Under the pieces are notes generated by a model. It had not been told where the DNA came from, ran no database searches, and was given only the letters and a program-made list of their open reading frames with translations. A stretch of DNA of 64,000 bases from a virus. The stretch lies in IMG/VR virus record IMGVR_UViG_3300012346_000329, positions 10,008-74,007 of that record, one strand, 5' to 3'. Positions 1 through 64,000 of this stretch are shown here, piece by piece. The first letter of the stretch is position 1; the number at the start of each line of letters is the position of its first letter. Both the position numbers and the translations under genes were made by a program.

Positions 1-1881
1 TTCACTGTATTTGACCTTGAAGCAGATGGCTTATTAGATAGCTTGACTAAACTACATTGTCTTGTAGCACATACTTATGAAAACAATCAATTAATAAAAG
101 AAACTATTATTACAAATCCTTGGGAATTGGCTAATTTTCTTAGTACACAAGAGATTCTAGTAGGTCATAATATTAAAAGATATGATTTTCCTGCTGTTAA
201 AAAAGTGACTGGATATGAACATAAAGGTAGAACAATAGATACTTTAGCTTTATCTTGGTATTTGTATCCAGAAAGAAAAGAGCATGGATTAGAGTCTTGG
301 GGAGTAGAAATAGGAGTAGCTAAACCTTTTATTTCAGATTGGGAAAACCTTAGTACTGAAGACTATGTTAACAGATGTAAAACAGATGTTATTATTAATA
401 CTATTCTCTTTGGAAACTTTATTTCTTATTTTGAAGAATTGTATTCAGAATCTTCTTATGAAGGTATTATAGCATATCTAACTTGGAAGTTAGATTGTGC
501 TGCAGAACAAGAAGCTAATCCTTTAACTATAAATAGAGAACATTGTATAAATACTCTAGGTATTTTAAATACTCTTGTAGAAGAAAGAAAAGCTAATCTT
601 GCCGCAGTTATGCCTAAAATTGAAAAATATGCAGTAAAAAAGAAACCGGCTAAGATGTTTACTGTTAAAGGAGAATTGACTAAAGCAGGAATAGCTTGGT
701 TAGAATTACTTGCAGACAATGATTTAGAAGCAGATTTTGATGGAGAATTAAGCTTACTTAAATCTACAGAAAAACCTAATCCTACCTCAACAGCCCAATT
801 AAAAGCTTGGCTTTTTCAATTAGGTTGGCAACCTACAGTGTTTAATTACACACCTAATAAACAAGGAGAAGTAAGACCTATTCCTCAAATCCAAACTAAA
901 GAACAAAAATTATGTCCCAACATTTTAGTCTTAGCTGAAACTCATCCTGTTCTAAATGAACTTAAAGGTTTGTTTATGCTTCAACATAGAATTGGAATAT
1001 TAAAAGGTTTCTTAGAATGTTCTGATGAATCAGGTAAAATGCAAGCTCAAATAGCAGGATTTACAAATACTTTAAGATTTAAACATAAAAAGCCAGTTAC
1101 TAACTTACCTTCTGTAGAGAAACCTTATGGTAAAGAAATTAGAGGAGCTATTATCTCCCCTAGTGATAACCATTTATTTTGTGGTAGTGATATGAGTTCA
1201 TTGGAAGACACTACTAAACAACACTACATGTATTTTTATGATCCTGATTATGTAACACAAATGAGAGTGCCAGGGTTTGACCCTCATCTTGATATTGCTG
1301 TGTTATCAGGTATGCTTACACCTGAACAGGTTAATGAGCATAAGCTTTATGAAGCCACAAAAGGAGAACAAGGGACATCTTACAAGAAGGTAAGAAGTAA
1401 GGCTAAAGTGGTAAACTTTTCAGGTATTTATGGTGCAGGTCCACCTAAGATTGCTTTAACTACAGGTATGTCTTTAGATGAGGCTACTTTGCTACATAAG
1501 ATTTATTGGCAAAGAAATAAGTCTGTAAAACAAATAGCTAAAGATTGTTTAGTAAAGACTGTTAGAAAGCAAATGTGGTTGTATAATCCTGTAAGTAGCT
1601 TTTGGTATTCTTTGAGGACAGATAAAGATAGATTTAGTACTTTGAATCAAGGTACTGGAGTTTATTGTTTTGATACTCATATTAGAAATGTAAGGAAACA
1701 AGGAATTGTTATTAACCTTCAATATCATGATGAGATTGGGTTCTCTTTACTTAAACAAGACAAAGAAGTAACTTCAGCTAAGTTACACAAAGCCATAGAG
1801 TTAACTAATCAACAATTATGTTTAAATGTTCCTTTAGGAATAAGTATTGACTATGGAGACAACTATGCAGAGTGCCATTAA
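1..1881 (+). CDS. polA: Family A DNA polymerase with 3'-5' exonuclease (5'-partial; frame is open from base 1)
   Basis: The frame upstream of the listed start reads FTVFDLEADGLLDS (ExoI DxE). Also present: ExoII HNIKRYD, motif A GSDMSSLE, motif B RSKAKVVNFSGIYG (Phe at the Pol I 762-equivalent position) and motif C YHDE. Confidence 0.95.
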   Translation, partial: FTVFDLEADGLLDSLTKLHCLVAHTYENNQLIKETIITNPWELANFLSTQEILVGHNIKRYDFPAVKKVTGYEHKGRTIDTLALSWYLYPERKEHGLESWGVEIGVAKPFISDWENLSTEDYVNRCKTDVIINTILFGNFISYFEELYSESSYEGIIAYLTWKLDCAAEQEANPLTINREHCINTLGILNTLVEERKANLAAVMPKIEKYAVKKKPAKMFTVKGELTKAGIAWLELLADNDLEADFDGELSLLKSTEKPNPTSTAQLKAWLFQLGWQPTVFNYTPNKQGEVRPIPQIQTKEQKLCPNILVLAETHPVLNELKGLFMLQHRIGILKGFLECSDESGKMQAQIAGFTNTLRFKHKKPVTNLPSVEKPYGKEIRGAIISPSDNHLFCGSDMSSLEDTTKQHYMYFYDPDYVTQMRVPGFDPHLDIAVLSGMLTPEQVNEHKLYEATKGEQGTSYKKVRSKAKVVNFSGIYGAGPPKIALTTGMSLDEATLLHKIYWQRNKSVKQIAKDCLVKTVRKQMWLYNPVSSFWYSLRTDKDRFSTLNQGTGVYCFDTHIRNVRKQGIVINLQYHDEIGFSLLKQDKEVTSAKLHKAIELTNQQLCLNVPLGISIDYGDNYAECH

Positions 1882-2119
1882 TTACACAAATTTTTTTCAA
1901 TTCTTTTTACATATTCCTGTAGCAGTATTTGAAGATATAAGTGATGAAGAAATAATAGGAGATTGTTATGAAATGGCAGCTTATCCTATTGTTATTATAA
2001 GAAATCCTAAACATCCTTTATTTATTCAAATGATAACAGAATTTAAAAAGAAAGGAATAAAACAAGAACTTAAATGTATAGTCTTAGCAATAGGCTATAA
2101 TAATTCGTATTTATCATGA
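1865..2119 (+). CDS. Hypothetical protein
   Basis: Short ORF overlapping polA and the helicase (ATGA overlap at 2116). ATG at 1865 is preferred over the track start. Confidence 0.55.
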   Translation: MQSAINYTNFFQFFLHIPVAVFEDISDEEIIGDCYEMAAYPIVIIRNPKHPLFIQMITEFKKKGIKQELKCIVLAIGYNNSYLS

Positions 2120-3480
2120 GAAAGTATTTTAGAGAGTTAGAGGAACTCTTTCAAAACCCAAAATCAATTCTAACCTATATTGACAAAATAGAGGCTTTAA
2201 GAGACAAAATTACAGAACCTTTAGCAGTAGAGGTTTTTGTAAATAAAGTCAGAGAGAAGGTCCAGAATGAAGCCATACAAGCTGTTATAAACAACAATGG
2301 TGGAATGGTAGCTATGGCTACAGGTTCAGGTAAGTCTAGAGTAGCTGTTGAAATAGCTAAATTTTACTCTCAAGAAAAGAATATTTTTCCTGCTGTTATA
2401 GTACCTACTGAAAAGTTAAGGGATGAAAACTGGAAAGAAGAATTTGAGAAATGGGAAGCTGATTATATGTGGAGAGATGTAGAAAGTCTTTGTTATGCTT
2501 CAGCTTCTAAAATTAGAGGTAGAGAATTTGATATTGCCATTCTTGATGAAGGTCACAATATCACAGAGTTATCCTCAGAGTTTTTCTTGAATAATTATGT
2601 AGAAAGAACTGTATTACTTACTGCAACTCCTCCTGATGATAAAGTGAAAAGACAAATCTTATCTGACTTAGATATTAAACTTGTTTATGAGCTTACTTTA
2701 GATCAAGCTGTAAGATTAGGCTTTGTGGCACCTTATAAGATTACTGTTATTACAGTGCCTCTTGATGCTACAACTAAGAACATTCCAGGTGGTACTAAAG
2801 CTAAACCTTTTATGACTACAGAAGCAGCATGCTATGCTTATTGGAATAAAAGAGTTCAAGGAGCTATGTTTGACCAAACTCCACAAGGTAAAGCTAAACT
2901 TAAGTTTGCTATCTTGGGTAGAATGCAGTTTATCTACAAGATTCCTTCTAAAACACAAGTAATCAAGTATCTACTTGACAAAGTAATTCCTGCAGATGAT
3001 AGAACTATTATCTTTTGTGGTAACATAGAACAAGCTGAAGAAGTTTGTCCTACTTATTATCACTCTAAGTCTGGTAATCAGTTCTATGATGATTTCAAAG
3101 CAGAAAAGATTAATAGACTATCTTGTGTTAAAGCTGTCAATGAAGGGCATAACTTCCCTGGAGTTGACTCAGGCATTATAGGTCAATTAAATTCTAAAGA
3201 GAAAGACTTGGTTCAAAGAATTGGTAGATTAATTAGGTTTAGACCTGGGCATGAAGCACACCTTTATATAGTAATCTCTGAGTCTACTCAAGATGAAAAA
3301 TGGTTAGAAAATGCTACTGAAAATCTTAATCAATCTAAGATTGAATATGTAAGATTTCCTAATTTTAAACAAAGAATAGACACTTTTAAAGACATGCCAA
3401 AAGCTGATGAAAACTTAGATATGTTTAAAAAAGCTGGAGTAGAAAGTATTCAAATAGGTAAAACTAATTATAAAATCTGA
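2116..3480 (+). CDS. Superfamily 2 (DExH) helicase
   Basis: Walker A MATGSGKS, Walker B LDEGH, motif III TATP, motif VI QRIGRLIR. Confidence 0.9.
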   Translation: MRKYFRELEELFQNPKSILTYIDKIEALRDKITEPLAVEVFVNKVREKVQNEAIQAVINNNGGMVAMATGSGKSRVAVEIAKFYSQEKNIFPAVIVPTEKLRDENWKEEFEKWEADYMWRDVESLCYASASKIRGREFDIAILDEGHNITELSSEFFLNNYVERTVLLTATPPDDKVKRQILSDLDIKLVYELTLDQAVRLGFVAPYKITVITVPLDATTKNIPGGTKAKPFMTTEAACYAYWNKRVQGAMFDQTPQGKAKLKFAILGRMQFIYKIPSKTQVIKYLLDKVIPADDRTIIFCGNIEQAEEVCPTYYHSKSGNQFYDDFKAEKINRLSCVKAVNEGHNFPGVDSGIIGQLNSKEKDLVQRIGRLIRFRPGHEAHLYIVISESTQDEKWLENATENLNQSKIEYVRFPNFKQRIDTFKDMPKADENLDMFKKAGVESIQIGKTNYKI

Positions 3481-3484
3481 TTTC

Positions 3485-3715
3485 ATGAGTCTAATTGCTT
3501 ATTACAGACACTTAGGAAAGGGTAAGTTTAAGCAGATAACAGCAGAAGATGTTAAAAAGCTTAAAGAGATAAATTTAACTAGTGCAGTATTAACTATTGA
3601 TAAGATTATGTTTATCAATAACTTTAATACTGCATTTAGTGTGACAGAATGTAAACAAATATTAGAATTTGTAGAATCCTTAAAACAAAAAGATGACAGT
3701 AAATCCACAAATTAA
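3485..3715 (+). CDS. Hypothetical protein
   Basis: 76-aa ORF in operon orientation that fills the gap. Confidence 0.55.
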   Translation: MSLIAYYRHLGKGKFKQITAEDVKKLKEINLTSAVLTIDKIMFINNFNTAFSVTECKQILEFVESLKQKDDSKSTN

Positions 3716-4244
3716 ATCAGTTCTACAGCAATTTAATATTCCTGTAGAAGATGGCTTAGCTTATCTTTTGTCTATTTATTTTGATTGTAGACCCTCTTAT
3801 ACACCCACACTCTTAGTACAAAGAATGAATGTAACTAATATTCTTGGCATTGATGCTAATAGGCAAGTTATATGGCATATCCCTTTATTTGAAAAGGGAG
3901 ATTCTGAAGACAAATGGCAATGGGTATTTGAGTGGAATGCAAATTTCAAAGCAATAAATAAACTAAGAAAAGCTAGTGACAAAGATGTTCTTATTAGAAT
4001 GAAAGCTTTCTTTGCTGATAACCCTGATGTAAGAAAAGAAGAAGTAATTGGAGCTACTAAACTCTATTTTAATTCTTTGACTAGTGCTGAGTATCTTATT
4101 ACTTCTCACTATTTTATATCTAAAGGAGTAGGCAGAGACAGAACTTCTGCTTTATATGAATGGGTTGAAAAGTATAGAGATGCAATGACTGAAACAAAAT
4201 CAGACAGTGCTTTTCCTACTGATTTAGCCACAACAATGCAATAA
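3693..4244 (+). CDS. Hypothetical replication-associated protein (possible helicase loader/initiator)
   Basis: 183 aa, coupled to dnaB by a TAATG overlap. Function is inferred only from position. Confidence 0.6.
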   Translation: MTVNPQIKSVLQQFNIPVEDGLAYLLSIYFDCRPSYTPTLLVQRMNVTNILGIDANRQVIWHIPLFEKGDSEDKWQWVFEWNANFKAINKLRKASDKDVLIRMKAFFADNPDVRKEEVIGATKLYFNSLTSAEYLITSHYFISKGVGRDRTSALYEWVEKYRDAMTETKSDSAFPTDLATTMQ

Positions 4245-5506
4245 TGAATTTTAGAGCAGCATTTGAAGCAGGTCAAAAAGGTAGTAATAAAGGTCTTCCT
4301 ATGGGGGAGGGCCTTAAAACTATATCTCAAGCAGTGAATGACATACAAAGAGGAAGAATCTTTACAATAGCAGCAAGTCCCAAAGGAGGGAAGTCAACCC
4401 TAGTGGATGTTGGATTTTGTATAGAGCCTGCAATTTATGTATTGAATTTTAATGCTAAATTAAAAGCTTCTATGGAAGCTATTGTTTCTAAGTTAGAGAC
4501 AGAAATTGACTTTACAAAAAGAACAGCTCTTAATGAAGAGTATGAAAAATTGAATGGTCAATTAATAGATTTAGAGTTTATCTACAACTCTTATGAGATT
4601 GACAGAGTAAGTAAAGAGTTTGATTTTGTTGCCCATTTCTTACACAGAGATTTTGGCATTTATCAGATATTTTTACCTGCTGGAAAGCTTTACAAAGGGA
4701 ATAATTTTGTATATTTGTCTTCTGCTTTTCTGAAGGGAGAATTACATTATGATTCTCTAAATCCTAATGATCCAAAAGAAATTATTACAGTCCCTACAGA
4801 CATTACTGATAAAGTAAAAATTGTCTATAAGACTAGAATAGTGCCTTTATTTGGAGAATTTAATGAGAAAGGAGAGAAGCTTTCTAAGGGTCTTATCAGA
4901 TTTCTTGATAACAAAGACAATCCTACAGGAGTAAGAAATTATCTTATAGCTTATGCTAAAGAAAATGGAGAGTTTCTTTATAAAGAAACAACTAAAGATG
5001 GTCAAACTTTTAAAAGGATGATAGGCTATAGACCTAATAATCCTGCTAAATACACCATAGTTATTACAGACCATTTAAGAAAATTGATTCCTGAAAGAGG
5101 TTTTTCAATGAAAGAAACTGTAGATAAGTTTTCAGACTATTGTGTAGAACTTAGAAACACTTGTCAATTTACTTTTGTTCATATTATCCACCTTAATAGA
5201 GCAGTAAGTGATATTGGAAGAAGAAAACTGGATGATGATAATATTTATCCTTCTTCTGATGACATTAAAGACACAGGTAACCTTAGTGAAGATAGTAACT
5301 ATATTTTTACCATGTTTAATCCTAATGATGATAAGTTTAACTTAAACAAGCATTTTGGAAAAGTCATTAGAAGACCAGATAGATCATTATTATATCCTTA
5401 CATGAAAACTGTACATTTAGTAGAGTCTAGACATTGCTTTTGTCCTCAGCATTTTAGAGTCAATATGTATGGTGATGTGAAGAAATTTGAACCCTTAACA
5501 ATCTAA
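4244..5506 (+). CDS. dnaB: DnaB-like replicative helicase (SF4)
   Basis: Walker A AASPKGGKST, Walker B IVITDHL, H3 HIIHLNR, H4 DIKDTGNLSEDSNYIF. Confidence 0.85.
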   Translation: MNFRAAFEAGQKGSNKGLPMGEGLKTISQAVNDIQRGRIFTIAASPKGGKSTLVDVGFCIEPAIYVLNFNAKLKASMEAIVSKLETEIDFTKRTALNEEYEKLNGQLIDLEFIYNSYEIDRVSKEFDFVAHFLHRDFGIYQIFLPAGKLYKGNNFVYLSSAFLKGELHYDSLNPNDPKEIITVPTDITDKVKIVYKTRIVPLFGEFNEKGEKLSKGLIRFLDNKDNPTGVRNYLIAYAKENGEFLYKETTKDGQTFKRMIGYRPNNPAKYTIVITDHLRKLIPERGFSMKETVDKFSDYCVELRNTCQFTFVHIIHLNRAVSDIGRRKLDDDNIYPSSDDIKDTGNLSEDSNYIFTMFNPNDDKFNLNKHFGKVIRRPDRSLLYPYMKTVHLVESRHCFCPQHFRVNMYGDVKKFEPLTI

Positions 5507-5509
5507 AAA

Positions 5510-5863
5510 ATGGCAAAATTAAATAAAATGGAGCTTCAAGCTGTAGCCGGATCTATACTGAAAGAAGTAAAGGCAGTAAAACTTCCTCAACTTATTCAAG
5601 AATGGGAGCAGAAAAAACTTGAAGTAGAGTCCACAGAAGTTTACAAAGACCTTCAAGCTTGGTTAAAGAAACATTCTTTAGAAGAAGAACCAGTAATCAA
5701 TACTTTTCAGTTAAATAGGCTTTTAGGTCTTAATCCAAAACCTACTTCAGTAAATTTACCTTCAGTTCAAAGTATTGTTGATAAATTAATAATAGGTCAG
5801 ATTACAGATTCTAATATTACCTCTTTAGCAGAAAGTATTGCCCAAGAATTATTAAATGCTTAA
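5510..5863 (+). CDS. Hypothetical protein
   Basis: 117-aa ORF with an A-rich leader, in operon orientation. Confidence 0.6.
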   Translation: MAKLNKMELQAVAGSILKEVKAVKLPQLIQEWEQKKLEVESTEVYKDLQAWLKKHSLEEEPVINTFQLNRLLGLNPKPTSVNLPSVQSIVDKLIIGQITDSNITSLAESIAQELLNA

Positions 5864-5877
5864 TTAAAAATTAAATT

Positions 5878-6216
5878 ATGGCTAAAATTTTGGTGTTAGC
5901 ACCGTCAGGTTTCGGTAAGTCCACCAGTATAGGACAGATTCCAGAATTAGGAATTAAAGGATTAACTCCTGAAGAGACTTTTCTTATTTCAGTAACTTCT
6001 AAACCTCTTCCATTTAAAGGGAGTGGTGCAGCATATCCAATATGCCAACCTGGAGATTTAAAATCAGGTAGAAGAATCATTACTGATGATGCAAAAGCTA
6101 TAGCAGAAATCTTCTTAGCTTTAGTTGCAAGTCCTTACAAGAATATTGTATGGGATGACAGTAACTATGTTATGCAGAATTGGTATATGGCTAATGCTTT
6201 AGCTAAAGGTTGGGAT
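5878..6216 (+). CDS. AAA_24/Sak4-like P-loop ATPase, exon 1
   Basis: Walker A APSGFGKST and Walker B IVWDD. Homology ends at KGWD, where the intron begins. Confidence 0.85.
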
Positions 6217-6304
6217 AGAATGGTGTCCTCTTTCTAAGAAATTAGAAAGTAATTAAATTGGGCAAAAACGGTGAAAAGATTATAGATTTTTCATAAAAAA
6301 TGTT

Positions 6305-6312
6305 TATATTTG
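6305..6312 (+). promoter_or_regulatory. Bacteroidota sigma-A -7 element (TAnnTTTG) for the intron endonuclease
   Basis: TATATTTG ends 17 nt upstream of the ATG at 6329. Confidence 0.6.
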
Positions 6313-6328
6313 TACAAAATAAAATTGT

Positions 6329-7030
6329 ATGAAAATAAATAATTATAATAAAGACTTCTTTAAAGAAATTGACACAGAACTCAAGGCTTACATTTTAGGT
6401 TATATTGTAGCAGATGGTTGTATAACTATTGAACACAGACCTTTAAAACCTAATAATCCTATAAAAAGAGTTCAGTTTCAACCTTCTATAGATGATTTAC
6501 AAGTAATTACTTTGATCAGAGATGTTATTGCACCTACAAATAAGTTGACTATTGTCACTAATAAAAGAGAAGGTAACAGAAAAGATACAGTAAAACTTAG
6601 ACTTGCGTGTACTGAAATAGTTAAAGACTTAATGACCCTTTACAATGTAAAACCTAGAAAAACTTATGATACAACTTTTAGATTTCCTAATATTAGAGAA
6701 GATTTAAAAAGACATTTTATAAGAGGTTTTATAGATGGAGATGGTAGTATAGGTACAAGACATTTTTCTATGATTTGCAACTCAAAATTATTTGCAGAAG
6801 ATATTTTAAAAGAATTTTTAAAAGCTATACCTAATTTGAAATACTATATTTATGATGAAAATAGAAGTCAAACTACTTATTATTCTTTACACTTTAGTGT
6901 AAATAAAAAATCAAGAGTTGATTTATTTAATTTTATCTACAAAAACTGTAATTTCAGGTTAAATAGAAAGTATGAAAAAGCTCTCAATGCCGTGTTAAAC
7001 AGTAACAGTAAAGAGTTATTGTCAATGTAA
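6329..7030 (+). CDS. Double-motif LAGLIDADG homing endonuclease (intron-encoded)
   Basis: Motifs AYILGYIVADGCI and HFIRGFIDGDGSI. The ORF 3' end runs into the intron core. Confidence 0.92.
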   Translation: MKINNYNKDFFKEIDTELKAYILGYIVADGCITIEHRPLKPNNPIKRVQFQPSIDDLQVITLIRDVIAPTNKLTIVTNKREGNRKDTVKLRLACTEIVKDLMTLYNVKPRKTYDTTFRFPNIREDLKRHFIRGFIDGDGSIGTRHFSMICNSKLFAEDILKEFLKAIPNLKYYIYDENRSQTTYYSLHFSVNKKSRVDLFNFIYKNCNFRLNRKYEKALNAVLNSNSKELLSM

Positions 7031-7189
7031 CGCATAGGAACTGAAACTCTTAATAAGAGAATATAATGTTCCCAAGAGTGTCCAATACCTGACCAAATAA
7101 AGTTGAAGGTAAAAATGTATGCTGACCTTACAGGAGATATAAGTACTGTAAGAACTAGAGGATAAAAAGCCTTTAGGATAACAAGGGTG

Positions 7190-7561
7190 GCCCCTAAGCA
7201 AATTGGTTTTATGATGGGTAGAATCTTTGATGCTATTGAGAAGTTAGATGCTGCAGGTAAAAATGTAATCATCTTAGCTCATGGTGACAGTGTTCCTGGA
7301 CCTGATGGTAGAATCTATATGAAGTACAAATCTACAGGTAAGATGGTAGATGAGTATTTGACTGTAGAGGGTAAAGTAGACGTAACTCTTATTGGTATTA
7401 GTAGATATGATGCTACTGATAAAAAAGCAGTAAAAGAGTTCTTAACCAATGAAAATGAGCAATATTCTTCAGCTAAATCTCCTATTGGAATGTTTGATAA
7501 ACAATTCATTCCTAATGATTTAGGACATGTAGTAGAGAAAATTGCTGAGTATTATGGCTAG
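7190..7561 (+). CDS. AAA_24/Sak4-like ATPase, exon 2
   Basis: IILAH and KSTGKMVDEYLTVEGKVD resemble the C-terminal half of AAA_24. The spliced product is 236 aa. Confidence 0.85.
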   Translation, partial: APKQIGFMMGRIFDAIEKLDAAGKNVIILAHGDSVPGPDGRIYMKYKSTGKMVDEYLTVEGKVDVTLIGISRYDATDKKAVKEFLTNENEQYSSAKSPIGMFDKQFIPNDLGHVVEKIAEYYG

Positions 7562-7748
7562 TTTTCCTTGGATTGCAACCCTATTAATAGGCTTTGTTGT
7601 TGGAGCTGTAATAGGAGTAGGTTTAGTAGCTTTAGTTTTTGATAAAAAACCTACTGAAAATCTTTGTCCAAGATGTGAAAATAAAACTGAAGAAGAAAGA
7701 CAGTTGAAACAAGATTGGGCAGAACAACAAAAAGGATATATAAATTAA
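7554..7748 (+). CDS. Small membrane protein with CxxC
   Basis: Hydrophobic N-terminus followed by CPRC. Confidence 0.55.
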   Translation: MASFPWIATLLIGFVVGAVIGVGLVALVFDKKPTENLCPRCENKTEEERQLKQDWAEQQKGYIN

Positions 7749-7766
7749 TTTAAAACAGATATTATT

Positions 7767-8156
7767 ATGTCACAAAATGCAGAGCAACAAGCTCCATTGA
7801 GAATCACTGTTAGTGAAGTAAAAGGTCTTTTAGACTTAGGTAAAAGCAGAAAAGAAATTGCTGACCATTATGGTAAAAGTATGGCAGAAATGCAAAGAAC
7901 TGTTTGGAGTCATCCAAAATTGAAAAATCTTAAAGCTAAGAAACAATACACAGGTATTGAGCTTGAAGATGATACAGAAGATGCTCCTGTAGCTGAAGTG
8001 AGTGACCAAATTACTGATGCAGTAACTCAAGAAGTTGCTCATGTTCCTGGACCAGAGGCTAACCATGCTTTTGAGAACCAAGAAGAAATGGGAACTCAAG
8101 CTGTAGAAGAAAATGCTCCTGTAGCTACTGAGACAGTAGAAGAAACTTGGAGATAA
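7767..8156 (+). CDS. Hypothetical protein with HTH-like N-terminus and acidic tail
   Basis: LLDLGKSRKEIADHYG resembles a helix-turn-helix. The C-terminal half is rich in E/D/A/P. Confidence 0.6.
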   Translation: MSQNAEQQAPLRITVSEVKGLLDLGKSRKEIADHYGKSMAEMQRTVWSHPKLKNLKAKKQYTGIELEDDTEDAPVAEVSDQITDAVTQEVAHVPGPEANHAFENQEEMGTQAVEENAPVATETVEETWR

Positions 8157-8186
8157 GAATTGTTTAATTAATAAAAATAGGCTAAT

Positions 8187-8960
8187 ATGTCACAATTACA
8201 AGGATACGGATTTGTATCAGATTCAGATGAATCATTGAAAACTAAAACAGGTGCTAAATTTGGTGGTAACTTTGGTGTTGCTTTCTTAACTAAATTTGCT
8301 TACAGTGCAAATGTAGCTAAAGCAGGCCAAGAAGCTAGAGAAGCTATTGAGGTAGAAGTAACTGTAGGAGAAAGAGGTTACAAAGAATGGATTAACCCTG
8401 TAGATCAAGTAAAGGATAAGAATAATGTAGTAATTACAGACAAAAACTCTCCTGAGTACATTGCTGGGTTTAATGCTCTTATTGTTCAACAAAATGCTAC
8501 AGTAACTCATTACTTAAAAGCAGTAGGTGTAACTGAAGAGGCTATGAGAGCAGCATTTACAACAGCTCCAGTAAGTTTTGCAGATTATGCACAAAGAATT
8601 TGTTCACTTTTACCTATTGGTTATGATAAAAAACCACTAGATTTGTTCCTTGAATATCAATGGAATTTTGGTAAGAAACAAGATGGGTCTTTAAATGATA
8701 AGACTTATCCAACTTTACCAAAAAACATGAAAGGTGGTTACTTTATTGTTCCTGCTCAACCTGGAGTTTGGGTAGAAGCTAAAAGTGAAGATGGAAGATT
8801 AAGTTACAACAATTCTAATGGACAAAAACATCCATTTGAAAGAGATGCTAACTTTATGTCTTCTCACAAAGGTACTCAACAAGTAATGGGAGCTTCAGTA
8901 GCTGCAGCTTCTCCAATGGGAGCTATGACAGCAGCAGCTCCTGGTAATGGTTGGTCATAA
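8187..8960 (+). CDS. Putative single-stranded DNA-binding/recombination accessory protein
   Basis: Lies between the AAA ATPase and the primase. Beta-rich aromatic core, with a flexible tail ending in an aromatic residue. The function is an inference. Confidence 0.45.
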   Translation: MSQLQGYGFVSDSDESLKTKTGAKFGGNFGVAFLTKFAYSANVAKAGQEAREAIEVEVTVGERGYKEWINPVDQVKDKNNVVITDKNSPEYIAGFNALIVQQNATVTHYLKAVGVTEEAMRAAFTTAPVSFADYAQRICSLLPIGYDKKPLDLFLEYQWNFGKKQDGSLNDKTYPTLPKNMKGGYFIVPAQPGVWVEAKSEDGRLSYNNSNGQKHPFERDANFMSSHKGTQQVMGASVAAASPMGAMTAAAPGNGWS

Positions 8961-8992
8961 TTTAACATAACTTAAAAAATCCTCTTCTAAAT

Positions 8993-10021
8993 ATGAGCTT
9001 ATTTCAATACAATTCAGATAAACTTGATAGAAGAGGATATATAAGTAAGGAAAGCATTTTGTCTTTAGTTACTCAAGAAGATGTATTTGAGTTAGTGTTC
9101 AAATTTAAACCTGAAGAATTTGAGTATGTAGTATCTCCTTTAAGAAATGATGATGTACCAGGATGTTGGTTTTCTTATCATGATAATGGTACTCTCTATT
9201 TTGTAGACTTTGGTAATTCTAGGACTCATAGTGATTGTTTTAATATAGTCCAGGACTATTACAAATTTCCAAACTTCTATTTGACTTTAGAATTTATTCA
9301 TAACTCTTTAATTAGAGGTAAGACTGAATTAAAGGAAATAGAACCTAAAAAAATAATCCAAAAAGTATCCAAAGAAGGAGTCAAACTCTTAATAGAAGCA
9401 AGACCATTTAATGAGCAAGATGGCTATTTTTGGTCTAAGTATGGTATTAGTAAAGCCAATCTAAAAGAAGACAGAGTTTTTCCTATTCATAGATTATATG
9501 CTTTGAATACTAAAACAGGAAGTCATGCTATTGAATGCAAAGATTTAGCATACAGTTACACTGATTTTCCTGAAGCTAGAAAGAAAATCTATTTTCCTTT
9601 AAGACAAGGAAAGAATAGGTTCATTACTAATTGTAATAAAGATGATGTAGGTGGCATCAACTCTCTGTCTCAATATAGTAAGCAACTTATTATTTCTAAA
9701 AGCTACAAGGATTATAGAGTACTTAAAAATAATGGAAAAAATGTAGTTTGGTTTCAAAATGAAGGTATGATACCCAATAATGAAATTATAAACAAATTGG
9801 TTAAACTTTATTCAGAAATTATTGTATGGTTTGACAATGATCAGCCTGGAATTATAGCTTCAGAAAAAGTCAAACAACATATAAATTCCATTATCCCAAG
9901 TAGAGCTAAAAATCTATGGCTACCTGAGAGAGGGTTAGAAATAGGAGTTAAAGACCCTTCAGATTGTATAGCTAAAGACCCTATTTATTTTCAACAATTC
10001 TTAAAAGACTTTACAAAATGA
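8993..10021 (+). CDS. dnaG: DNA primase (TOPRIM, crAss-like type)
   Basis: N-terminal SPLRNDDVPG (degenerate zinc-binding-domain signature), TOPRIM IISKSYKD, WFDND and KDPSD. Confidence 0.85.
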   Translation: MSLFQYNSDKLDRRGYISKESILSLVTQEDVFELVFKFKPEEFEYVVSPLRNDDVPGCWFSYHDNGTLYFVDFGNSRTHSDCFNIVQDYYKFPNFYLTLEFIHNSLIRGKTELKEIEPKKIIQKVSKEGVKLLIEARPFNEQDGYFWSKYGISKANLKEDRVFPIHRLYALNTKTGSHAIECKDLAYSYTDFPEARKKIYFPLRQGKNRFITNCNKDDVGGINSLSQYSKQLIISKSYKDYRVLKNNGKNVVWFQNEGMIPNNEIINKLVKLYSEIIVWFDNDQPGIIASEKVKQHINSIIPSRAKNLWLPERGLEIGVKDPSDCIAKDPIYFQQFLKDFTK

Positions 10022-10557
10022 ATTTCAATCATATTCATCATTCTTGGAAACCCCTTCTAAGAGAATTTAATACAGATGCTTTTCTTTACTTTAAGAATGA
10101 AGTCCTTCCAAAAGAAAAATATTACCCTGAAGCTGATAAAGTTTTCAGGGTTTTTTCTATGCCTGTGTCAGCTATTAAAATAGTAGTTATTGGCTCATGG
10201 AAACACCCTAATATTAGAGAAATAGAAAAGCAAGGCTTGTTCTGGCTACCTATTTCTTTAACACAAGGTGTAGATGTGGACCACACAGAATATTGGGAGC
10301 CCTTCATTAAAAAGGTAGTGTATTTTATATCCAAGAGTAACCCTACTATTTGGATAATGCCTACAACAGAAGCACAAAGATTTACAGCTAATCTACCTGT
10401 CAAATCTATATTTAATGTGCTAAGATATGATGATAGCCTTATTAATCAGATTCCCATCAATGTAGATTACAACTATGTGTTTAAAGGTATTTATGTAAAT
10501 ACTGAACACATAAACATCCTCCTAAAGAGATTAGGTAGGGAAACAATTAATTGGTAA
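10018..10557 (+). CDS. Uracil-DNA-glycosylase-like protein, apparently catalytically degenerate
   Basis: The N-terminus HHSWKPLL...YYPEADKVFRVF...IKIVVIG aligns with UNG, but GQDPY is replaced by GSWKH. Confidence 0.7.
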   Translation: MNFNHIHHSWKPLLREFNTDAFLYFKNEVLPKEKYYPEADKVFRVFSMPVSAIKIVVIGSWKHPNIREIEKQGLFWLPISLTQGVDVDHTEYWEPFIKKVVYFISKSNPTIWIMPTTEAQRFTANLPVKSIFNVLRYDDSLINQIPINVDYNYVFKGIYVNTEHINILLKRLGRETINW

Positions 10558-10575
10558 TTTAATCTAGAAAAAATC

Positions 10576-11352
10576 ATGAGTGAAGTACAAGCTCCGGTTA
10601 CTACTGAAAGAGAAGTAACAATTTATGCCACTAGAGGTGGTAACATGAAAAAAATCATGACATCTGTTAAAACTTGGGGAGAATTACAACCTTTAGTTAG
10701 AAGAGAAGGTTTTGATTTAGGTTCATTATTAGCTGCTGAGAACATCAACAAGACAGACCTTGTTAATGATTTAGCAATATTACCTGAAGGAAACTTCAGA
10801 TTATTCTTAAGACCAAAACAAACTAAGTCTGGTGCAACTCCTGACAGAAAAGAATGTTTTGCTATTATCAAAGCTCACTTAGCTGTTTACCCTAATGATA
10901 AACAAAAGTTTATCATTGATGGTAAAAACATGACTCAGTTATCTACTCCTGTAGTACAGGATTTAGTGGCTAAGTATTGTAAAGCTAGTAAAAGTACTTC
11001 TACACCTGTAGCTACAGCTATAGAAACTCCAGTTAAAGAAAAAGCTCCAAAAGCTGAAGTTGTAAAAAAAGTAGAAGATGTTGTAGAATCTGTAAAAGAA
11101 TCTAAAACTGAAAGCAATGTAGAAGTAGGTACAAAAGTTAAAGATTTAACTGATGCAGAAAGAGTAGAAGGAGCTTTATCTTTATTATCTTCTTTAGGTC
11201 AGTATGAGTCTTATGCTAAAGTAGAAAAGCGTTTGAATAGACTTTCTGATGAAATAGCTATTGCAAATGCTCCTGCTCCAGAAATGAGAGAAGAAACTGA
11301 AGAAGAGGCTTTAGCTAGAGAAGCTAGAGAACTGTCTGCAGGTTACAGATAA
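10576..11352 (+). CDS. Ubiquitin-like (beta-grasp) protein with C-terminal extension
   Basis: Residues ~12-86 follow a beta-beta-alpha-beta-beta pattern (REVTIYA / MKKIMT / TWGELQPLVRREG / ... / FRLFLRP) ending in KQTKSG86. The gene directly precedes E2, JAB and E1 genes. Confidence 0.65.
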   Translation: MSEVQAPVTTEREVTIYATRGGNMKKIMTSVKTWGELQPLVRREGFDLGSLLAAENINKTDLVNDLAILPEGNFRLFLRPKQTKSGATPDRKECFAIIKAHLAVYPNDKQKFIIDGKNMTQLSTPVVQDLVAKYCKASKSTSTPVATAIETPVKEKAPKAEVVKKVEDVVESVKESKTESNVEVGTKVKDLTDAERVEGALSLLSSLGQYESYAKVEKRLNRLSDEIAIANAPAPEMREETEEEALAREARELSAGYR

Positions 11353-11359
11353 TATTAAT

Positions 11360-11395
11360 AAAGGGCTTATGTAATGTAAGCCCTTTTAATTTTTT
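11360..11395 (+). terminator. Intrinsic terminator between the Ubl and E2-like genes
   Basis: Perfect 10-bp stem AAAGGGCTTA/TAAGCCCTTT followed by a T-rich run. Confidence 0.8.
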
Positions 11396-11400
11396 ATATT

Positions 11401-12594
11401 ATGTATATAGATGATCATCAATTACCAGCTTATGAAGAAGTAGGTCAAATACTTCATAATGCTTTATTAATGAATACGCATAAAGATAAAAACTTTCTAC
11501 AATTTTTGTTTGATAAAGGTAAACTACACTTACATGGCTACCCTAATCCTAATCAAAAAGCTATCAATGAATTTTTTAGACTTCTAGATTTATTTGAAGC
11601 TAAATACAAAAGTTTTTATGACCTAGGTTTTCATACTAAAGATGGATACTTACAACCTTACTTTAAAGTTTTATACCCCAAGTTTACTATTGAAAATAGT
11701 GTAGGGGAAAGCCATCAAATAAGAGATTTAATAGTAGTTCACAGAATAGCTTATAATACAAATGAAGAAGGTCATATCTATACTAGAAAACCTTTAGGAG
11801 GCAGACTAAGTAAATTTAAACTAGAAGTAGTAGGAGGTTATCAACAGAGTCATTTAAGTGCTTATTCAAATTGGAAAAATGACCCTTTTTATACTTCAGA
11901 ATTTTGTGTAGGTGGAGATACTGATGTAAGTAGAATGATAGCTGAATTTAAAGTAGAGATGGATTGGGACAGATATGAATTATACTTATTTTGTATTGAT
12001 TCTATGGTTATTTGGGAGTCTTTAGAAGGTATTCCTCATAGAAAAATAAGAGATATTAAGAATGCTCTCAACAACAAAGTTACTTCTGTAGATGCATCTT
12101 GTGTAAGAAGAGTTGTTGATAAAATTACAAAAAATGAAATTGCTTTAGACTTAGACTTTTACATAGAAAATGGTTTATACAGAATTAGACCTAATGAGAA
12201 AGCTAATGAGTTTATTAAAAACATAGTTTTACAAACTCTTACTTTTGAGCAATACAAAAAAATCTTAGTTAGTAGGGTACCTAATACTTTCAATGAATTT
12301 CTTCAAATGAAAGCTGAGCAAGATGCTCAACAAAACTATAAAATAAGTTATCCTACTAGATACACTATTTTTAGAGGCAAGAAAGTCTTTGCCAAAATAC
12401 TTAAAGAAGACACAAGAAATGAACCTGTTGTCTCTTTAGAAAACCTTATTGTTTATCCTAATTTTTTAAAAGATGTCCTTAGTCAACTTGAGTCAAGAAT
12501 CTATAGCAAAGCAGTTACCCAGAGTGGAATTAAAATCTACAATTCCCTTGGTAATGCCAATAGAAGTATTACATCAGATTCAGTATCTGTGTAA
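11401..12594 (+). CDS. Prokaryotic E2-like (UBC-fold) conjugating protein
   Basis: A beta-meander region is followed by QSH151L...FC169VG and then a helix ELYLFCIDSMVIWESLEGIP. This matches the E2 His...Cys layout, and the gene context is Ubl/JAB/E1. Confidence 0.65.
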   Translation: MYIDDHQLPAYEEVGQILHNALLMNTHKDKNFLQFLFDKGKLHLHGYPNPNQKAINEFFRLLDLFEAKYKSFYDLGFHTKDGYLQPYFKVLYPKFTIENSVGESHQIRDLIVVHRIAYNTNEEGHIYTRKPLGGRLSKFKLEVVGGYQQSHLSAYSNWKNDPFYTSEFCVGGDTDVSRMIAEFKVEMDWDRYELYLFCIDSMVIWESLEGIPHRKIRDIKNALNNKVTSVDASCVRRVVDKITKNEIALDLDFYIENGLYRIRPNEKANEFIKNIVLQTLTFEQYKKILVSRVPNTFNEFLQMKAEQDAQQNYKISYPTRYTIFRGKKVFAKILKEDTRNEPVVSLENLIVYPNFLKDVLSQLESRIYSKAVTQSGIKIYNSLGNANRSITSDSVSV

Positions 12595-13717
12595 AAATAT
12601 ACCAAAAGTAGAGTGGTCAGGTGCTCTATTTTATACTACAGAAGGTAGTATTGAAAAACCTGGAACATTCAAAATTACTTTAAAGACAATTCTTCCATTA
12701 GATATGGGTAGTTCAGCTTATACTGAATACAATCTTGATGAAAGATTTATGGATTTTATTGAAGAAGATTTTGAAGAAAGATGTACTTGGAAATTAGGTC
12801 ATATTCATAGTCATAATGTAATGAGTGTTTTCTTCTCAGGTACAGATATGGCAGAGCTTAATGACAATGCTCCAGCACATAATTTTTATCTTTCTTTGAT
12901 AGTAAATAACTATATGGACTTTATTGCCAAAGTTGCTTTTATTGGAGAAGCTAAAAAAGATATTAAACAGGTTCCTTATACAGCTAAGAATGCTGAAGGC
13001 CATAATTATATCATTGAAAGACAAGACTTTGAAGTTAAAACTAAAAAGTTGTTTATTTATGATTGTGACATTGATACTCCTAAGAATACAATCTTAGTGA
13101 CAGATCAATTTTCTGCTCAAGTAGCTAAAATTATGGAGCCTAAACCTGTAAAAAAAGTAGAATCTAAATGGCCTGCTACTCCTACTACTACAGGAAAGGG
13201 ATGGCAAAGAAATGATAATACCAGGCAATTCAAATCACAAGAAGACAGGGAAATGGAAAGTTGGAACAAAAGCTTTCAGAAAGAAACTAAAAAACCTTTC
13301 AATAATTGGGAAGATTGGGAATTACCTATTTCTACTTTACTGGCTGAAGATTTAGAAGAAGAAGATTTAAAAGCAATGTATATTTATAATTTTGCTAAAG
13401 AATTATTTAATTTTACAGGAGGTTCTGCACAAGAAGAAGAAACTTTAGAAGATGTTTTAGATATGTTAGTAGAGTTTAACTTAACTCCTTCTGAATTAGC
13501 TAAATCCGTAATTACAGAGTATGCTAAAGATTTTAATAAATATTTTCCTAAAGCTAATGCTACTGAATTTGTTCAGTATACCCATGAAACTTTAGATTTA
13601 TTAGAAGATGTGAAACAACTTTATCCTGAAATTGGATTAACTATTAGAACTATTAGTTCTATGATTACTAAATTTATAGAAAATGAGACAGACAAGAGAC
13701 ACAACCCAGCAGTCTAG
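12473..13717 (+). CDS. JAB/MPN+ (JAMM) metalloprotease with acidic C-terminal extension
   Basis: Catalytic E47 (EWSG) and an exact HxH-x7-S-x2-D motif (H112, H114, S122, D125). Confidence 0.9.
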   Translation: MSLVNLSQESIAKQLPRVELKSTIPLVMPIEVLHQIQYLCKNIPKVEWSGALFYTTEGSIEKPGTFKITLKTILPLDMGSSAYTEYNLDERFMDFIEEDFEERCTWKLGHIHSHNVMSVFFSGTDMAELNDNAPAHNFYLSLIVNNYMDFIAKVAFIGEAKKDIKQVPYTAKNAEGHNYIIERQDFEVKTKKLFIYDCDIDTPKNTILVTDQFSAQVAKIMEPKPVKKVESKWPATPTTTGKGWQRNDNTRQFKSQEDREMESWNKSFQKETKKPFNNWEDWELPISTLLAEDLEEEDLKAMYIYNFAKELFNFTGGSAQEEETLEDVLDMLVEFNLTPSELAKSVITEYAKDFNKYFPKANATEFVQYTHETLDLLEDVKQLYPEIGLTIRTISSMITKFIENETDKRHNPAV

Positions 13718-14384
13718 ATTTAAAGATGCTCCATGGTTTCCTAAAAACAATGAAGTGTGTATGGTAGGTGGAGCAGGTGGTATTGGTTCTTGGTTATGTT
13801 ATTTCTTAACTAAGATTGGTTTTAGAGTTAACCTCTATGACTTTGATACTGTAGAAGACCATAATCTAGGTGGTCAGTTATTTATGCAAGCTGACTTAGG
13901 TCAACCTAAAGTAACAGCAGTAGCAAGAGTTGTAAACTCTTTTTGTAATACTCCTATAGCTACATTCAATGAAAGAATTGATATGAATACAATGACACAT
14001 TACTTTATGTTTTCAGCTTTTGATAACATGGAAGCAAGAAATGCATTGTTTCATGTCTGGAAAAAGTCCTGGGGCTCAGTTCCTTTAGCGGTGACTCCAA
14101 TCTTTATAGATGGTAGATTAGAGATAGAGCAATTACAGATATTCTGTGTTACTCCAGAGAATGCTGACAGGTATGAAAGAGACCATTTGTTTCATGATTC
14201 AGTAGTAGAAGAAGCACCTTGTACTATGAAACAAAGTTCTCATACAGCAGCTATGATAGGAACTCTTATGACTTCCTATTTTACTAATCATATTGCTAAC
14301 ATTTATAGTGGGGAGACTATCAGAGAAGTCCCTTTCTATTATGAATTTGTAGTTCCTATGAACTACTCAGCTTCTGAATTATGA
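13683..14384 (+). CDS. ThiF/E1-like adenylating enzyme
   Basis: Arg finger SR12F, GGAGGIG, DFD(TVEDHNL), K76, FDNMEAR and IDGR. Candidate thioester Cys180 lies in EAPCTMKQ. Confidence 0.9.
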   Translation: MRQTRDTTQQSRFKDAPWFPKNNEVCMVGGAGGIGSWLCYFLTKIGFRVNLYDFDTVEDHNLGGQLFMQADLGQPKVTAVARVVNSFCNTPIATFNERIDMNTMTHYFMFSAFDNMEARNALFHVWKKSWGSVPLAVTPIFIDGRLEIEQLQIFCVTPENADRYERDHLFHDSVVEEAPCTMKQSSHTAAMIGTLMTSYFTNHIANIYSGETIREVPFYYEFVVPMNYSASEL

Positions 14385-15403
14385 GAATAACATGTCTTTC
14401 ATTAGGAAATCTGAATGCAGACCCTTTTAAAATTACTGTATTAGAAGCCAATACTTATATTCCTCTTTATGGTGCTCACACCTTTTATAAAGGAGAAAAA
14501 GATATTACACTTTTATATAGACCTTTAATGGAAACAGGTAAAGGGCATACTAAGAAACCTAATACTTTAAAAAATATAAAAGATGCTTTAGAGATGGCCA
14601 TCACACCAAGAAGAATTCTTATAGGTAATAAAAATTATTACTTTATAAAAGGTGCAATGTACACTGAGGGTGGGAATCCTCTTATGGTGTTAGGTATGTC
14701 TAAAGAAGCTTTTAAAAATCCTGATATTCCTAATTTCTCTGATAATTATGGAGAATCAGCTAGTCTTTTTGACTATAAAAATTTTGTTATGTTTTACTCC
14801 ACATCTTTCTTTACTGAGCCTAGTCTTGCTCCTTTAAACAGAAGATTTCAAAAAGAAATATTAATGTCTTGCTATGAAAAAGGTATAGAGGTAAGAGTGA
14901 TTACCTCATCAGAAATTGAAAAGAATACCTTTGCAAACATTTTTGAAATCCCTAAAGCTAACTCTGTTAGTCAATTAGAGGAGTACATGAACAAAGTACT
15001 ACCAACAATTTTATACACAAAAGAAGAGGACACTTTTGTATTTGAAGAGTTGACAGTACCTGAAGTTGTTCAAAACCATGAATTATCTGTGGAAGAAGAA
15101 GCTCTACTATTTGATTCTGAAACTAGTCAGGAGTTGCCTGGAGTTAATCCTACAACTTTTGATATTACTCTTAATACAGAAGAAGTAGTTGAATTACTTC
15201 CTATTTTTAGAGACCCTGAAATAGAAGAATTAGAAAGAGAAGCTGCAACTTGGGATTCTGCCCATACAGAACCTGCTTATGTAGCTCCTGAGTATCCTAT
15301 AGTTCCAGAAGAAAGTATTATTCTAACACCTATAGGAGAAAGGGTAACTAATGTTTCTTTTAGAACCACTAGACCAATAGAGCTTATTGATGACACAGAA
15401 TAA
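14381..15403 (+). CDS. Hypothetical protein coupled to E1 (globular N-terminus, acidic tail)
   Basis: ATGA overlap with the E1 stop. No recognised motif. Confidence 0.7.
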   Translation: MRITCLSLGNLNADPFKITVLEANTYIPLYGAHTFYKGEKDITLLYRPLMETGKGHTKKPNTLKNIKDALEMAITPRRILIGNKNYYFIKGAMYTEGGNPLMVLGMSKEAFKNPDIPNFSDNYGESASLFDYKNFVMFYSTSFFTEPSLAPLNRRFQKEILMSCYEKGIEVRVITSSEIEKNTFANIFEIPKANSVSQLEEYMNKVLPTILYTKEEDTFVFEELTVPEVVQNHELSVEEEALLFDSETSQELPGVNPTTFDITLNTEEVVELLPIFRDPEIEELEREAATWDSAHTEPAYVAPEYPIVPEESIILTPIGERVTNVSFRTTRPIELIDDTE

Positions 15404-15450
15404 TTCCCAAAGGTATTTAAGTTTTTTAGTTATAACCTTAAAAATCTTAT

Positions 15451-15963
15451 ATGGGATTAGGAGCCACAAACAAAAGAAAGGGTAGTACAGCAGAAAGGTA
15501 TTATGCCAAATTCTTTAGAGAATTAGGCTTTGCATTCTGTGAGACTGCCAGATTTGGAAGTAAAAAACATGACAATGCAAAGATTGATCTATTGTATATT
15601 CCTTTTAATGTGCAAATTAAAGCAGGTATCCAAAAAAATATGAATCCTGGGAAGGAATTATTTATGATGGCTACCTCTATTGTTGCAATGTTTCCCCCTG
15701 AAGATGAAGTTTCTAAAAGACCTTGTGTATTGTTTCATTACAAACAAGGTAAACCTGGAGCCAGAAGAACTCCAGATATGGAAATGGTGTATATGTCTAT
15801 GATACAGTTTGATGTATTCAAAAGTAAAAGTCCTAGTTTAGAGTATTCTATGCTTAAGGAATTTAAGTTTGATTTACAATCTGAATTTAAAAGTATTGTA
15901 GGTATGACACTTGACCATTTTAAAGAAGAAGTAATCTTAAAACAATATGTAACATGCCAGTAA
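15451..15963 (+). CDS. Holliday junction resolvase-like PD-(D/E)XK nuclease
   Basis: NKRKGSTAER...KIDL...VQIKAG fits the Hjc-type pattern. Confidence 0.7.
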   Translation: MGLGATNKRKGSTAERYYAKFFRELGFAFCETARFGSKKHDNAKIDLLYIPFNVQIKAGIQKNMNPGKELFMMATSIVAMFPPEDEVSKRPCVLFHYKQGKPGARRTPDMEMVYMSMIQFDVFKSKSPSLEYSMLKEFKFDLQSEFKSIVGMTLDHFKEEVILKQYVTCQ

Positions 15964-17123
15964 TAGTAGCCACAAAAGAGGAAGTAAGAGAATACTATGA
16001 GTCAAGTGCTCTAGGTCAGTCAAAATTAAAAAAATTGTTAGGAGATTTAGGGTCTTTTAACAAAGAGGAAGATTCCTCAGCAGAACACTTTGTAATAGGC
16101 TCTGCAGTAGATTGCATTTTAACTAATTCAAGAGAAGCCTTCAATGAAGAGTATTACATTTCAGAAGTTGAAAAATTACCTTCTGAAACTGTAGTAGGTA
16201 TCTTGCAATCAGTTCATAATGATTTACTGCAGGACTATGCAGAACATTTAGAAGTCATTTTAGGTCAGGGAGAGCCTGTACCTGTGACACCTTTTATAGA
16301 ATTTGTAGGTGATTTGAAAGATCACCCAAGCTACATTTTAGATGCTTGTGAAAGAGCAGAGTGGCAACCTAGATGGGGTGCTGATGCCAAGCTAAAAAAT
16401 ATCCTTGAGCCTGGAACTGAGTATTTTATGGATTTATGTAAAGCCTTTGGGAAGAGGGTTATTAGCAAATCTCAAGCTAATATCATTAATGCTATTGTAG
16501 CATCTTTAGAAAATAATCCAAGAACTGCAAGTTACTTTAATAGAGTATTCTTTGAATCATTACCAAACATAACAATTTACTACCAATTTCCTATTTACTT
16601 TGAGTACAGAGGAGTGCAATGTAAGGGATTGTTAGATATGGTTATTGTAGAAAGAGATGAAGAAGGAAAAATACTTTCTATTACAGGTATAGACTTAAAA
16701 ACTATGAATGGAAATACTTATTATTTCCCTAGTAGTATTAAGGCTAGAAGATATGATATTCAAGCTGCTTGGTATACTCTTGCTTTAAGACAACATTTTG
16801 CAGTTCCAGAAGAATCAGATGTAATTAGACCTTTCCAATTTGTAGTAGAATCTACTTCATATCAAGGAAAGCCTTTAGTTTATACTGTTGATACTTCTCT
16901 TTTAAACATAGGGAGATTTGGTAGAAGAGCTATTTCTCTACATGATACAGACATGTTTAATGGAGAAACTATGGCAAGTGCCATTATTCAGTATGAAATC
17001 AAAGGTTTTGAACAACTCTTAGATCTTTATATTTATCATTCAGAGAATGGTTTTAATGAAGAAAGAGAAATTCAAGAAGCAGGTTTAACTACATTATTGG
17101 TTAACTGGGATGGCATTGTCTAA
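15954..17123 (+). CDS. PD-(D/E)XK exonuclease (RecE/ExoVIII-like)
   Basis: GQSKLKKL, IGSAVDC, KGLLDMV, IDLKT and YDIQAAWY. Confidence 0.8.
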   Translation: MPVIVATKEEVREYYESSALGQSKLKKLLGDLGSFNKEEDSSAEHFVIGSAVDCILTNSREAFNEEYYISEVEKLPSETVVGILQSVHNDLLQDYAEHLEVILGQGEPVPVTPFIEFVGDLKDHPSYILDACERAEWQPRWGADAKLKNILEPGTEYFMDLCKAFGKRVISKSQANIINAIVASLENNPRTASYFNRVFFESLPNITIYYQFPIYFEYRGVQCKGLLDMVIVERDEEGKILSITGIDLKTMNGNTYYFPSSIKARRYDIQAAWYTLALRQHFAVPEESDVIRPFQFVVESTSYQGKPLVYTVDTSLLNIGRFGRRAISLHDTDMFNGETMASAIIQYEIKGFEQLLDLYIYHSENGFNEEREIQEAGLTTLLVNWDGIV

Positions 17124-17745
17124 TGTAGCAGAAACCGGTATGCAAATTGAGATAGGAAAGTTATATGTTAACAGAACTGTTAGATATCTAATTCCTGCTC
17201 TTAGTTACTATGGACCCACTTTAAAGACTAAGTTAAACTTGGTCTTTAAATTGGCTTTTGGTGTACATGATTGTCTTATAGAAGGTACTCATTTAGAAGG
17301 TCAAAAGAATATTTTTATTCTTGTAGACAAACTTGTGAGACCTGATTTATATCAAAACTTTATTGATTGGATAAAACATCAGGAATACTATGTTACAGAC
17401 TATGCTTATGATTCAATTCTTGAACACAATAGTAGAAAACAGATGTTAGTATTAGCATTTCCACCTGAATTAGCTGATGCTTATGACAAATTTTTACTAG
17501 GCAAGTATAGTCTAATGTACACTAAAAATGAAGTAGAAACTTTCTTTGGAGAGGAGAACAAAGCTGTTGCAAGACATGTACTAAGAAAAACTTATTATGC
17601 TAAATTAGAGTTCAAAAAACTTGTAAAAGAAACTTTTGGAACTGTCTTAGAAGAACAAGATTTTTTAGTAGGCTCTTGGGAATATGATTTACCTCCTAAT
17701 AAAGAAGAAGAATTTTTTAACACTTGGAAACCTTTGGGGAGTTAA
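17110..17745 (+). CDS. Hypothetical protein
   Basis: 211-aa ORF overlapping the exonuclease stop and followed by a terminator. Confidence 0.7.
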   Translation: MALSNVAETGMQIEIGKLYVNRTVRYLIPALSYYGPTLKTKLNLVFKLAFGVHDCLIEGTHLEGQKNIFILVDKLVRPDLYQNFIDWIKHQEYYVTDYAYDSILEHNSRKQMLVLAFPPELADAYDKFLLGKYSLMYTKNEVETFFGEENKAVARHVLRKTYYAKLEFKKLVKETFGTVLEEQDFLVGSWEYDLPPNKEEEFFNTWKPLGS

Positions 17746-17763
17746 TCTCCCCTTAAGTTTTCA
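17736..17763 (+). terminator. Intrinsic terminator
   Basis: Stem GGGGAG/CTCCCC followed by TTAAGTTTTT. Confidence 0.65.
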
Positions 17764-17781
17764 TTAATACTTATAGAATAA

Positions 17782-18006
17782 ATGGCACATACATTAATTA
17801 TTACAGCTTTTCAGCCTGACTTTAGTTTTTCTTTAAAAAGCAAAATACAGAAACAAATTTCTCCTTCTATGGTAAGTTGTGATGATGAGAATGAAAAAGC
17901 TTATTTTTTAGATGCTATAATAGCTGAAATTGAAGATATATCTTCTGAAGATCAGATTATTATTGCTGAATTACAATCTCAAAAAGTAGAATATGTCGAA
18001 TTTTAG
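17782..18006 (+). CDS. Hypothetical protein
   Basis: 74-aa acidic ORF in operon orientation. Confidence 0.55.
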   Translation: MAHTLIITAFQPDFSFSLKSKIQKQISPSMVSCDDENEKAYFLDAIIAEIEDISSEDQIIIAELQSQKVEYVEF

Positions 18007-18346
18007 AACTTTAGGACCTGATGAAAAAGTTTATGTAAGTTACAAACACTATAAACCTGCTAGAGTAGTTGCTGTTGAAAAAAGAGGAAGAAAACACTAC
18101 CTTTTATTAAGATGGGAAAATTTTACTTTTGGTATGGGCAAACCTCATTATGAAAAATGGGTTAAAGACAGTTTTTGTGTTGAGTATAAACCTACAGGTA
18201 AGGGCACAACTTTAGCTGAGCTTAAGAGAAATGCTTTAAGTGTTTTTCCTACTTATAGAGCTAATAGAAAAGGGAAAGTTACTTTAGCCTGGTGGCAAAA
18301 ATTAATTATTAAATTACAAAATTGGTGGTATGGAATCAAAGACTGA
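17993..18346 (+). CDS. Hypothetical protein
   Basis: 117-aa basic ORF overlapping its neighbours. Confidence 0.55.
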   Translation: MSNFRTLGPDEKVYVSYKHYKPARVVAVEKRGRKHYLLLRWENFTFGMGKPHYEKWVKDSFCVEYKPTGKGTTLAELKRNALSVFPTYRANRKGKVTLAWWQKLIIKLQNWWYGIKD

Positions 18347-18680
18347 ATATTTTATAACTGAAGCACATTTTGATGCTATTGTAGATACAAGATGTCAACA
18401 AATTAAAAGGACTTTATTACTAAAAGCTAAAGAGTATAGAAGAAACAATGACCCTTTACATAATTTTAGAGTAGCTGCTAAAGTTGGTAATACTACAGAA
18501 GAAAAAGCTCTTTGGGGTTTTGCTACTAAACATTATGTATCTTTCTTAGATATGCTTAATGATATAGAACAAGGTCAATTACCTACCTTTGAGTATGTAG
18601 ATGAAAAAATAGGAGATTTAATTAACTACTTGATTCTTTGTGAAGCAAGTATAAAAGAAAAAATAACAAATGAACAATAA
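18330..18680 (+). CDS. All-alpha NTP-pyrophosphohydrolase-like protein (DUF1599 / nucleotide-modification-associated type)
   Basis: KAKEYRRNNDPLHNF...KHYVSFLDM...DEKIGDLINYLIL. Confidence 0.55.
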   Translation: MESKTEYFITEAHFDAIVDTRCQQIKRTLLLKAKEYRRNNDPLHNFRVAAKVGNTTEEKALWGFATKHYVSFLDMLNDIEQGQLPTFEYVDEKIGDLINYLILCEASIKEKITNEQ

Positions 18681-19299
18681 AGTAGAATTTTTGACTAAAC
18701 ATTGTACTACTTCTAAAGATGGAGTTATAGCATTGTCTAATACTTTAGTAGAGTTAGCTATTAAAGTTCATAATTGTCCAATTAAAGTTTCTTGTCCAGA
18801 TTTTCCTGGAGAAGTCTCTACTTATACTGTAGAAGAGTTACTGACTCCTAAGTTTACAGCAGGCCCTTACCCTAATAGATATGAAGAAGGTACTTATTAC
18901 AGTCTTTGTATGTATACTTGGAAAGGAGTAAAAGCTACGGCTAAAGAATTGGAAGAAATTTGGACTGAAGCTCCTGGGACAAAAACTGAATTAGCTACAG
19001 AAGAAATTATTATTGAAAAAAGAGGTAAAAGTTACATTATTAAAACTCCTGTAGTAGTAACTACTTTTGAAGAGAAAGAAGTAAATCTTGTACAATATGT
19101 AGGAATGATTATTCATCAAACAAGAGAAGCTAGAGGGTTGAATAAAACTGCTTTGGCTAATTTGACAGATAATAAAGTTTCTTCAACTTCTATTGGACAA
19201 ATTGAAGCAGGTACAACAAATCCTATTTTAAGTTCTTTAGAAGTTATTTGTGAAGCTTTAGGCTTACATATTACTGATTTATTTCCTCCTAAAAACTAG
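18670..19299 (+). CDS. Protein with C-terminal Cro/C1 (XRE) HTH domain
   Basis: REARGLNKTALA...SIGQIEAGTTNPILSSLEVICEALG. Confidence 0.8.
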   Translation: MNNKVEFLTKHCTTSKDGVIALSNTLVELAIKVHNCPIKVSCPDFPGEVSTYTVEELLTPKFTAGPYPNRYEEGTYYSLCMYTWKGVKATAKELEEIWTEAPGTKTELATEEIIIEKRGKSYIIKTPVVVTTFEEKEVNLVQYVGMIIHQTREARGLNKTALANLTDNKVSSTSIGQIEAGTTNPILSSLEVICEALGLHITDLFPPKN

Positions 19300-19304
19300 A
19301 AATT

Positions 19305-19541
19305 ATGACTCAAAGGATTAAAATGGGAACTCTTACTGTTGAAGTATTTTTCAATGAGTATGACAAAAATCTGAAAACTAGAAAACAAATTCCGGGGCAT
19401 GAGATTACAAGACAAGATAGATTAGCTATTGATAGAGGTCTTGATGATACTGATTTTGGAGAGTTTTATAGATATGAAGATAAAGACAAAGAAATCACTG
19501 GGATGTTCAATGTGGTAGAATCTACAGAAGGAGATGAATAG
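19305..19541 (+). CDS. Hypothetical protein
   Basis: 78-aa ORF in a tightly packed series. Confidence 0.55.
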   Translation: MTQRIKMGTLTVEVFFNEYDKNLKTRKQIPGHEITRQDRLAIDRGLDDTDFGEFYRYEDKDKEITGMFNVVESTEGDE

Positions 19542-19728
19542 CTGGAAATTAAATGGAATGGCAGGCCACTTAACAAGGTCTGCTATTTGTAAGAGTTTAA
19601 ATATACATCATACTGAAATTTATAAAGTTGTAAAATCTGTTCATGGAGATACTATTGAAACTCAAGAGGGCAAAAAGTATGAATTAATTTTAAAAGAAAT
19701 TAAAGATGATACAAGTAAAATTAGATAG
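19534..19728 (+). CDS. Hypothetical protein
   Basis: 64-aa ORF overlapping its neighbours. Confidence 0.5.
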   Translation: MNSWKLNGMAGHLTRSAICKSLNIHHTEIYKVVKSVHGDTIETQEGKKYELILKEIKDDTSKIR

Positions 19729-19945
19729 AAAACCTTATGCTAAGCATACCTTCTACAAAGGTGTTTACACTTATAAATATGTAGAATATGCTTTTGACTT
19801 GACTGTAGAAGAATCTGAAAATAGTGCACAACCTGGTATTTTAATAGAGTTTGAATTAGATCTTAGACTTGTACCTTTTGATTATGATAAAGCTTGTAAA
19901 GAAATTTTAGCAATTTATATACCACATTATGAAAACAAAAATTAA
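19706..19945 (+). CDS. Hypothetical protein
   Basis: 79-aa ORF overlapping its neighbours. Confidence 0.5.
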   Translation: MIQVKLDRKPYAKHTFYKGVYTYKYVEYAFDLTVEESENSAQPGILIEFELDLRLVPFDYDKACKEILAIYIPHYENKN

Positions 19946-21074
19946 TGCTCAAATAGTAGCACACTCAAAAAATGAGCAAGGAGATGAGTTAATCTCAGTC
20001 CTTGCTACATTTCCTAGAATTATCTTAGCTGAGGTAAACACTCACAGAATGCTTTCTAAGAACACTTCTAGCTCAAGGGCTATTCCATTTAACAAAATGG
20101 TAGAAACTATCAAAGAAGACCCTTTTATTCCTATTGCTTGGCAAAAAGAACATAAGGGTATGCAAGGAACTGAGTATTTTACTGACTTAGATAATGATAT
20201 ACCTTCTTTAGAAAGAGGTTGGTTATCAGCAAGAGATAGTGCTATTGAAACTTCAAAATATTTAAACAAATGTTTTGAAAATGAAGATGGCAGTATTGAA
20301 GGAGTTACTAAACAACTTTGTAACAGACTTTTAGAACCTTTCATGTGGACTACTATGTTAATCACAGGTCCTAAATCAGGTTGGGATAATTTCTTTCATT
20401 TAAGATGCCCTCAATATGAAATTTATGCTGGCCCAACAGATACAGAAGAATACTTATGTACTGGAAAAAGTTGGAAAGATTTATTAAAGTCTAATGGAGG
20501 GTTGGCAGGAGATTTTAATACAGATAATGTAATTGAAAGACTTGCTTATAATAAAGGTCAAGCTGAAATTCACATGATGATGCTTGCTGAATGTATTTGG
20601 GATTCTGTTAATGAAAGTACTCCTAAACAGTTAGTTGATAATCAATGGCACATTCCTTTTAGTGATAAAATAAATCTTACTGATTTATTTAATACTCCTC
20701 CTGAAAAACCTTGTAATGTATCTTATACTACTTATAACGGAATAATTCCAACTCCAGTTAAGATTTCAGTAGCAATGGCAGCAAGAACTTCTTATACTGT
20801 AGTAGGAGAAGAGAAAGGTATTGATTATGAAGCTATGATTGGTTTACATGACAGACTTCTTGCTCAAGACCCTCCTCACAGCTCTCCTTTAGAACATTGT
20901 GCTAAATGTATGCATAAAGAAGAATATGAAACTTTTCATAAAGGAAAGCTTACTGACCTTAGTTCTACTATGGAAGGATTTCATCCTACACACAATAAAG
21001 ACAAAGGTTGGTGTAACAACTTAAAAGGTTTCATTCCTTATAGATACATGGTTGATAATGGGAAAATTGACTAA
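19929..21074 (+). CDS. thyX: Flavin-dependent thymidylate synthase (phage Thy1/ThyX type)
   Basis: RIILAEVNTHRMLSKNTSSSRAIP, KQLCNRLLEPF and HSSPLEH. Confidence 0.88.
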   Translation: MKTKINAQIVAHSKNEQGDELISVLATFPRIILAEVNTHRMLSKNTSSSRAIPFNKMVETIKEDPFIPIAWQKEHKGMQGTEYFTDLDNDIPSLERGWLSARDSAIETSKYLNKCFENEDGSIEGVTKQLCNRLLEPFMWTTMLITGPKSGWDNFFHLRCPQYEIYAGPTDTEEYLCTGKSWKDLLKSNGGLAGDFNTDNVIERLAYNKGQAEIHMMMLAECIWDSVNESTPKQLVDNQWHIPFSDKINLTDLFNTPPEKPCNVSYTTYNGIIPTPVKISVAMAARTSYTVVGEEKGIDYEAMIGLHDRLLAQDPPHSSPLEHCAKCMHKEEYETFHKGKLTDLSSTMEGFHPTHNKDKGWCNNLKGFIPYRYMVDNGKID

Positions 21075-21225
21075 TGCAGAACTCTTAGCTTTAAGAGCTT
21101 ATCTTGATAATATCACTATTAACTTAACTACTTTTGCTAAGAAATATGGTAGAGAAAAGACTAACCATCTTAACTCAGCTATTGATAAAATTTACAAAAA
21201 TGGAGATCAAACATCAAAGAACTAA
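21058..21225 (+). CDS. Small hypothetical protein (55 aa, not in the ORF track)
   Basis: MGKLTNAELLALRAYLDN...QTSKN bridges thyX and the radical SAM gene. Confidence 0.45.
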   Translation: MGKLTNAELLALRAYLDNITINLTTFAKKYGREKTNHLNSAIDKIYKNGDQTSKN

Positions 21226-22045
21226 AACCTTAACAACTAGAGATAATGGGAGAAGTAGTGATGCTATTTCTCCTAATTTCATTTATGGTTGTCTTGGAGG
21301 GTGTATGAAGTCATATTGCTATGTAGGCAGATATAACCATGACAAAGTTTATATCAATGAAAATACAGAGCAAATTCTTGCCTCTGTTTATGCTTGGGTT
21401 GATAAACAAGTGTGGCCTAAAGTCCCTAATCAAGTTGATGACACTTATTATTGTGTAGACATAGGATGTAGTACTGATGTGCCTTTACATAGTAAACACT
21501 ATAATTGGCAACAAGTATTTGATTTCTTCAATACACAATACAAACTGAAGACAACTTTTGCTACTAAATACCCTACAAAGTTTAAAGTACAAGAGTATAA
21601 CTTGGCTCCAGGTAAGCATAGAATAAGAATTAGTCTTATGCCTCAGAAAATCTCTGATATTCTAGAGCCTAAAACAGATAGTATTGCAGATAGAATTGCT
21701 ATGATTCCTATTCTTCAACAGAAAATGGAAGTTCATCTCAATTTTAGTCCTATTGTGTACTATCCAGGCTGGTTAGAAGATTACAGAGAATTATTTGAGA
21801 TGTTGAAAGGTATTGAGTTTAAGTCAGAATGTATTTTCTTGACTTACAATAACATTCAACTTCAGAGAAACACTCCTGAAGTAAACAAACTGCTTAGCTT
21901 TCCTGCTTTTCAAGAAGCAAAAGACTCTCAATATGCTGCTGATAACATTAGGTATGAAAGATATTTTAAGAATGGATTAATATTAGAATTTAAAAATTTA
22001 TATTCTCAATATTTTCCTCTTGAAACTATTAGATACATTTTTTAA
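21200..22045 (+). CDS. Spore photoproduct lyase-like radical SAM enzyme
   Basis: GCLGGCMKSYCY cluster motif, DIGCSTD (position of the SPL H-donor Cys), FATKY and RIRISL. ATG at 21200 is preferred over the track's TTG start. Confidence 0.8.
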   Translation: MEIKHQRTKTLTTRDNGRSSDAISPNFIYGCLGGCMKSYCYVGRYNHDKVYINENTEQILASVYAWVDKQVWPKVPNQVDDTYYCVDIGCSTDVPLHSKHYNWQQVFDFFNTQYKLKTTFATKYPTKFKVQEYNLAPGKHRIRISLMPQKISDILEPKTDSIADRIAMIPILQQKMEVHLNFSPIVYYPGWLEDYRELFEMLKGIEFKSECIFLTYNNIQLQRNTPEVNKLLSFPAFQEAKDSQYAADNIRYERYFKNGLILEFKNLYSQYFPLETIRYIF

Positions 22046-22061
22046 AGTAAAGATTTATCTT

Positions 22062-22069
22062 TATATTTG
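22062..22069 (+). promoter_or_regulatory. Bacteroidota -7 element (TAnnTTTG)
   Basis: TATATTTG ends 20 nt upstream of the groES ATG at 22089. Confidence 0.6.
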
Positions 22070-22088
22070 TAAACAAATTAATTTAATT

Positions 22089-22391
22089 ATGAAAATTATT
22101 GGTAAAAGAGTTCTAGTAGAACAAGTTAGTGTTAAGAAAGACACTAAAATCATAATGACTGAAAAGAATAAGAATGAAGGTATTTCTGTTTCTTTTAAAG
22201 TTCTTCAATTAGGAAATGAATGTCCTGTAGGAGAAGGTCATGTACAAGTAGGAGATGTACCTGTATTTAGTGAAAATGTAACTTTTGATGGTTTCAAGAT
22301 GATTAAAACAGACAAAGCTCCTAATGGAGAAATTCTTAAAGCTGTAGCTCATACTATAGTTTGGTATGATGATATTATTGCTACTGATTAA
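22089..22391 (+). CDS. groES: GroES/Cpn10-like co-chaperonin
   Basis: MKIIGKRVLVE...KIIM...KVLQLG...VQVGDVPVF. Confidence 0.75.
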   Translation: MKIIGKRVLVEQVSVKKDTKIIMTEKNKNEGISVSFKVLQLGNECPVGEGHVQVGDVPVFSENVTFDGFKMIKTDKAPNGEILKAVAHTIVWYDDIIATD

Positions 22392-22597
22392 TGGATAATC
22401 AAAAGATTATAATTATGGACTTTGCTACTAGTGAAGTCCATATTTTTTCCTATGACCCTAATATTTGGATAAGTGGAGAAGATTTCTTAACTGAACATTT
22501 CTCAGAACAAGGACAAACTTTTAAAGAAAGTCAATGTCAATGGATGATAGTAGATTTAGAAAAAACAGAGGGAAGACTTCCTCTTTATATTCACTAA
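22391..22597 (+). CDS. Hypothetical protein
   Basis: 68-aa ORF coupled by a TAATG overlap. Confidence 0.55.
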   Translation: MDNQKIIIMDFATSEVHIFSYDPNIWISGEDFLTEHFSEQGQTFKESQCQWMIVDLEKTEGRLPLYIH

Positions 22598-22598
22598 T

Positions 22599-23675
22599 AT
22601 GGCAATACTTTGTAAAAGAATCTACAAGAAAGATTCATCAGGAAAAATTAGATACTTAGAGATAAGTAATGATGGGCACTTTGTAGTGCAAGAATCAGGG
22701 GTAATTGGTACTAATAACCCAGTGATTAATAGAAGTGCTTGTGAAGCAAAGAATGTAGGTAAAAGCAATGCTACTACACCTGAATCACAAGCTTTAATTG
22801 AAGCTCAAGCTAAACTTACTGAAAAGATGAGATTAGGTTATTTCAATAGTATAGAAGAAGCTCAGGAAAAAGGAGGTAAAGATTTCTTATTACCTATGTT
22901 AGCTAAAGATTTTAAGAAAGAAGTGAAGAAAGTTTCATTTCCTTGTTATGTACAACCTAAGCTAGATGGTATGAGATCTTTAGGCTCTGAAGATGATGGG
23001 TTTATGTCAAGAACAGGAAAGGCTATAGATACTCTTGGTCATATAGTGTTAGCAGATCTTGAAGAGCACATTTTAGATGGGGAGTTATATGCACATGGCA
23101 TTTCATTCCAAGAGAATATGAAACTAATCAAGAAATATAGACCAGGACAAACAGAACAGGTTAAGTATCATGTTTATGATATAGTTATGAATGCTCCTTT
23201 TAACCAAAGACTTGCAACTTTGCAAGAGTTAGTAGCTAAAATGAATAATCCTCATATTGAAATAGTTCCTACTTATTTTGTGCAATCTAAAGCTGAAATT
23301 GATGCATTTCATCAACAGTTTATAGCTGCAGGTTATGAGGGCACTATGGTGAGACACTCTGAAGAAGGGTATGCTGTAAACAAGAGAAGTTCTCAACTAC
23401 TTAAATACAAAGATTTTATTGATTTTGCTTATAAAGTGACAGATGTAATTCCTTCTGAAAGTAGACCTGAACAAGGTGTTGTAGTTTGTTCAATAGACCC
23501 TCTTGAAACTATGACTTTTAACTGTGGTATGAAATTCAGCCATGCTGATAGAGAAGAAATCTTAGCCAACAAGCAGAATTACATTGGTAAGATGGCTGAG
23601 GTAAGATTCTTTGAGTACACTGATGGAGGAATCCCAAGATTTCCTGTTTGTGTAGGCTTTAGACTTGATAAATAA
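22599..23675 (+). CDS. lig: ATP-dependent DNA ligase
   Basis: Motif I QPKLDGMR, III LDGELY, IIIa YHVYD, IV GYEGTMVR, V LLKYK and VI PRFP. Confidence 0.93.
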   Translation: MAILCKRIYKKDSSGKIRYLEISNDGHFVVQESGVIGTNNPVINRSACEAKNVGKSNATTPESQALIEAQAKLTEKMRLGYFNSIEEAQEKGGKDFLLPMLAKDFKKEVKKVSFPCYVQPKLDGMRSLGSEDDGFMSRTGKAIDTLGHIVLADLEEHILDGELYAHGISFQENMKLIKKYRPGQTEQVKYHVYDIVMNAPFNQRLATLQELVAKMNNPHIEIVPTYFVQSKAEIDAFHQQFIAAGYEGTMVRHSEEGYAVNKRSSQLLKYKDFIDFAYKVTDVIPSESRPEQGVVVCSIDPLETMTFNCGMKFSHADREEILANKQNYIGKMAEVRFFEYTDGGIPRFPVCVGFRLDK

Positions 23676-23788
23676 TGGATCCGGAATGGAAAGAGGCCCT
23701 GTTCAAGAAGAATTTTATTCCTATCTTTGACATACCTTTTCTTTATTCAGGAATGAATATGACAGAATTTTTAACTAAAACAAAAAGA

Positions 23789-24370
23789 ATGAGTAAAATT
23801 CAAACTATCTCTGAATATCAGGGACTGGCAGCTAGAACCTGCCCAAATTTACCAGGAGAACATGAGAATGAAAGACACATGAATCTTGGTGTTATTACTG
23901 AAATTGGAGAAGTTCTTGACATCTTTAAGAAAAACTTAGCTTATGGTAAAGCTATTGATGTAGTTAACCTTGGAGAAGAGTTAGCAGATATCTCTTGGTA
24001 CATTGTAAACAAATGTAGATTTCAAGAAATTTCTTTAGAAGATGCTTTTAACTTAGTTAAGGCTGAAGTAAAAGATTTACTAGATACTCAAATGTTTAGT
24101 GAAGAAGGACTATCTAAAGAGCTTAAAGCTGAAGCTTTAATGCACCCTTTACTTCAAGCTTATTGTGGACCTGCTAATTCTATTTTTAGTGCCCCTATTG
24201 TACAATTAGCTATCTTAGCTAATATTGCAGAGTGGTTTGAATTAGACTTCTTCCAGTGCCTTACTAATAACATTGACAAGTTAAAAGTAAGATATCCTGA
24301 AAAATTTACTGAAGAAGCTGCTTTAAACAGAAATCTTGAAGCTGAAAGAACAGAATTAGAAAAAGAGTAA
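23789..24370 (+). CDS. MazG-like nucleotide pyrophosphohydrolase
   Basis: LGVITEIGEVLDIFKK, EELADISWY and NIDKLKVRYPEKF. An alternative start exists at 23675. Confidence 0.82.
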   Translation: MSKIQTISEYQGLAARTCPNLPGEHENERHMNLGVITEIGEVLDIFKKNLAYGKAIDVVNLGEELADISWYIVNKCRFQEISLEDAFNLVKAEVKDLLDTQMFSEEGLSKELKAEALMHPLLQAYCGPANSIFSAPIVQLAILANIAEWFELDFFQCLTNNIDKLKVRYPEKFTEEAALNRNLEAERTELEKE

Positions 24371-24372
24371 CT

Positions 24373-24412
24373 AAATTTGTGAGGCTTATAATGAGTCTCA
24401 CAAATTTTAATT
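24373..24412 (+). terminator. Long hairpin / intrinsic terminator
   Basis: AAATTTGTGAG 24373-83 pairs with CTCACAAATTT 24397-407, the stem extends inward, and a T-rich tail follows. Confidence 0.65.
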
Positions 24413-24420
24413 TAATCCTT

Positions 24421-25170
24421 ATGGAAACAAATGTAATTTTCTCTAAAAAATCAGATGCAAATTTAATCAAGATTTGCCTAGTAATAATTGGAATACTGTT
24501 ATTTTTATTGTTTAGGAGTTGCAATGCAAATGAGGAACTTCAGATAAACAATAATGCCTATAAAGCTTTAAATGATAGCTTAAAAACTTGGCAGGACAGC
24601 CAGGGGCTATCCCACTCTGAAAAACAAATTATTGAAACTTCCAATCCTAAATCTTTTCTAGAAATACAGACTAAAGACAAGGAAATCTTAAGGTTACAAA
24701 AAGTAGTTTCTCAGTATAAAAAAGAATTAGGTAAAAAAGGTTCTGTCACTTATGTAGAAGGAGAAACTGTAATAGATACAGGTTATACTAAACCTGTAGT
24801 AGTTTATTTAGATAGGTCTTTTTATAAGGACTCTTTAAACAATAAATGGGTAGATTGGAAATACTTAGTAAAGAGAGATACTCTTACAAATAAAGACCAA
24901 GTAGATTTTAAGTTAAAGATGCATTATGAATATGCCATTATTAATAAAGAGAAATCTAATGGTTGGTTTAAGAAACCTACTCCTTATGCAGAAGTGGTTA
25001 ATTATAATCCATATTCTGAAACTTTATCTTTAACTACCTATAGAGTTATTAATGATGTAAGACCTAAGAAAATAGGAATAGGTCCTGTACTATCTTATGG
25101 AATAGGTACAGAATTTATCCCTCAAGTTTTTGTTGGAGTTGGAGTAAGTTATAATTTAATAAGATTTTAA
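24421..25170 (+). CDS. Membrane-anchored protein, possible spanin-like lysis protein
   Basis: N-terminal hydrophobic helix followed by RSC, a coiled region, and a C-terminal amphipathic beta-hairpin ending in Phe (FVGVGVSYNLIRF). Confidence 0.5.
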   Translation: METNVIFSKKSDANLIKICLVIIGILLFLLFRSCNANEELQINNNAYKALNDSLKTWQDSQGLSHSEKQIIETSNPKSFLEIQTKDKEILRLQKVVSQYKKELGKKGSVTYVEGETVIDTGYTKPVVVYLDRSFYKDSLNNKWVDWKYLVKRDTLTNKDQVDFKLKMHYEYAIINKEKSNGWFKKPTPYAEVVNYNPYSETLSLTTYRVINDVRPKKIGIGPVLSYGIGTEFIPQVFVGVGVSYNLIRF

Positions 25171-25171
25171 A

Positions 25172-25321
25172 ATGAACTATAAAATTAATAAAATCCTTTG
25201 TTTTCTTTTTGGGCATAAAACTAAGTATAGTGTTTTTAACAGAAGGTATAAAAAATGTACTGTATGTAACACTAGATGGGCTAAGTCTAGAAAGAAATGG
25301 GTCAAACTAAAAAATGAGTAA
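25172..25321 (+). CDS. Small Cys/His protein (49 aa, DUF1660-like; not in the ORF track)
   Basis: ILCFLFGHK...CTVC pattern. Confidence 0.5.
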   Translation: MNYKINKILCFLFGHKTKYSVFNRRYKKCTVCNTRWAKSRKKWVKLKNE

Positions 25322-25628
25322 TGTACCTTTATTCCCAGAATTTGTAGTAGAAAAAGAAGATGAAATCTACACTTTTAAAAGTAACTTTCATGTTCATAAA
25401 GACTTAGAAGATACAGTTAAAGTATATCTTTACCCAGTTACAAATAAGTTTATCATAAAGAATAAGACTGTAGAAAAACAAGCTTCTTTAGTACATCTTA
25501 AAGAATGTTTTAGATTAAGCAAGTACATTAATACTGATAAATTAGACTTTGTACCTTTAGAATTTGTCATATCTTTAAATAAAGATGCCGAAGACTTTCT
25601 TGAAAAAATCCACTATCAATATCCATAG
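25314..25628 (+). CDS. Hypothetical protein (last gene of the + block)
   Basis: 104-aa ORF ending at the convergent terminator. Confidence 0.6.
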   Translation: MSNVPLFPEFVVEKEDEIYTFKSNFHVHKDLEDTVKVYLYPVTNKFIIKNKTVEKQASLVHLKECFRLSKYINTDKLDFVPLEFVISLNKDAEDFLEKIHYQYP

Positions 25629-25662
25629 AGTGAAGCTGAAAAGCCTCACTCTATTTTTTATT
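25625..25662. terminator. Terminator hairpin at the convergence of the two gene blocks
   Basis: ATAGAGTGA 25625-33 pairs with TCACTCTAT 25646-54, followed by a T-run. Confidence 0.75.
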
Positions 25663-25664
25663 TT

Positions 25665-25775
25665 TTATTTAAACTTTTTAGGTTGCCCTGAACTAGGCTT
25701 TTTAGGTTTAGCCCCTAGGCTCCCTTTTTCAGGTTTACTTTGTTTTGCAGGAGCACTTTGTTTTTTAGTTTTCAT
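25665..25775 (-). CDS. Small basic protein (36 aa, K/P/S-rich; not in the ORF track)
   Basis: MKTKKQSAPAKQSKPEKGSLGAKPKKPSSGQPKKFK, with an A-rich leader, directly after the 2295-aa gene. Confidence 0.5.
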   Translation of the reverse strand: MKTKKQSAPAKQSKPEKGSLGAKPKKPSSGQPKKFK

Positions 25776-25788
25776 ACTTTTTATTTTA

Positions 25789-28700
25789 TTACTCTCTATC
25801 TTCTAAAGATTTAAAATAGCTTTCTGAAGCTGGACTTGAAATTCTTCTTTGGTCTTTAGTATAAAAACCTCTACTTTCTTTTTTAGGAGAGTACATTTGA
25901 TTTTTAAATCTTTTTTCTGCCACCTTATTTACAGCTTCAAGTTCTTCAACTTTTCTAATTTCTGTGTATCCTTTTTTCAGAAACTCTTGAGCTACTTTTT
26001 CTTTTATCTCAACTAAAGAGACTGCTTTAGCTTGCTTAAATCTTTTTTGATCTTCTTTTAAATCTGTTTCTTTAAACCAATTTTCATAGTTGTTTTCATA
26101 GTAATCTTTTCTCATATTAGTTTCTAGACCTAAGAACCAATCTTCTTTACCTAGGTTCTTAACTGAACTTACAAGAAGATTTCTTCTAAGTCCTACTTCA
26201 AGTTTACTATCTCCATAGTAAGGATTGTCTGAATCTGTGACAAGATCTTCTTCTCCTCCTTGACTATATCTTAACCAACTTTCCCCTAAATACTCTGTAA
26301 AAGGAATAGTCCCTCCTTTTACAGTAGAGTCATCTGAAATAAACATGTTAAGAATAGTTAAAGGATTAGTTCCTAATGTAGTCTCATCTAAACTTCTTCC
26401 TAAAGAATTTTTAGCAAGTATTCTAGCTTTCTCTTTCCAACTATGTTTCTTATCTAATTCTTTTTGTTTTTGTTCATCACTCCAAACTCTTTGAGTAGTT
26501 TTATTTCCAAACTTATCTTCTTTTCCTTCTAATTCTTTTTCTTCTTCATCATCTCCTGCAGTTAACATCATCATTATAGAAATCAAAGTAGTTAAGGCTG
26601 TAGCTCTAACTAAACTTCTAATATTTCTTAATTCTCTTGTAAGGTCTTTTTCAGTAAATTCTTTATGATTAGCTACCATAGAAGAAGGATTAATTAAAGG
26701 TTTTTTAATATCTCCATTCTTATCTAAATGATTAATAATTCTTAACTTTTGTAAAGCTGCATAAGTTGTATTAGTAGGTATTTCAATAAGACCTACTGTA
26801 TTAGTTAATAACATTTGTTTAAGAGCAGTCTCTAAACCTTTGTATAACCCAGGATTTTGTCCAGCACTTTGAAAAACAAGTTTTCTTAGAGAAGAAAAAT
26901 TTCTAACTCCAGAATAAACTGCAGCAGTAGCTATGACTGCTGCCACACCTCCTACTATAGCCACAATTCCAGCAGGAAAACCTGCAACAGCAGCACTTCC
27001 AAAAACTACACTAGCTCCAGTAAGTTGAATTAAAGAAGTATAACCTTGAGTTCTTGTAGCAGTACTAATTAAACTTCCTGAAATAAAACCATCTCTTATT
27101 GTTCCTGTAGCTAACTCTTTTTGATTATAAGAGTATCTAGCAATCATGTATTCTCCTAACCAAGTTTTAAATGCCATAAATGCATTACCAAATAGGTTTT
27201 CTTTAATCATAGTAGAACCAGTCAAAGAATAATCCCCATTTTTACTGTTAATAGGAGTCTTAATTTCTACAACCCAATTAGCAGCTTCATCAGTAGTAAA
27301 ACTTAAGAAAGTTTTTCTATTTTCAAGAGTATCAAATTGGTCTTTTAATTTTACTGCTTTAGTTGTTTTATCTATTTCAAAAGCTGAGAAGGTTAAACCA
27401 TCAAATAAAGGGTATGCTTTACCATTTTTATCTAATATTTTTTTATCCATAGCTTTACAATAGAAAACTGGAATCTGGTTATAATATTCTGCATACTTTA
27501 CAGCATACATAGGATCTGTAATAAATTGATAATTAGGTACAGGTAAAGTTCCATAAAGTTTTCTAAAAAGTTTAGGGGAATTTACATCTCCTTTTCTTTC
27601 AGATCTTTGAAATTCATTAGAACCATCACTAATAATATTTAATCTTTCAATAATAGCCTCTCCTATAGCCCACTGTTCTGCATATTTTTTATCAAAAGGA
27701 AGAGTCCACCTTGCATCTACAAAAGCTAAAGCTTTGTAAGAATTTCCTGGAGTCCAAAATTCTCCATCTCTATTATAAAGTTGCATCCTAGCATTGACCA
27801 TATTATAGATTTGAGCCACATAATTAAAAGCCATTCCTCCCCAAATTTGAAGTCTTTGAAAAGAGTTAGCTATTAAAGCAGACCACATTAAGTCTTTACC
27901 CATTAATCTTAATTGTTGCTCAATCCCTGCTTTTTCTTCTTTTAAGTTCCAAGTTAGTTCTTCTACAGCTTCAGAATTAGGTTCTATTAATTGATTATCT
28001 ACAATAACTTGTTGATTACCATTAATGCCTTTATTAATGCTGTCTAACATTTCATCTACTACCTCCAATCTGCTAACTAAAATACCATATTTAGCTTTCT
28101 CTTCTCTAGTAAGATTTTGATTAAAAGCATTTAGGCCTTTTTTCCAATCTTCAGTAGTGATTTCTTTTCCCTCTTTATGATCTCTTTTAATCTTCTTAGC
28201 CCAAGAAGATATGATATTCCATTGATTTTTACCTTCCTGATGTCTACTTGTGATTTGGTTGTTGACTATTCTGTTTACCCAAAAAGCAGATTTTCTTTCT
28301 GCATTATTTCTAGGCACAAAAACAGTTTCATTGTCAACAACTTTTTGTTCTTTTTGTTTTTGAGATTTTTGTAAAAGAACTTGCATCTTCTCTGTAGTAC
28401 TAGTTCTTGCTGCATTAATAGCAGCTTGCTCTAGTTGAACCTTTAACATTAAAGGTAAATCTAAAGTCTGAGTTTCCATAACAGATTGTCTAGCTATTGG
28501 CTTTAAATCTGAAATTTTAAATACTCCTTTTTCTAGTTTAACTAAAGACCTAAAAGAACTTTCAGGTACTCCTAAAGTTTCAAATAGACTTTGTTTTTCC
28601 ACTATATTCATAGTGTTTAAGTCCATTTTAGTGTTAGGTTTTAGTACTCTTTTAAATAAAGTACTTATTAAAGTTACATTTTTACTGTGTTCTTCTGCAA

Positions 28701-31700
28701 CTTGAGAAGAAAAAGAAGACATGTTGTTAGGTAACTTAATATCTGTAAAAGTTTCTCCTGCACTTTTCACTGAAGACATACTGTTTTTAATCCAATAAAA
28801 ACTGTCTTTAAGAAAGTCTGAAAATACTTGTTTTTTAAGAGTATCTTTCCAATTTTTGTTTAAATACTCTTCTTTAAACATCTTTTTAAACCACAATAAA
28901 GAACCTTTATTGATAATCTTACCAGAACTTATTAAAGAAGAATTTATAAAATAAGAAGCCTCCTCAAAAATTTGAGAAGCCTCTCTTAAAATATCATCTT
29001 TTTCAATAAATTTAAAGTCAGCATCATAAAAACCAGTATCTTCTCCTTTACCATTCTTTTCTTTAGGTATAAAAGTGTTGTATTTAATGTAATGATTATG
29101 AGTAATACCTTGTACAAAATGCACAAAAGATTTATTTCCTGTAAAATGAGAATCTAAAAAAACAAAAGGATCAATTCTATCAATGCTGTGTCTTAGTTGG
29201 TTTTGAAATTTCTGTTCTAAATTTTCAACTTTACTTACTTCTTTATCTTCTAACATAACCTTCTCCATAGTCTGAGCTTCTATCATAAACTCTCTAAGGT
29301 AGTTGATCTGTTTTCTAACTAAAACATCATATTCACTTTGTCCTATTTTAGAAATAAGGTCTTGTTTATAAGCTTCAGCTTCTTGTGGAGTTCCTGATTT
29401 ATATAAAGGGTCATCAAAGTAAGGAATAGCTTCTAAAATATCATATAGAAGTCTAAAATCTATTATTTCAGTATTTTCATCTAAGGCTTTATATTTTTTT
29501 GCTAATACTGCATCTATTTCTGCATTTACATTTTGTGTCTTTTTATCCTTAAAGATTTCATTAATCTCTTCTCTAGACTTAGAAAATACTTCATTTATAA
29601 AAGCATTCCATTTTCCACTAAATTTACTTACTAAAGCAGATTCTAGATTACCTTTACTATCTTTTCTGTAAAATAAAGAGACATAGTTAATGTAGTCTAG
29701 TGTTCCTTTAGAAACATAGCCTAACTCTATTAATCTTTTTTCTAAAGCTGGAAGAATAGCATTAATCTTTTGTTTAATGGTGTTAGCTTGAGCTAGTTTT
29801 TTGTGCTCTTCTACTTCATAAAGCAACCTTCTCATCTGAGCAAGTAAGTCACTTTCAGATAAAAGGTTTCTTCCTTCAGCTAAAAACTGCTGTTCTATTT
29901 TAGATAGGTCTTCTAATACTCCTTTAAGATGAGTATCTCTGATTCTTTCTAAAGCTTCAATATCAGATTCTGAAGCTTGCTTTGGATAAAATTTAAAGAA
30001 GTTTTCTTTAGAAGGAATCATTAAATCTAATACAATCTTATCTGTAACTTTTTCATAAAGGTCTTTTAAAAGTTGTTTTTCAGAGTGTAATAAGTTTTTT
30101 AAAATTTCTACAGAAGGGTTAGTTATTTCCCCTTTTTTAAGACCAAAAATACTATTCTCATCTTCTTGAGAAGAATTGATTTCAATGTAATCTATCATAT
30201 CCTTAGCTATAGAGACATTTTCTATAGTAGGATTCTCTAATAAATCTCTGACTTGTTTAAAATCTTTTTCAAAAATGCTTTTTATTTGTTGGAATCTGTC
30301 CTCTTCTGTTACATTATTCATGTAATCATTTAAGTCTTTTTCTAACTCTTTTTGAAGATTTTTTAAATAAACTATCCTGTCAGTAATATTATCTACTTCT
30401 CCTTCTTGTTCTCTTCTAGCTTCAAAAGAGTCAATTCTAACTTGTAAGTTTTTAATTTGAGATTCTCTCTTTAGTTTAACTGCATTAAAATCAGGAATAG
30501 CATAAAGACCATCTGTGTTATTATAAGTTATGTCTAAAGAAAAATCTAAAGAAAAATCTCCAGGATCTTCAAAATTTTCTACTCTCATTTCTCTTTCCAT
30601 TTGTTCTTGGAAAGCTTTTTCTTTATCTATAATACTCTGTACTCTTCCATTTGTATATAAAGAGTTTAACTGAGTTGCATTTTCTGTTAATAAACCTTTT
30701 TGAGATAAGAATTGGGATAAATAGTAGTATTTAATAGCAGCACTATTTACATCAGCCATGTGATTAGGCTCTACAGAATAAGCTAAAGTAATTGCTTTAT
30801 CTGCATTTATCTCTATAGCTACAGTACCATCAGTGTACTCTACTTCTTTTCCTACAGATTTTCCTGTTACTAAAGCTTCAGGAGAAAGCACATCTTTATT
30901 TACTCTTTTTAGAATATCTCTAGCAACTCCAATTCTGTCTTTACCTTTAATTTTTACAGCAGTTTCATTTATAAAAACTTTAGTAGGTCCTGCTTCACTA
31001 TCTGTAGGAGTATAGATATCTATAAAAGATTGCTCTTCCCCTTTTTGATTTGTAGAAAGTTTAAAAGCAAGAAACTCTCTAGCAATAGGTTGCCATCTTC
31101 TAAAAGTTGGACCTACTACACTATTCTCAAATTCAAATTTTAAATCATTAGAAATATCTATATCTGGACCTTTAAAAAAGTCAATAGATAAATCTATTTC
31201 TTGTTCTCTCTCAGGAACTATTTCCACTTCATTCCATGTATTACCATACTCATCAGTAACTTGTTTTACATTGTCTTTACCATATTGTTTGTTAAGTACA
31301 TTCTTTACAGTATTCTCATAAAAGTTATAGATAGGTCTTAATGCAGCAAATCCCTCTTTCTCTACTCTTTCAAGTTCTTCTCTTAATGTTTTGTTTTCAT
31401 ATTCAGTGTCTGATTTAACTTGTTGATCAAGTTCTGAGTCTGATAACTTACTTATAATTTCTTCATTTTCTTTAATTCTATCTTCTTTCTCCTTTTTAAA
31501 ATCTTCTAATGTTGTATGTCCTTCAACTTTACTAGCTGTATCACCAGAAGGAAAAAGGACTTTCTCATATCCTTTCTTAGCAGAGTCTTGTACAATAGAT
31601 TTAACAAAGAATGTTACCCAGTTAGATTTTTGGTTTAATAGTTGAAGAAATTTATTTCCTGATGTTTCTATATTTTCTTGTCCAATATCTTCAAGAGTAA

Positions 31701-32676
31701 ATATAGCTCCACTTTCATCATTTTTACTATCTAAATATTTTTTATCTCTACCCTTCTGAAATAAATCAGATTGCATTTCTAATACTCTACGAGTTTTAGT
31801 TTTATCACTTGTAGTATTAATAAATTTTTTGTATCTAGTATCATCATCTATTGGATTTGGGTTTCTAGATATACCTTCTATATAATCTTGTTCATTAATA
31901 GTAAAGTCCCCATCATAAGGATCAGTTGCCACATATTTAATATCTTCCTTAACCTCTTTATCTTTTTCTATTTGTTCATCACTTCTAAACCAACCAATAC
32001 CTTGATCTGTAGCAAACTGAGCATGTCCTTTTATACTAGGTGTAATAGCTGGTGTAGCTATTTCATTCTCTGTATAATTAGTTCCTCCTGGAACTGTTAG
32101 GTTAGAGTAATGTTGAGAAGGTTTAGAGTTTTGTCTAGCATTTTCAAATTCTTGTTTTGTTATACTTTTACTCCCTCCACCATTTTCTTTACTATATAAT
32201 ATTTTATAAACACCTTTATTTGGGTCAGAATAATAATAATCTTCTTCAACTTTAAATTCTGAACCATCTTTAATTAACCCTTTTTTTTCTTTAGCAGTAT
32301 TAATCTCAACAGCATAACTGTAATTAGCTAGTAGATTTGTAATAATTTCTTCTTTATTAGTTAGTCCAGAATCTAATATTAGCTGTTTTTGTTCTTTAGG
32401 AACTTGAAGTTCTGTTAGAATTTTATCCAAAGACCAATTATTCTTTTGTCCTTTATTAAAAACTTGTTCTGCTTTTTCTAAAGAAAGAATGTTTACAGCT
32501 TTTAAGTTGTAGTTAGCTTCATTAGAAGGAAGTAACTCTTCTTTAGAAGGGTACTTATTTAACCCATTATTATCTTGCCACAAAGAAATCTTTGCAGCAA
32601 GGATAACAGGATTCATATTAGTTTCTTTAAGAAGGTTTTTAAACTCTTCAGTATTTGGATTAATACAGTTTTTCAT
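25789..32676 (-). CDS. Large virion ejection/cargo protein (2295 aa)
   Basis: Follows the vRNAP gene. Largely helical, with a long Gly/Ala/Val hydrophobic segment near 26.9-27.0 kb. The position is typical of crAss-like cargo proteins. Confidence 0.7.
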   Translation of the reverse strand: MKNCINPNTEEFKNLLKETNMNPVILAAKISLWQDNNGLNKYPSKEELLPSNEANYNLKAVNILSLEKAEQVFNKGQKNNWSLDKILTELQVPKEQKQLILDSGLTNKEEIITNLLANYSYAVEINTAKEKKGLIKDGSEFKVEEDYYYSDPNKGVYKILYSKENGGGSKSITKQEFENARQNSKPSQHYSNLTVPGGTNYTENEIATPAITPSIKGHAQFATDQGIGWFRSDEQIEKDKEVKEDIKYVATDPYDGDFTINEQDYIEGISRNPNPIDDDTRYKKFINTTSDKTKTRRVLEMQSDLFQKGRDKKYLDSKNDESGAIFTLEDIGQENIETSGNKFLQLLNQKSNWVTFFVKSIVQDSAKKGYEKVLFPSGDTASKVEGHTTLEDFKKEKEDRIKENEEIISKLSDSELDQQVKSDTEYENKTLREELERVEKEGFAALRPIYNFYENTVKNVLNKQYGKDNVKQVTDEYGNTWNEVEIVPEREQEIDLSIDFFKGPDIDISNDLKFEFENSVVGPTFRRWQPIAREFLAFKLSTNQKGEEQSFIDIYTPTDSEAGPTKVFINETAVKIKGKDRIGVARDILKRVNKDVLSPEALVTGKSVGKEVEYTDGTVAIEINADKAITLAYSVEPNHMADVNSAAIKYYYLSQFLSQKGLLTENATQLNSLYTNGRVQSIIDKEKAFQEQMEREMRVENFEDPGDFSLDFSLDITYNNTDGLYAIPDFNAVKLKRESQIKNLQVRIDSFEARREQEGEVDNITDRIVYLKNLQKELEKDLNDYMNNVTEEDRFQQIKSIFEKDFKQVRDLLENPTIENVSIAKDMIDYIEINSSQEDENSIFGLKKGEITNPSVEILKNLLHSEKQLLKDLYEKVTDKIVLDLMIPSKENFFKFYPKQASESDIEALERIRDTHLKGVLEDLSKIEQQFLAEGRNLLSESDLLAQMRRLLYEVEEHKKLAQANTIKQKINAILPALEKRLIELGYVSKGTLDYINYVSLFYRKDSKGNLESALVSKFSGKWNAFINEVFSKSREEINEIFKDKKTQNVNAEIDAVLAKKYKALDENTEIIDFRLLYDILEAIPYFDDPLYKSGTPQEAEAYKQDLISKIGQSEYDVLVRKQINYLREFMIEAQTMEKVMLEDKEVSKVENLEQKFQNQLRHSIDRIDPFVFLDSHFTGNKSFVHFVQGITHNHYIKYNTFIPKEKNGKGEDTGFYDADFKFIEKDDILREASQIFEEASYFINSSLISSGKIINKGSLLWFKKMFKEEYLNKNWKDTLKKQVFSDFLKDSFYWIKNSMSSVKSAGETFTDIKLPNNMSSFSSQVAEEHSKNVTLISTLFKRVLKPNTKMDLNTMNIVEKQSLFETLGVPESSFRSLVKLEKGVFKISDLKPIARQSVMETQTLDLPLMLKVQLEQAAINAARTSTTEKMQVLLQKSQKQKEQKVVDNETVFVPRNNAERKSAFWVNRIVNNQITSRHQEGKNQWNIISSWAKKIKRDHKEGKEITTEDWKKGLNAFNQNLTREEKAKYGILVSRLEVVDEMLDSINKGINGNQQVIVDNQLIEPNSEAVEELTWNLKEEKAGIEQQLRLMGKDLMWSALIANSFQRLQIWGGMAFNYVAQIYNMVNARMQLYNRDGEFWTPGNSYKALAFVDARWTLPFDKKYAEQWAIGEAIIERLNIISDGSNEFQRSERKGDVNSPKLFRKLYGTLPVPNYQFITDPMYAVKYAEYYNQIPVFYCKAMDKKILDKNGKAYPLFDGLTFSAFEIDKTTKAVKLKDQFDTLENRKTFLSFTTDEAANWVVEIKTPINSKNGDYSLTGSTMIKENLFGNAFMAFKTWLGEYMIARYSYNQKELATGTIRDGFISGSLISTATRTQGYTSLIQLTGASVVFGSAAVAGFPAGIVAIVGGVAAVIATAAVYSGVRNFSSLRKLVFQSAGQNPGLYKGLETALKQMLLTNTVGLIEIPTNTTYAALQKLRIINHLDKNGDIKKPLINPSSMVANHKEFTEKDLTRELRNIRSLVRATALTTLISIMMMLTAGDDEEEKELEGKEDKFGNKTTQRVWSDEQKQKELDKKHSWKEKARILAKNSLGRSLDETTLGTNPLTILNMFISDDSTVKGGTIPFTEYLGESWLRYSQGGEEDLVTDSDNPYYGDSKLEVGLRRNLLVSSVKNLGKEDWFLGLETNMRKDYYENNYENWFKETDLKEDQKRFKQAKAVSLVEIKEKVAQEFLKKGYTEIRKVEELEAVNKVAEKRFKNQMYSPKKESRGFYTKDQRRISSPASESYFKSLEDRE

Positions 32677-32677
32677 A

Positions 32678-35600
32678 TTAAATACAGTCTTTAATTCTTT
32701 GTTTTTCTTCTTCAGTTAAAGAGTCCCACTCCTCTTGAGAAATTTCTAAAGCTGAATCTGGAATTTTTCTATCCTTATCTAAGCTAAAAGAACTATCATA
32801 TTTAGAGTCAAGGTCTTTATTTGTCAAAGATACAGAATTATCTTTTTCAACAGAGAATTTTCTTTCCACTTCCATAAATCTAAAACTAGCCAATAAAGCT
32901 TCTTTAGCTAAATAGTTATCTCTTAGACCAGGGAATACACTGTTTAAAATTTTAATTAAAGCATCTGCAATCTTTTCTAAAATAGACTGACCTGAGCCTT
33001 TATACTCTATAGCATCTAATTGTTGTCTGAATTCTGCAGACTCAAATAGAGTAGCCATAAATTCTTTAATATTTATAGCTGCATAGTAGATTTTAAATTC
33101 TTCAGGAGTAAACATTTTTTCTAGCTCTTTAGTATAAGCAGCCACATTTTCTCCTGCTACAGCAGAATCTTTAATTTTCTTCATATATTCTTTAAGAGTT
33201 TCTAATCTCTTAACATCTATTAAAGAAGAATTTAAAAATGCTTTGTAAGTTCCATTTAATTGAGTAACATGAGTAGGCAAAGGAAATTCTCCTGTAGCAT
33301 ACTCTGGTACTAACTCATAAGAATTAGTTGTTCTATTAAAATGGAAATATTTATCCAACTCTTTCACAGTTAAACTGTGCACTACCTCATGCACTATAGT
33401 CTCAGCTATTAATTCATTAGAAGTATTTTTACTTAATAAGTAGTTAAGGTCCATAATTACATTTCCACTAACAGCTTTACCTCTACTTCCTATAGCTTTT
33501 GCTGAGAAAGTTTTATCTGCATCAATATTCAGTTTAAATAAAGCAGCCAACTGACTTAAATATTCTCTATTTTTATTTAAAGGGATACTTGCAATTTGAT
33601 CTAAAGCTTCCTCTAAAGTCATCTTTTCTTGAATTTTAAAGTCATGTGTCACATCTTTAAAAAGACCTTCAACAACTCTTTCTTTTAACTGCTGTCCTTT
33701 TACAGATTCAAAAGAACCTCCTTTACTATATTGAGAAGTGCTCTTACTCAATTTGTTGTAATCCATTCCAACATAGTTACCTGCTCCAACATGTTTTAGT
33801 AAATACAAATTTTTATTTCTATCTATAAAATGTACTATTTTAGGAGTGCTTATAGCTCTTCTTTCTGGACTTAAAGTTAAACTTTGACTTGTCTCTGACA
33901 CATCTAAAGTAGCATCTTCATAACTAATTCTAGGAGCTTCAGTAGGATTGTTTTGGAAGAAGAAAGAGACAAAACCTCCTAATTCATTAATTCCAAATAC
34001 ATCCTTTTTCATACTAATAGGTATTCTTCTAGGGTTATAATTTTGAAGTTGATCATTTATAGAAATGAAAGCTCCAGTTTTAGGATTAACTTTTCCTATT
34101 TCAGCTTGTAATTCAATAGGTATAAACTTAATGAATTGAGTTGCTTTTTGAATACCTCCTTCTAGAAAAGCATATATTACTAAGTCTTGTACTAAATCTT
34201 GAGTAGTATAAGGTTTTCCATTTCTATTAGGTAATGGTAAGTTATCTAACATTAGAGAAGGCAAAGACAAGTACAATTCTTCATCAGATAAAGAGTCAGT
34301 AGAAGAGTTGTTAAAAGTAATAGTTGAAATTTCTTCCTCTCCTTTTCCAACTTTATACATTAATCTTTTACCTACTAAAGGATTGTTTTTAATTGCCTCA
34401 ATACCTTTAGCATACTTAACATCTGTGTTTTTAAATAAAGAATGCACATATTTAGCTAAAGACTCATTTTGAGCTGTGTCTTGTACTAATTCATATCTTT
34501 TTAAAGAAGCATCTTCAAAGTTTCCAGTTAATTTAGGATTAGAAAATAAGAATTTTTTAAACTCTTGTACAATAAATTCTAAGTCTTCCGGAGCCACTCT
34601 GTCTTCATCAATTTCTTGCATAGCTAGAATTTGATTCATAACCTCTTTAATATCAGCATCATTGTAAACAAATAAGTTTTCAAACAATGTCTTTCCTAAA
34701 TGTAACCCTGTAGCTGCAATTTTTCCTTGTGGAGTTGTTGGTTTAACATAGTGTACCTCAGTAAGTCCTTCTGCATTCGTTACTTCAAAAGGGAATCCTT
34801 CTTCAGGGCTATATACTTCTTCTCCAATTAAATTTATAAACCCTTCAAAAAGAGGCTTTTGAGAAAACATAGCTCTTCCCATTTTAGCATGTTTCAACAT
34901 TGCTTCAGGTATAGATTTTCCTAAGCTATTTGTATTTAAAGCTGATACCATAGGGGTTAATCTATTAGCTAAATCTCTAGCTTGAATATAAGTCATTAAA
35001 GCATGAGCTTGTTCTTTTCCAGAAACTTCTCCTTTTTTAATTCCTTGTTCTAAAACTTGTTCAGTTAATACTTCACTTCCTCTTTTTAATTCTTTTCTAA
35101 GACCTAAAGAACTAGTTTCAATAAAATGCCATGTACCTTTATCAGGGTTTTTTACATAGGATAATTTTTCAGATTCATTCTCAGTAAGTTTTTCTATCAT
35201 TTCTGATATTAACTTTTTCTCATCTATCCATTTACCTATAATACCCTTACTTTCTTTTATTTTTCTATTGAATTCTACTACAGCAGGTTGAGATAATAGC
35301 ATATAAGAAATACTGTTACCAGACTCTCCTAAATCAAATCCAGCTAAAGCAAGGAAAGAATCTGTACCAATAGTCATATCATCTACTCCAACTCTACCTA
35401 AGATTTGTTCTTTCTCATTATCTGTAGCAGTATTAATTCTTTCTCCTAAAATATCTGAAAGAGTTCTTTGGTATTTTTTACTTAAAGAATTTACTGCACC
35501 TAATTTACTAGAAGACATATTACCAATAGTAAAAGTCTCCATATTCATTCCATTAGGATGCTTAGTTTGAATTAAAGCAGCAAAAGTAGCAGCAGTAGCA

Positions 35601-38600
35601 TATACCCCAATAGCTTTCTTACCTATAGCTCCTAAATCCATTTTAGATTTTTGATAACTATAAGAAAGCATAGTAAAGTTTTCTAAGTACTCTTTATAAG
35701 CCATTTCAGCTTCTTGACTATTTTTTCCTTCTTGTTTTTGTTTTAAGATAAATTTATTCTTTACACCTTCTTCTTTCCAAGAAGCTAATTGTGTAGCTTG
35801 ATCAGAAGCTACTTCCATAGATAAAATACTGTTTAATTTTTTCTGTACTTCTTTAGTAGGAGAATCATAAACAGAAAGATACACTCTAGTAAAATCATTT
35901 TGAGCTATCTTTTTTTCTATCAGTTTTACATGTTGATTCTCTATTTCTTGGAAATATATTTTTTCTAAGTCTGAGTGAATCACTTCATATTCTTGAGTAA
36001 GTCTTTCTCTTTCAGCTTCATACTGAGCTGAATTAAAGTTAGAGTTTAATCTAGAAGTCTTTTCAATATCAACAATAACTTCTTCTACTATCTCTAAATC
36101 TTCTTGAGCTTGATCTATTAATAGTTCTAGTTCTGCTATTGTTTCTTCATCAGTAATTTTATTTTTACCTTTTACAGATAAAATAAAGTTTAAATCTTCA
36201 ATCTCAGATTGTATTATTCTTCTGTTTCTAACTGCATTTTTTAAAGTCTTAATAGCCTTTAACTCTTTTCTTCTATCTGAAAACCAAGTTCTTCTGCTTT
36301 GATAATACTGAGCTGCATCAAAGTCTGGTGTATTAATTAAGGATACTCTTATATCTCCACTTCTGACTTCTTCTAGGTATTGCTCATCTAGGATTTTAAT
36401 TTCTCCTTTTTCATTAAGATAATGATTAAAACTGTAAGCTCCTTCTTTATCAATATCAAAGTCAAGACCTTTTTGTTTAGTAAAGTTTTTAGGTACTAAC
36501 ATTAAATCTCCACAACTAGGAGGTAAGATACCTACAATTTCAATACTTGAACCAGAAATATGAGAAGAAGTTGGAGTTCTAAAAGAAAACATTTTTAAAA
36601 GTTCTTTATCTAACATCTCTTCTTTTAATCCAAGAGTACCATTCTCATTTCTTTTTACATACTTAGCTTTAGAAACATCTCCTGTTTTAGAATTATAACC
36701 TTCAAATAAATCAATTAATTTATTGTTAGCTCCTTTTATTTTAGAAGTAACCATTACTTGAGCTGAAGTAAATACAGGACTTCCTCCTTCTTCTGTAAAA
36801 TGAGTACCTTGTAATTCTTGTCCATTCCAACCACTTAAGTAAATAGTCTTACTTTGTTCTGCAGAAGAAAGGCTAGACATAGACTCACTAAATCTAAATC
36901 CATTTTCAGAACCTGCAATAAAAGAGTTGCCTGGCATTTTAAACTGCATAATTCTATTAGTAATTATGGAATTTAATAATGCTTCATATTTATTACTATT
37001 AGAAGATAACCATAAAGGAGTTTTAAAATCATGGTAGCTTTCTTTAGAGTTGATATCCATTAACTCTACTAACTGTAAATTTCTAATCTCTCTTAAAGAG
37101 TAACCTCTTCCAATAGCTTCTTCCTCTAAGACATCTCTTAGTTTAGTCATAAACATTTTTTGGTCTACAACTTTACCTTGTGCATCTAAACCTAAGTCTT
37201 TGTATAATTTATTTGTTTCATAATCTATGATTTTACTAAAAGTACTTTCATAGATTTCATATAATTTTTGTCCATCAATTTCTTTCCCTTTATACATAAA
37301 GGTATTTTTTGCAGAAACTACTCCATTACTAAACAGCATTTTAAAAATCTGAGTTCCCATAGATACAGTATCCATTTTAGCCTTTCCAGACTTAAAAGGA
37401 ACATCTTGTTGAATTCTAAAATTGTTTCTATCTAATACTAACATGGGACTAGAAGGATCTGTATTAGCATTGTCTTTGTAATTAAAAAGAGTCTCTAAAG
37501 ATAAGGCATCAGTTGGGTTAATAGGGTTAACTGAAGCTCCCACTTTATTAGCTGATTGATAAGAAGCTCTTGTAAATCTACCTGTTTCCACTTCTAATTT
37601 TTCCATAGCAACTCTTAACTTATCTAAAGAAGTACCTCTAGTAAGTTCAGGAATTAAAGGAAAACTAGAAGATTTAATATAGATAACTCTCTCTACATCA
37701 GCCTCTTTCATTACATAAGAGCCTCCATGCATAGGTTTAATAGGTTGCATTACAATTTTTAAATCTGCTTCTTCTAAAGAAGAATTAGAAGCTAAGGCTG
37801 TAATAATTCTATTGTATTGCTCTTTAGTAACTCTCCCCATAGAATTAAGAATCTGTAAATGCTCTGTAACAGTAGTATACTCCTGTGCATCAGTAGATTC
37901 AATATTGAAATAATCTGCTAAAGAAGGAAAACTTTTAGATAAACTTTCTCTAATCTTTTCTATCTCATCAGCTATAACTTGCATTTCAACCATCTCTTTT
38001 TCTGAAAGAGAAGTCTTGTCTTCTAATTCTCCTAAAGCTTTTTTCAAAGCTTTATATTTTAAAACTGTCTTTTTACTTTTATTTCTAGCTGCTAAGCCTT
38101 CATACATTTCAATTAAGTCTAATGTATTTTCAGCTATGTCTACACTGTCTTGTAAAAAGATTTGGTTATAGAATCTGTTCTCTTCTGTAACAGCTCCTTG
38201 TTTCCCAGGGGCTACTTCATAAGCTAACCTTTTACCTAAATTAGTTCCTATTTCTTTATTAATTTTAACATAGTCTTCTGTAGATAAAGTGAAAGCAGTG
38301 TGCTCTACTTTATCTCTATTAGAAGCTTTTTCTATAGCTTTTTTCCAAACTTTGTCTTGAGAGAACTGAGCTATGTCTCCAGAGAATACTTTTGAATATT
38401 CTGCTTGAAACACAAAAGAGTTAATAACAAAGTCCATTACTCCTAAATCAAAATCTTTTACAGGATTTTTATCAATACCTTTTTCAGTAAAGTATTCTTC
38501 ATTAAAAATTTTATTCTGTAAGTCTTTACTTTTACCTTTTGTAACTAATCCTAATTCTTTCCAAGCTTCTGTTTTTGCATTAGCTTCAGAAGTTATAACT

Positions 38601-41600
38601 CTCTGAAGTCTATCTTTTACTTCAACTTCTATTAGTTTTAGTATTTGATCAGCATTTTCAGTAGCAGCTTCTTCTGAATTTAAGTAGTCAGCTAAGTTTC
38701 TTCCTTTAATTTGTAAAGAATTTAAAGCTGGAATAAAATGAAACAATCTTGCTGGAGTGTCATAATTTTTAATTCCTGTCTTTTTTACATTTTGATTAAA
38801 GTTAATAATTCTTTCTAACTCAGGTCTTACTACTAAGTCTATTAAAGCATTAGAAAGCTTATCTGTCATTTTTAACTCTCCATTCTCATCTTTGTAAAAA
38901 GAGTAATTAGCATCTTTTAATAAATCAAAAACAGGTACTGTCATAAATAATCCAGTATCTTTATCTGACTTAGTACTAGATAGCATGTTAGCAATTCTTA
39001 AAGGAATTCCTCCATACATCTGTTTAGTAGAAAAGTTTTGTACTCTTCTGTCTTGAAGGCCTCCTAAGGCAAACATATCATAATCTAAGGCACTTAACTC
39101 TGTAATCTTACCTTGACTATCTTTTTTATCTTTATCTTTAATGGCCCCTAAAGAAACATGGTGAACAGCTAGTAGTTCTGATAATTCAGGATTTTCATTT
39201 AATACCTGAAGTAACATAGAGTTCTTATTATAAGAAACCTCTAATAAATCTAAAACTAAATCAGAGACTCTTGATACCCCTGTTTCAGGATCTGTGACTC
39301 TTGTAATTAAAGAAGTAATTCTTTCAGTAATATACTTAGGAGGAGTAAGAGTAAATATAGATTTACCATTATCCTGATAAGATAAAGAAATTAATTCTGG
39401 ATTATAGTCAGCTTCAATTAAAGCTATCGTATTAGAAATTCCTCCAATATTAGATAAGATATCATTTGGAGTATTAGCTCTATAATTTTCTTCTGTGTCT
39501 GCTATTCCATTCTTTAAGAATGTAATCAAGTTAGGATACAATCCTAATTTTTTATGAGTAACTAAAGTGTAAAAAGAAGTTACTGTATCTCCTTTTTTAT
39601 AACCTTGAGTGTATAATTTTTCCCAAGTTTTATTATGAAGAACAATACCTAATTTTCCTAACCAAGCTCTTAATTTTTCTTCTGAAGCTTCTGCAGGATT
39701 TACCCCAAAAGATTCAAATTCATTAATTAATTTTTGAGCATAGACAGTATTAAAACTTCCATCTTCTTGATATAACTCTGTAAATCTAGAGTTTTCAATC
39801 CACTTTTGTTTTATTTGTCTGTTTATTTGAGAAGAATTAGTATCATACAATTTTAAAGATACTTTTCCTTTTTTGTTCTCATACATTACAAACTTAGAAG
39901 ATAAAGCATGAGCAGTAATATTATACACAAACTGATTCTTTACTTGTTGATCTGCTCCTTCTAATCTTGCAATAATCATTTTGATAGCAGGATGTTCACT
40001 TTTTGAAAGTTTATCCATAATCTGATTAAAGTCAGCTTTTGTATCTATGTTTGCAGATACAGTTCTTAATACTAAGTTATAAGTATCATTTAAAGACATA
40101 TAAGAAGGTAAGTCTAAATACCCAGTTACAATCTCTCCTGCATCATTAAACATAGGAATACTGTGCATCATCATTCTAATTTGAGAAGATGCTTTATCTT
40201 TTAATTTTTCTTCTACAGATTCTTTACTAAAGTTTTTTTCTTTTTCTAAGTCTCCTTCTTCTGTATCTTTTTGGTCTTCTACTTCAGTTACTCTTGTTTC
40301 TAACAAAGCATCTTTAAAAGCTCTATCAAATAAAGAGTTGTACTCTTTTTGAATATCCATAATATTTTTAATAGAATCTTCTATAGCTTTTACCATAGCA
40401 ACTCCCTCTGGAGTATTGATACTATTAGAAGTAAGGAAAGTTTGGGCTTCTTCTAACTTGGCTAGTCTTTCTCTAAGTTTCAAGTTTAAAGTAGCCTTAA
40501 CTTCATTTTTAATTTTAGTGACAGACTTAGAGTTAATTTTTGCTTTAAATCCTAGTAAAGAATTTATTTCAGCTACTATTTGACCTAAGATAACTTTCTG
40601 TTGATTTACAGATAAATCTGCAGTTAAATCATAAAGTTTTTTAAGTTCCTCTAGAGAACCCACTGAATCATCTGATTCTAAAAACAAATTAAAATCTATC
40701 TTATACTTTTTAAGTAAATCTTCTATTTCTGCTACTCCCTTAGCTTTATCTTCTTCAGTTAAAGCTTTAGGAGTTTCTTCAATTTCTTGTAAAGATTCTT
40801 TAGTTGCTTGCTCTATTTTTTCTTGTAAGGATACTTCAGTAGAAGATACAATAGCTTTATTACCATCAATATCTTCATTATTATAATGAATTAATATTTT
40901 AGGTTGTACTGTAAGAGAATATGCAGGTGCCTTACCTGTAGTGTCCATATCAAAAGCTTTATAATTTGTATATAAAGTTTCTTTTAAGTACTCCTCATAA
41001 GTTAAAGGTTTTCCTTCTGCATTAGTATATGATTCAACTATTTTAGAACCTTTAGGATTTATTTTAGGTACAGCTCCTAGTCCTTTAGCTAAAAGCATCT
41101 CATCATTAGTATGCTGAGAAATCACAGGTTTTTTATCTGCTCTATCATTTAATCCTCCTAATAATTCAATAGAAGAAATATCCTTTTCAAAAAGGTATTC
41201 AAGATAAGGAGCAGTAGATCTAACATCATATTTTACTTTTTCTTTACCTTCTTTTTCTTTCTTCTCATTTACTTTATTTTGATACTCTTGAATAAAACTT
41301 TTTTCTATTTTGAAAAACATTCTTATAAAAGAACCTAAGTCTTCAAATTTAGAAATATCTATACTTAAAGCTGTATTAATTCCTTGAGCTATCTGTTTAG
41401 CTTCTTCTATAGTTAATTCATAACCAGGCTTAGAAGATTTTCCATTTAAAATTTTATGAGCAGCTATAGCCCATCTTGCATTTTCAATCTGACTTTCATC
41501 TATGTTTCTACCTAATCTAATAGCTCTGTAAGTTTTTACAATAGCTCCAGGTTTAGTAGGATGAGGCTTAGAACCTACTCTATAAATAGCCCAAGTGTGT

Positions 41601-44600
41601 CCATCAGGATTTACTATTTCTCCAGATTTATTCTTTTGAGAAGTAAATTCTTTAGGGGCATTTACTAATACTTTAGTTCCTGTAGCAAATTCAGGATCTT
41701 TTCTAACTAATCCATTTAAAAAATCTCTCATAGTTCCTCCTCTTTGCACTGTTAAAGTAGCTTGAGGATTAGATTCTTGAACAGATATTCTAGTCTCAGA
41801 TGAAGCTAACATACCTGCTTTACCTTCTGCAGGTTTTTCTATAGAAATTTTAGTAAGACCTTTAGCTATTGCATTTCTAAGTCTTCTTGTTCCTTCTTTA
41901 TATTTTTCAATGTGTTCTACCCATTCTTCACTAGGCTCACTAGCAGTACTTTCATCTTTAGGATTTGGATTAGGTATGCTGTTTGGAGTATACCAATCTA
42001 AAGTATGAATATAAGCTAACCTTTTTCCTGAAGCATCTGTTATAAAAGTAGGCACAATATCTTTAAAGCTCTCAGAGTTTCTAAAAGAAGCTGGTTGAGA
42101 TTTCATAAAATCAGCAAAAGAAATAACAGTTTTAGTTCCAGCAGGAATCACCTTACCATTAGGTAAAGTCATTTCTGTTTCTGAAGTAATCTCTTGATAA
42201 ATAATATTATCCCAGTCTTCTTCTTTAGCTACTTCAATGTTAAATTCATTACCTGTAAGATACTTATCAGGATGCAATAAATCTCTAAAGTCAGGTCTAA
42301 TAAATCTATCATTTTGAGATACATTTAATTGAGCTTTCTCTGTAGTTCTCTTAGCTAATCTTTCTACTCCTTTTTCATCTGTATAAGTGTACCACTCATA
42401 AGGTAAAGCATTAAATCCTAAGAAAGGAGTAAAGTAAAAATCAGTATCTTCTTTAACTACTGTAGTCCCTTCTGTTACTCCATTTAAAGCTAAGTTATAT
42501 GCTTCCCAAAAATCCACACCTAGTTCTGTCAATTCTAATACTTTAGCTGACAAAGGATGTTTACCTGAAAGAACTTCTTGTTCTAAATCTTTTAATTTTT
42601 TCTCTTCTAATTCCTCTAAATTTAAAGGGGCTTCTTGAATTTCTTTAGAAGTTAATTCTACTACAGGTTCAACTGTCTCTTTAACTTCTGTAACTTTTTC
42701 ATTTACTTCTTCACTTAAAGTATCATATTCAGTAGCAGGAGTCAACTCATTTTCTGTAACTACATTTTCAAAAATACTATGTAATCCAGATAATACTTCA
42801 GGAGCAAATTTAGCCTTAGCCATTCTATTTACTTGTTGAGCCTGAGCATCAGTAATAGGTAATCCTAACTTTTTCCAAGCTCTTATATAACCTCCCACAG
42901 TAAGACTTAAATGATTTGATTCTTTAGGAGTAAGTACATTTAATATTTCTTCTAAAACATAAACTATATCTTTAACTTCATAGTCAAGAGCCTCTCTTAT
43001 TTTAGGTAAAATATGATTAAGAACTTGCACATAAATCTCAGTGTTTTCTGCTTTAATTCTTTCTGTTTCTTCTGAGTTATCATCCCCAGTCAACTCAATA
43101 GATAAATCAGGAATTTCTTCTTGATTAGCAGCTTTAGGAATACCTGTATCTTCCTCATCATCTAATAAAGAATCTTGAGAAACAGTAATAGTACCTGTAA
43201 TAGGTTCTGGAGTAGCTGAAGTTACAAGTCCTGAGACTACTTCTTGAGTATCTACAAAACTGTCTGCATCTACAATTACTATTGGAGCTTCTTCAGTCTC
43301 TTCAGTGTCTTCTTCAGATTTAACTTCTAAGTTTTGCTGCATTAATTTTTCTAAAGCTTCTCTTTGTTTAGCTTCTTTATCTTGTTTAGATAAAAAAGCT
43401 TCTACTAAGTTTTTACTTTTAAGTTTAACTTCAGCCATTTGCTGTTTAGTTAATCTATTTTCTGCTACATATTTTTCAGAAAGTTTATCTAAAATTTCAT
43501 TGTATAACTTAGGAGTAAAGATTACTTTTCTATCTTCATTAAATGTTACATCAGTAATACCTAGGTCTGATAAATCTTCTACTTTACCTTGATATAAATC
43601 ATTAAACTTACTAATAAATTCTTCATTAAAAGCATCTCTTTCTACAAGATGAGCAGGAGGATTTAAAGTTTCTGCTATTGCTAAGTCTAAAGAATTTAAA
43701 GAGTCTGTTAAACCTTCTTCTCTAAGAAAAGAAGAGGTGTATCCAATGAATCCTTTTAATCCTAATGTGTTAGCTTTTTCAATGATAGGATCAAATTTAT
43801 TTTTGTCAATTAAAGTACCTGTAATAAAAGCCTGTGTAGCCTCTGCTTTATCTAACCCAGAATTAGAAAAGTATTGGTCAAACATAGTTTCAAACTCTCT
43901 TATAGCACCTTCTGCTATAGAAGTTCTTTGATTTAAGATTACTTCTTTAGCTTTTTTAGCTGAAAGTTGTTTAGCTTTTAAAGCTATAGCTAATTGTAAA
44001 TTACCTTTTGTTGCTTTATTATCCTCTTTAAATCTTATGACCTCATCAATAGTTTCACTTAAATTAGTAATTCTTTGTTTTTGGTCTGCTTTAATTTCTC
44101 TATTACTATCTTTTAAAACTTTAGATAAAGCACCTTGTAAATCTTTTTCATTGCCAGTAAGAATAGCATTCATTAAAGTGCTACTATCCATAGTAGCTTC
44201 TAAAGCTTCTGCTTCTGCTACTCTACCAGTTTGTCTTAACATAAAAGACTCTCTAATTCTAGCATCATCATTACTATTAGTAGTATCTAATAAATCTAGA
44301 ATTTTATTTAAGTCTTCATCTGTATTAGCTCCTTTTAAAGAGTCTATGGCTCTTCTTATCCCTGCACTCTTATCTAAATACCTTCTTGTATTAGAGTAAG
44401 CATCATGCTTTTTATTTATTTTTTTACTTAGTCCCAAACCTGTAAGACTAGCATTTTTTTGAATGTTTTCTTTTCTTTCTGTTAAGTTCTTAATAGATAG
44501 TAGAGTATCAGAATCTCCAGGATTTTGTTCTAAAAAAGAATTTAATTTTTCTATTTCTTTTTCAATGTTCTGAAGTTTTCTGTCATAAAGATTACCATAA

Positions 44601-46957
44601 AGTCTCTTAGTCATAGTAGCTCCAGCTCCTCCTGCTTTCATTGTTCCATTAAGCAATAAGGTCTGAGCAGAAACTTCTCCTAAGAAGTCCATAGTAAGAG
44701 CTTCTTTTATCTCTGTAGCATCCCAATCAACTAAAGAGTTAGATGCTGCAGCAGCATACTCTTCTATAATCTCTTCAGGTACACTTTGTATAATATCTTG
44801 TTTTACTCCAAAGTATTTACCTGTAGCAAAATCATAATCTCTTTTAAGTCTTCCTACTTTACTTGTAGCATACCATTTTTGAAGATTATCTATTTTTCCT
44901 GAAGCACTCACTAAAACTTTATTAGCAAAAGGTACTTTTTCAGCTATATAATTTGTTGCTCCTCCTGCTTTGCCACCTAGATATTTTAAAACTTTTCCAG
45001 TATATACTTCTGTACCTGTCTCAATAATATTAGAAGTTATCCCTCTTAAATGGATATAAGCTTTAGAGTTTACTTCATAAGCTTTTAATTTATCTTCTAG
45101 AGATTCTACTGCTACTGTTTCTCCTTTATCATTTACATAAGTTTCATTTTCAGTATAACCTAGACTACCACTTAAGTATCTCAATAAGTTTTTACCTTCT
45201 TCATCTAAAGAAGCTTCTTGAGTTTTTAAATGGTCATAAACTTTAGTAAAAGCTTCTCTATCTTTTTCAGTTTCTTTTTTAACCAAAGCATAAGCCCCTT
45301 CTCTACTGAATACAGCTTTTGCATTACCCTCTTTATCATCAATACTCTTATACTTAGAATATCTAGGTCCAGTTAATTCAGCAGGGTTAATGTAAGTTAT
45401 AGCTGTACCTTGTCCAACAACATTAGATAAAGTTTTTCCTCTACCTATTACCATTTCTGCAGTTTTAGCAGACATTCCTTTATTAGTCAAAGTTCTTGCT
45501 AAGAATCCTCCTTCAGTAGCTGTAGCAGTTCTAAGTGCAGGAACTGCACCTTTCAATCCATATCCAATTAACTTTCCAACTCCTCTAGTTGCAAGTAAAC
45601 TTACAATAAAGTCTGCTGATGCTCCTGTATTTTTTACAGTTTTATAACTATAGCTTAAATGATCTTCTGCTACAGAGTCTGAAATAAGTTTAGAGTATTT
45701 AGTTTCTATGGCTAATTTTTCCATAGGATCTAAAGTATTATATACTTCTAAGAAATCTTCTTCTTTAAGAAGAGACATATCTTTTACCTTTTTCTCTTTA
45801 GCTTTAGTAGCTAATTTTTCATTTAGATTCTCTTCTGCATCTTGGCCCCAAAAGAAGTCATATTGATTACTTCTAACATTTTCAAGAAAAGAGATAGTAC
45901 CTTTTGGATTTATAGTAGTCTTACCAAAAATTTCTGTTGCATAGTTATCTAATCCACTTTTCTTTTCAATAGCAGCATCTATATTTTCAATGGTTCTTTC
46001 TATCCTATTTTTTAAAAAAGTGTGATTAATTTTTTCTGAACTAAAAGTAGAAAGATTAAAAGCTTGCTCACTAGGAAGAGTTTTTTCAAGTCTTTCTAAA
46101 AACTTTTCCTGTTTTAGTTTTTCACCTAATAAAATAGAGTTATCTACTTTTTCAGATAACTTTTTACCTTCATAATATTCTTTCTTGTTAATATACTCAG
46201 GATGGCTTTCAGGTAAACTTGCTCTTTTAGATACTTCTTTTTCTTCATCTACATTTGAGTTAACTAAGTTAGTGTAAGTTTCTGAAGTCCAGTTAGCAAA
46301 CTCTGCAGCTAAATTTGAAACAAAAGGAGCAACAAATCCTCCTGGTGAAAGAGCATTTAAAGTAAACCCCATATCTTTTACAATAGGAGTATAGGTAGTT
46401 TTTTTCTCTAAGAATTTTTCTTTTTGTTTCTTAGTGTAGTCTATTTTCTTTTGAGTTTCAGGGTTATTTTTTAAATTATACCCTACTTTAGAAGCTTCCT
46501 CTGTTAATAAATTTTCTTGTTCTATTAAAGCCTTATACTGAGCTCTTTGTTCTGGAGTAGAATCTACAGAAAGTAGAGAACTTAAATCTGTAGTTGTATT
46601 ACCTAACATGTCTTTAGTGCCAGGAACTACTTTTTTAGTTTGCTTTAATAACTCAGCTTTTTGCTTAGCTATGGCTGCCTTTTTATCTTCTAACTCTTGA
46701 TGGGTTTTTTCTTGAATTTCTTTAGCCTCTAAATTAATTTTTTGTTGAGCTTGAAGTTTTAACTGTTCTTGCTTTCTTAAAAAATCTTTTAAGTATTGTT
46801 TTTCTCCTGTGGTATTTATACTTTGGTCTGCAGCTTCTGCTCCTTTAGAAACAAACTCTGGACTTGCAACTTCATCCCAAGATAAGGCCATTACTTTATT
46901 AGAGTCTAACTTTAAAGTATTATTTTTAAGTAACTCATTTAATTTTTGTTTTCCCAT
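32678..46957 (-). CDS. Giant virion-packaged RNA polymerase polyprotein (4759 aa) with C-terminal zincin motif
   Basis: Two-barrel RNAP catalytic motif KGLDFDIDK (36449-36463) preceded by FRTPTS. HEVVH zincin motif at 33377-33391. Confidence 0.88.
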   Translation of the reverse strand: MGKQKLNELLKNNTLKLDSNKVMALSWDEVASPEFVSKGAEAADQSINTTGEKQYLKDFLRKQEQLKLQAQQKINLEAKEIQEKTHQELEDKKAAIAKQKAELLKQTKKVVPGTKDMLGNTTTDLSSLLSVDSTPEQRAQYKALIEQENLLTEEASKVGYNLKNNPETQKKIDYTKKQKEKFLEKKTTYTPIVKDMGFTLNALSPGGFVAPFVSNLAAEFANWTSETYTNLVNSNVDEEKEVSKRASLPESHPEYINKKEYYEGKKLSEKVDNSILLGEKLKQEKFLERLEKTLPSEQAFNLSTFSSEKINHTFLKNRIERTIENIDAAIEKKSGLDNYATEIFGKTTINPKGTISFLENVRSNQYDFFWGQDAEENLNEKLATKAKEKKVKDMSLLKEEDFLEVYNTLDPMEKLAIETKYSKLISDSVAEDHLSYSYKTVKNTGASADFIVSLLATRGVGKLIGYGLKGAVPALRTATATEGGFLARTLTNKGMSAKTAEMVIGRGKTLSNVVGQGTAITYINPAELTGPRYSKYKSIDDKEGNAKAVFSREGAYALVKKETEKDREAFTKVYDHLKTQEASLDEEGKNLLRYLSGSLGYTENETYVNDKGETVAVESLEDKLKAYEVNSKAYIHLRGITSNIIETGTEVYTGKVLKYLGGKAGGATNYIAEKVPFANKVLVSASGKIDNLQKWYATSKVGRLKRDYDFATGKYFGVKQDIIQSVPEEIIEEYAAAASNSLVDWDATEIKEALTMDFLGEVSAQTLLLNGTMKAGGAGATMTKRLYGNLYDRKLQNIEKEIEKLNSFLEQNPGDSDTLLSIKNLTERKENIQKNASLTGLGLSKKINKKHDAYSNTRRYLDKSAGIRRAIDSLKGANTDEDLNKILDLLDTTNSNDDARIRESFMLRQTGRVAEAEALEATMDSSTLMNAILTGNEKDLQGALSKVLKDSNREIKADQKQRITNLSETIDEVIRFKEDNKATKGNLQLAIALKAKQLSAKKAKEVILNQRTSIAEGAIREFETMFDQYFSNSGLDKAEATQAFITGTLIDKNKFDPIIEKANTLGLKGFIGYTSSFLREEGLTDSLNSLDLAIAETLNPPAHLVERDAFNEEFISKFNDLYQGKVEDLSDLGITDVTFNEDRKVIFTPKLYNEILDKLSEKYVAENRLTKQQMAEVKLKSKNLVEAFLSKQDKEAKQREALEKLMQQNLEVKSEEDTEETEEAPIVIVDADSFVDTQEVVSGLVTSATPEPITGTITVSQDSLLDDEEDTGIPKAANQEEIPDLSIELTGDDNSEETERIKAENTEIYVQVLNHILPKIREALDYEVKDIVYVLEEILNVLTPKESNHLSLTVGGYIRAWKKLGLPITDAQAQQVNRMAKAKFAPEVLSGLHSIFENVVTENELTPATEYDTLSEEVNEKVTEVKETVEPVVELTSKEIQEAPLNLEELEEKKLKDLEQEVLSGKHPLSAKVLELTELGVDFWEAYNLALNGVTEGTTVVKEDTDFYFTPFLGFNALPYEWYTYTDEKGVERLAKRTTEKAQLNVSQNDRFIRPDFRDLLHPDKYLTGNEFNIEVAKEEDWDNIIYQEITSETEMTLPNGKVIPAGTKTVISFADFMKSQPASFRNSESFKDIVPTFITDASGKRLAYIHTLDWYTPNSIPNPNPKDESTASEPSEEWVEHIEKYKEGTRRLRNAIAKGLTKISIEKPAEGKAGMLASSETRISVQESNPQATLTVQRGGTMRDFLNGLVRKDPEFATGTKVLVNAPKEFTSQKNKSGEIVNPDGHTWAIYRVGSKPHPTKPGAIVKTYRAIRLGRNIDESQIENARWAIAAHKILNGKSSKPGYELTIEEAKQIAQGINTALSIDISKFEDLGSFIRMFFKIEKSFIQEYQNKVNEKKEKEGKEKVKYDVRSTAPYLEYLFEKDISSIELLGGLNDRADKKPVISQHTNDEMLLAKGLGAVPKINPKGSKIVESYTNAEGKPLTYEEYLKETLYTNYKAFDMDTTGKAPAYSLTVQPKILIHYNNEDIDGNKAIVSSTEVSLQEKIEQATKESLQEIEETPKALTEEDKAKGVAEIEDLLKKYKIDFNLFLESDDSVGSLEELKKLYDLTADLSVNQQKVILGQIVAEINSLLGFKAKINSKSVTKIKNEVKATLNLKLRERLAKLEEAQTFLTSNSINTPEGVAMVKAIEDSIKNIMDIQKEYNSLFDRAFKDALLETRVTEVEDQKDTEEGDLEKEKNFSKESVEEKLKDKASSQIRMMMHSIPMFNDAGEIVTGYLDLPSYMSLNDTYNLVLRTVSANIDTKADFNQIMDKLSKSEHPAIKMIIARLEGADQQVKNQFVYNITAHALSSKFVMYENKKGKVSLKLYDTNSSQINRQIKQKWIENSRFTELYQEDGSFNTVYAQKLINEFESFGVNPAEASEEKLRAWLGKLGIVLHNKTWEKLYTQGYKKGDTVTSFYTLVTHKKLGLYPNLITFLKNGIADTEENYRANTPNDILSNIGGISNTIALIEADYNPELISLSYQDNGKSIFTLTPPKYITERITSLITRVTDPETGVSRVSDLVLDLLEVSYNKNSMLLQVLNENPELSELLAVHHVSLGAIKDKDKKDSQGKITELSALDYDMFALGGLQDRRVQNFSTKQMYGGIPLRIANMLSSTKSDKDTGLFMTVPVFDLLKDANYSFYKDENGELKMTDKLSNALIDLVVRPELERIINFNQNVKKTGIKNYDTPARLFHFIPALNSLQIKGRNLADYLNSEEAATENADQILKLIEVEVKDRLQRVITSEANAKTEAWKELGLVTKGKSKDLQNKIFNEEYFTEKGIDKNPVKDFDLGVMDFVINSFVFQAEYSKVFSGDIAQFSQDKVWKKAIEKASNRDKVEHTAFTLSTEDYVKINKEIGTNLGKRLAYEVAPGKQGAVTEENRFYNQIFLQDSVDIAENTLDLIEMYEGLAARNKSKKTVLKYKALKKALGELEDKTSLSEKEMVEMQVIADEIEKIRESLSKSFPSLADYFNIESTDAQEYTTVTEHLQILNSMGRVTKEQYNRIITALASNSSLEEADLKIVMQPIKPMHGGSYVMKEADVERVIYIKSSSFPLIPELTRGTSLDKLRVAMEKLEVETGRFTRASYQSANKVGASVNPINPTDALSLETLFNYKDNANTDPSSPMLVLDRNNFRIQQDVPFKSGKAKMDTVSMGTQIFKMLFSNGVVSAKNTFMYKGKEIDGQKLYEIYESTFSKIIDYETNKLYKDLGLDAQGKVVDQKMFMTKLRDVLEEEAIGRGYSLREIRNLQLVELMDINSKESYHDFKTPLWLSSNSNKYEALLNSIITNRIMQFKMPGNSFIAGSENGFRFSESMSSLSSAEQSKTIYLSGWNGQELQGTHFTEEGGSPVFTSAQVMVTSKIKGANNKLIDLFEGYNSKTGDVSKAKYVKRNENGTLGLKEEMLDKELLKMFSFRTPTSSHISGSSIEIVGILPPSCGDLMLVPKNFTKQKGLDFDIDKEGAYSFNHYLNEKGEIKILDEQYLEEVRSGDIRVSLINTPDFDAAQYYQSRRTWFSDRRKELKAIKTLKNAVRNRRIIQSEIEDLNFILSVKGKNKITDEETIAELELLIDQAQEDLEIVEEVIVDIEKTSRLNSNFNSAQYEAERERLTQEYEVIHSDLEKIYFQEIENQHVKLIEKKIAQNDFTRVYLSVYDSPTKEVQKKLNSILSMEVASDQATQLASWKEEGVKNKFILKQKQEGKNSQEAEMAYKEYLENFTMLSYSYQKSKMDLGAIGKKAIGVYATAATFAALIQTKHPNGMNMETFTIGNMSSSKLGAVNSLSKKYQRTLSDILGERINTATDNEKEQILGRVGVDDMTIGTDSFLALAGFDLGESGNSISYMLLSQPAVVEFNRKIKESKGIIGKWIDEKKLISEMIEKLTENESEKLSYVKNPDKGTWHFIETSSLGLRKELKRGSEVLTEQVLEQGIKKGEVSGKEQAHALMTYIQARDLANRLTPMVSALNTNSLGKSIPEAMLKHAKMGRAMFSQKPLFEGFINLIGEEVYSPEEGFPFEVTNAEGLTEVHYVKPTTPQGKIAATGLHLGKTLFENLFVYNDADIKEVMNQILAMQEIDEDRVAPEDLEFIVQEFKKFLFSNPKLTGNFEDASLKRYELVQDTAQNESLAKYVHSLFKNTDVKYAKGIEAIKNNPLVGKRLMYKVGKGEEEISTITFNNSSTDSLSDEELYLSLPSLMLDNLPLPNRNGKPYTTQDLVQDLVIYAFLEGGIQKATQFIKFIPIELQAEIGKVNPKTGAFISINDQLQNYNPRRIPISMKKDVFGINELGGFVSFFFQNNPTEAPRISYEDATLDVSETSQSLTLSPERRAISTPKIVHFIDRNKNLYLLKHVGAGNYVGMDYNKLSKSTSQYSKGGSFESVKGQQLKERVVEGLFKDVTHDFKIQEKMTLEEALDQIASIPLNKNREYLSQLAALFKLNIDADKTFSAKAIGSRGKAVSGNVIMDLNYLLSKNTSNELIAETIVHEVVHSLTVKELDKYFHFNRTTNSYELVPEYATGEFPLPTHVTQLNGTYKAFLNSSLIDVKRLETLKEYMKKIKDSAVAGENVAAYTKELEKMFTPEEFKIYYAAINIKEFMATLFESAEFRQQLDAIEYKGSGQSILEKIADALIKILNSVFPGLRDNYLAKEALLASFRFMEVERKFSVEKDNSVSLTNKDLDSKYDSSFSLDKDRKIPDSALEISQEEWDSLTEEEKQRIKDCI

Positions 46958-46965
46958 TTTTTAGA

Positions 46966-46989
46966 AAATTTATAAAGAAATTTATAAAG
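46966..46989. repeat. Perfect tandem 12-mer AAATTTATAAAG x2
   Basis: 46966-77 and 46978-89, located between a -7 element and the vRNAP start codon. Confidence 0.7.
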
Positions 46990-46997
46990 CAAAGTTA
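46990..46997 (-). promoter_or_regulatory. Bacteroidota -7 element upstream of the vRNAP gene
   Basis: The minus strand reads TAACTTTG, 33 nt upstream of the ATG at 46957. Confidence 0.55.
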
Positions 46998-47003
46998 ATA
47001 AAA

Positions 47004-49211
47004 TTATTTTGATTGAAGCATTTTATACTCCATATAAGTACCCATCAATTCTTGATACTGTTCATTATCAGGTCTAATTGTAATTTCTCCCTGTCTATTA
47101 GAAGGTTTATGATAAAGAACTCCATTCTTTAATGTCATCTTTTCTCCATTACCTAAATCTACATTTCCATCTAAATTACCTGTTCCTCCAAACTGAGTTA
47201 CATATTTGTTTCCTTTATAACTAGAAGCACTTTTTTGCAAGTAATTATTTAAAGTAGTATTAGTAGGAACATTAGGAGCATTAGTCTCATACTTTAAAGC
47301 AGTACTGTGATTCCCTACTCTCCAAGTCCCTTGATAGTAAGTGTTATTAGAACTATTTACAGCTTGTGCAGGTGCAAAAGTAGTAGGTTCAAAGTTAATA
47401 ACTTTACCACTTCCTGTCATTATATAACTAGGAACTTCTTGCCCTGCTGGAGCTGCATTCAAATCTAAGGCTCCTGTTTCAGTAGTTGTAGCAACTACTG
47501 TTGGTTTAGCATCTACTTTAACATGTCCTAAGTCTACCAGTTTTTCCCAAGTAGCTGTCCCTCCTGTATTCATAAGTCTAGTATCTATACCATAAACTTT
47601 TCCATCTTTAGTAATATAGTTTACTCCTGGTTTAATTTGCCATGTAGGTTTTTTTCCTTCTGCTCTTAATTTTGCATTTAGATTATCATAAGTTCTTTTT
47701 AACTCTCTATACATAGGGTCTTGATCCCCTACAGGAAAATTTAAAATAACATCTTGCTCTTTGCCTCCCATAACAACTTTAGTAGGTAAATTAAAATCTT
47801 TTCCAATTTGAAAAGGCATAATAAACCTATTAGCATTGGCAGTTCCTTGAATACCCTCAATCTCTTTTTTACCCAATCCTGTACCTTGAAAAGTTACATC
47901 TACTGCAGTTTTAATTTTATAAGCTTCAGTTCCAGGTTTGGCATCTGAAAAACTTGCATGCCACTCTCTAAAAGCTTCTTTTGTATCTTTCCAACCTTTT
48001 TGTTTAAGGTAAGCTTTATAATTATTTTGAGAAGAAGTTGCAATTTGATTTCTTAAAGCTGCATCTTTTAAAGCTGCTTTCTCTGCTGAGAATTTGTATA
48101 ACTCCGGATTTAAAGCTTCTAATTTATTCAGTTTTTCTATAACAGCTCCTACTGTTAAGTCTTTAGCAGAGGTAATTTTTTCTTTAGGATTAGCTTTATT
48201 CCAAATAGCTATTAAAGATTCTTTCTTAGTATCTAAATCTGTTCTTATACCTCCTACTTGAGTTTTAAAAGTAGTATAAGTATTTACAAGATTAGTTTGT
48301 ACATTTTCTGCATTGATAATAACTTGTTCTTCATTTTCTTTCTTTTTATTAAAAGCATCAGCCCACTCTAGTTTTTTAACATCCCCTGCTTCATCTTTTC
48401 TAGTGTAACTAGTTGTTACTCTTTTATATCTTTCTTTAGCTGCTTCAATAGCTGTTTTTAAAGCATCTTGAGGTAAAGCTCCTAAACCTATAGCTTGATT
48501 GTATCCTTTCATAAGTAAAGGATTTGCATTCATGTGTCCAATAATTAAATTTTCAATTCTGTCTGCAGGCCAACCTTCTTCTTTTCCTCCTCTAGTTACT
48601 TTCCATTGTCCATTCTCATCTACTCTAAGACTTTCAAATTCTTTTCCTGTAGCATCTTTAAAAATGTCTGCTATTACTCCAGTTAAAGGAGGAGCTGCAT
48701 ATAAGTCTTGGCCTGAAAAATAATTGTACTCTCCTGTTTCTGGGTCTTTATATTTTTTAGTATTAGCTAATTCATTAGCAAATAATGCAGATTGATGAGC
48801 ATACTTCTCAGGGTCTTTTTTATAAAGCTCTTCTATAGACTTTTGGTAATCTTCTATTTGAGCTTTTCTTTTTCCAAGAGTAGAGATATCTCCAAACTGC
48901 ATGTCTTTATTTAGGTCTCTACTCATAGACATAATATCTCCCTGTACTTTTTTATAATTCATGGGATCAACTAATACTTGGTCTACTAGATTTTGAGTTT
49001 TAGTTTCCCACTCTTGTTTTAGTCTAGCTGCATCTTCTCTGTCTATAGCATGATGAGCTATATCAAAATCTCCTAACTTAATAGCAGTTTGAATAGTGTC
49101 TCCAATAGCAGTATCTTTTGCCTTTAAAGCAGCTTGCATCTGCTCATAAGGTAATTTAAACATTGCATCATCTAAGAATGTGGCTTCTGTGCCTTTATAA
49201 AATTGTCCCAT
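47004..49211 (-). CDS. Virion ejection/cargo protein (735 aa)
   Basis: Lies between cargo genes and has a helical N-terminus (FKLPYEQMQAAL). Assignment is by synteny. Confidence 0.6.
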   Translation of the reverse strand: MGQFYKGTEATFLDDAMFKLPYEQMQAALKAKDTAIGDTIQTAIKLGDFDIAHHAIDREDAARLKQEWETKTQNLVDQVLVDPMNYKKVQGDIMSMSRDLNKDMQFGDISTLGKRKAQIEDYQKSIEELYKKDPEKYAHQSALFANELANTKKYKDPETGEYNYFSGQDLYAAPPLTGVIADIFKDATGKEFESLRVDENGQWKVTRGGKEEGWPADRIENLIIGHMNANPLLMKGYNQAIGLGALPQDALKTAIEAAKERYKRVTTSYTRKDEAGDVKKLEWADAFNKKKENEEQVIINAENVQTNLVNTYTTFKTQVGGIRTDLDTKKESLIAIWNKANPKEKITSAKDLTVGAVIEKLNKLEALNPELYKFSAEKAALKDAALRNQIATSSQNNYKAYLKQKGWKDTKEAFREWHASFSDAKPGTEAYKIKTAVDVTFQGTGLGKKEIEGIQGTANANRFIMPFQIGKDFNLPTKVVMGGKEQDVILNFPVGDQDPMYRELKRTYDNLNAKLRAEGKKPTWQIKPGVNYITKDGKVYGIDTRLMNTGGTATWEKLVDLGHVKVDAKPTVVATTTETGALDLNAAPAGQEVPSYIMTGSGKVINFEPTTFAPAQAVNSSNNTYYQGTWRVGNHSTALKYETNAPNVPTNTTLNNYLQKSASSYKGNKYVTQFGGTGNLDGNVDLGNGEKMTLKNGVLYHKPSNRQGEITIRPDNEQYQELMGTYMEYKMLQSK

Positions 49212-49213
49212 GA

Positions 49214-51178
49214 TTAATCTTTTATTATCACTTTTTTACCTGATATCATAATAAACTTGTTTCCTGCAGCATCAACTTCTAGTTTTAACTCTCCTTTTGA
49301 ATCTGCTTCTTTTTTAGTTTTAGCTACTTCTACAGGTTTACCATACATCTTTCCTTTTTTAGTCATGCCTACATATTCTCCTGAACTTCCTAAAAGAGTT
49401 TCAAGAATTTTATTCTGTCTCATATCATTCAAATCTGCTCCAGTTTGTTGCATACCAGTAGCAAAATCTTTTTTACCTAATCCTAAAGCAGTATAGTAAG
49501 CATCCTTAGCAGCTTCATTAGCCATAGCAGCTTGGTATTCACCTTGACCTTTAAGTTGGTCTGCATTCATAGCCACTCCTGATTTTTGTACATCTATCTG
49601 AGATAGTTGTCCTGCAGCATTAGCACTAATCTCTGCAATCTGTTGATTTAAAGCTGTATCATAAAGCCAATCCATAGCTCTCATTTGATTTACTCCTCTA
49701 GCACTTCCTCTAGCACCTTTCTTACCTCCTCTACTTGTAGTAGAAGCTTTAATAATAGCTTGAGCTTTTTGACCTTCTATAGAAGCTTTAGCATTATCAA
49801 GTAATTTTTGAGACTCTTTTCCAGCATCTTTATAAACATTAGTATGAGTTATATCAGTACTTCTTGACTCAGCAGCATTTTTCATACCTGCTGTCATACC
49901 TAGATAGTTACCAATAAGTTTAGTCATATCTCCTGTAGTAGGCATATTGTCTCCTAGTGCTTTCATAAACTTACTTTCTTTTTTACCTGTAGCTGTAGTA
50001 GAATCTTCTGAATTTACTTTTTGATTATAAGCACTAAAAGGTGTTTCAATAGTCCCAGGAGGGACTCCGTTTACAAGACTAGGATCTGCAAAACTACTAG
50101 AAATTTCATCATTAACTCCTACTCCAACTTTAAAGTTTTGTAAAGCTTCTAAATTAATTTTAGGATTCTTTTCAAGAGAATCTGAAATTCCATCTTCATT
50201 TACATCTCCAATAACATATCTATCAGGTTTTTTATTACTGTTAGCAGCTAACCAATCTTGACTTGCTTTATAACTACCTGGACCAAAGATTTGACCAAAA
50301 CCTTTTGTAGTAGGATTCATTCCTAAATCTTGTTGAATATATTTCATGTCCATAACTCCATCAGGATTTAATTTTTGGTACTGATTAAAAAAGTCTTTAA
50401 ACATACTTTCATCATAACCTTTACCATAAACTATCCCTTGAGGACCTGTACCATTAGGGTATTTTTGAATCCCTTCTACACCTGTACCAAAAGCTTTAAC
50501 CATAGTGTCAGCCATAGCTTGCATATTATTTACTTGCTCTTGGAATTGTAAGTCACTAGCTTCTTCTTTTTGAACAGCTTCCATTCTTCTTTTCAAAGCA
50601 TTCTTAGTAGCAACATCTACTAACTTATCAGAAGCAGCTTTTTCAAGATTAGCTATTTTTCTTTCTCTGGCTTCTTTTCTTTCAGCTAAGGTTTTACCTC
50701 CTACTTTTAATCTGTCTGAATATACTTTAGTACCCTCTTCTACATCTTGTCCTACCTCTAATGGAATACCTCCTTGTTCATGACTAGGGCCTTCAAATTC
50801 TCCTACTTCTCCTTGAGGTGTTTCAAACATTTCTCCTCCTTCTACTTCTACATCTTCTTGAACATCATTCATTCCCATAGCTGCAGTAGCACCTGCCATA
50901 ACTCCTTTAGCACCTGAAGCACCTGAAGGGTCTGGAGTAGTGGTAGCTTTTCCTCCTACCATACTACCTGCCATACTTATTCCTTGTTGTATAAGTCCAC
51001 CTGCAGTAGCTACTATAGGTAGCCAAGGATTCTGTAAAGATTCAGCTTCTGCTTTAGCTAACATGATATTATAATCATTCAATACTTCATTAGGAGTTTG
51101 AATATAATTATTAGGACCTACTCCATTAGAGTTAGTTCCATTAGCATATTTTTTTCTAGGGTTCATTTTTGATTTCAT
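49214..51178 (-). CDS. Virion cargo/ejection protein (654 aa)
   Basis: Contains VEVEGGE...GPSHEQGGIP, a motif I recognise from crAss-like cargo proteins, and Ala/Gln-rich helical regions. Confidence 0.65.
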   Translation of the reverse strand: MKSKMNPRKKYANGTNSNGVGPNNYIQTPNEVLNDYNIMLAKAEAESLQNPWLPIVATAGGLIQQGISMAGSMVGGKATTTPDPSGASGAKGVMAGATAAMGMNDVQEDVEVEGGEMFETPQGEVGEFEGPSHEQGGIPLEVGQDVEEGTKVYSDRLKVGGKTLAERKEARERKIANLEKAASDKLVDVATKNALKRRMEAVQKEEASDLQFQEQVNNMQAMADTMVKAFGTGVEGIQKYPNGTGPQGIVYGKGYDESMFKDFFNQYQKLNPDGVMDMKYIQQDLGMNPTTKGFGQIFGPGSYKASQDWLAANSNKKPDRYVIGDVNEDGISDSLEKNPKINLEALQNFKVGVGVNDEISSSFADPSLVNGVPPGTIETPFSAYNQKVNSEDSTTATGKKESKFMKALGDNMPTTGDMTKLIGNYLGMTAGMKNAAESRSTDITHTNVYKDAGKESQKLLDNAKASIEGQKAQAIIKASTTSRGGKKGARGSARGVNQMRAMDWLYDTALNQQIAEISANAAGQLSQIDVQKSGVAMNADQLKGQGEYQAAMANEAAKDAYYTALGLGKKDFATGMQQTGADLNDMRQNKILETLLGSSGEYVGMTKKGKMYGKPVEVAKTKKEADSKGELKLEVDAAGNKFIMISGKKVIIKD

Positions 51179-51208
51179 AAGAAGCTTTAATTTATTAAAG
51201 GTTTAGCT

Positions 51209-54200
51209 TTATCTTTCTGATATTTTTTTATCTGAAGCTGAAAAGTTAAAAAGAATTCTTGTATCAGCAAATGTATCAAATATTAGCCTTACTACCAAGA
51301 ACTTATCTCTAAAACTTTCTAACTGTGCCCAGTCCTTACTATAACTAAGGGCTGCTGGATTTACTATTTTATCTATGTAATAATTAGATTGAATTAAACT
51401 TAAATCTTTAATAAACATAGGAACAATGTTATCTACTCTTAGATTTCTCATATCATTTAAGGTCCAGTCTCTTTCATTTCTGTCTATTGGAATTTGTCCT
51501 GCAGATAAAGTTAAGTTTCTAGTTTGTTGAAATAAATAGTTAGCAGACTCATTTTGCTTAGGTACTAATTCTAACAATCCACTTATTTGATAAGTGTTGT
51601 ATAAAAGTACTTTATTAAAAGTCACATTATCTATGTCTACATAATCTTTAACTGCATTATCAAATCTCTTAGCTTCAGATTGAAATAAGATTGAATCCCA
51701 AACTTTAGTTGCTATAAGATTAGGGTTATCTACATACTCTACTATAAAAGGATAATAAATACCATAAAAAGTTTGGTAATGATTGGGTCTATTATGTTTA
51801 AAGATACTAGTTCCTCCTTGTTTCCAAGAATAGAATTTCTCTTGTACATGCATGTAGAAACTAGGTAGGTAAGGATGCCACCCAACCCACTCTTGTCTTT
51901 TTAGAGAGTAACTCATTGTCCAACTATTGTTTAAAATAGTAGGTACAAAAGGAGTTCCTTGTATGTAAGTAACTTCAGTAGTGTAACCTATAATTTCAGT
52001 TTCATCTTGAAAAGTAATATTTCTTCTAACTATATTAGTCAAATCTTCTCCTATATAGGAAGCACTTATTAATTCTTCACTAGCTACATCCATGGTTCTA
52101 TTAGGAATTACTAACCAGGAGTATTGACTTAACCCAGGTTCATTTGAGGCATCTAATAAATCTTCATAAGGATTTAGTCCTTGTAGATAAGTTTTTAAAG
52201 TAGACCACTCTGAACTAGAAAAATAAGCATTAGTAGGAATATTGTTTACTTCAGTATAAGTGTAATTCATACCTTTAACAGCAGCTAAATTATGCAGTAT
52301 AAAAGATTTACTTGCATCTAAAGTTGCTATTGGATAAGAGATACCTATGAATTGATCATAAGTAGCATAAACATTATCTACAAAACTATTATAATTACTA
52401 GTATAAAATCCAGTAGGTTGACTTAAAAAATTTAAAGGTCTATCATGATAAGTTCCTACAGAGTTATTTACAAAAGATATAAGTAAAACTTTACCTCTTT
52501 CTTCAGCAGGAATTCTTTTAGGAAAGTCTAACCATTCTCCTGTAGCATCATAATATTTAACTACATTTCCTTCCCAACCAAAAGCAGTCAAGTTATCATT
52601 TACCCAAGCATCTACTTCAGCATCTATTATTTTTAAAGGGTGAGGATCATTTTCACCATAATACCATAAATCAATATCTTCTTGATATAAGTCTCCCTGC
52701 CCTAGCATAGTAGTTACATAACTACCTGAAGTATCATAGAAGATATGAATATCCATATCAGAAGGAATCAGTAAATCCTGATTGACAGGTATTGTTTCTA
52801 TAATTGGAACTACCCTGTTAAATTTTAACTTACAATTTTCTACTCCTAAATAGGTCCAACCTAATGCTTCTTGATTAGCAATAGTGTTGGAAACATTGGT
52901 AAAAATAACAGGAGAAGGTCCTTCATTACAAAGTAAGAAGTTTGAGGTAGGAAGATTAGTAATCTTAATATCTTTCTTAGTTATAATTAGTCTTTCCTTA
53001 TTTGTATCATAAGTAGAAATGAAACCTACTCCTAAAGAATTAGAAGGGTTATTTTTGTATGGGTATTCTGAGCCAAGTTTTTGATACCAGTCTTTTTCTA
53101 CTTCAAATTCCATGTTATTTTTAAACCAAGAGGAATTCCCATTATCACTAATAGGTTGAAGTTGTTGACCATCAAAAATATACCATTTCTTTTCTTTCCA
53201 AGATGGGAATAAAACTCCAAACTTAGTTTTTAATCTTCCCCATTTATGTTTATTTCCTGCAGAGGAATTGTTATCATCAACTATTTTTCTAGGAGGTACA
53301 CTAAAGTATTCTCCAGTTCCTATAAAAGAAACTATATCTTGAGTAACTCTTTCTTGAAAAGTTTGAGGACAATGCCATAACCCTTCTGTAGTGTGAATGT
53401 ATAAGTTGTTTTGAATTCTAAATATGTCAGTTATTCTTCCTGTCTCTGCTTCTAAATCTTTGTAATTATTAGGTAAAAACATTCTGAAGTTATCTGTAAC
53501 TTCTTCTTGAAAAGCTTGCTCTGACCAATGAAATCTATGAGGAAAAGTTTCATTACAATCTGAACAACAATCATATTCTAACCCTAAATGAAAATAAGCT
53601 TTCTGTTTATTTCTTCTTTTGTAGTCAGGATTTAATAGATACATTTCAGCAGCAGCTAATCCATAGTAACCTCTATTGGCTTTTCTTTTTGCATCTAGAA
53701 AAGTCAACTTATTATACATGTGAAAATCTAAAGCATTAGTAGGAGCAATTTCAGAAGAGCCTACTGAGTTAATTCCAAAGTACTCATAATTCCATTCTAC
53801 TAAAGTACAACCTGCTTCTATAGGACCTGGAGCATTTAAAAAGTCTGGAGTATTATCACTGGCTCCATGTCTTAACCCTACATTAACAGCAGACTCAAAC
53901 CAAAGGTTTATAGAATCTCCTAACCATTGAATTTCATCATCTTCAGGATTCTTTTCAAATCCTCTTGGGTGACCAGAAACAGGGTCAAGATCTCTAAATA
54001 CATAGTCATCTTTTACAGTTTCTCTTAATCCTTGGTCATATAAGATATTGTAAGCATTGTTCCAAGCTTCTTGTTTAATACCTGATAGAGTTATAGCTGT
54101 ACCTACTCCTGCTAAAGCTCCTGCTGCAGCAAGACCTGCAGCTACTACTAAAGGAGAAGTAGCTCCAAGTGTAAAAATAGTTAAAGCTACTGCAGCTACT

Positions 54201-57085
54201 ACAAGAACTGCCCCAATAATTATTTTCCAAATAGATTTTTTACCTTTTCTTTTTTTCATTCTAATGTCATAGTAGATACTATTAGTGTATCTCATAGGAG
54301 CTATATAAGAATCTCCATTAAATACAACACAAGAACTAATTGCATCTTCTTCAAAGTAAGTAGGTAATTGACTTGCCTTATAATAAGGCTCTAATCTAAA
54401 GTTAGAATATGGTTCTGCATTCTCTTTGTATAAATAAACATAAGGTGCTGATTGAGTAGCTCTAAAATCATAATCTTGTTTTAAAGTTAAGATACCTGTT
54501 TTATTATCACAAGCTAAATTAAAAATGTCTGCTCCTTTATCTTCACTGTCTTTTGTAAGTTTATTTTCTAAAGCATTCAAATAAAAAACATCTTTAATCA
54601 TATTGTTAGTATAAGTAAAGGTTTTTTCTGGTACAAAAGTTGTTTGATTATCTCTAGTCTTAATTTGAATAGAAAATCCATCAGGGTCTCTTTGTCCTTT
54701 CTTATGCTTTCCTTCTACATAACCTGAACCATCTGCTACATCATTGACTTTAGTTCTACTAATAATAGCTTCTGTTTTATTAAAAGAACCTTGCTGAATA
54801 ATACTAGTAAAGCTAGTGTACTCTGCATTATTAAATTTATGCTCCGGAGAGATAAGTCCTAAAACATCTTTCTTAATTTTTTTATTTTCTTCTGTCAAAG
54901 AAATATACTGTGGAAACAAAAGACCTTGAGCTACAAAATTCTTCTCTGTACTTGTAGGAGTTAAGATAGCACTATCTAAGACAGTTTTATCTGATTCCTT
55001 TCTTTCATTTCTAACTATATAATAACCTGTAATTTTTTGACCTAAAGTATCTTCTAAAGAAGGCATCTGAATATTAGAAAAGTTTATTCCAAATATTTCT
55101 GCAGTATAGACTTTATCTTCTGTTGCAGTAATCCCTACAGCAATAGTAATTTTATAGGTCATTCCTGTAACAGTAGAAGTACCTGAAAAATAATATAAAT
55201 GAGTGATAGGATCTAAAGTAGGACCTGTTAAAGTTACAGTGTTCTCATTAGGAACTGAAGAAAATTCAAACTCTTCCTTAATAGTCAAAGGTGTAATTAC
55301 ATTACCATATAACAAAGAAGTGTTATAAACAAAATTTACATCTTGAGTCAAGTCATCTCCTACAGTACCAGCCCAATCATAAGGGTCTACTACATCTGCA
55401 AAATAACTTGTTTCTCCATCTTGAGAATAATCTAAAGTAAAACTATAAGCTCCTCTATCCCCATCTTCATCTACAGGAGCACCAAAGTTAGCATAGCTAG
55501 GAGTACATTCCGTATCTTCTACTTCACACTCTCCAGGAATAGTTGCAGAAGCTTTTGTCACTTCTATTTGTAAACTTTTTACAAAACCTAATTCTTCAGG
55601 TTCAGTTACTTCTTCTACAAAAGGGATACCTACATCTGTTCTTAAAGGGAATCTGTGATGTCTAACAGGGCTTTGACTTAAGTCATTTCCTTCTGAATCT
55701 TTTCCCCAATATACATTTTCTCCACAAGTATTGTTATCTATGTAAGCTGTTTCTAAACAAGCATTATTAAGATTACTCATAGGATAAATATTATCCCCTT
55801 CTGAATAGGTTTTCATAGGAGCCACTGTAGGTCCTTTGCCTGGAATGTGATACACAGGAGACACTGTATTATCTTCAAAGATATATACAATACCAAAAGA
55901 ATATATTTCTCCTGGCATGTACCCTATACCATTAAAATGGGCAGCAGGATCTTTAGCAGAACCTAAGCTTAACTCAGATACTATAATCTGTTTAGTTATT
56001 AAGTCTGCTCCAATCTTACTAGCATATTTTTGTAAGTTACAAAAGTTAACTTGCTTACCTTCTGTGTCTCCTAATATTAATCTGTTTTCAATCTGTTCTA
56101 TACTTTGAGCTTTCTCAATAATATTATTGAACATTGTAACCTCTTCTTGAGTTCCTGAAGTTTCATAGTTATCTCCTGTATAATAGAAAACAGGATTTCT
56201 AGTAGAAATTTCTGAAGTATACTTTGTGTCAGAGATTAACCCATTACCAGAGTTAGCTTCTGTAATAGCTATTTGATAAAAAGGAAAAGTTGTGTCTAAA
56301 CTATCTGGATCAATAACTATCTTAATTGCTTTACCTGTTTTACCATAGTTTAAATAGTCATTAACTTGTGTAGTAGAACCTCTTAGTTCTCTGTAGTTTC
56401 TATTTAAAGCAGAGTTGTAAATTTGAATAGTCTCTGTGCTATCTATAAATTCTGTAGGATTAAAGTCTTCATCTAAGTATCTAATAGAAAAATTATAACT
56501 ACCTGGAAGTAAATTACCTTGAGCTTCTACTACTGTGATATTTGTTATCTGAGGTATCTTTTTATATTTCTTAAATAAATTAAACTTAGAAATATCCCAA
56601 GTACCAGACTCAGTCAAAAATTCTTCTGGTTTATTAAAATTGTATAGTCTAGGTTTAGGGTCTACCCAATACACAATTTTATCACAACCTCTTCTTAATC
56701 TAAAAGTAGCATCAATTTGTTGTGTTGTCTTGAATCCTAATTTCTCAGTTTGATTTGCATCAGACACTTTAATAGTAAGAGTATTGTTTCTATCTACTAC
56801 TGCAATACAAGAATTTCCATTAGGATTAGCTAAGAATAGACAAGTTTCTTCATCTCCAATATAAACCTTACCCATAGGAATGTATCCTGTAGGAAGAGTG
56901 TAACATGCTTCATTAGATTCTTCATTAGCAATAAAATTAGCATCTCCTTCTTTAGTCTCATTAACTCCTGTCATTACAAATCTAGTAGTTCCTTGAGGTT
57001 GAGTTACTAATGAAGAATCAGTATGCAATCCTCCTGGAGAGTATACTGAATTTTGTTCTTGTCTTGGTTCTTTTTCTTGAGACAT
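51209..57085 (-). CDS. Tail stabilisation/muzzle protein (1958 aa)
   Basis: N-terminal GGLHTDSS...QPQGTTRF and a beta-rich body, with a C-terminal WTMSYSL...WVGWHPYLP. Located between the ring and cargo genes. Confidence 0.7.
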   Translation of the reverse strand: MSQEKEPRQEQNSVYSPGGLHTDSSLVTQPQGTTRFVMTGVNETKEGDANFIANEESNEACYTLPTGYIPMGKVYIGDEETCLFLANPNGNSCIAVVDRNNTLTIKVSDANQTEKLGFKTTQQIDATFRLRRGCDKIVYWVDPKPRLYNFNKPEEFLTESGTWDISKFNLFKKYKKIPQITNITVVEAQGNLLPGSYNFSIRYLDEDFNPTEFIDSTETIQIYNSALNRNYRELRGSTTQVNDYLNYGKTGKAIKIVIDPDSLDTTFPFYQIAITEANSGNGLISDTKYTSEISTRNPVFYYTGDNYETSGTQEEVTMFNNIIEKAQSIEQIENRLILGDTEGKQVNFCNLQKYASKIGADLITKQIIVSELSLGSAKDPAAHFNGIGYMPGEIYSFGIVYIFEDNTVSPVYHIPGKGPTVAPMKTYSEGDNIYPMSNLNNACLETAYIDNNTCGENVYWGKDSEGNDLSQSPVRHHRFPLRTDVGIPFVEEVTEPEELGFVKSLQIEVTKASATIPGECEVEDTECTPSYANFGAPVDEDGDRGAYSFTLDYSQDGETSYFADVVDPYDWAGTVGDDLTQDVNFVYNTSLLYGNVITPLTIKEEFEFSSVPNENTVTLTGPTLDPITHLYYFSGTSTVTGMTYKITIAVGITATEDKVYTAEIFGINFSNIQMPSLEDTLGQKITGYYIVRNERKESDKTVLDSAILTPTSTEKNFVAQGLLFPQYISLTEENKKIKKDVLGLISPEHKFNNAEYTSFTSIIQQGSFNKTEAIISRTKVNDVADGSGYVEGKHKKGQRDPDGFSIQIKTRDNQTTFVPEKTFTYTNNMIKDVFYLNALENKLTKDSEDKGADIFNLACDNKTGILTLKQDYDFRATQSAPYVYLYKENAEPYSNFRLEPYYKASQLPTYFEEDAISSCVVFNGDSYIAPMRYTNSIYYDIRMKKRKGKKSIWKIIIGAVLVVAAVALTIFTLGATSPLVVAAGLAAAGALAGVGTAITLSGIKQEAWNNAYNILYDQGLRETVKDDYVFRDLDPVSGHPRGFEKNPEDDEIQWLGDSINLWFESAVNVGLRHGASDNTPDFLNAPGPIEAGCTLVEWNYEYFGINSVGSSEIAPTNALDFHMYNKLTFLDAKRKANRGYYGLAAAEMYLLNPDYKRRNKQKAYFHLGLEYDCCSDCNETFPHRFHWSEQAFQEEVTDNFRMFLPNNYKDLEAETGRITDIFRIQNNLYIHTTEGLWHCPQTFQERVTQDIVSFIGTGEYFSVPPRKIVDDNNSSAGNKHKWGRLKTKFGVLFPSWKEKKWYIFDGQQLQPISDNGNSSWFKNNMEFEVEKDWYQKLGSEYPYKNNPSNSLGVGFISTYDTNKERLIITKKDIKITNLPTSNFLLCNEGPSPVIFTNVSNTIANQEALGWTYLGVENCKLKFNRVVPIIETIPVNQDLLIPSDMDIHIFYDTSGSYVTTMLGQGDLYQEDIDLWYYGENDPHPLKIIDAEVDAWVNDNLTAFGWEGNVVKYYDATGEWLDFPKRIPAEERGKVLLISFVNNSVGTYHDRPLNFLSQPTGFYTSNYNSFVDNVYATYDQFIGISYPIATLDASKSFILHNLAAVKGMNYTYTEVNNIPTNAYFSSSEWSTLKTYLQGLNPYEDLLDASNEPGLSQYSWLVIPNRTMDVASEELISASYIGEDLTNIVRRNITFQDETEIIGYTTEVTYIQGTPFVPTILNNSWTMSYSLKRQEWVGWHPYLPSFYMHVQEKFYSWKQGGTSIFKHNRPNHYQTFYGIYYPFIVEYVDNPNLIATKVWDSILFQSEAKRFDNAVKDYVDIDNVTFNKVLLYNTYQISGLLELVPKQNESANYLFQQTRNLTLSAGQIPIDRNERDWTLNDMRNLRVDNIVPMFIKDLSLIQSNYYIDKIVNPAALSYSKDWAQLESFRDKFLVVRLIFDTFADTRILFNFSASDKKISER

Positions 57086-57087
57086 AA

Positions 57088-58104
57088 TTATAACATAAAG
57101 GATGAATTACCTGATGTGTATCTATATTTGTTTGTAAAATTAGGATCATTAAATATCCTGTTTTCAGCTCTACCTAATTTACCAAAGAAACCATAATATC
57201 TTTTTTGGTTAGGAATCAAGTAATTAGATTGTTCCATAAGATTCTGATATTCATCAGTACCCCAAGGCATCTTAGCTTTGTTCTTAAATTGTTTGACATA
57301 TTTTAACCACCTTGCTTCAGCTACTTGAGCTAATTGCATAGCACCTTCTCTGTGGTTCCAAGCTTCTCTTTCTTTTACCTTCCAACCTAAGTAGTAAGTA
57401 ATAGCTGCTTTAGCTGATTCATCATCAGGGACCATAGGGTAACCTGTTTCAGGATCTACTTTACTTCTTAAATAAGCTAGAGCTACAAACCCATCTTTAA
57501 AACTAAATCTAAGTTGGTCTTGTACTACAGTGTATTCTTCATGCACTACAGTATTTGTACTATATAAACCTTCAGTATCTGGAGTTTGACAAACTAGAGA
57601 ATTAAAGAAAGTATGATTAGCTAACCTTACCGGGGTAAATTTAGATTGATGTAATTTAGAATGAACCCAACCTAAGTACTCATATTGTAAATCAAAGTAA
57701 GGTCTATAGTAAGCCAATTCCTGATCTGCTATAGGGTCTCCATGACAATCTACAGCCACCAAACTAGAATCATAACCTCCACAAGTATCACACTCTGTAG
57801 TACTAGGAGTAACCAACTCTTCTAGTAAAACTTCTGGAGTACAGTTAGCTTCTTCTGAAGCAGTCCAAGCATTATTTTTAGCCACTTGAATTATGTGTTG
57901 TAATCCATTAGGTAAAGCTGCTTGATAGTTTTTCACTTCTAAAAAAGCAATAGCTTCTTCAGAATTAGAAGTCATCTTCATGTGCCCTAAAGCTTCTCCT
58001 ATCCATTCAATAGCCTCATCTTCATTAAGCTCATTGCCTCTGAAGTCTCTTAGATACTTAGATAGGATTGTATCTACTGTTACATATTGAAATCTTTGAC
58101 TCAT
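57088..58104 (-). CDS. Tail ring/tubular protein
   Basis: IEWIGEAL, LEVKNYQAALP, FSFKDGFVALAY and GYPMVPDD match crAss-like ring proteins as I recall them. Confidence 0.65.
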   Translation of the reverse strand: MSQRFQYVTVDTILSKYLRDFRGNELNEDEAIEWIGEALGHMKMTSNSEEAIAFLEVKNYQAALPNGLQHIIQVAKNNAWTASEEANCTPEVLLEELVTPSTTECDTCGGYDSSLVAVDCHGDPIADQELAYYRPYFDLQYEYLGWVHSKLHQSKFTPVRLANHTFFNSLVCQTPDTEGLYSTNTVVHEEYTVVQDQLRFSFKDGFVALAYLRSKVDPETGYPMVPDDESAKAAITYYLGWKVKEREAWNHREGAMQLAQVAEARWLKYVKQFKNKAKMPWGTDEYQNLMEQSNYLIPNQKRYYGFFGKLGRAENRIFNDPNFTNKYRYTSGNSSFML

Positions 58105-58106
58105 TG

Positions 58107-58268
58107 TTAGTTAGGTGTATAAATTAAAAATTGAGCTCCTTCTGGAACTTCTCCTTCTACTCTTTCAAATAATTCTGGATGATCAATTAATGCTTGTTCT
58201 CCATTTTCTATGACTACTGTGTAAGTGTATTCTACACCTATTTGTCTAATATGAGTGTTATTTTCCAT
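58107..58268 (-). CDS. Small hypothetical protein (53 aa; not in the ORF track)
   Basis: MENNTHIRQIGVEYTYTVV...IYTPN fills the gap exactly. Confidence 0.55.
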   Translation of the reverse strand: MENNTHIRQIGVEYTYTVVIENGEQALIDHPELFERVEGEVPEGAQFLIYTPN

Positions 58269-58270
58269 TA

Positions 58271-58879
58271 TTATACAAAGTATTGAATTGTTAATTTTGT
58301 TATTTTTGCATTAATTGTAGGTAGCAATTGTACCATAATTATTTCAAATCCAGTATTATCTGCATTTGATCTTAATGCAACTGTAGTCATAGAAGCTACT
58401 GCTGATGATGTTGCAGTTTGTCTAAATTCTCCAACACCATTATATAATAGATTACTTGTTCCACTTAATCCAGTTGGTTTAACTGGGATTGGAAAATCAC
58501 TTAAAAAAGGCAGTGTTACTGAAGCATTACCAGTTCCAGTAGTTGCATAAAATAAAGTAATATTTAGAGTTACTAAATTCCCTATTCTAATCCAATTATA
58601 AGTATGGGAAGTTGCTCCACTTGGAGCTGTTCCTCCAGTCCAACTAGGGGAACCTGTATAGACATTTATACCACTTTGTCTAAAATAAATTTCTTGTCCT
58701 TCAGCAGAAACTTCTGTATTATTAGCTAACATTGAATATGCAGGTAATATCTTATCTGCTTTATCTTCTAAAGTAGTTTCTATAATCTCAACTCTTTCTA
58801 TTAGTTTAAAGAGTTTATTACAACAGGCTCTAAAGGTGTTCTCTAGTTGCTTTAATCTTTCTTGTATTGACTTTGACAT
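58271..58879 (-). CDS. Short fibre/spike-like structural protein
   Basis: Coiled-coil N-terminus, then a T/G/S-rich beta domain (YNWIRIGNLVTLNI). Confidence 0.5.
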   Translation of the reverse strand: MSKSIQERLKQLENTFRACCNKLFKLIERVEIIETTLEDKADKILPAYSMLANNTEVSAEGQEIYFRQSGINVYTGSPSWTGGTAPSGATSHTYNWIRIGNLVTLNITLFYATTGTGNASVTLPFLSDFPIPVKPTGLSGTSNLLYNGVGEFRQTATSSAVASMTTVALRSNADNTGFEIIMVQLLPTINAKITKLTIQYFV

Positions 58880-58881
58880 AA

Positions 58882-59148
58882 TTAATCTAATTTATCAGCT
58901 AAGGATTTTTCCTTTGGCAAGTTAATTTTTACAGGATTTTCTTTTTGATACCATTCTTTAGAAAAGTAATCATATTTAGTTTCAGTACTTCCTTGAGGAG
59001 TCCATTGAATATCATAAGATTTTCTAATGATAAAACCATTCTCAATTTCTCTTACAGAGATATCTGAACTTTTTTTCACTATTGTTGCTCCTTCAGGTAA
59101 ATTAAATTCTTTCTTACCTTCTACTCTAGCATTCATTAATTCTGACAT
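58882..59148 (-). CDS. Hypothetical protein
   Basis: 88-aa ORF in the structural operon. Confidence 0.6.
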   Translation of the reverse strand: MSELMNARVEGKKEFNLPEGATIVKKSSDISVREIENGFIIRKSYDIQWTPQGSTETKYDYFSKEWYQKENPVKINLPKEKSLADKLD

Positions 59149-59152
59149 ATTT

Positions 59153-59623
59153 TTAAGTTTTAATTAAATACTCTTTCTTTTGTTTAATACTCTTGTGAAT
59201 ATTTCTCTTATTATTCCTTGTAAGGATAAAATTGTAATACAGTTTGTTTTCAATAGGCACTCTATTCTTAGACCAAACCACTTTATAAACTATACCATCT
59301 GTTTCTTCATTTAAGCAATACACTATCTTCTTAGTTTGTTTTGCTTCAGGATTACTGTCCCATAATTTTTTAGTAGCTGCCCAATTAGGAGGTAACATAG
59401 GTATTCCTTTTTTATTGAAAGCTAACTTCTTTTTAGTACCTTGAATAAACATAGTTCCCATTCTAGCTGGCAAAGTTATCTCTTCTCCCTCTATTACTTT
59501 ATTCATTAAGAACTCCATGTACTCATTAGAAAGAGATATAAACTCTTTTATTTCTACAGGCTTTTCAGATTCTTCTTTGTATCTTTTAAAAGCACTTCTA
59601 ATATTTAAGGTTGTCTTTATCAT
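59153..59623 (-). CDS. IHF/HU-like DNA-binding protein (crAss-like)
   Basis: Two helices, then EEITLPARMGTMFI and an extended arm containing PPNWAATKKLW. Confidence 0.6.
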   Translation of the reverse strand: MIKTTLNIRSAFKRYKEESEKPVEIKEFISLSNEYMEFLMNKVIEGEEITLPARMGTMFIQGTKKKLAFNKKGIPMLPPNWAATKKLWDSNPEAKQTKKIVYCLNEETDGIVYKVVWSKNRVPIENKLYYNFILTRNNKRNIHKSIKQKKEYLIKT

Positions 59624-60324
59624 TATCTTCCTTCAGGTCTTTGAATATCTCTTGAATTATTTTGAACATCTTCACTTCTTTGACCAAATACTCCAATAAT
59701 TTCTTGTACACAAATATCAATTAAAGGTTCTATTAAGTCTCCATCAATATCAAATTCATGGTCATAAGCTGGAATACAATCTGTACAATCTTGGCAATCA
59801 TCACATAAAGAAGGGTAATGCTTAGCTTCTAAAGGATCTTCAGCTAATAGTTTTATCTTAACTACACCTGGAGATTTTTTTAATGGAAAATAGAAATACC
59901 CATTTTCAAAAAGGTATTTAGGCTTAGTTCCAGTATACTTGTTTCCTTTTAGATAAAGAACCCCTTGTCTTGATACCTCTTCTATTCTTTGACCATTTTC
60001 TACAGTCATTACATATTCTACATAATGTCTATTAGAATCTGTCAATACTCTTGGAACTTTAAACTTAGTTCTATAAACATCACAGCCTAAGTCTCCAAGG
60101 CAGGAACATTCATGGTTAGGCACTTTAATAAGTTCTACACAAGGTAGAACAGAATAGTTCCAATCACTTACTCTTTGTTTCTTTTTTAATTGTTGAGAAA
60201 TAAGTTGCATTCTCACAGTAAGAATCTTATTATAGACATGTCTGTCTGATAACCTAGACTCATCACTAGATACCCCTTTAGAATAAAGAGATTGGATTCT
60301 TTCTATGACTTCTTTTATATACAT
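59623..60324 (-). CDS. Conserved crAss-like structural (ring-type) protein
   Basis: LSDRHVYNKI...CVELIKV...YRTKFKVP pattern, plus synteny. Confidence 0.5.
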   Translation of the reverse strand: MYIKEVIERIQSLYSKGVSSDESRLSDRHVYNKILTVRMQLISQQLKKKQRVSDWNYSVLPCVELIKVPNHECSCLGDLGCDVYRTKFKVPRVLTDSNRHYVEYVMTVENGQRIEEVSRQGVLYLKGNKYTGTKPKYLFENGYFYFPLKKSPGVVKIKLLAEDPLEAKHYPSLCDDCQDCTDCIPAYDHEFDIDGDLIEPLIDICVQEIIGVFGQRSEDVQNNSRDIQRPEGR

Positions 60325-60325
60325 C

Positions 60326-60691
60326 TTATACTATTTCAAAAATAATGTTGTGTTCTTTTTTTACTATTTCTATAAGACCAGAATAAGCCTGCACTTCTTC
60401 TGCTGTCAAATTTTTAAGAACTTCTTTAGGAAATTCTCCTTCTTTAACAAAATCAGTACTTTTCTTAACTGTCCAATTTGTGTATTGCTTTACTAATTTA
60501 GAAGCCACAGTTAATTTACCTTCAGGTACTACTACTAAGTTTAAAGTTACACTTACTACATCTTCTGCTAAAGTAGTTTCCACTTTAACTGCAGGTTTAG
60601 TAGTTAGTTGTTTGCTTTCTTTTTTAAAAAAAGTATTAAAAGAGATATCTCCTAATGTCTTTTTTAATCTTTTAAGTTGACCTGTATTCAT
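60326..60691 (-). CDS. Hypothetical protein
   Basis: 121-aa ORF in the operon. Confidence 0.6.
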   Translation of the reverse strand: MNTGQLKRLKKTLGDISFNTFFKKESKQLTTKPAVKVETTLAEDVVSVTLNLVVVPEGKLTVASKLVKQYTNWTVKKSTDFVKEGEFPKEVLKNLTAEEVQAYSGLIEIVKKEHNIIFEIV

Positions 60692-60694
60692 GTC

Positions 60695-61399
60695 TTAATT
60701 TTTTAAAGTTTGTTTTAATATGTCAGTAACATCCTCAGTATTAAATAACTGATAGTTGCCATCTAAACCTAACCATATAATAACTCTTTTACTTACTTTA
60801 ACTCCTACTTGTTCAAGTAGTAATTGATAGTAAGATAGTTGAATTACATAATGATTTAAAGGATGGTCTAAGAAAGTTTCAAAAGGGGCCAACATAGTCT
60901 TACCTTGATAATTCTTAAACAAGTCTTTATTAGTCTTGTAATCAGCAATTATATATGATTGAGTTTTAGTATCAAAAAGAATGATATCTGCTGTACCTGC
61001 AAATAAGTGTTGAAAGTGGTACATTCTAAGCTCTGCAGCTACTGGTAAAATATGTTCTGGAACATCTTGCCAGAACTTTACAATAGCTTCTTCTTGAGGA
61101 CAAGAAGGTCTTAAGTTTCTATTGAACTGATAGATTTCTCCAAAGTTGTGTACTCTGTGTCCTCTATCTCTAGACTCTTGGTTAATCTGAGCCCATTGAG
61201 CTAGCATTTCTTCTGTACTTATCCCTGCTTTCTTAGCAGAGAAAGGGGCAACTTGCTGAGCATCAAAGTGCTCATAAAAATTAGAAATCAGTCCTGAAAC
61301 TGAAGTCTTTAAAGGTTCCCCTTTTACATAGTACTTATGTTTAGCCTCTTCAAACTCAAGACTATTAAAAGGTTCTTTTATTTTACTTAGTAATTCCAT
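60695..61399 (-). CDS. PD-(D/E)XK nuclease
   Basis: FAGTADII, IADYKTNK and YVIQLSYY. Confidence 0.82.
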   Translation of the reverse strand: MELLSKIKEPFNSLEFEEAKHKYYVKGEPLKTSVSGLISNFYEHFDAQQVAPFSAKKAGISTEEMLAQWAQINQESRDRGHRVHNFGEIYQFNRNLRPSCPQEEAIVKFWQDVPEHILPVAAELRMYHFQHLFAGTADIILFDTKTQSYIIADYKTNKDLFKNYQGKTMLAPFETFLDHPLNHYVIQLSYYQLLLEQVGVKVSKRVIIWLGLDGNYQLFNTEDVTDILKQTLKN

Positions 61400-61403
61400 A
61401 CTA

Positions 61404-61411
61404 CAAATGTA
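61404..61411 (-). promoter_or_regulatory. Bacteroidota -7 element
   Basis: The minus strand reads TACATTTG, just upstream of the ATG at 61399. Confidence 0.45.
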
Positions 61412-61452
61412 TAAAATTAATTTGTAAAATGATGAGAGTTAAATAGTTTGTT

Positions 61453-62037
61453 TTATTTTTTAGTCTCAGAAATCATCTTCTTTACTCCTCTTACCACAGC
61501 ATTAAATTTCTTAACTACATCAAATCCCATATCTTTAAAGTTTTCAAATATAATAGACCATAACTCTATAATACAACAGAACCCAATACAGATTAAAGTA
61601 ATAGTCAATTCTTTATCACTTATACTAGAAATTGAAACTGTCTTTAAAAAGAAAACACTTTCCATTATCCAACATCCTAAGATAGAGATAATGTAAGTGG
61701 AAAGCTTTACTAAAGAAAGTTTTAGTTTTTCTGAAGAGATTAAATCTTTGTCTTTTAAACTTGGATCAAGTTTTTCAGCTTCTCTTTTTCTAAAATAAGA
61801 AGCTATAATTCCGGTTATAAAATCTACAACTAAAAAAAAGAATAAAGCTGCTAAAGCTTTTTGAACTGGGGATAACACAATTAAAGTCATTAACCCTGCA
61901 CTTGTAGTTACTCCTGCAGTACTGTGGGACATTGTTTTTAAAGATACTCCCATCTTAAGAAAGTATTTACTGTAGAGTGCAATTAATGACATGATGCATT
62001 TTTTTAAAGTTAGAATAAAAAATGAAATAGTTTTCAT
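61453..62037 (-). CDS. Phage holin (holin_4-like)
   Basis: VVDFITGIIAS...SSEKLKLSLVKL...IIELWSIIFENF, with several transmembrane helices. The start is uncertain (62037, 61992 or 61953). Confidence 0.75.
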   Translation of the reverse strand: MKTISFFILTLKKCIMSLIALYSKYFLKMGVSLKTMSHSTAGVTTSAGLMTLIVLSPVQKALAALFFFLVVDFITGIIASYFRKREAEKLDPSLKDKDLISSEKLKLSLVKLSTYIISILGCWIMESVFFLKTVSISSISDKELTITLICIGFCCIIELWSIIFENFKDMGFDVVKKFNAVVRGVKKMISETKK

Positions 62038-62050
62038 AAAAAATGATTTA

Positions 62051-62058
62051 CAAAATTA
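62051..62058 (-). promoter_or_regulatory. Bacteroidota -7 element upstream of the holin
   Basis: The minus strand reads TAATTTTG. Confidence 0.4.
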
Positions 62059-62060
62059 AT

Positions 62061-62198
62061 CTATTTTCCTTGACCTCGATAAGCTTTTTTATAATTTTTA
62101 GAATTTTTTAAAGTAGAGGTTTTGCTCTTAGCATGAACTCCAGGTCTAGATACTTTAGGCTTAGGTTCAAAAGTTGTTGAGTTAGATTTAACTGCCAT
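62061..62198 (-). CDS. Small basic protein (45 aa; not in the ORF track)
   Basis: MAVKSNSTTFEPKPKVSRPGVHAKSKTSTLKNSKNYKKAYRGQGK. I recognise the RPGVHAK...YKKxYRGQG pattern from aquatic phage proteins. Confidence 0.75.
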   Translation of the reverse strand: MAVKSNSTTFEPKPKVSRPGVHAKSKTSTLKNSKNYKKAYRGQGK

Positions 62199-62209
62199 AA
62201 TGATTAAAT

Positions 62210-63337
62210 TTAAGAGTTAGCTATATAAGTTCCAGCAATATGAAAATTATCTGCTACATTTAATGTAATAGGAGAACTGTGGGTAAAAGATTCATCTTGT
62301 CCATTAGAAGCAGTGTAAGTTAAATATACCCTGTTTGCTCCTAATGCAACATGTCCACCAATAGCATATTGTTTACCACTTGAAAAATCATGTAAACACC
62401 CTTCTTTAAATTGATACCCATATTTTGCATTAAAAGGTAAATCTACATAATACTGACCTGTTCCAAAACTAGTTATGTTATCCATATCTACTTGAATTTG
62501 GAAATGTACTAGATTACCTATTTTAACATAAGAACCACTAAATAAAGGAGCTCCTGTAAATGTAGGTTGTGTTCCAGAAGTACCTCCTTCTATTTCATAA
62601 ACTACTTCTGTACTTGTAGCTTCAGAAATATCAGAAAGATAAGCTACTACTCCTGTTTTATCTTGAAAGCTAGCTGTTCTATTAGCAGTAAGAGTAGGAA
62701 TGCTTACATTGAAGTTATAAACTCCTTTATAAAACTGTATCCCTAATAGACTTATACTTGCCACATAAGCTCCTACTTTATCTTTAAAATAAAGAATAGA
62801 CTTATTTACAGAAAGATTAGCATAACCAAAAGGAGGTACAAAAGTATCCCATAGACCTATCTCTTTTACTTTAGGAGTCCTTGTAGGAGCTTCGTCTCCT
62901 TCTGCTAATACCTCATCTAAATTTTGAGAATCAGGAAAAGCTTCTGCTAATTCTTCTTGAGTCACAAAAGGACTAGAGCCATCTTCTCCATCATTAGTAA
63001 AATCAGAAGTAGAAGTAGGTTTATTTTTAATAAAAGGTCTTCCTGTGGATACATTCCAATCAGATTGCTCTTCTGCTAATTTAAAACCTGGACCAAGGTT
63101 TTCCCAATACTCAGTATAAGTCACAGGAAGTCCATTATTCTCTGCAAGGCATTTATAAATATTCCCTTCATACCAAACTAAAGTATCTGTAGTATAAGGA
63201 TTCCCTGTACTAACAGAATGGTTATAAGACCATTCTGTAGCTGACAAAGGAGTTTCTACATTACTTTTATTTAAGAGACATCTAACATTGTTATACAACC
63301 ATTGGATGTCTCTTTTTATTTTGATTATTTCTAACAT
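62210..63337 (-). CDS. Tail fibre/appendage-like protein
   Basis: Start MLEIIK at 63337 (TAATG overlap). Contains a CBM5/12-like module (LVWYEGNIYKCL...YW), QNLDEVLAEG and GSYVKIGNLVHFQI. Confidence 0.6.
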   Translation of the reverse strand: MLEIIKIKRDIQWLYNNVRCLLNKSNVETPLSATEWSYNHSVSTGNPYTTDTLVWYEGNIYKCLAENNGLPVTYTEYWENLGPGFKLAEEQSDWNVSTGRPFIKNKPTSTSDFTNDGEDGSSPFVTQEELAEAFPDSQNLDEVLAEGDEAPTRTPKVKEIGLWDTFVPPFGYANLSVNKSILYFKDKVGAYVASISLLGIQFYKGVYNFNVSIPTLTANRTASFQDKTGVVAYLSDISEATSTEVVYEIEGGTSGTQPTFTGAPLFSGSYVKIGNLVHFQIQVDMDNITSFGTGQYYVDLPFNAKYGYQFKEGCLHDFSSGKQYAIGGHVALGANRVYLTYTASNGQDESFTHSSPITLNVADNFHIAGTYIANS

Positions 63338-63999
63338 TATGCTACAATATTTAAAGTTTGAGATAACCACCCTAAAGCACCTTTTACAAACATTTTAGCT
63401 CCTCCTGGTTGATTAGGTGCAAATACTTGTTCTCCTACTCCTAAGTCTGGGAATAATGTATATAAATCAGAAGAAGTAAGAGTAGCAGTAGAAGCTGTAT
63501 AATAAAAGCTTTTTAAATAAGTACTAGATTCCCGAAGATTAACTTCACTATTAATACTAAAATAAGTATTTGGTAAAGCTTCCATATTCCAAAAAGCTTT
63601 TCCCCCTGCTGCAATATTTCCTAAGAAAGTAAATCTATAATTTACATTAGGATAAAGAAAATAACTACTGTCTCCATTATTAATTCCGTGAGTAGTAATA
63701 TATCCTGTAGAGGTAGGAGCTGAACTTGTTGTAGTAACTTCTGAGTTAGCTGTTACATATCCACCTGCACCAACCCCATTTGCAAAAATTGTAACCTCTT
63801 GTCCTATTTTAGTAGTATCAGGAAGAATCACAAAATCACCTTTGTCACTTGAAAAATTAACTATGTTATAATCTGCTGATAATACCTCTCCATTACTGTC
63901 ACAAATTACTTCAGCTACTGTTTTAGATACAGAACTTTCTACTCCATTTAATACCCAAGAAATAGAGTATTCTTCATCTGTAAGTAATTGTGTACTTTG
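63337..63999 (-). CDS. Structural protein, 5'-partial (frame is open to the window end)
   Basis: The frame continues upstream of the track start to base 63999 (QSTQLLTDEEYS...). Beta-rich and T/S/G-rich. Confidence 0.65.
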   Translation of the reverse strand, partial: QSTQLLTDEEYSISWVLNGVESSVSKTVAEVICDSNGEVLSADYNIVNFSSDKGDFVILPDTTKIGQEVTIFANGVGAGGYVTANSEVTTTSSAPTSTGYITTHGINNGDSSYFLYPNVNYRFTFLGNIAAGGKAFWNMEALPNTYFSINSEVNLRESSTYLKSFYYTASTATLTSSDLYTLFPDLGVGEQVFAPNQPGGAKMFVKGALGWLSQTLNIVA

Positions 64000-64000
64000 T

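Follow-up and report, generated by a model that had tools for sequence, protein, structure and literature searches.

Dinucleotide-wide loss of CpG has been described in vertebrate viruses, in connection with ZAP and TLR9, and in the DNA of vertebrates and of mycoplasmas with CpG methyltransferases (M.MpeI, M.SssI), where it is the classic outcome of methylation followed by deamination and brings the CpG ratio of vertebrate DNA to roughly 0.2. Discrimination of host DNA from phage DNA by a phage activity is known from T4, whose endonucleases II and IV degrade cytosine-containing host DNA while the phage protects its own DNA by base modification. Selection can also strip a word from phage DNA through synonymous changes, as is familiar from restriction-site avoidance, for example in Flavobacterium phage FpV4 with respect to the HpaII-like FpsJI system (PMC11837570). 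An HpaII-like system is present in most F. psychrophilum strains, which carry about ten methyltransferases on average, with predicted CCGG, CCNGG, GCSGC and CGCG systems (PMC11837570).

We analysed a 64,000-nt stretch of DNA (hereafter, the window) from the 93-kb genome of a freshwater relative of FpV4. The terminase and capsid showed 68% and 81% identity, respectively, with those of FpV4/Fpv3 (Fipvunavirus) in syntenic modules, crAss ring proteins were present, and the core proteins and gene order were common to FpV4 and Crassvirales. The genome and its close strains occurred in aquatic and lake metagenomes, and no RNA dataset was listed among those containing the genome. Its loss of CG resembles the CpG suppression described above in being dinucleotide-wide and frame-independent, but is about tenfold deeper than that of vertebrate DNA and differs from the vertebrate and mycoplasma cases in that sampled Flavobacterium genomes are undepleted, no CpG methyltransferase was found in the phage and TG/CA is not in excess. 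Unlike restriction-site avoidance, it targets a 2-bp word whatever the flanking bases, is graded rather than complete, and is absent from unrelated phages that infect the same hosts. No published report of this pattern was found in a literature coverage that was incomplete and comprised mostly titles and abstracts.

CG depletion in the window and the whole genome

The window contained 38 CG, where its base composition predicts ~1,544 (rho 0.02), while the ratios of GC, CC and GG were normal (1.06–1.08). The first CG lay at position 603 and only 4 were found in the giant-gene region at 25789–46957. An initial annotation made by eye had tallied 35–45 CG where more than 1,000 were expected, and had claimed near-total CpG absence, no CG in the first 600 nt, a handful across the 21-kb giant-gene region, common GC, CC and GG, and Arg encoded almost always by AGA; the counts bear out all of these, AGA accounting for 898 of 994 Arg codons genome-wide. 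In the whole 93-kb genome there were 90 CG, including 18 CCGG (rho 0.04). Codon-usage bias was ruled out as the cause, since 25 codon-junction CGs were observed against 637 ± 19 in the codon-shuffled null, in agreement with the annotated view that the force is far stronger than codon bias. Over a large branch of crAss-like phages CG was near zero in every reading frame, the depletion being frame-independent, and non-coding DNA was likewise strongly depleted (CG ratio 0.03–0.27 in strongly purged genomes). TG/CA stood at 0.96 in the window and 0.98 in the genome.

The block with the strongest purge (Table 1) was syntenic with the virion proteins of FpV4, and its largest gene was related to the putative RNA polymerase of crAss001. 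The putative early region was the least depleted (0.14 versus 0.011) and also the most variable. The insertion listed in Table 1 interrupts a 236-aa gene and holds 4 of the 38 CGs of the window (6269, 6606, 6991 and 7031), the four that had been annotated as lying in an intron. It had no Rfam match and is probably recently acquired DNA. The tRNA and Rfam scans were empty.

Table 1. Features of the 64,000-nt window (positions counted from its first nucleotide)
Feature	Position	Strand
CG-purged phage DNA, 38 CG, rho 0.02; purge spans whole 93-kb genome	1..64000	.
Giant-gene block, where the purge is strongest: 8 CG over 31.3 kb, rho 0.011	25789..57085	-
Insertion, putative intron, with LAGLIDADG-type endonuclease ORF (6329–7030) inside	6217..7189	+
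Four-gene module, Ubl-like / E2-like / JAB-like / ThiF	10576..14384	+
Retained CCGG	646..649	.
Retained CCGG	5547..5550	.
Retained CCGG	10594..10597	.
Retained CCGG	17135..17138	.
Retained CCGG	19392..19395	.
Retained CCGG	23681..23684	.
Retained CCGG	34588..34591	.
Retained CCGG	48104..48107	.
Retained CCGG	54844..54847	.
Retained CCGG	57630..57633	.
Retained CCGG	61811..61814	.

Distribution of the purge among phages and hosts

Whole genomes of the clade of this phage had CG ratios of 0.006–0.39, with 0.065 for FpV4. The same purge was found in the Fipvunavirus phages FpV4 and Fpv3 and in Steigviridae of Bacteroides (crAss001, 0.028; DAC15, 0.022; cr106_1, 0.033); sampled regions of other gut crAss families were unpurged (0.53–0.70). 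Across 26 genomes the depletion formed a continuum (0.006–0.55) with no on/off split, and no gene family was found whose presence or absence explained it, a comparison that a shifting specificity of a core gene would escape.

Sampled Flavobacterium genomes were undepleted (rho 0.88–1.33), as were the unrelated Flavobacterium phages Fpv5 (1.54), FPSV-F8 (1.89), 6H (0.96) and FCL-2 (0.92). Fpv5 and FpV4, so different in CG, share the same host strain, and FPSV-F8 avoids CCGG and GATC (0 and 2 sites, respectively) in the same host species, yet is rich in CG. No CRISPR-spacer match to positions 1–20000 of the window was found in 401 Flavobacterium genomes. The purge is a lineage trait in which the force follows phage ancestry and not host genome composition.

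The Ubl-E2-JAB-ThiF module tracked the purge, with a median rho of 0.08 at 64 loci with the module and 0.54 at 40 loci where an alternative module takes its place, the loci not being independent of one another. It was ruled out as a necessary cause by one genome with a rho of 0.011 and no ThiF match (G417), and as a sufficient cause by the carriers L482 (1.30), L465 (0.45) and L522 (0.39), and is treated as a marker of the purge. Its second protein had weak UEV/RWD fold matches only, and the Atlas search was blank.

CCGG sites as a separate layer

Among the 38 CGs of the window, 11 were in CCGG, where a share of 2.7% would be expected (P=3.6e-9), all at the initially annotated positions, and 15 of the remaining 27 were in CCG/CGG half-sites (28% expected, P=2.7e-3), close to the half that had been estimated. 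The genome used 4.4% and 3.1% of the synonymous opportunities for CCGG versus 0.1–1.4% in other contexts. Forcing of CCGG by avoidance of another word was ruled out in this genome by its 79 CCWGG sites and Pro-Gly counts of 34/0/0/33. A reading of CCGG as two lenient CCG half-sites fits the raw counts but is contradicted by the codon-aware table, and descent from an ancestor shared with G004 was unsupported (1/12 versus 6/94).

The CCGG exception to the force is real here, but is no fixed property of it. FpV4, FPSV-S30, FPSV-D18 and FPSV-D24 have no CCGG, whereas this genome keeps 18, and the absence in FpV4 and the FPSV phages matches the cognate HpaII-like system of the host, as expected of restriction avoidance. 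In crAss001, cr85_1 and G001, CCGG is raised because CCWGG/CCAG is banned and Pro-Gly must be written as CCSGG; G010 has the same ban, and L562 loses CCAG without a gain of CCGG. A Vsr-type conversion of CTGG to CCGG in G001 was inseparable from CCAG avoidance. DAC15 instead spares GCGC (11 of 71, P=1e-5, at dispersed sites), another classical C5-methyltransferase target. Restriction-site avoidance accounts for both the zero and the forced state, and CCGG is a separate, labile layer on top of the CG purge. This layer would be set by host restriction-modification: CCGG would be banned where HpaII-type restriction acts, as in FpV4 and presumably its sister genomes, whereas in this genome it is tolerated at a near-neutral level without the forcing that acts in crAss001 and without a ban, most simply if a host HpaII-type methyltransferase masks the CG within it. 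Of the 251 Flavobacterium genomes sampled, 22 had homologs of such methyltransferases (at least 70% identity), and 4 of these 22 lacked an HpaII endonuclease match.

Comparison of close strains

Between near-identical strains (<1% local divergence), CG-creating silent changes were ~15-fold rarer than other silent transitions (4/8,450 versus 218/29,670), implying a scaled cost S of ~2.5–5.4 per site. A hypermutable-CG model predicts 61 such changes (P=2e-21) and selection ~10, provided that the CGs which remain are not kept for a function of their own. Newly arisen CGs do not build up between close strains, which is what purifying selection would give. This scarcity rejects ordinary methylation-deamination and favours selection, although a repair or replication bias suppressing CG gain would look alike in the test; it is very probable that selection holds the pattern. 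Of the two causes proposed in the initial annotation, the selection branch is thus favoured and ordinary methylation-driven loss rejected, but selection against ordinary restriction targets is unlikely, given the same-host phages that avoid CCGG and GATC and keep CG.

Candidate selecting agents

The selecting agent would be an activity that, while these phages infect, reads DNA for bare, unmethylated CG. Our tentatively preferred reading is that this activity is phage-encoded and blocked by methylation; the enzyme is hypothetical, and would be a nuclease, nickase, glycosylase or deaminase directed at CG-rich host DNA, from which the phage would protect itself by having no CG. The first candidate genes in the window are core nucleases at 15451–15963, 15954–17123 and 60695–61399 and a degenerate UDG at 10018–10557. 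Like T4 endonucleases II/IV, it would tell host DNA from phage DNA, with absence of the word in place of base modification. The wider statement, that the crAss-like phages infecting Bacteroidota, the model gut phage crAss001 among them, either employ or encounter an undescribed enzyme recognising bare unmethylated CG, may quite possibly be correct. Among prokaryotic DNA deaminases there are CpG-specific and modification-sensitive ones (10.1101/2023.06.29.547047).

A widespread anti-phage system of Bacteroidota could instead hit CG-containing DNA or RNA, but only once a crAss-like phage has triggered it; other phages would be immune or non-triggering. Graded depletion without a matching phage gene would suit such host-varying pressure, and sparing by methylation would fit equally well. 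We consider it doubtful, as CG is normal or abundant in unrelated phages that infect the same host species or strain, the host would have to shield its own chromosome, and the weak depletion of the putative early region, itself the most variable, is unlike restriction on entry.

It is improbable that a mutational or repair bias of phage replication suppresses CG gain or quickly erases new CGs at little fitness cost. The pattern is intrinsic to the lineage, a polymerase, a primase, a ligase and a UDG-like gene are present in the phage genomes themselves, and the strain-pair result would be the same if gain were suppressed ~15-fold or loss raised several hundred-fold; however, TG/CA is not in excess here, and purged genomes differ in their UDG, some having kept its catalytic motif and others not. 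We know of no repair pathway of such polarity.

Somewhat less probable still is that avoidance of numerous CG-containing restriction sites has added up over a wide host range. These phages clearly avoid restriction sites, and the methyltransferase repertoire of F. psychrophilum (PMC11837570) would supply many targets, but all ten NCGN classes, non-palindromic ones included, were depleted 4- to >100-fold, FPSV-F8 avoids CCGG and GATC and still keeps its CG, and restriction avoidance in these genomes leaves motif-shaped zeros instead of a loss of the whole dinucleotide.

Ordinary CpG methylation and deamination with CCGG spared, for all its precedents, is very unlikely after the strain-pair test, with undepleted sampled Flavobacterium genomes and no TG/CA excess. 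Searches with PF00145 and PF01555 were negative for this genome and for four relatives, PF00145 gave nothing above cut-off in 20 further relatives (24 in all), no C5 or N4/N6 methyltransferase was found in this phage, and Pfam, PHROGs and NCBIfam scans showed no recognisable base-modification cassette. Equally remote is escape from TLR9-type animal CpG sensing, for which CCG/CGG are described as neutralising contexts: phages of the human gut and of a fish pathogen are purged, but this genome and its close strains come from waters and lakes, other gut crAss families are unpurged, and many purged genomes have no CCGG.

Implications

Few gut viruses are as abundant as the crAss-like phages, yet their takeover of and coexistence with Bacteroidota are poorly understood. 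In this phage and a broad crAss-like branch that includes cultured gut phages, 90–99% of CG has been removed, and the 25- to 170-fold loss of a word kept by the sampled host genus implies a strong, unnamed selective agent. The purged phages include three that are in culture: crAss001 (on B. intestinalis), DAC15 (on B. thetaiotaomicron) and FpV4. Composition-based host prediction would be misled by the purge, inserts for phage engineering should be CG-free, and a CG-specific, methylation-sensitive enzyme, if it exists, would be a useful epigenomics reagent. The agent would be either an enzyme of host takeover or a form of bacterial immunity that responds to dinucleotide content, new in both cases. 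If the wider statement on an enzyme used or faced by crAss-like phages is true, self and non-self would be discriminated by dinucleotide content and the discrimination blocked by cytosine methylation, much as ZAP/TLR9-type CpG sensing would look in prokaryotes.

CG depletion in the window and across the phage lineage

The window contains 38 CGs against 1,544 expected (observed/expected ratio, rho, 0.02) with GC, CC and GG at normal frequencies, confirming the near-total CG absence (hereafter the purge) noticed in the initial annotation. The depletion is real and general beyond the window, the whole 93-kb genome holding 90 CG and 18 CCGG. All 11 CCGG sites named beforehand were recovered, a share of CGs well over expectation (P = 3.6e-9), and about half of the remaining CGs lay in CCG/CGG half-sites as described (15 of 27, P = 2.7e-3). 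CG was absent across all three codon positions, and 25 codon-junction CGs were found vs 637 in synonymous shuffling, which excludes codon bias as the cause and agrees with the earlier view of a stronger force. By region, depletion was deepest in the giant genes (rho 0.011), followed by the structural (0.03) and replication (0.04) modules, and shallowest in the putative early region (0.14).

The window genome is a crAss-related phage near Fipvunavirus, with 68% terminase and 81% capsid identity to the Flavobacterium phages FpV4/Fpv3, syntenic gene order and crAss ring proteins. Strains at 95-99% identity were found in aquatic and lake metagenomes. The host is probably a Flavobacterium; window positions 1-20000 had no CRISPR-spacer match in 401 Flavobacterium genomes.

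Comparison with related phages and candidate hosts, as initially proposed, showed that the purge is a trait of the phage lineage. Rho was 0.03-0.23 in thirteen relatives (FpV4, 0.065) and as low as 0.006 and 0.011 in further ones, vs 0.88-1.33 in sampled Flavobacterium genomes and 0.92-1.89 in Flavobacterium phages of unrelated lineages, among them Fpv5, which shares its recorded host strain with FpV4. The extremes were two relatives with 9 CG in 89 kb (G420, records L583-L587) and 19 CG in 100 kb (G417, L568-L572). The purge was also present in Steigviridae of Bacteroides (crAss001, 0.028; DAC15, 0.022; cr106_1, 0.033; cr85_1, 0.11). Phi14:2 (0.46), cr108_1 (0.51) and the sampled regions of Intestiviridae and Suoliviridae (0.53-0.70) showed no purge. 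Over 26 genomes rho forms a continuum, and non-coding DNA tracks the rho of its genome at a few-fold higher level.

Probable selection against new CGs

Under hypermutability alone, CGs would continue to form at a normal rate, and CG sites would vary between close strains. At synonymous sites of pooled near-identical pairs (<1% local divergence), 4 of 8,450 CG-creating sites differed vs 218 of 29,670 others, where hypermutation predicts 61 CG-creating differences (P = 2e-21) and selection about 10, although recombination makes divergence patchy, residual CGs are possibly kept for function and a process suppressing CG gain would give the same result. In the window genome alone, 0 of 953 such sites differed vs 12 predicted by hypermutation. 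TG/CA excess was absent and no methyltransferase was found in the window phage; the proposed methylation-driven loss was therefore rejected in its ordinary form. New CGs are excluded independently of frame and within the lineage, which is best explained by selection. The implied scaled cost S of about 2.5-5.4 is modest and fits a graded rather than absolute loss.

CCGG states

CCGG occurs in three states, zero, forced and tolerated, that switch repeatedly along the capsid tree. It is zero in FpV4 and five relatives (G002, G003, G005, G007 and G008). An HpaII-like system is present in most strains of the FpV4 host species (PMC11837570). Of 251 sampled Flavobacterium genomes, 21 had HpaII endonuclease genes, in many cases adjoining Vsr-like genes; Vsr-like ORFs, recognized by an N-terminal motif, lie beside the Flavobacterium HpaII-type restriction-modification loci L333, L335, L336, L340, L341 and L344. 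Fpv5 (L321), a phage of a species in which most strains have an HpaII-like system, is 4.35-fold enriched in CCGG and depleted in CCTG.

In the forced state, CCWGG is avoided by crAss001, cr85_1 and the relative G010, and CCAG by the relative G001, so that Pro-Gly is written CCSGG (shown in crAss001, cr85_1 and G001), accounting for 15 of the 18 CCGG sites of crAss001. G001 has 187 CCGG vs 77 expected. The asymmetric 4-mer CCAG/CTGG is nearly absent (observed/expected 0.03-0.2) in G001 (L086-L090) and in records L459 and L562, a possible sign of a host system that recognizes this word, or of conversion of the Vsr type.

The window genome and its relative G004 tolerate CCGG. It fills 4.4% and 3.1% of synonymous opportunities in the window genome vs 0.1-1.4% elsewhere, near neutral baselines of 7-9%; the sparing of CCGG noted initially thus holds here but not in FpV4 and the five relatives with none. 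CCWGG is plentiful in the window genome, CCC and CCG are never used in Pro-Gly, and sites common to the two genomes do not exceed chance. DAC15 spares GCGC instead (P = 1e-5). CCGG and GCGC each belong to the classical targets of inner-cytosine methyltransferases, and in four sampled Flavobacterium genomes homologs of HpaII-type methyltransferases are present with no match to an HpaII endonuclease. This suggests that methylation may mask the tolerated CCGG.

Across the window phage's whole genome, CAGCTG and CATATG are missing (0 found, 37 of either expected) and GATC is at about one-third of its expected frequency, which is ordinary restriction-site avoidance.

Gene content

Selected features of the window
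Feature	Coordinates	Remarks
Insertion, 973 nt, with LAGLIDADG-type ORF	6217-7189	Splits 236-aa gene
UDG homolog	10018-10557	179 aa, shortened, without GQDPY catalytic motif
Ubl-like, E2-like, JAB-like, ThiF ubiquitin-like conjugation module	10576-14384	Between primase and UDG
Spore-photoproduct-lyase-like radical SAM gene	21134-22045	Patchy among relatives

The Ubl/E2/JAB/ThiF-like module correlates with the purge, but counter-examples run in both directions, making it a marker. In unpurged Steigviridae, among them phi14:2 and cr108_1, its slot holds an alternative four-gene module, which by motif we take to be amidoligase/glutamine amidotransferase-like; the two types are mutually exclusive across about 100 crAss-like loci. 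One relative, L482, carries the Ubl module yet has 43% GC and a CG ratio of 1.30, the sole CG-rich member sampled. No other gene family tracked the purge among the 26 genomes. UDG shortening and GQDPY loss occur in the window phage's subclade and G007, the gene being intact in FpV4 and crAss001. The gene split by the insertion is unbroken in relatives, and the insertion had no Rfam match.

Candidate mechanisms

Some activity would read unmethylated CG while the phage infects. Because unrelated phages that infect the same hosts are spared, and because purged phages have hosts in two different classes, we tentatively favor a phage-encoded enzyme directed at host DNA; CpG-specific and modification-sensitive deaminases offer a chemical precedent (10.1101/2023.06.29.547047). 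A host defence triggered by crAss infection is a less likely agent, and a bias of replication or repair is improbable. Cumulative avoidance of restriction sites is improbable as well. The purge resembles restriction-site avoidance and the CpG suppression of animal viruses in the way it works, but it fails the tests that define either.

Phages of the crAss, Steigviridae and Flavobacterium groups go unmentioned in a survey of CpG across phages (10.1101/2025.05.15.652987), and no published description of the purge was found in the literature searched, which was incompletely covered and mostly as titles and abstracts. The purge is open to testing in cultured phages.

Follow-up and report, generated by a model that had tools for sequence, protein, structure and literature searches.

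A candidate ubiquitin-like precursor gene in the replication module of a crAss-like phage

Layout of the cassette and its enzymes

The stretch of DNA that we have analysed (the window) is 64,000 nucleotides long and corresponds to positions 10,008 to 74,007 of the IMG/VR record IMGVR_UViG_3300012346_000329, the genome of a crAss-like phage (93 kb, 99% complete). The ORF at 10576-11352 (+) encodes a 258-aa protein in which a ubiquitin-like (Ubl) domain is fused to a C-terminal extension, and all the coordinates given for it in the initial annotation matched the sequence. Together with the genes behind it, this ORF forms a cassette with the following features:

10576..11352, + strand: Ubl-fusion gene, 258 aa
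11360..11396, + strand: hairpin resembling an intrinsic terminator (12-bp stem) with a T-run, directly 3' of the Ubl-fusion gene
11401..12594, + strand: E2-like protein, 397 aa, with invariant His151 (11851-11853) and Cys169 (11905-11907)
12473..13717, + strand: JAB/JAMM metalloprotease, 414 aa, with E47 and H112-x-H114-x7-S122-x2-D125; the proposed processing enzyme
13683..14384, + strand: ThiF/MoeB-type E1 adenylating enzyme, 233 aa, with GxGxxG at residues 29-36, D114 and Cys180
14381..15403, + strand: fifth cassette gene, 340 aa, syntenic across all long loci

The order Ubl fusion, 397-aa protein, JAB and E1 was found in Flavobacterium phage FpV4 and in every related IMG/VR locus that was long enough, with JAB and E1 being separate ORFs in all loci. 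In the annotated Steigviridae phages, JAB and E1 are still present, and a gene of 370-445 aa occupies the place of the 397-aa protein. The cassette is surrounded by genes of nucleotide/DNA metabolism, in the replication module of the phage. Sequence clusters with the cassette beside the primase number at least 671, and it is also present in gut phages in culture, among them crAss001 and DAC15. A literature search on crAss-like phages or Crassvirales with ubiquitin-type genes found neither a paper on this cassette nor proteomic data on Ubl conjugates.

The terminator-like hairpin lies in the sole intergenic gap of the cassette. A hairpin followed by a T-run, with unrelated sequence, occurs at the same place in FpV4, crAss001, cr85_1, cr128_1, cr126_1 and the loci L028 and L036. 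A terminator right after the Ubl-fusion gene, in a position kept across families, suggests that this gene is transcribed more abundantly than those of the enzymes.

In Pfam, the five cassette proteins had no match beyond ThiF and a weak JAB match. The E1 matched the ThiF family (PF00899, E 8.9e-16), had ThiF and MoeB as its best NCBIfam matches and could be aligned to the adenylation domains of UBA3, MoeB and SAE2. It consists of a single adenylation domain, and the family alignment showed conservation of the GxGxxG motif, the Asp and the Cys. Across the family, G/S-G stands where the canonical NLNRQ motif has its Arg, so that the adenylation competence of this E1 is an assumption. The JAB protein gave weak matches to the Prok-JAB and PADLOC JAB models (E 0.013 for a generic JAB model), and its JAMM motif was intact in the 12 homologues aligned (12/12). 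The AlphaFold2 (AF2) model of the E2-like protein had a pLDDT of 83.7. Over residues ~25-220, it resembled the UEV, RWD, E2, BubB and Cap2 folds with weak but consistent scores (Z 4-6) and with Foldseek E-values above 0.05. The 340-aa fifth protein had neither a family match nor an Atlas match.

The Ubl domain and the junction at Gly86

The Ubl-fusion gene could be divided into the segments listed below, with residue numbers referring to the 258-aa protein:

10576..10833, + strand: ubiquitin-like beta-grasp domain, residues 1-86 (fold ~7-84), with the flexible tail RPKQTKSG
10822..10833, + strand: T83-K84-S85-G86, with the highest conservation in the protein; cleavage and activation are proposed to take place at Gly86 (10831-10833)
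10834..10848, + strand: junction linker, residues 87-91, immediately past the proposed cut (prime side)
10846..10995, + strand: small helical domain, residues 91-140, with the motif G116-K-N118-x-T120-Q-L-x-T124
10996..11151, + strand: disordered K/E/P/A/V/T-rich linker, residues 141-192 (pLDDT 52-64)
11152..11349, + strand: C-terminal helical hairpin, residues 193-255, and terminal motif E-x-x-[LM]-x-x-G256-[FY]257(-R)

When the whole 258-aa protein was used as query, there was no match in Pfam, NCBIfam or PADLOC and a single unnamed family in PHROGs. PDB sequence profiles yielded nothing credible for the whole protein or for the cargo alone. We have modelled the protein with AF2 from a 134-sequence alignment (mean pLDDT of 85.5). 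The model predicts a beta-grasp made of strands 12-18, 24-29, 51-55 and 74-80 plus a helix at 34-43, with a pLDDT of ~97 over residues 12-80. Structural alignment of residues 7-84 with VIA-align gave Z scores of 8-9.5 and an rmsd of ~2 Å over ~70 residues to UBX, SUMO, ubiquitin and FAT10, and Foldseek assigned a probability of ~1.0 to Hub1, SUMO and Caldiarchaeum ubiquitin. Ubiquitin residues 1-75 aligned onto model residues 12-84, with the T-K-S-G86 tail lying about at the position of the terminal Gly-Gly of ubiquitin. The Ubl-like domain ending at Gly86, as initially annotated (ggt codon at 10831-10833, in the context RPKQTKSG/ATPDRK), was borne out by this beta-grasp model. The rest of the proposed layout also stood: 172 residues follow Gly86 (about 170 had been claimed), the model agrees with a helical domain, a K/E/P/T-rich linker and a C-terminal helix, and the protein does end in ELSAGYR, with G256 at 11341-11343.

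Conservation at the junction was counted over clusters formed at 50% identity, with 145 representative sequences. Gly86 was found in all of them (145/145) and Lys84 in all but one (144/145), position 85 was occupied by Ser, Ala or Gly only, and Thr83 was conserved in 84%. The glycine is also kept in FpV4, crAss001, cr111_1, cr85_1, cr128_1 and cr126_1. The initial annotation had made its reading depend on this glycine being conserved among homologs, as it proved to be, and had asked whether conservation drops sharply after KSG. Such a drop was seen over residues 87-91 but not beyond them, where the second domain is conserved again. Among the representatives, the P1' position held 15 residue types, Pro never being one of them, and the spacer up to the next conserved position varied from 1 to 17 aa. 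Steigviridae sequences carried indels of 0-3 residues directly after SGA, and the block-mean pLDDT of the AF2 model went down to ~70 over residues 81-90. The junction is asymmetric, with a fixed non-prime side and a prime side that varies freely in both sequence and length, a pattern characteristic of Ubl or DUB sites.

As Gly86 is internal, with the whole C-terminal extension behind it, its exposure requires cleavage. A stand-alone short Ubl ending at Gly was looked for among the close relatives, where only fragments were found. One contig (L032) seemed to break off right after Gly86; there the Ubl is joined to a primase-like segment, probably through chimeric assembly, and the contig was not used.

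A natural separation of the two halves was observed in cr106_1, in which a gene for an HNH endonuclease sits at the S-G/A junction and divides the Ubl-fusion gene. The Ubl ORF of cr106_1 terminates with KSGKF and a stop codon, an ATG in a different frame opens the C-terminal part, and the DNA homology to crAss001 gp79 stops at nt 263. The interruption could still be an intron that escaped recognition and whose removal would restore the fusion; the HNH ORF takes up all but ~40 nt of it, which counts against an intron. A group I intron was considered and discarded, with no Rfam match at E <= 1.

These data bear on the possibility that the 258-aa protein is never cleaved and works as an adaptor. 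Its UBL domain would then be an integral one, as in proteins of the Rad23/Dsk2 type, and would dock the protein on the cassette enzymes or on replication proteins, with K-S-G serving as a recognition or hinge motif and the enzymes acting on other substrates. In favour of such an adaptor, nearly all members preserve the second domain and the C-terminal helices alongside the Ubl, conservation returns immediately past the junction, as is compatible with a two-domain protein, Rad23-like UBL proteins were among the matches of the viral fold search, and the close relatives offered no stand-alone Ubl. We nevertheless regard it as unlikely, given the invariant Gly with a small residue ahead of it and a prime side that is unconstrained and variable in length; integral UBL domains are not known to retain a terminal Gly that never varies. 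The presence of both halves as separate ORFs in cr106_1 also speaks against such an adaptor. Furthermore, an E1 needs a free C-terminal carboxylate, and the cassette holds no other Gly-ended candidate, the remaining proteins terminating in SDSVSV, NPAV, SASEL and DDTE.

The C-terminal extension and Gly256

In the AF2 model, the small domain behind the junction comprises helices 91-104, 106-112, 124-134 and 136-140. Its pLDDT is ~95 through residue 130 and averages 77 in the block 131-140; N118 and T120 are conserved in 92% and 97%, respectively. The disordered linker is highly variable in both length and sequence. It is followed by helices 193-205, 211-231 and 242-255, modelled with a pLDDT of ~94, in which E242 (74%), L246 (74%) and E249 (78%) are the conserved positions together with G256 behind them (~65%). 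Steigviridae homologues have E-I-[DN]-x-M-F in place of the terminal motif, continued in some by a Gly-containing [AVT]-G-M-G/D tail and in others by residues that include no Gly. The M-F-D-F found at the C-terminus of Steigviridae proteins presumably resembles the clamp-binding tails of T4 and RB69, a likeness that was not used as evidence. Neither a beta-clamp nor a gp45-type clamp was found in the phage genome.

The cargo is modular, as P0148 has no helical domain and the cr126_1 homologue carries an additional cargo domain, which BFVD names bL12 C-terminal. For the function of the cargo, a Pfam scan of 134 members returned scattered chance matches only, residues 87-258 had no usable ESM Atlas match, and the fold searches with the whole-protein model were filled by beta-grasp matches.

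The conserved C-terminal end raises the question of whether Gly256, rather than Gly86, could be the activated residue. The whole protein would then be the conjugation substrate, a role that the CD-NTase has in type II CBASS, with JAB trimming Y257-R258 and E1 activating Gly256. G256 and Y257 are indeed invariant in close relatives of at least 59% identity, the FpV4 and cr85_1 homologues terminate exactly at the Gly, and 91 of the 145 representatives have a Gly followed by an aromatic or aliphatic residue within their last six positions. Family-wide, however, G256 reaches only the ~65% given above, and it is absent from the proteins of crAss001, cr111_1 and cr128_1 (ending in MFDFVD, LAMR and MFDFV, respectively), which still have JAB, E1 and a 370-445-aa gene in the position of the E2-like protein. 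In addition, G256 comes directly after the last predicted helix (242-255) and not in a flexible tail behind a beta-grasp, and activation at this residue would leave the invariant internal K-S-G unexplained. We therefore hold C-terminal activation to be highly improbable. The same observations speak against A-G256 as a second processing site, which had been proposed as an alternative and which we have not retained.

Proposed processing and relation to known systems

The reading that we favour is that the 258-aa protein is a pre-protein, which JAB would cut after Gly86 to give an activatable Ubl and a separate C-terminal protein. We estimate its probability at roughly 60%, from sequence comparison and predicted structure. 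The fold, the K-[SAG]-G motif, the asymmetry of the junction, the cr106_1 split, the synteny of the enzymes and the BubAB precedent discussed below make this reading one that is supported by comparison. The initial annotation had already proposed a precursor, and all the comparative tests that we have run agree with this part of it, the second processing site at G256 being the part that fell.

Because the invariant Gly86 lies in the middle of the chain, the neighbouring JAB most likely has to cut there. The enzyme (12473-13717) would recognise the Ubl body and tail and cleave the peptide bond between G86 and A87. The freed Gly86 carboxylate would be adenylated by the ThiF-type E1 (13683-14384), and the Ubl would then probably move to a cysteine, either Cys180 of the E1 or Cys169 of the E2-like protein, and from there to a target. 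Cleavage would at the same time set free residues 87-258, with their predicted architecture of helical domain, disordered K/E/P/A linker and hairpin bearing a docking-type C-terminal motif. Synthesis as a fusion would deliver the two products one to one and keep the Ubl inert before processing, in the manner of BubAB and of ubiquitin fused to ribosomal proteins.

Exposure of Gly86 might instead prepare a sulfur carrier, in which the glycine would be adenylated and then turned into a thiocarboxylate, after the manner of ThiS, MoaD or TtuB, with the sulfur, in place of protein conjugation, being destined for nucleotide or DNA modification. The E1 is minimal, of the single-domain ThiF/MoeB type, and the neighbouring genes belong to nucleotide and DNA metabolism. 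In Thermus, TtuB-TtuC works alongside a JAMM protein, a parallel to the present gene set. Searches for a PP-loop ATPase (PF01171) and a rhodanese (PF00581) in the 93-kb phage genome were negative, with positive controls, although host enzymes may possibly fill these roles. The conserved E2-like protein with its invariant Cys points to a thioester relay, and the tail is K-S-G where Gly-Gly is usual. On balance, a sulfur carrier appears to us improbable.

If the pre-protein is cut by JAB after Gly86, two questions arise, namely what the target of the Ubl is and what the released 172-aa protein does. A tentative reading, which we consider possible but would not yet lean on, is that the cassette is a phage tagging system of the ubiquitin type within the replication module, whose processing frees an equimolar second factor with the replisome or a host protein as its site of action. 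The JAB cut would then be a switch that arms both products, and the fusion would parallel, in a virus, the fusions of ubiquitin to ribosomal proteins. In Bacteroides intestinalis, gp79, the Ubl-fusion homologue of crAss001, and gp77, its JAB, constitute a tractable system for such questions. The signature of an invariant non-prime side joined to a free prime side could also reveal further hidden Ubl pre-proteins. Outside eukaryotes, work on ubiquitin-type conjugation has to date dealt with archaea and with the defence of bacteria against phages (CBASS, Bil and Bub). Here, it is the phage that carries the kit.

In the eukaryotic ubiquitin precursors UBA52 and RPS27A, the C-terminal extension is a functional protein, produced in equal amount, whose removal exposes the terminal Gly. 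The Caldiarchaeum pro-ubiquitin is processed by an Rpn11 homologue, which is a JAMM protease (PMC6043591). The phage protein differs from ubiquitin fusions in that its cargo is unrelated to ribosomal proteins, except for the extra domain of cr126_1 noted above, in having a K-S-G tail instead of R-G-G, and in belonging to a viral system.

Type II CBASS also encodes a JAB partner (Cap3) alongside Cap2 (PMC10097602), and the best PADLOC matches of the phage E1 domain were Cap2 E1-E2 models (E 2e-7). However, the C-terminus conjugated in CBASS is that of the CD-NTase and not that of a protein with a beta-grasp, and E2 forms a single protein with E1 (PMC10097602).

Following the summary of Bil (BilABCD, PMC10557695) given in PMC11601596, the set of Ubl, E2, JAB and E1 genes is common to both systems, the Bil E1 has an IAD-AAD-CYS architecture, in contrast to the one 233-aa adenylation domain found here, and Bil is bacterial and anti-phage, unlike the phage-encoded cassette. 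Among the PADLOC Bil models, the sole match was a marginal one to BilD (E 0.0013 over 76 residues). BilA and BilB gave no match, the Ubl and the 397-aa protein had no PADLOC match at E <= 1, and the JAB protein matched only the generic model.

Type I Bub offers the precedent for the proposed cut, as the JAB domain of BubCD cuts BubAB directly behind the conserved G229, so that an active Ubl and a separate functional protein are obtained (Ye et al., PMC11601596). Both systems have a functional or putatively functional protein fused behind the conserved Gly of a Ubl, a JAB/JAMM protein in the operon and a small ThiF-type E1. In Bub, the C-terminal part is an E2 (BubB), JAB is fused to E1, and there is a DUF6527 serine protease (BubE), whereas in the phage the cargo is predicted to be helical and disordered, the UBC-like fold (weakly supported) lies in the separate 397-aa gene, and JAB, E1 and the E2-like protein are encoded by three separate genes. 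Likewise, Type I Bub is a bacterial operon linked to defence regulators, and the phage genes stand in a replication module.

Fold of the 258-aa protein and conservation around Gly86

The initial annotation had correctly placed Gly86 of the 258-aa Ubl fusion at 10831-10833 and read its C-terminus as ...ELSAGYR. The codon is ggt, in the context ...RPKQTKSG|ATPDRK, and 172 residues follow Gly86. We have modelled the protein with AlphaFold2 from 134 diverse homologues (mean pLDDT 85.5), which gave the following organization.

Regions of the 258-aa protein in the AlphaFold2 model
Residues 12-80: beta-beta-alpha-beta-beta domain, pLDDT ~97
Residues 81-90: Ubl tail/junction, pLDDT falling to ~70
Residues 91-140: helical domain, pLDDT ~95 up to residue 130
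Residues ~141-192: disordered stretch
Residues 193-255: helical hairpin, pLDDT ~94

Foldseek comparison of the N-terminal domain with the PDB returned ubiquitin-like folds only (probability ~1.0), with Hub1, SUMO, UBX, ISG15 and Caldiarchaeum ubiquitin among the matches. The Foldseek-independent VIA-align gave Z values of 8-9.5 at ~2 Å over ~70 residues to UBX, ubiquitin, SUMO and FAT10. Model residues 12-84 were aligned with ubiquitin 1-75, which puts Gly86 roughly where ubiquitin has its C-terminal Gly-Gly. The sequence of the last strand, FRLFLRP, is also much like LHLVLRL of ubiquitin.

HMMER was run exhaustively against 1.84 billion cluster representatives and yielded 671 clusters at E ≤ 0.001. 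We aligned 145 full-length representatives, the majority of which share 30-45% identity with the query. The K84-S85-G86 region is the most conserved part of the protein. Gly86, predicted to be kept among homologues, is present in 145/145 representatives and Lys84 in 144, the remaining one having Arg; position 85 is Ser (122), Ala (20) or Gly (3), and Thr83 is conserved at 84%. The P1' position accommodates 15 residue types, Pro in none, and the spacer from Gly86 to the next conserved position, Lys92, varies from 1 to 17 residues. The 80 Steigviridae loci carry the motif KKI[KR]SGA, then a 0-3-residue indel and a conserved MSR. The sharp drop in conservation anticipated after KSG was found locally, but conservation returns in the second domain (residues 92-134; Asn118 92%, Thr120 97%), which among close relatives is as invariant as the Ubl. 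The non-prime side is invariant, and the prime side can vary in both sequence and length, as would be expected of a site where protease and E1 recognise the body and tail of the Ubl and tolerate whatever lies downstream.

A natural split and the C-terminal part

In phage cr106_1, the Ubl fusion gene is interrupted at the SG|A junction. The first ORF (92 aa, ~80% DNA identity to gp79, the crAss001 counterpart of the fusion) ends in ...KKIKSGKF and a stop, and an HNH endonuclease ORF begins one base past it. Fifteen bases past the HNH stop, a new ORF with its own ATG reads METKI-MTRNELIAEAKRLGF..., equivalent to the AMSRAEAYNAIKARGL... part of gp79. DNA homology to gp79 stops at nucleotide 263, just 5' of the Ser-Gly codons. 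An intein is excluded because the two gene halves are in different frames; no Rfam intron match was found in the interruption, all but ~40 nt of which belong to the HNH ORF. If no overlooked intron rejoins the halves, cr106_1 would produce two proteins, a Ubl extended by two residues and the C-terminal part, and the covalent link between Ubl and cargo would thus be dispensable. The 258-aa protein could instead act as an uncleaved UBL-domain adaptor, which we consider rather unlikely; such a role accounts for neither this split gene nor the invariance of the Gly next to an unconstrained prime side.

To judge from its homologues, the C-terminal part is modular. One of them (P0148) has no helical domain, and that of cr126_1 (L006 2323-3249, 308 aa) contains an extra domain in this part, named bL12 C-terminal in BFVD. 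Residues 87-258 had no Pfam, PDB-sequence or Atlas match, and the matches in fold searches with the 258-aa protein were dominated by the beta-grasp, not the cargo. In contig L032 (6001-6437), ...KQTKSGS runs straight into a stretch with homology to the central part of the primase, with the break right after Gly86; this joint is probably a chimeric assembly.

The initial annotation had also offered A-G256 as a second processing site. Gly256 and Tyr257 are invariant among close relatives, and a Gly followed by an aromatic or aliphatic residue occurs near the C-terminus in 91 of the 145 representatives. Several points count against this proposal: Gly256 is only 65% conserved overall and lies just past the last predicted helix, and the homologues of crAss001, cr111_1 and cr128_1 end in ...MFDFVD, ...LAMR and ...MFDFV, although these phages retain JAB, E1 and a gene at the E2-like position. 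We take the C-terminus for a docking helix or motif rather than a second processing site, and activation of Gly256 itself seems very improbable. Steigviridae homologues (L007 2286-2963; 80 loci L041-L120) end in a conserved E-I-[DN]-x-M-F-[DAN]-[FG], which we take to resemble the clamp-binding tails of T4 and RB69 polymerases; no beta-clamp or gp45-type clamp is encoded by the window's phage.

The cassette and its enzymes

The source virus record (93,009 bp) is 99% complete according to CheckV. The replication module in the window is of the crAss-like type, with helicase, ATPase, primase and UDG-like gene followed by five co-oriented genes.

Features around the Ubl fusion gene
8993-10021: primase, upstream of the UDG-like gene
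10018-10557: UDG-like gene, between primase and Ubl fusion gene
10576-11352: 258-aa protein (Ubl fusion), first of the five co-oriented genes
11360-11386: terminator-like hairpin with a 12-bp stem (to 11396 with T-run), directly 3' of the Ubl fusion gene
11401-12594: 397-aa protein, second gene
12473-13717: JAB protein (414 aa), third gene
13683-14384: ThiF-type E1 (233 aa), fourth gene
14381-15403: 340-aa protein, fifth gene

The cassette order is identical in Flavobacterium phage FpV4, cr111_1, cr85_1, cr128_1 and cr126_1, in the cultured gut phage crAss001 (gp79-gp78-gp77-gp76-gp75) and in all IMG/VR loci long enough to show it. We found no description of the Ubl cassette or fusion in the literature on crAss-like phages; in the public crAss001 annotation, gp76 is a thiamine biosynthesis protein, gp77 a metalloprotease-domain protein and gp79 hypothetical. 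Further upstream, the ATPase gene (5878-6237 + 7187-7561) is split by a LAGLIDADG-type ORF (6329-7030; interruption 6217-7189).

The hairpin and T-run are kept in position, not in sequence, across distant crAss-like phages, directly after the Ubl fusion gene of FpV4, crAss001, cr85_1, cr128_1, cr126_1 and others (together loci L001, L003, L004, L006, L007, L028 and L036); they are absent from cr111_1 (gap of 9 nt) and L034. A position-conserved terminator-like hairpin fits a Ubl fusion substrate produced in excess over its enzymes. The 397-aa and JAB genes share 122 nt (12473-12594), each read in its own frame, with annotated overlaps of 125 nt in FpV4, 56 nt in cr111_1, 50 nt in cr128_1 and 20 nt in cr85_1. 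Both frames appear to be coding, because window-type relatives share a conserved JAB N-terminus.

The JAB protein gave weak sequence matches to JAB models, and E47 and H112-x-H114-x7-S122-x2-D125 are intact in 12/12 aligned homologues, from the window type to crAss001. The E1 matches ThiF (E 8.9e-16), aligns with the adenylation domains of UBA3, MoeB and SAE2, and has conserved GxGxxG, Mg-binding Asp (FDNMEAR) and Cys180 (in APCTMKQ). Every aligned family member has G/S-G where the canonical NLNRQ has its Arg (here NLGGQ, residues 61-65, 13863-13877), a caveat on the predicted catalytic competence; the missing Arg might come from an S-R-F motif conserved at the N-terminus. Steigviridae E1 proteins (L007 5545-6696, L005 5485-6696, L006 5677-6690) bear an N-terminal extension of ~100-170 aa, absent from window-type and FpV4 E1. 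At L009 9038-10307 (IMGVR_UViG_3300044846_001842), the E1 match starts only at residue 68, ~1.27 kb past the JAB gene end; an intron or a homing-endonuclease gene probably splits the E1 gene there.

No sequence match was obtained for the 397-aa protein. Residues ~25-220 of its model (pLDDT 83.7) match UBC-superfold proteins, consistently but weakly (Z 4-6, Foldseek E > 0.05), including Tsg101 UEV (Z 6.1), RWD domains, many E2s, BubB and Cap2; His151 and Cys169 are invariant. We call the protein E2-like and stop short of naming it an E2.

Proposed processing and known systems

A JAB cut at G86|A87 is the simplest reading, because an E1 can act only on a free C-terminal carboxylate and the Ubl has a single invariant Gly, which lies within the chain. 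The analysis shows the fold, the pattern of conservation, the synteny, the intact active sites and the natural split. From these we infer that JAB would cleave G86|A87, that Gly86 would be adenylated by the E1, that a cysteine would receive the Ubl and pass it on to a target, and that residues 87-258 would have a function. Use of the freed Gly as a sulfur carrier would share the cut, and we rank it lower, as improbable: neither a PP-loop ATPase nor a rhodanese was found in the phage genome, and an E2-like Cys protein is present.

The classical case of fused-Ubl processing is that of the ubiquitin-ribosomal-protein fusions of eukaryotes. A direct published precedent for the proposed JAB cut is Type I Bub, where the Ubl is translated as the fusion BubAB and the operon's JAB domain cleaves right after the conserved G229; Edman sequencing located the cut, and active-site mutants served as controls (PMC11601596). 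The report on Caldiarchaeum describes a pro-ubiquitin processed by an Rpn11 homologue (PMC6043591). The mechanism proposed here would be shared with BubAB, Bil pre-proteins and ubiquitin fusions. The cassette is not a Bil member, as its E1 is single-domain and BilA, BilB and BilC gave no match, nor a Bub member, as its JAB and E1 are unfused and the weak E2-like fold match falls in a separate gene rather than the cargo.
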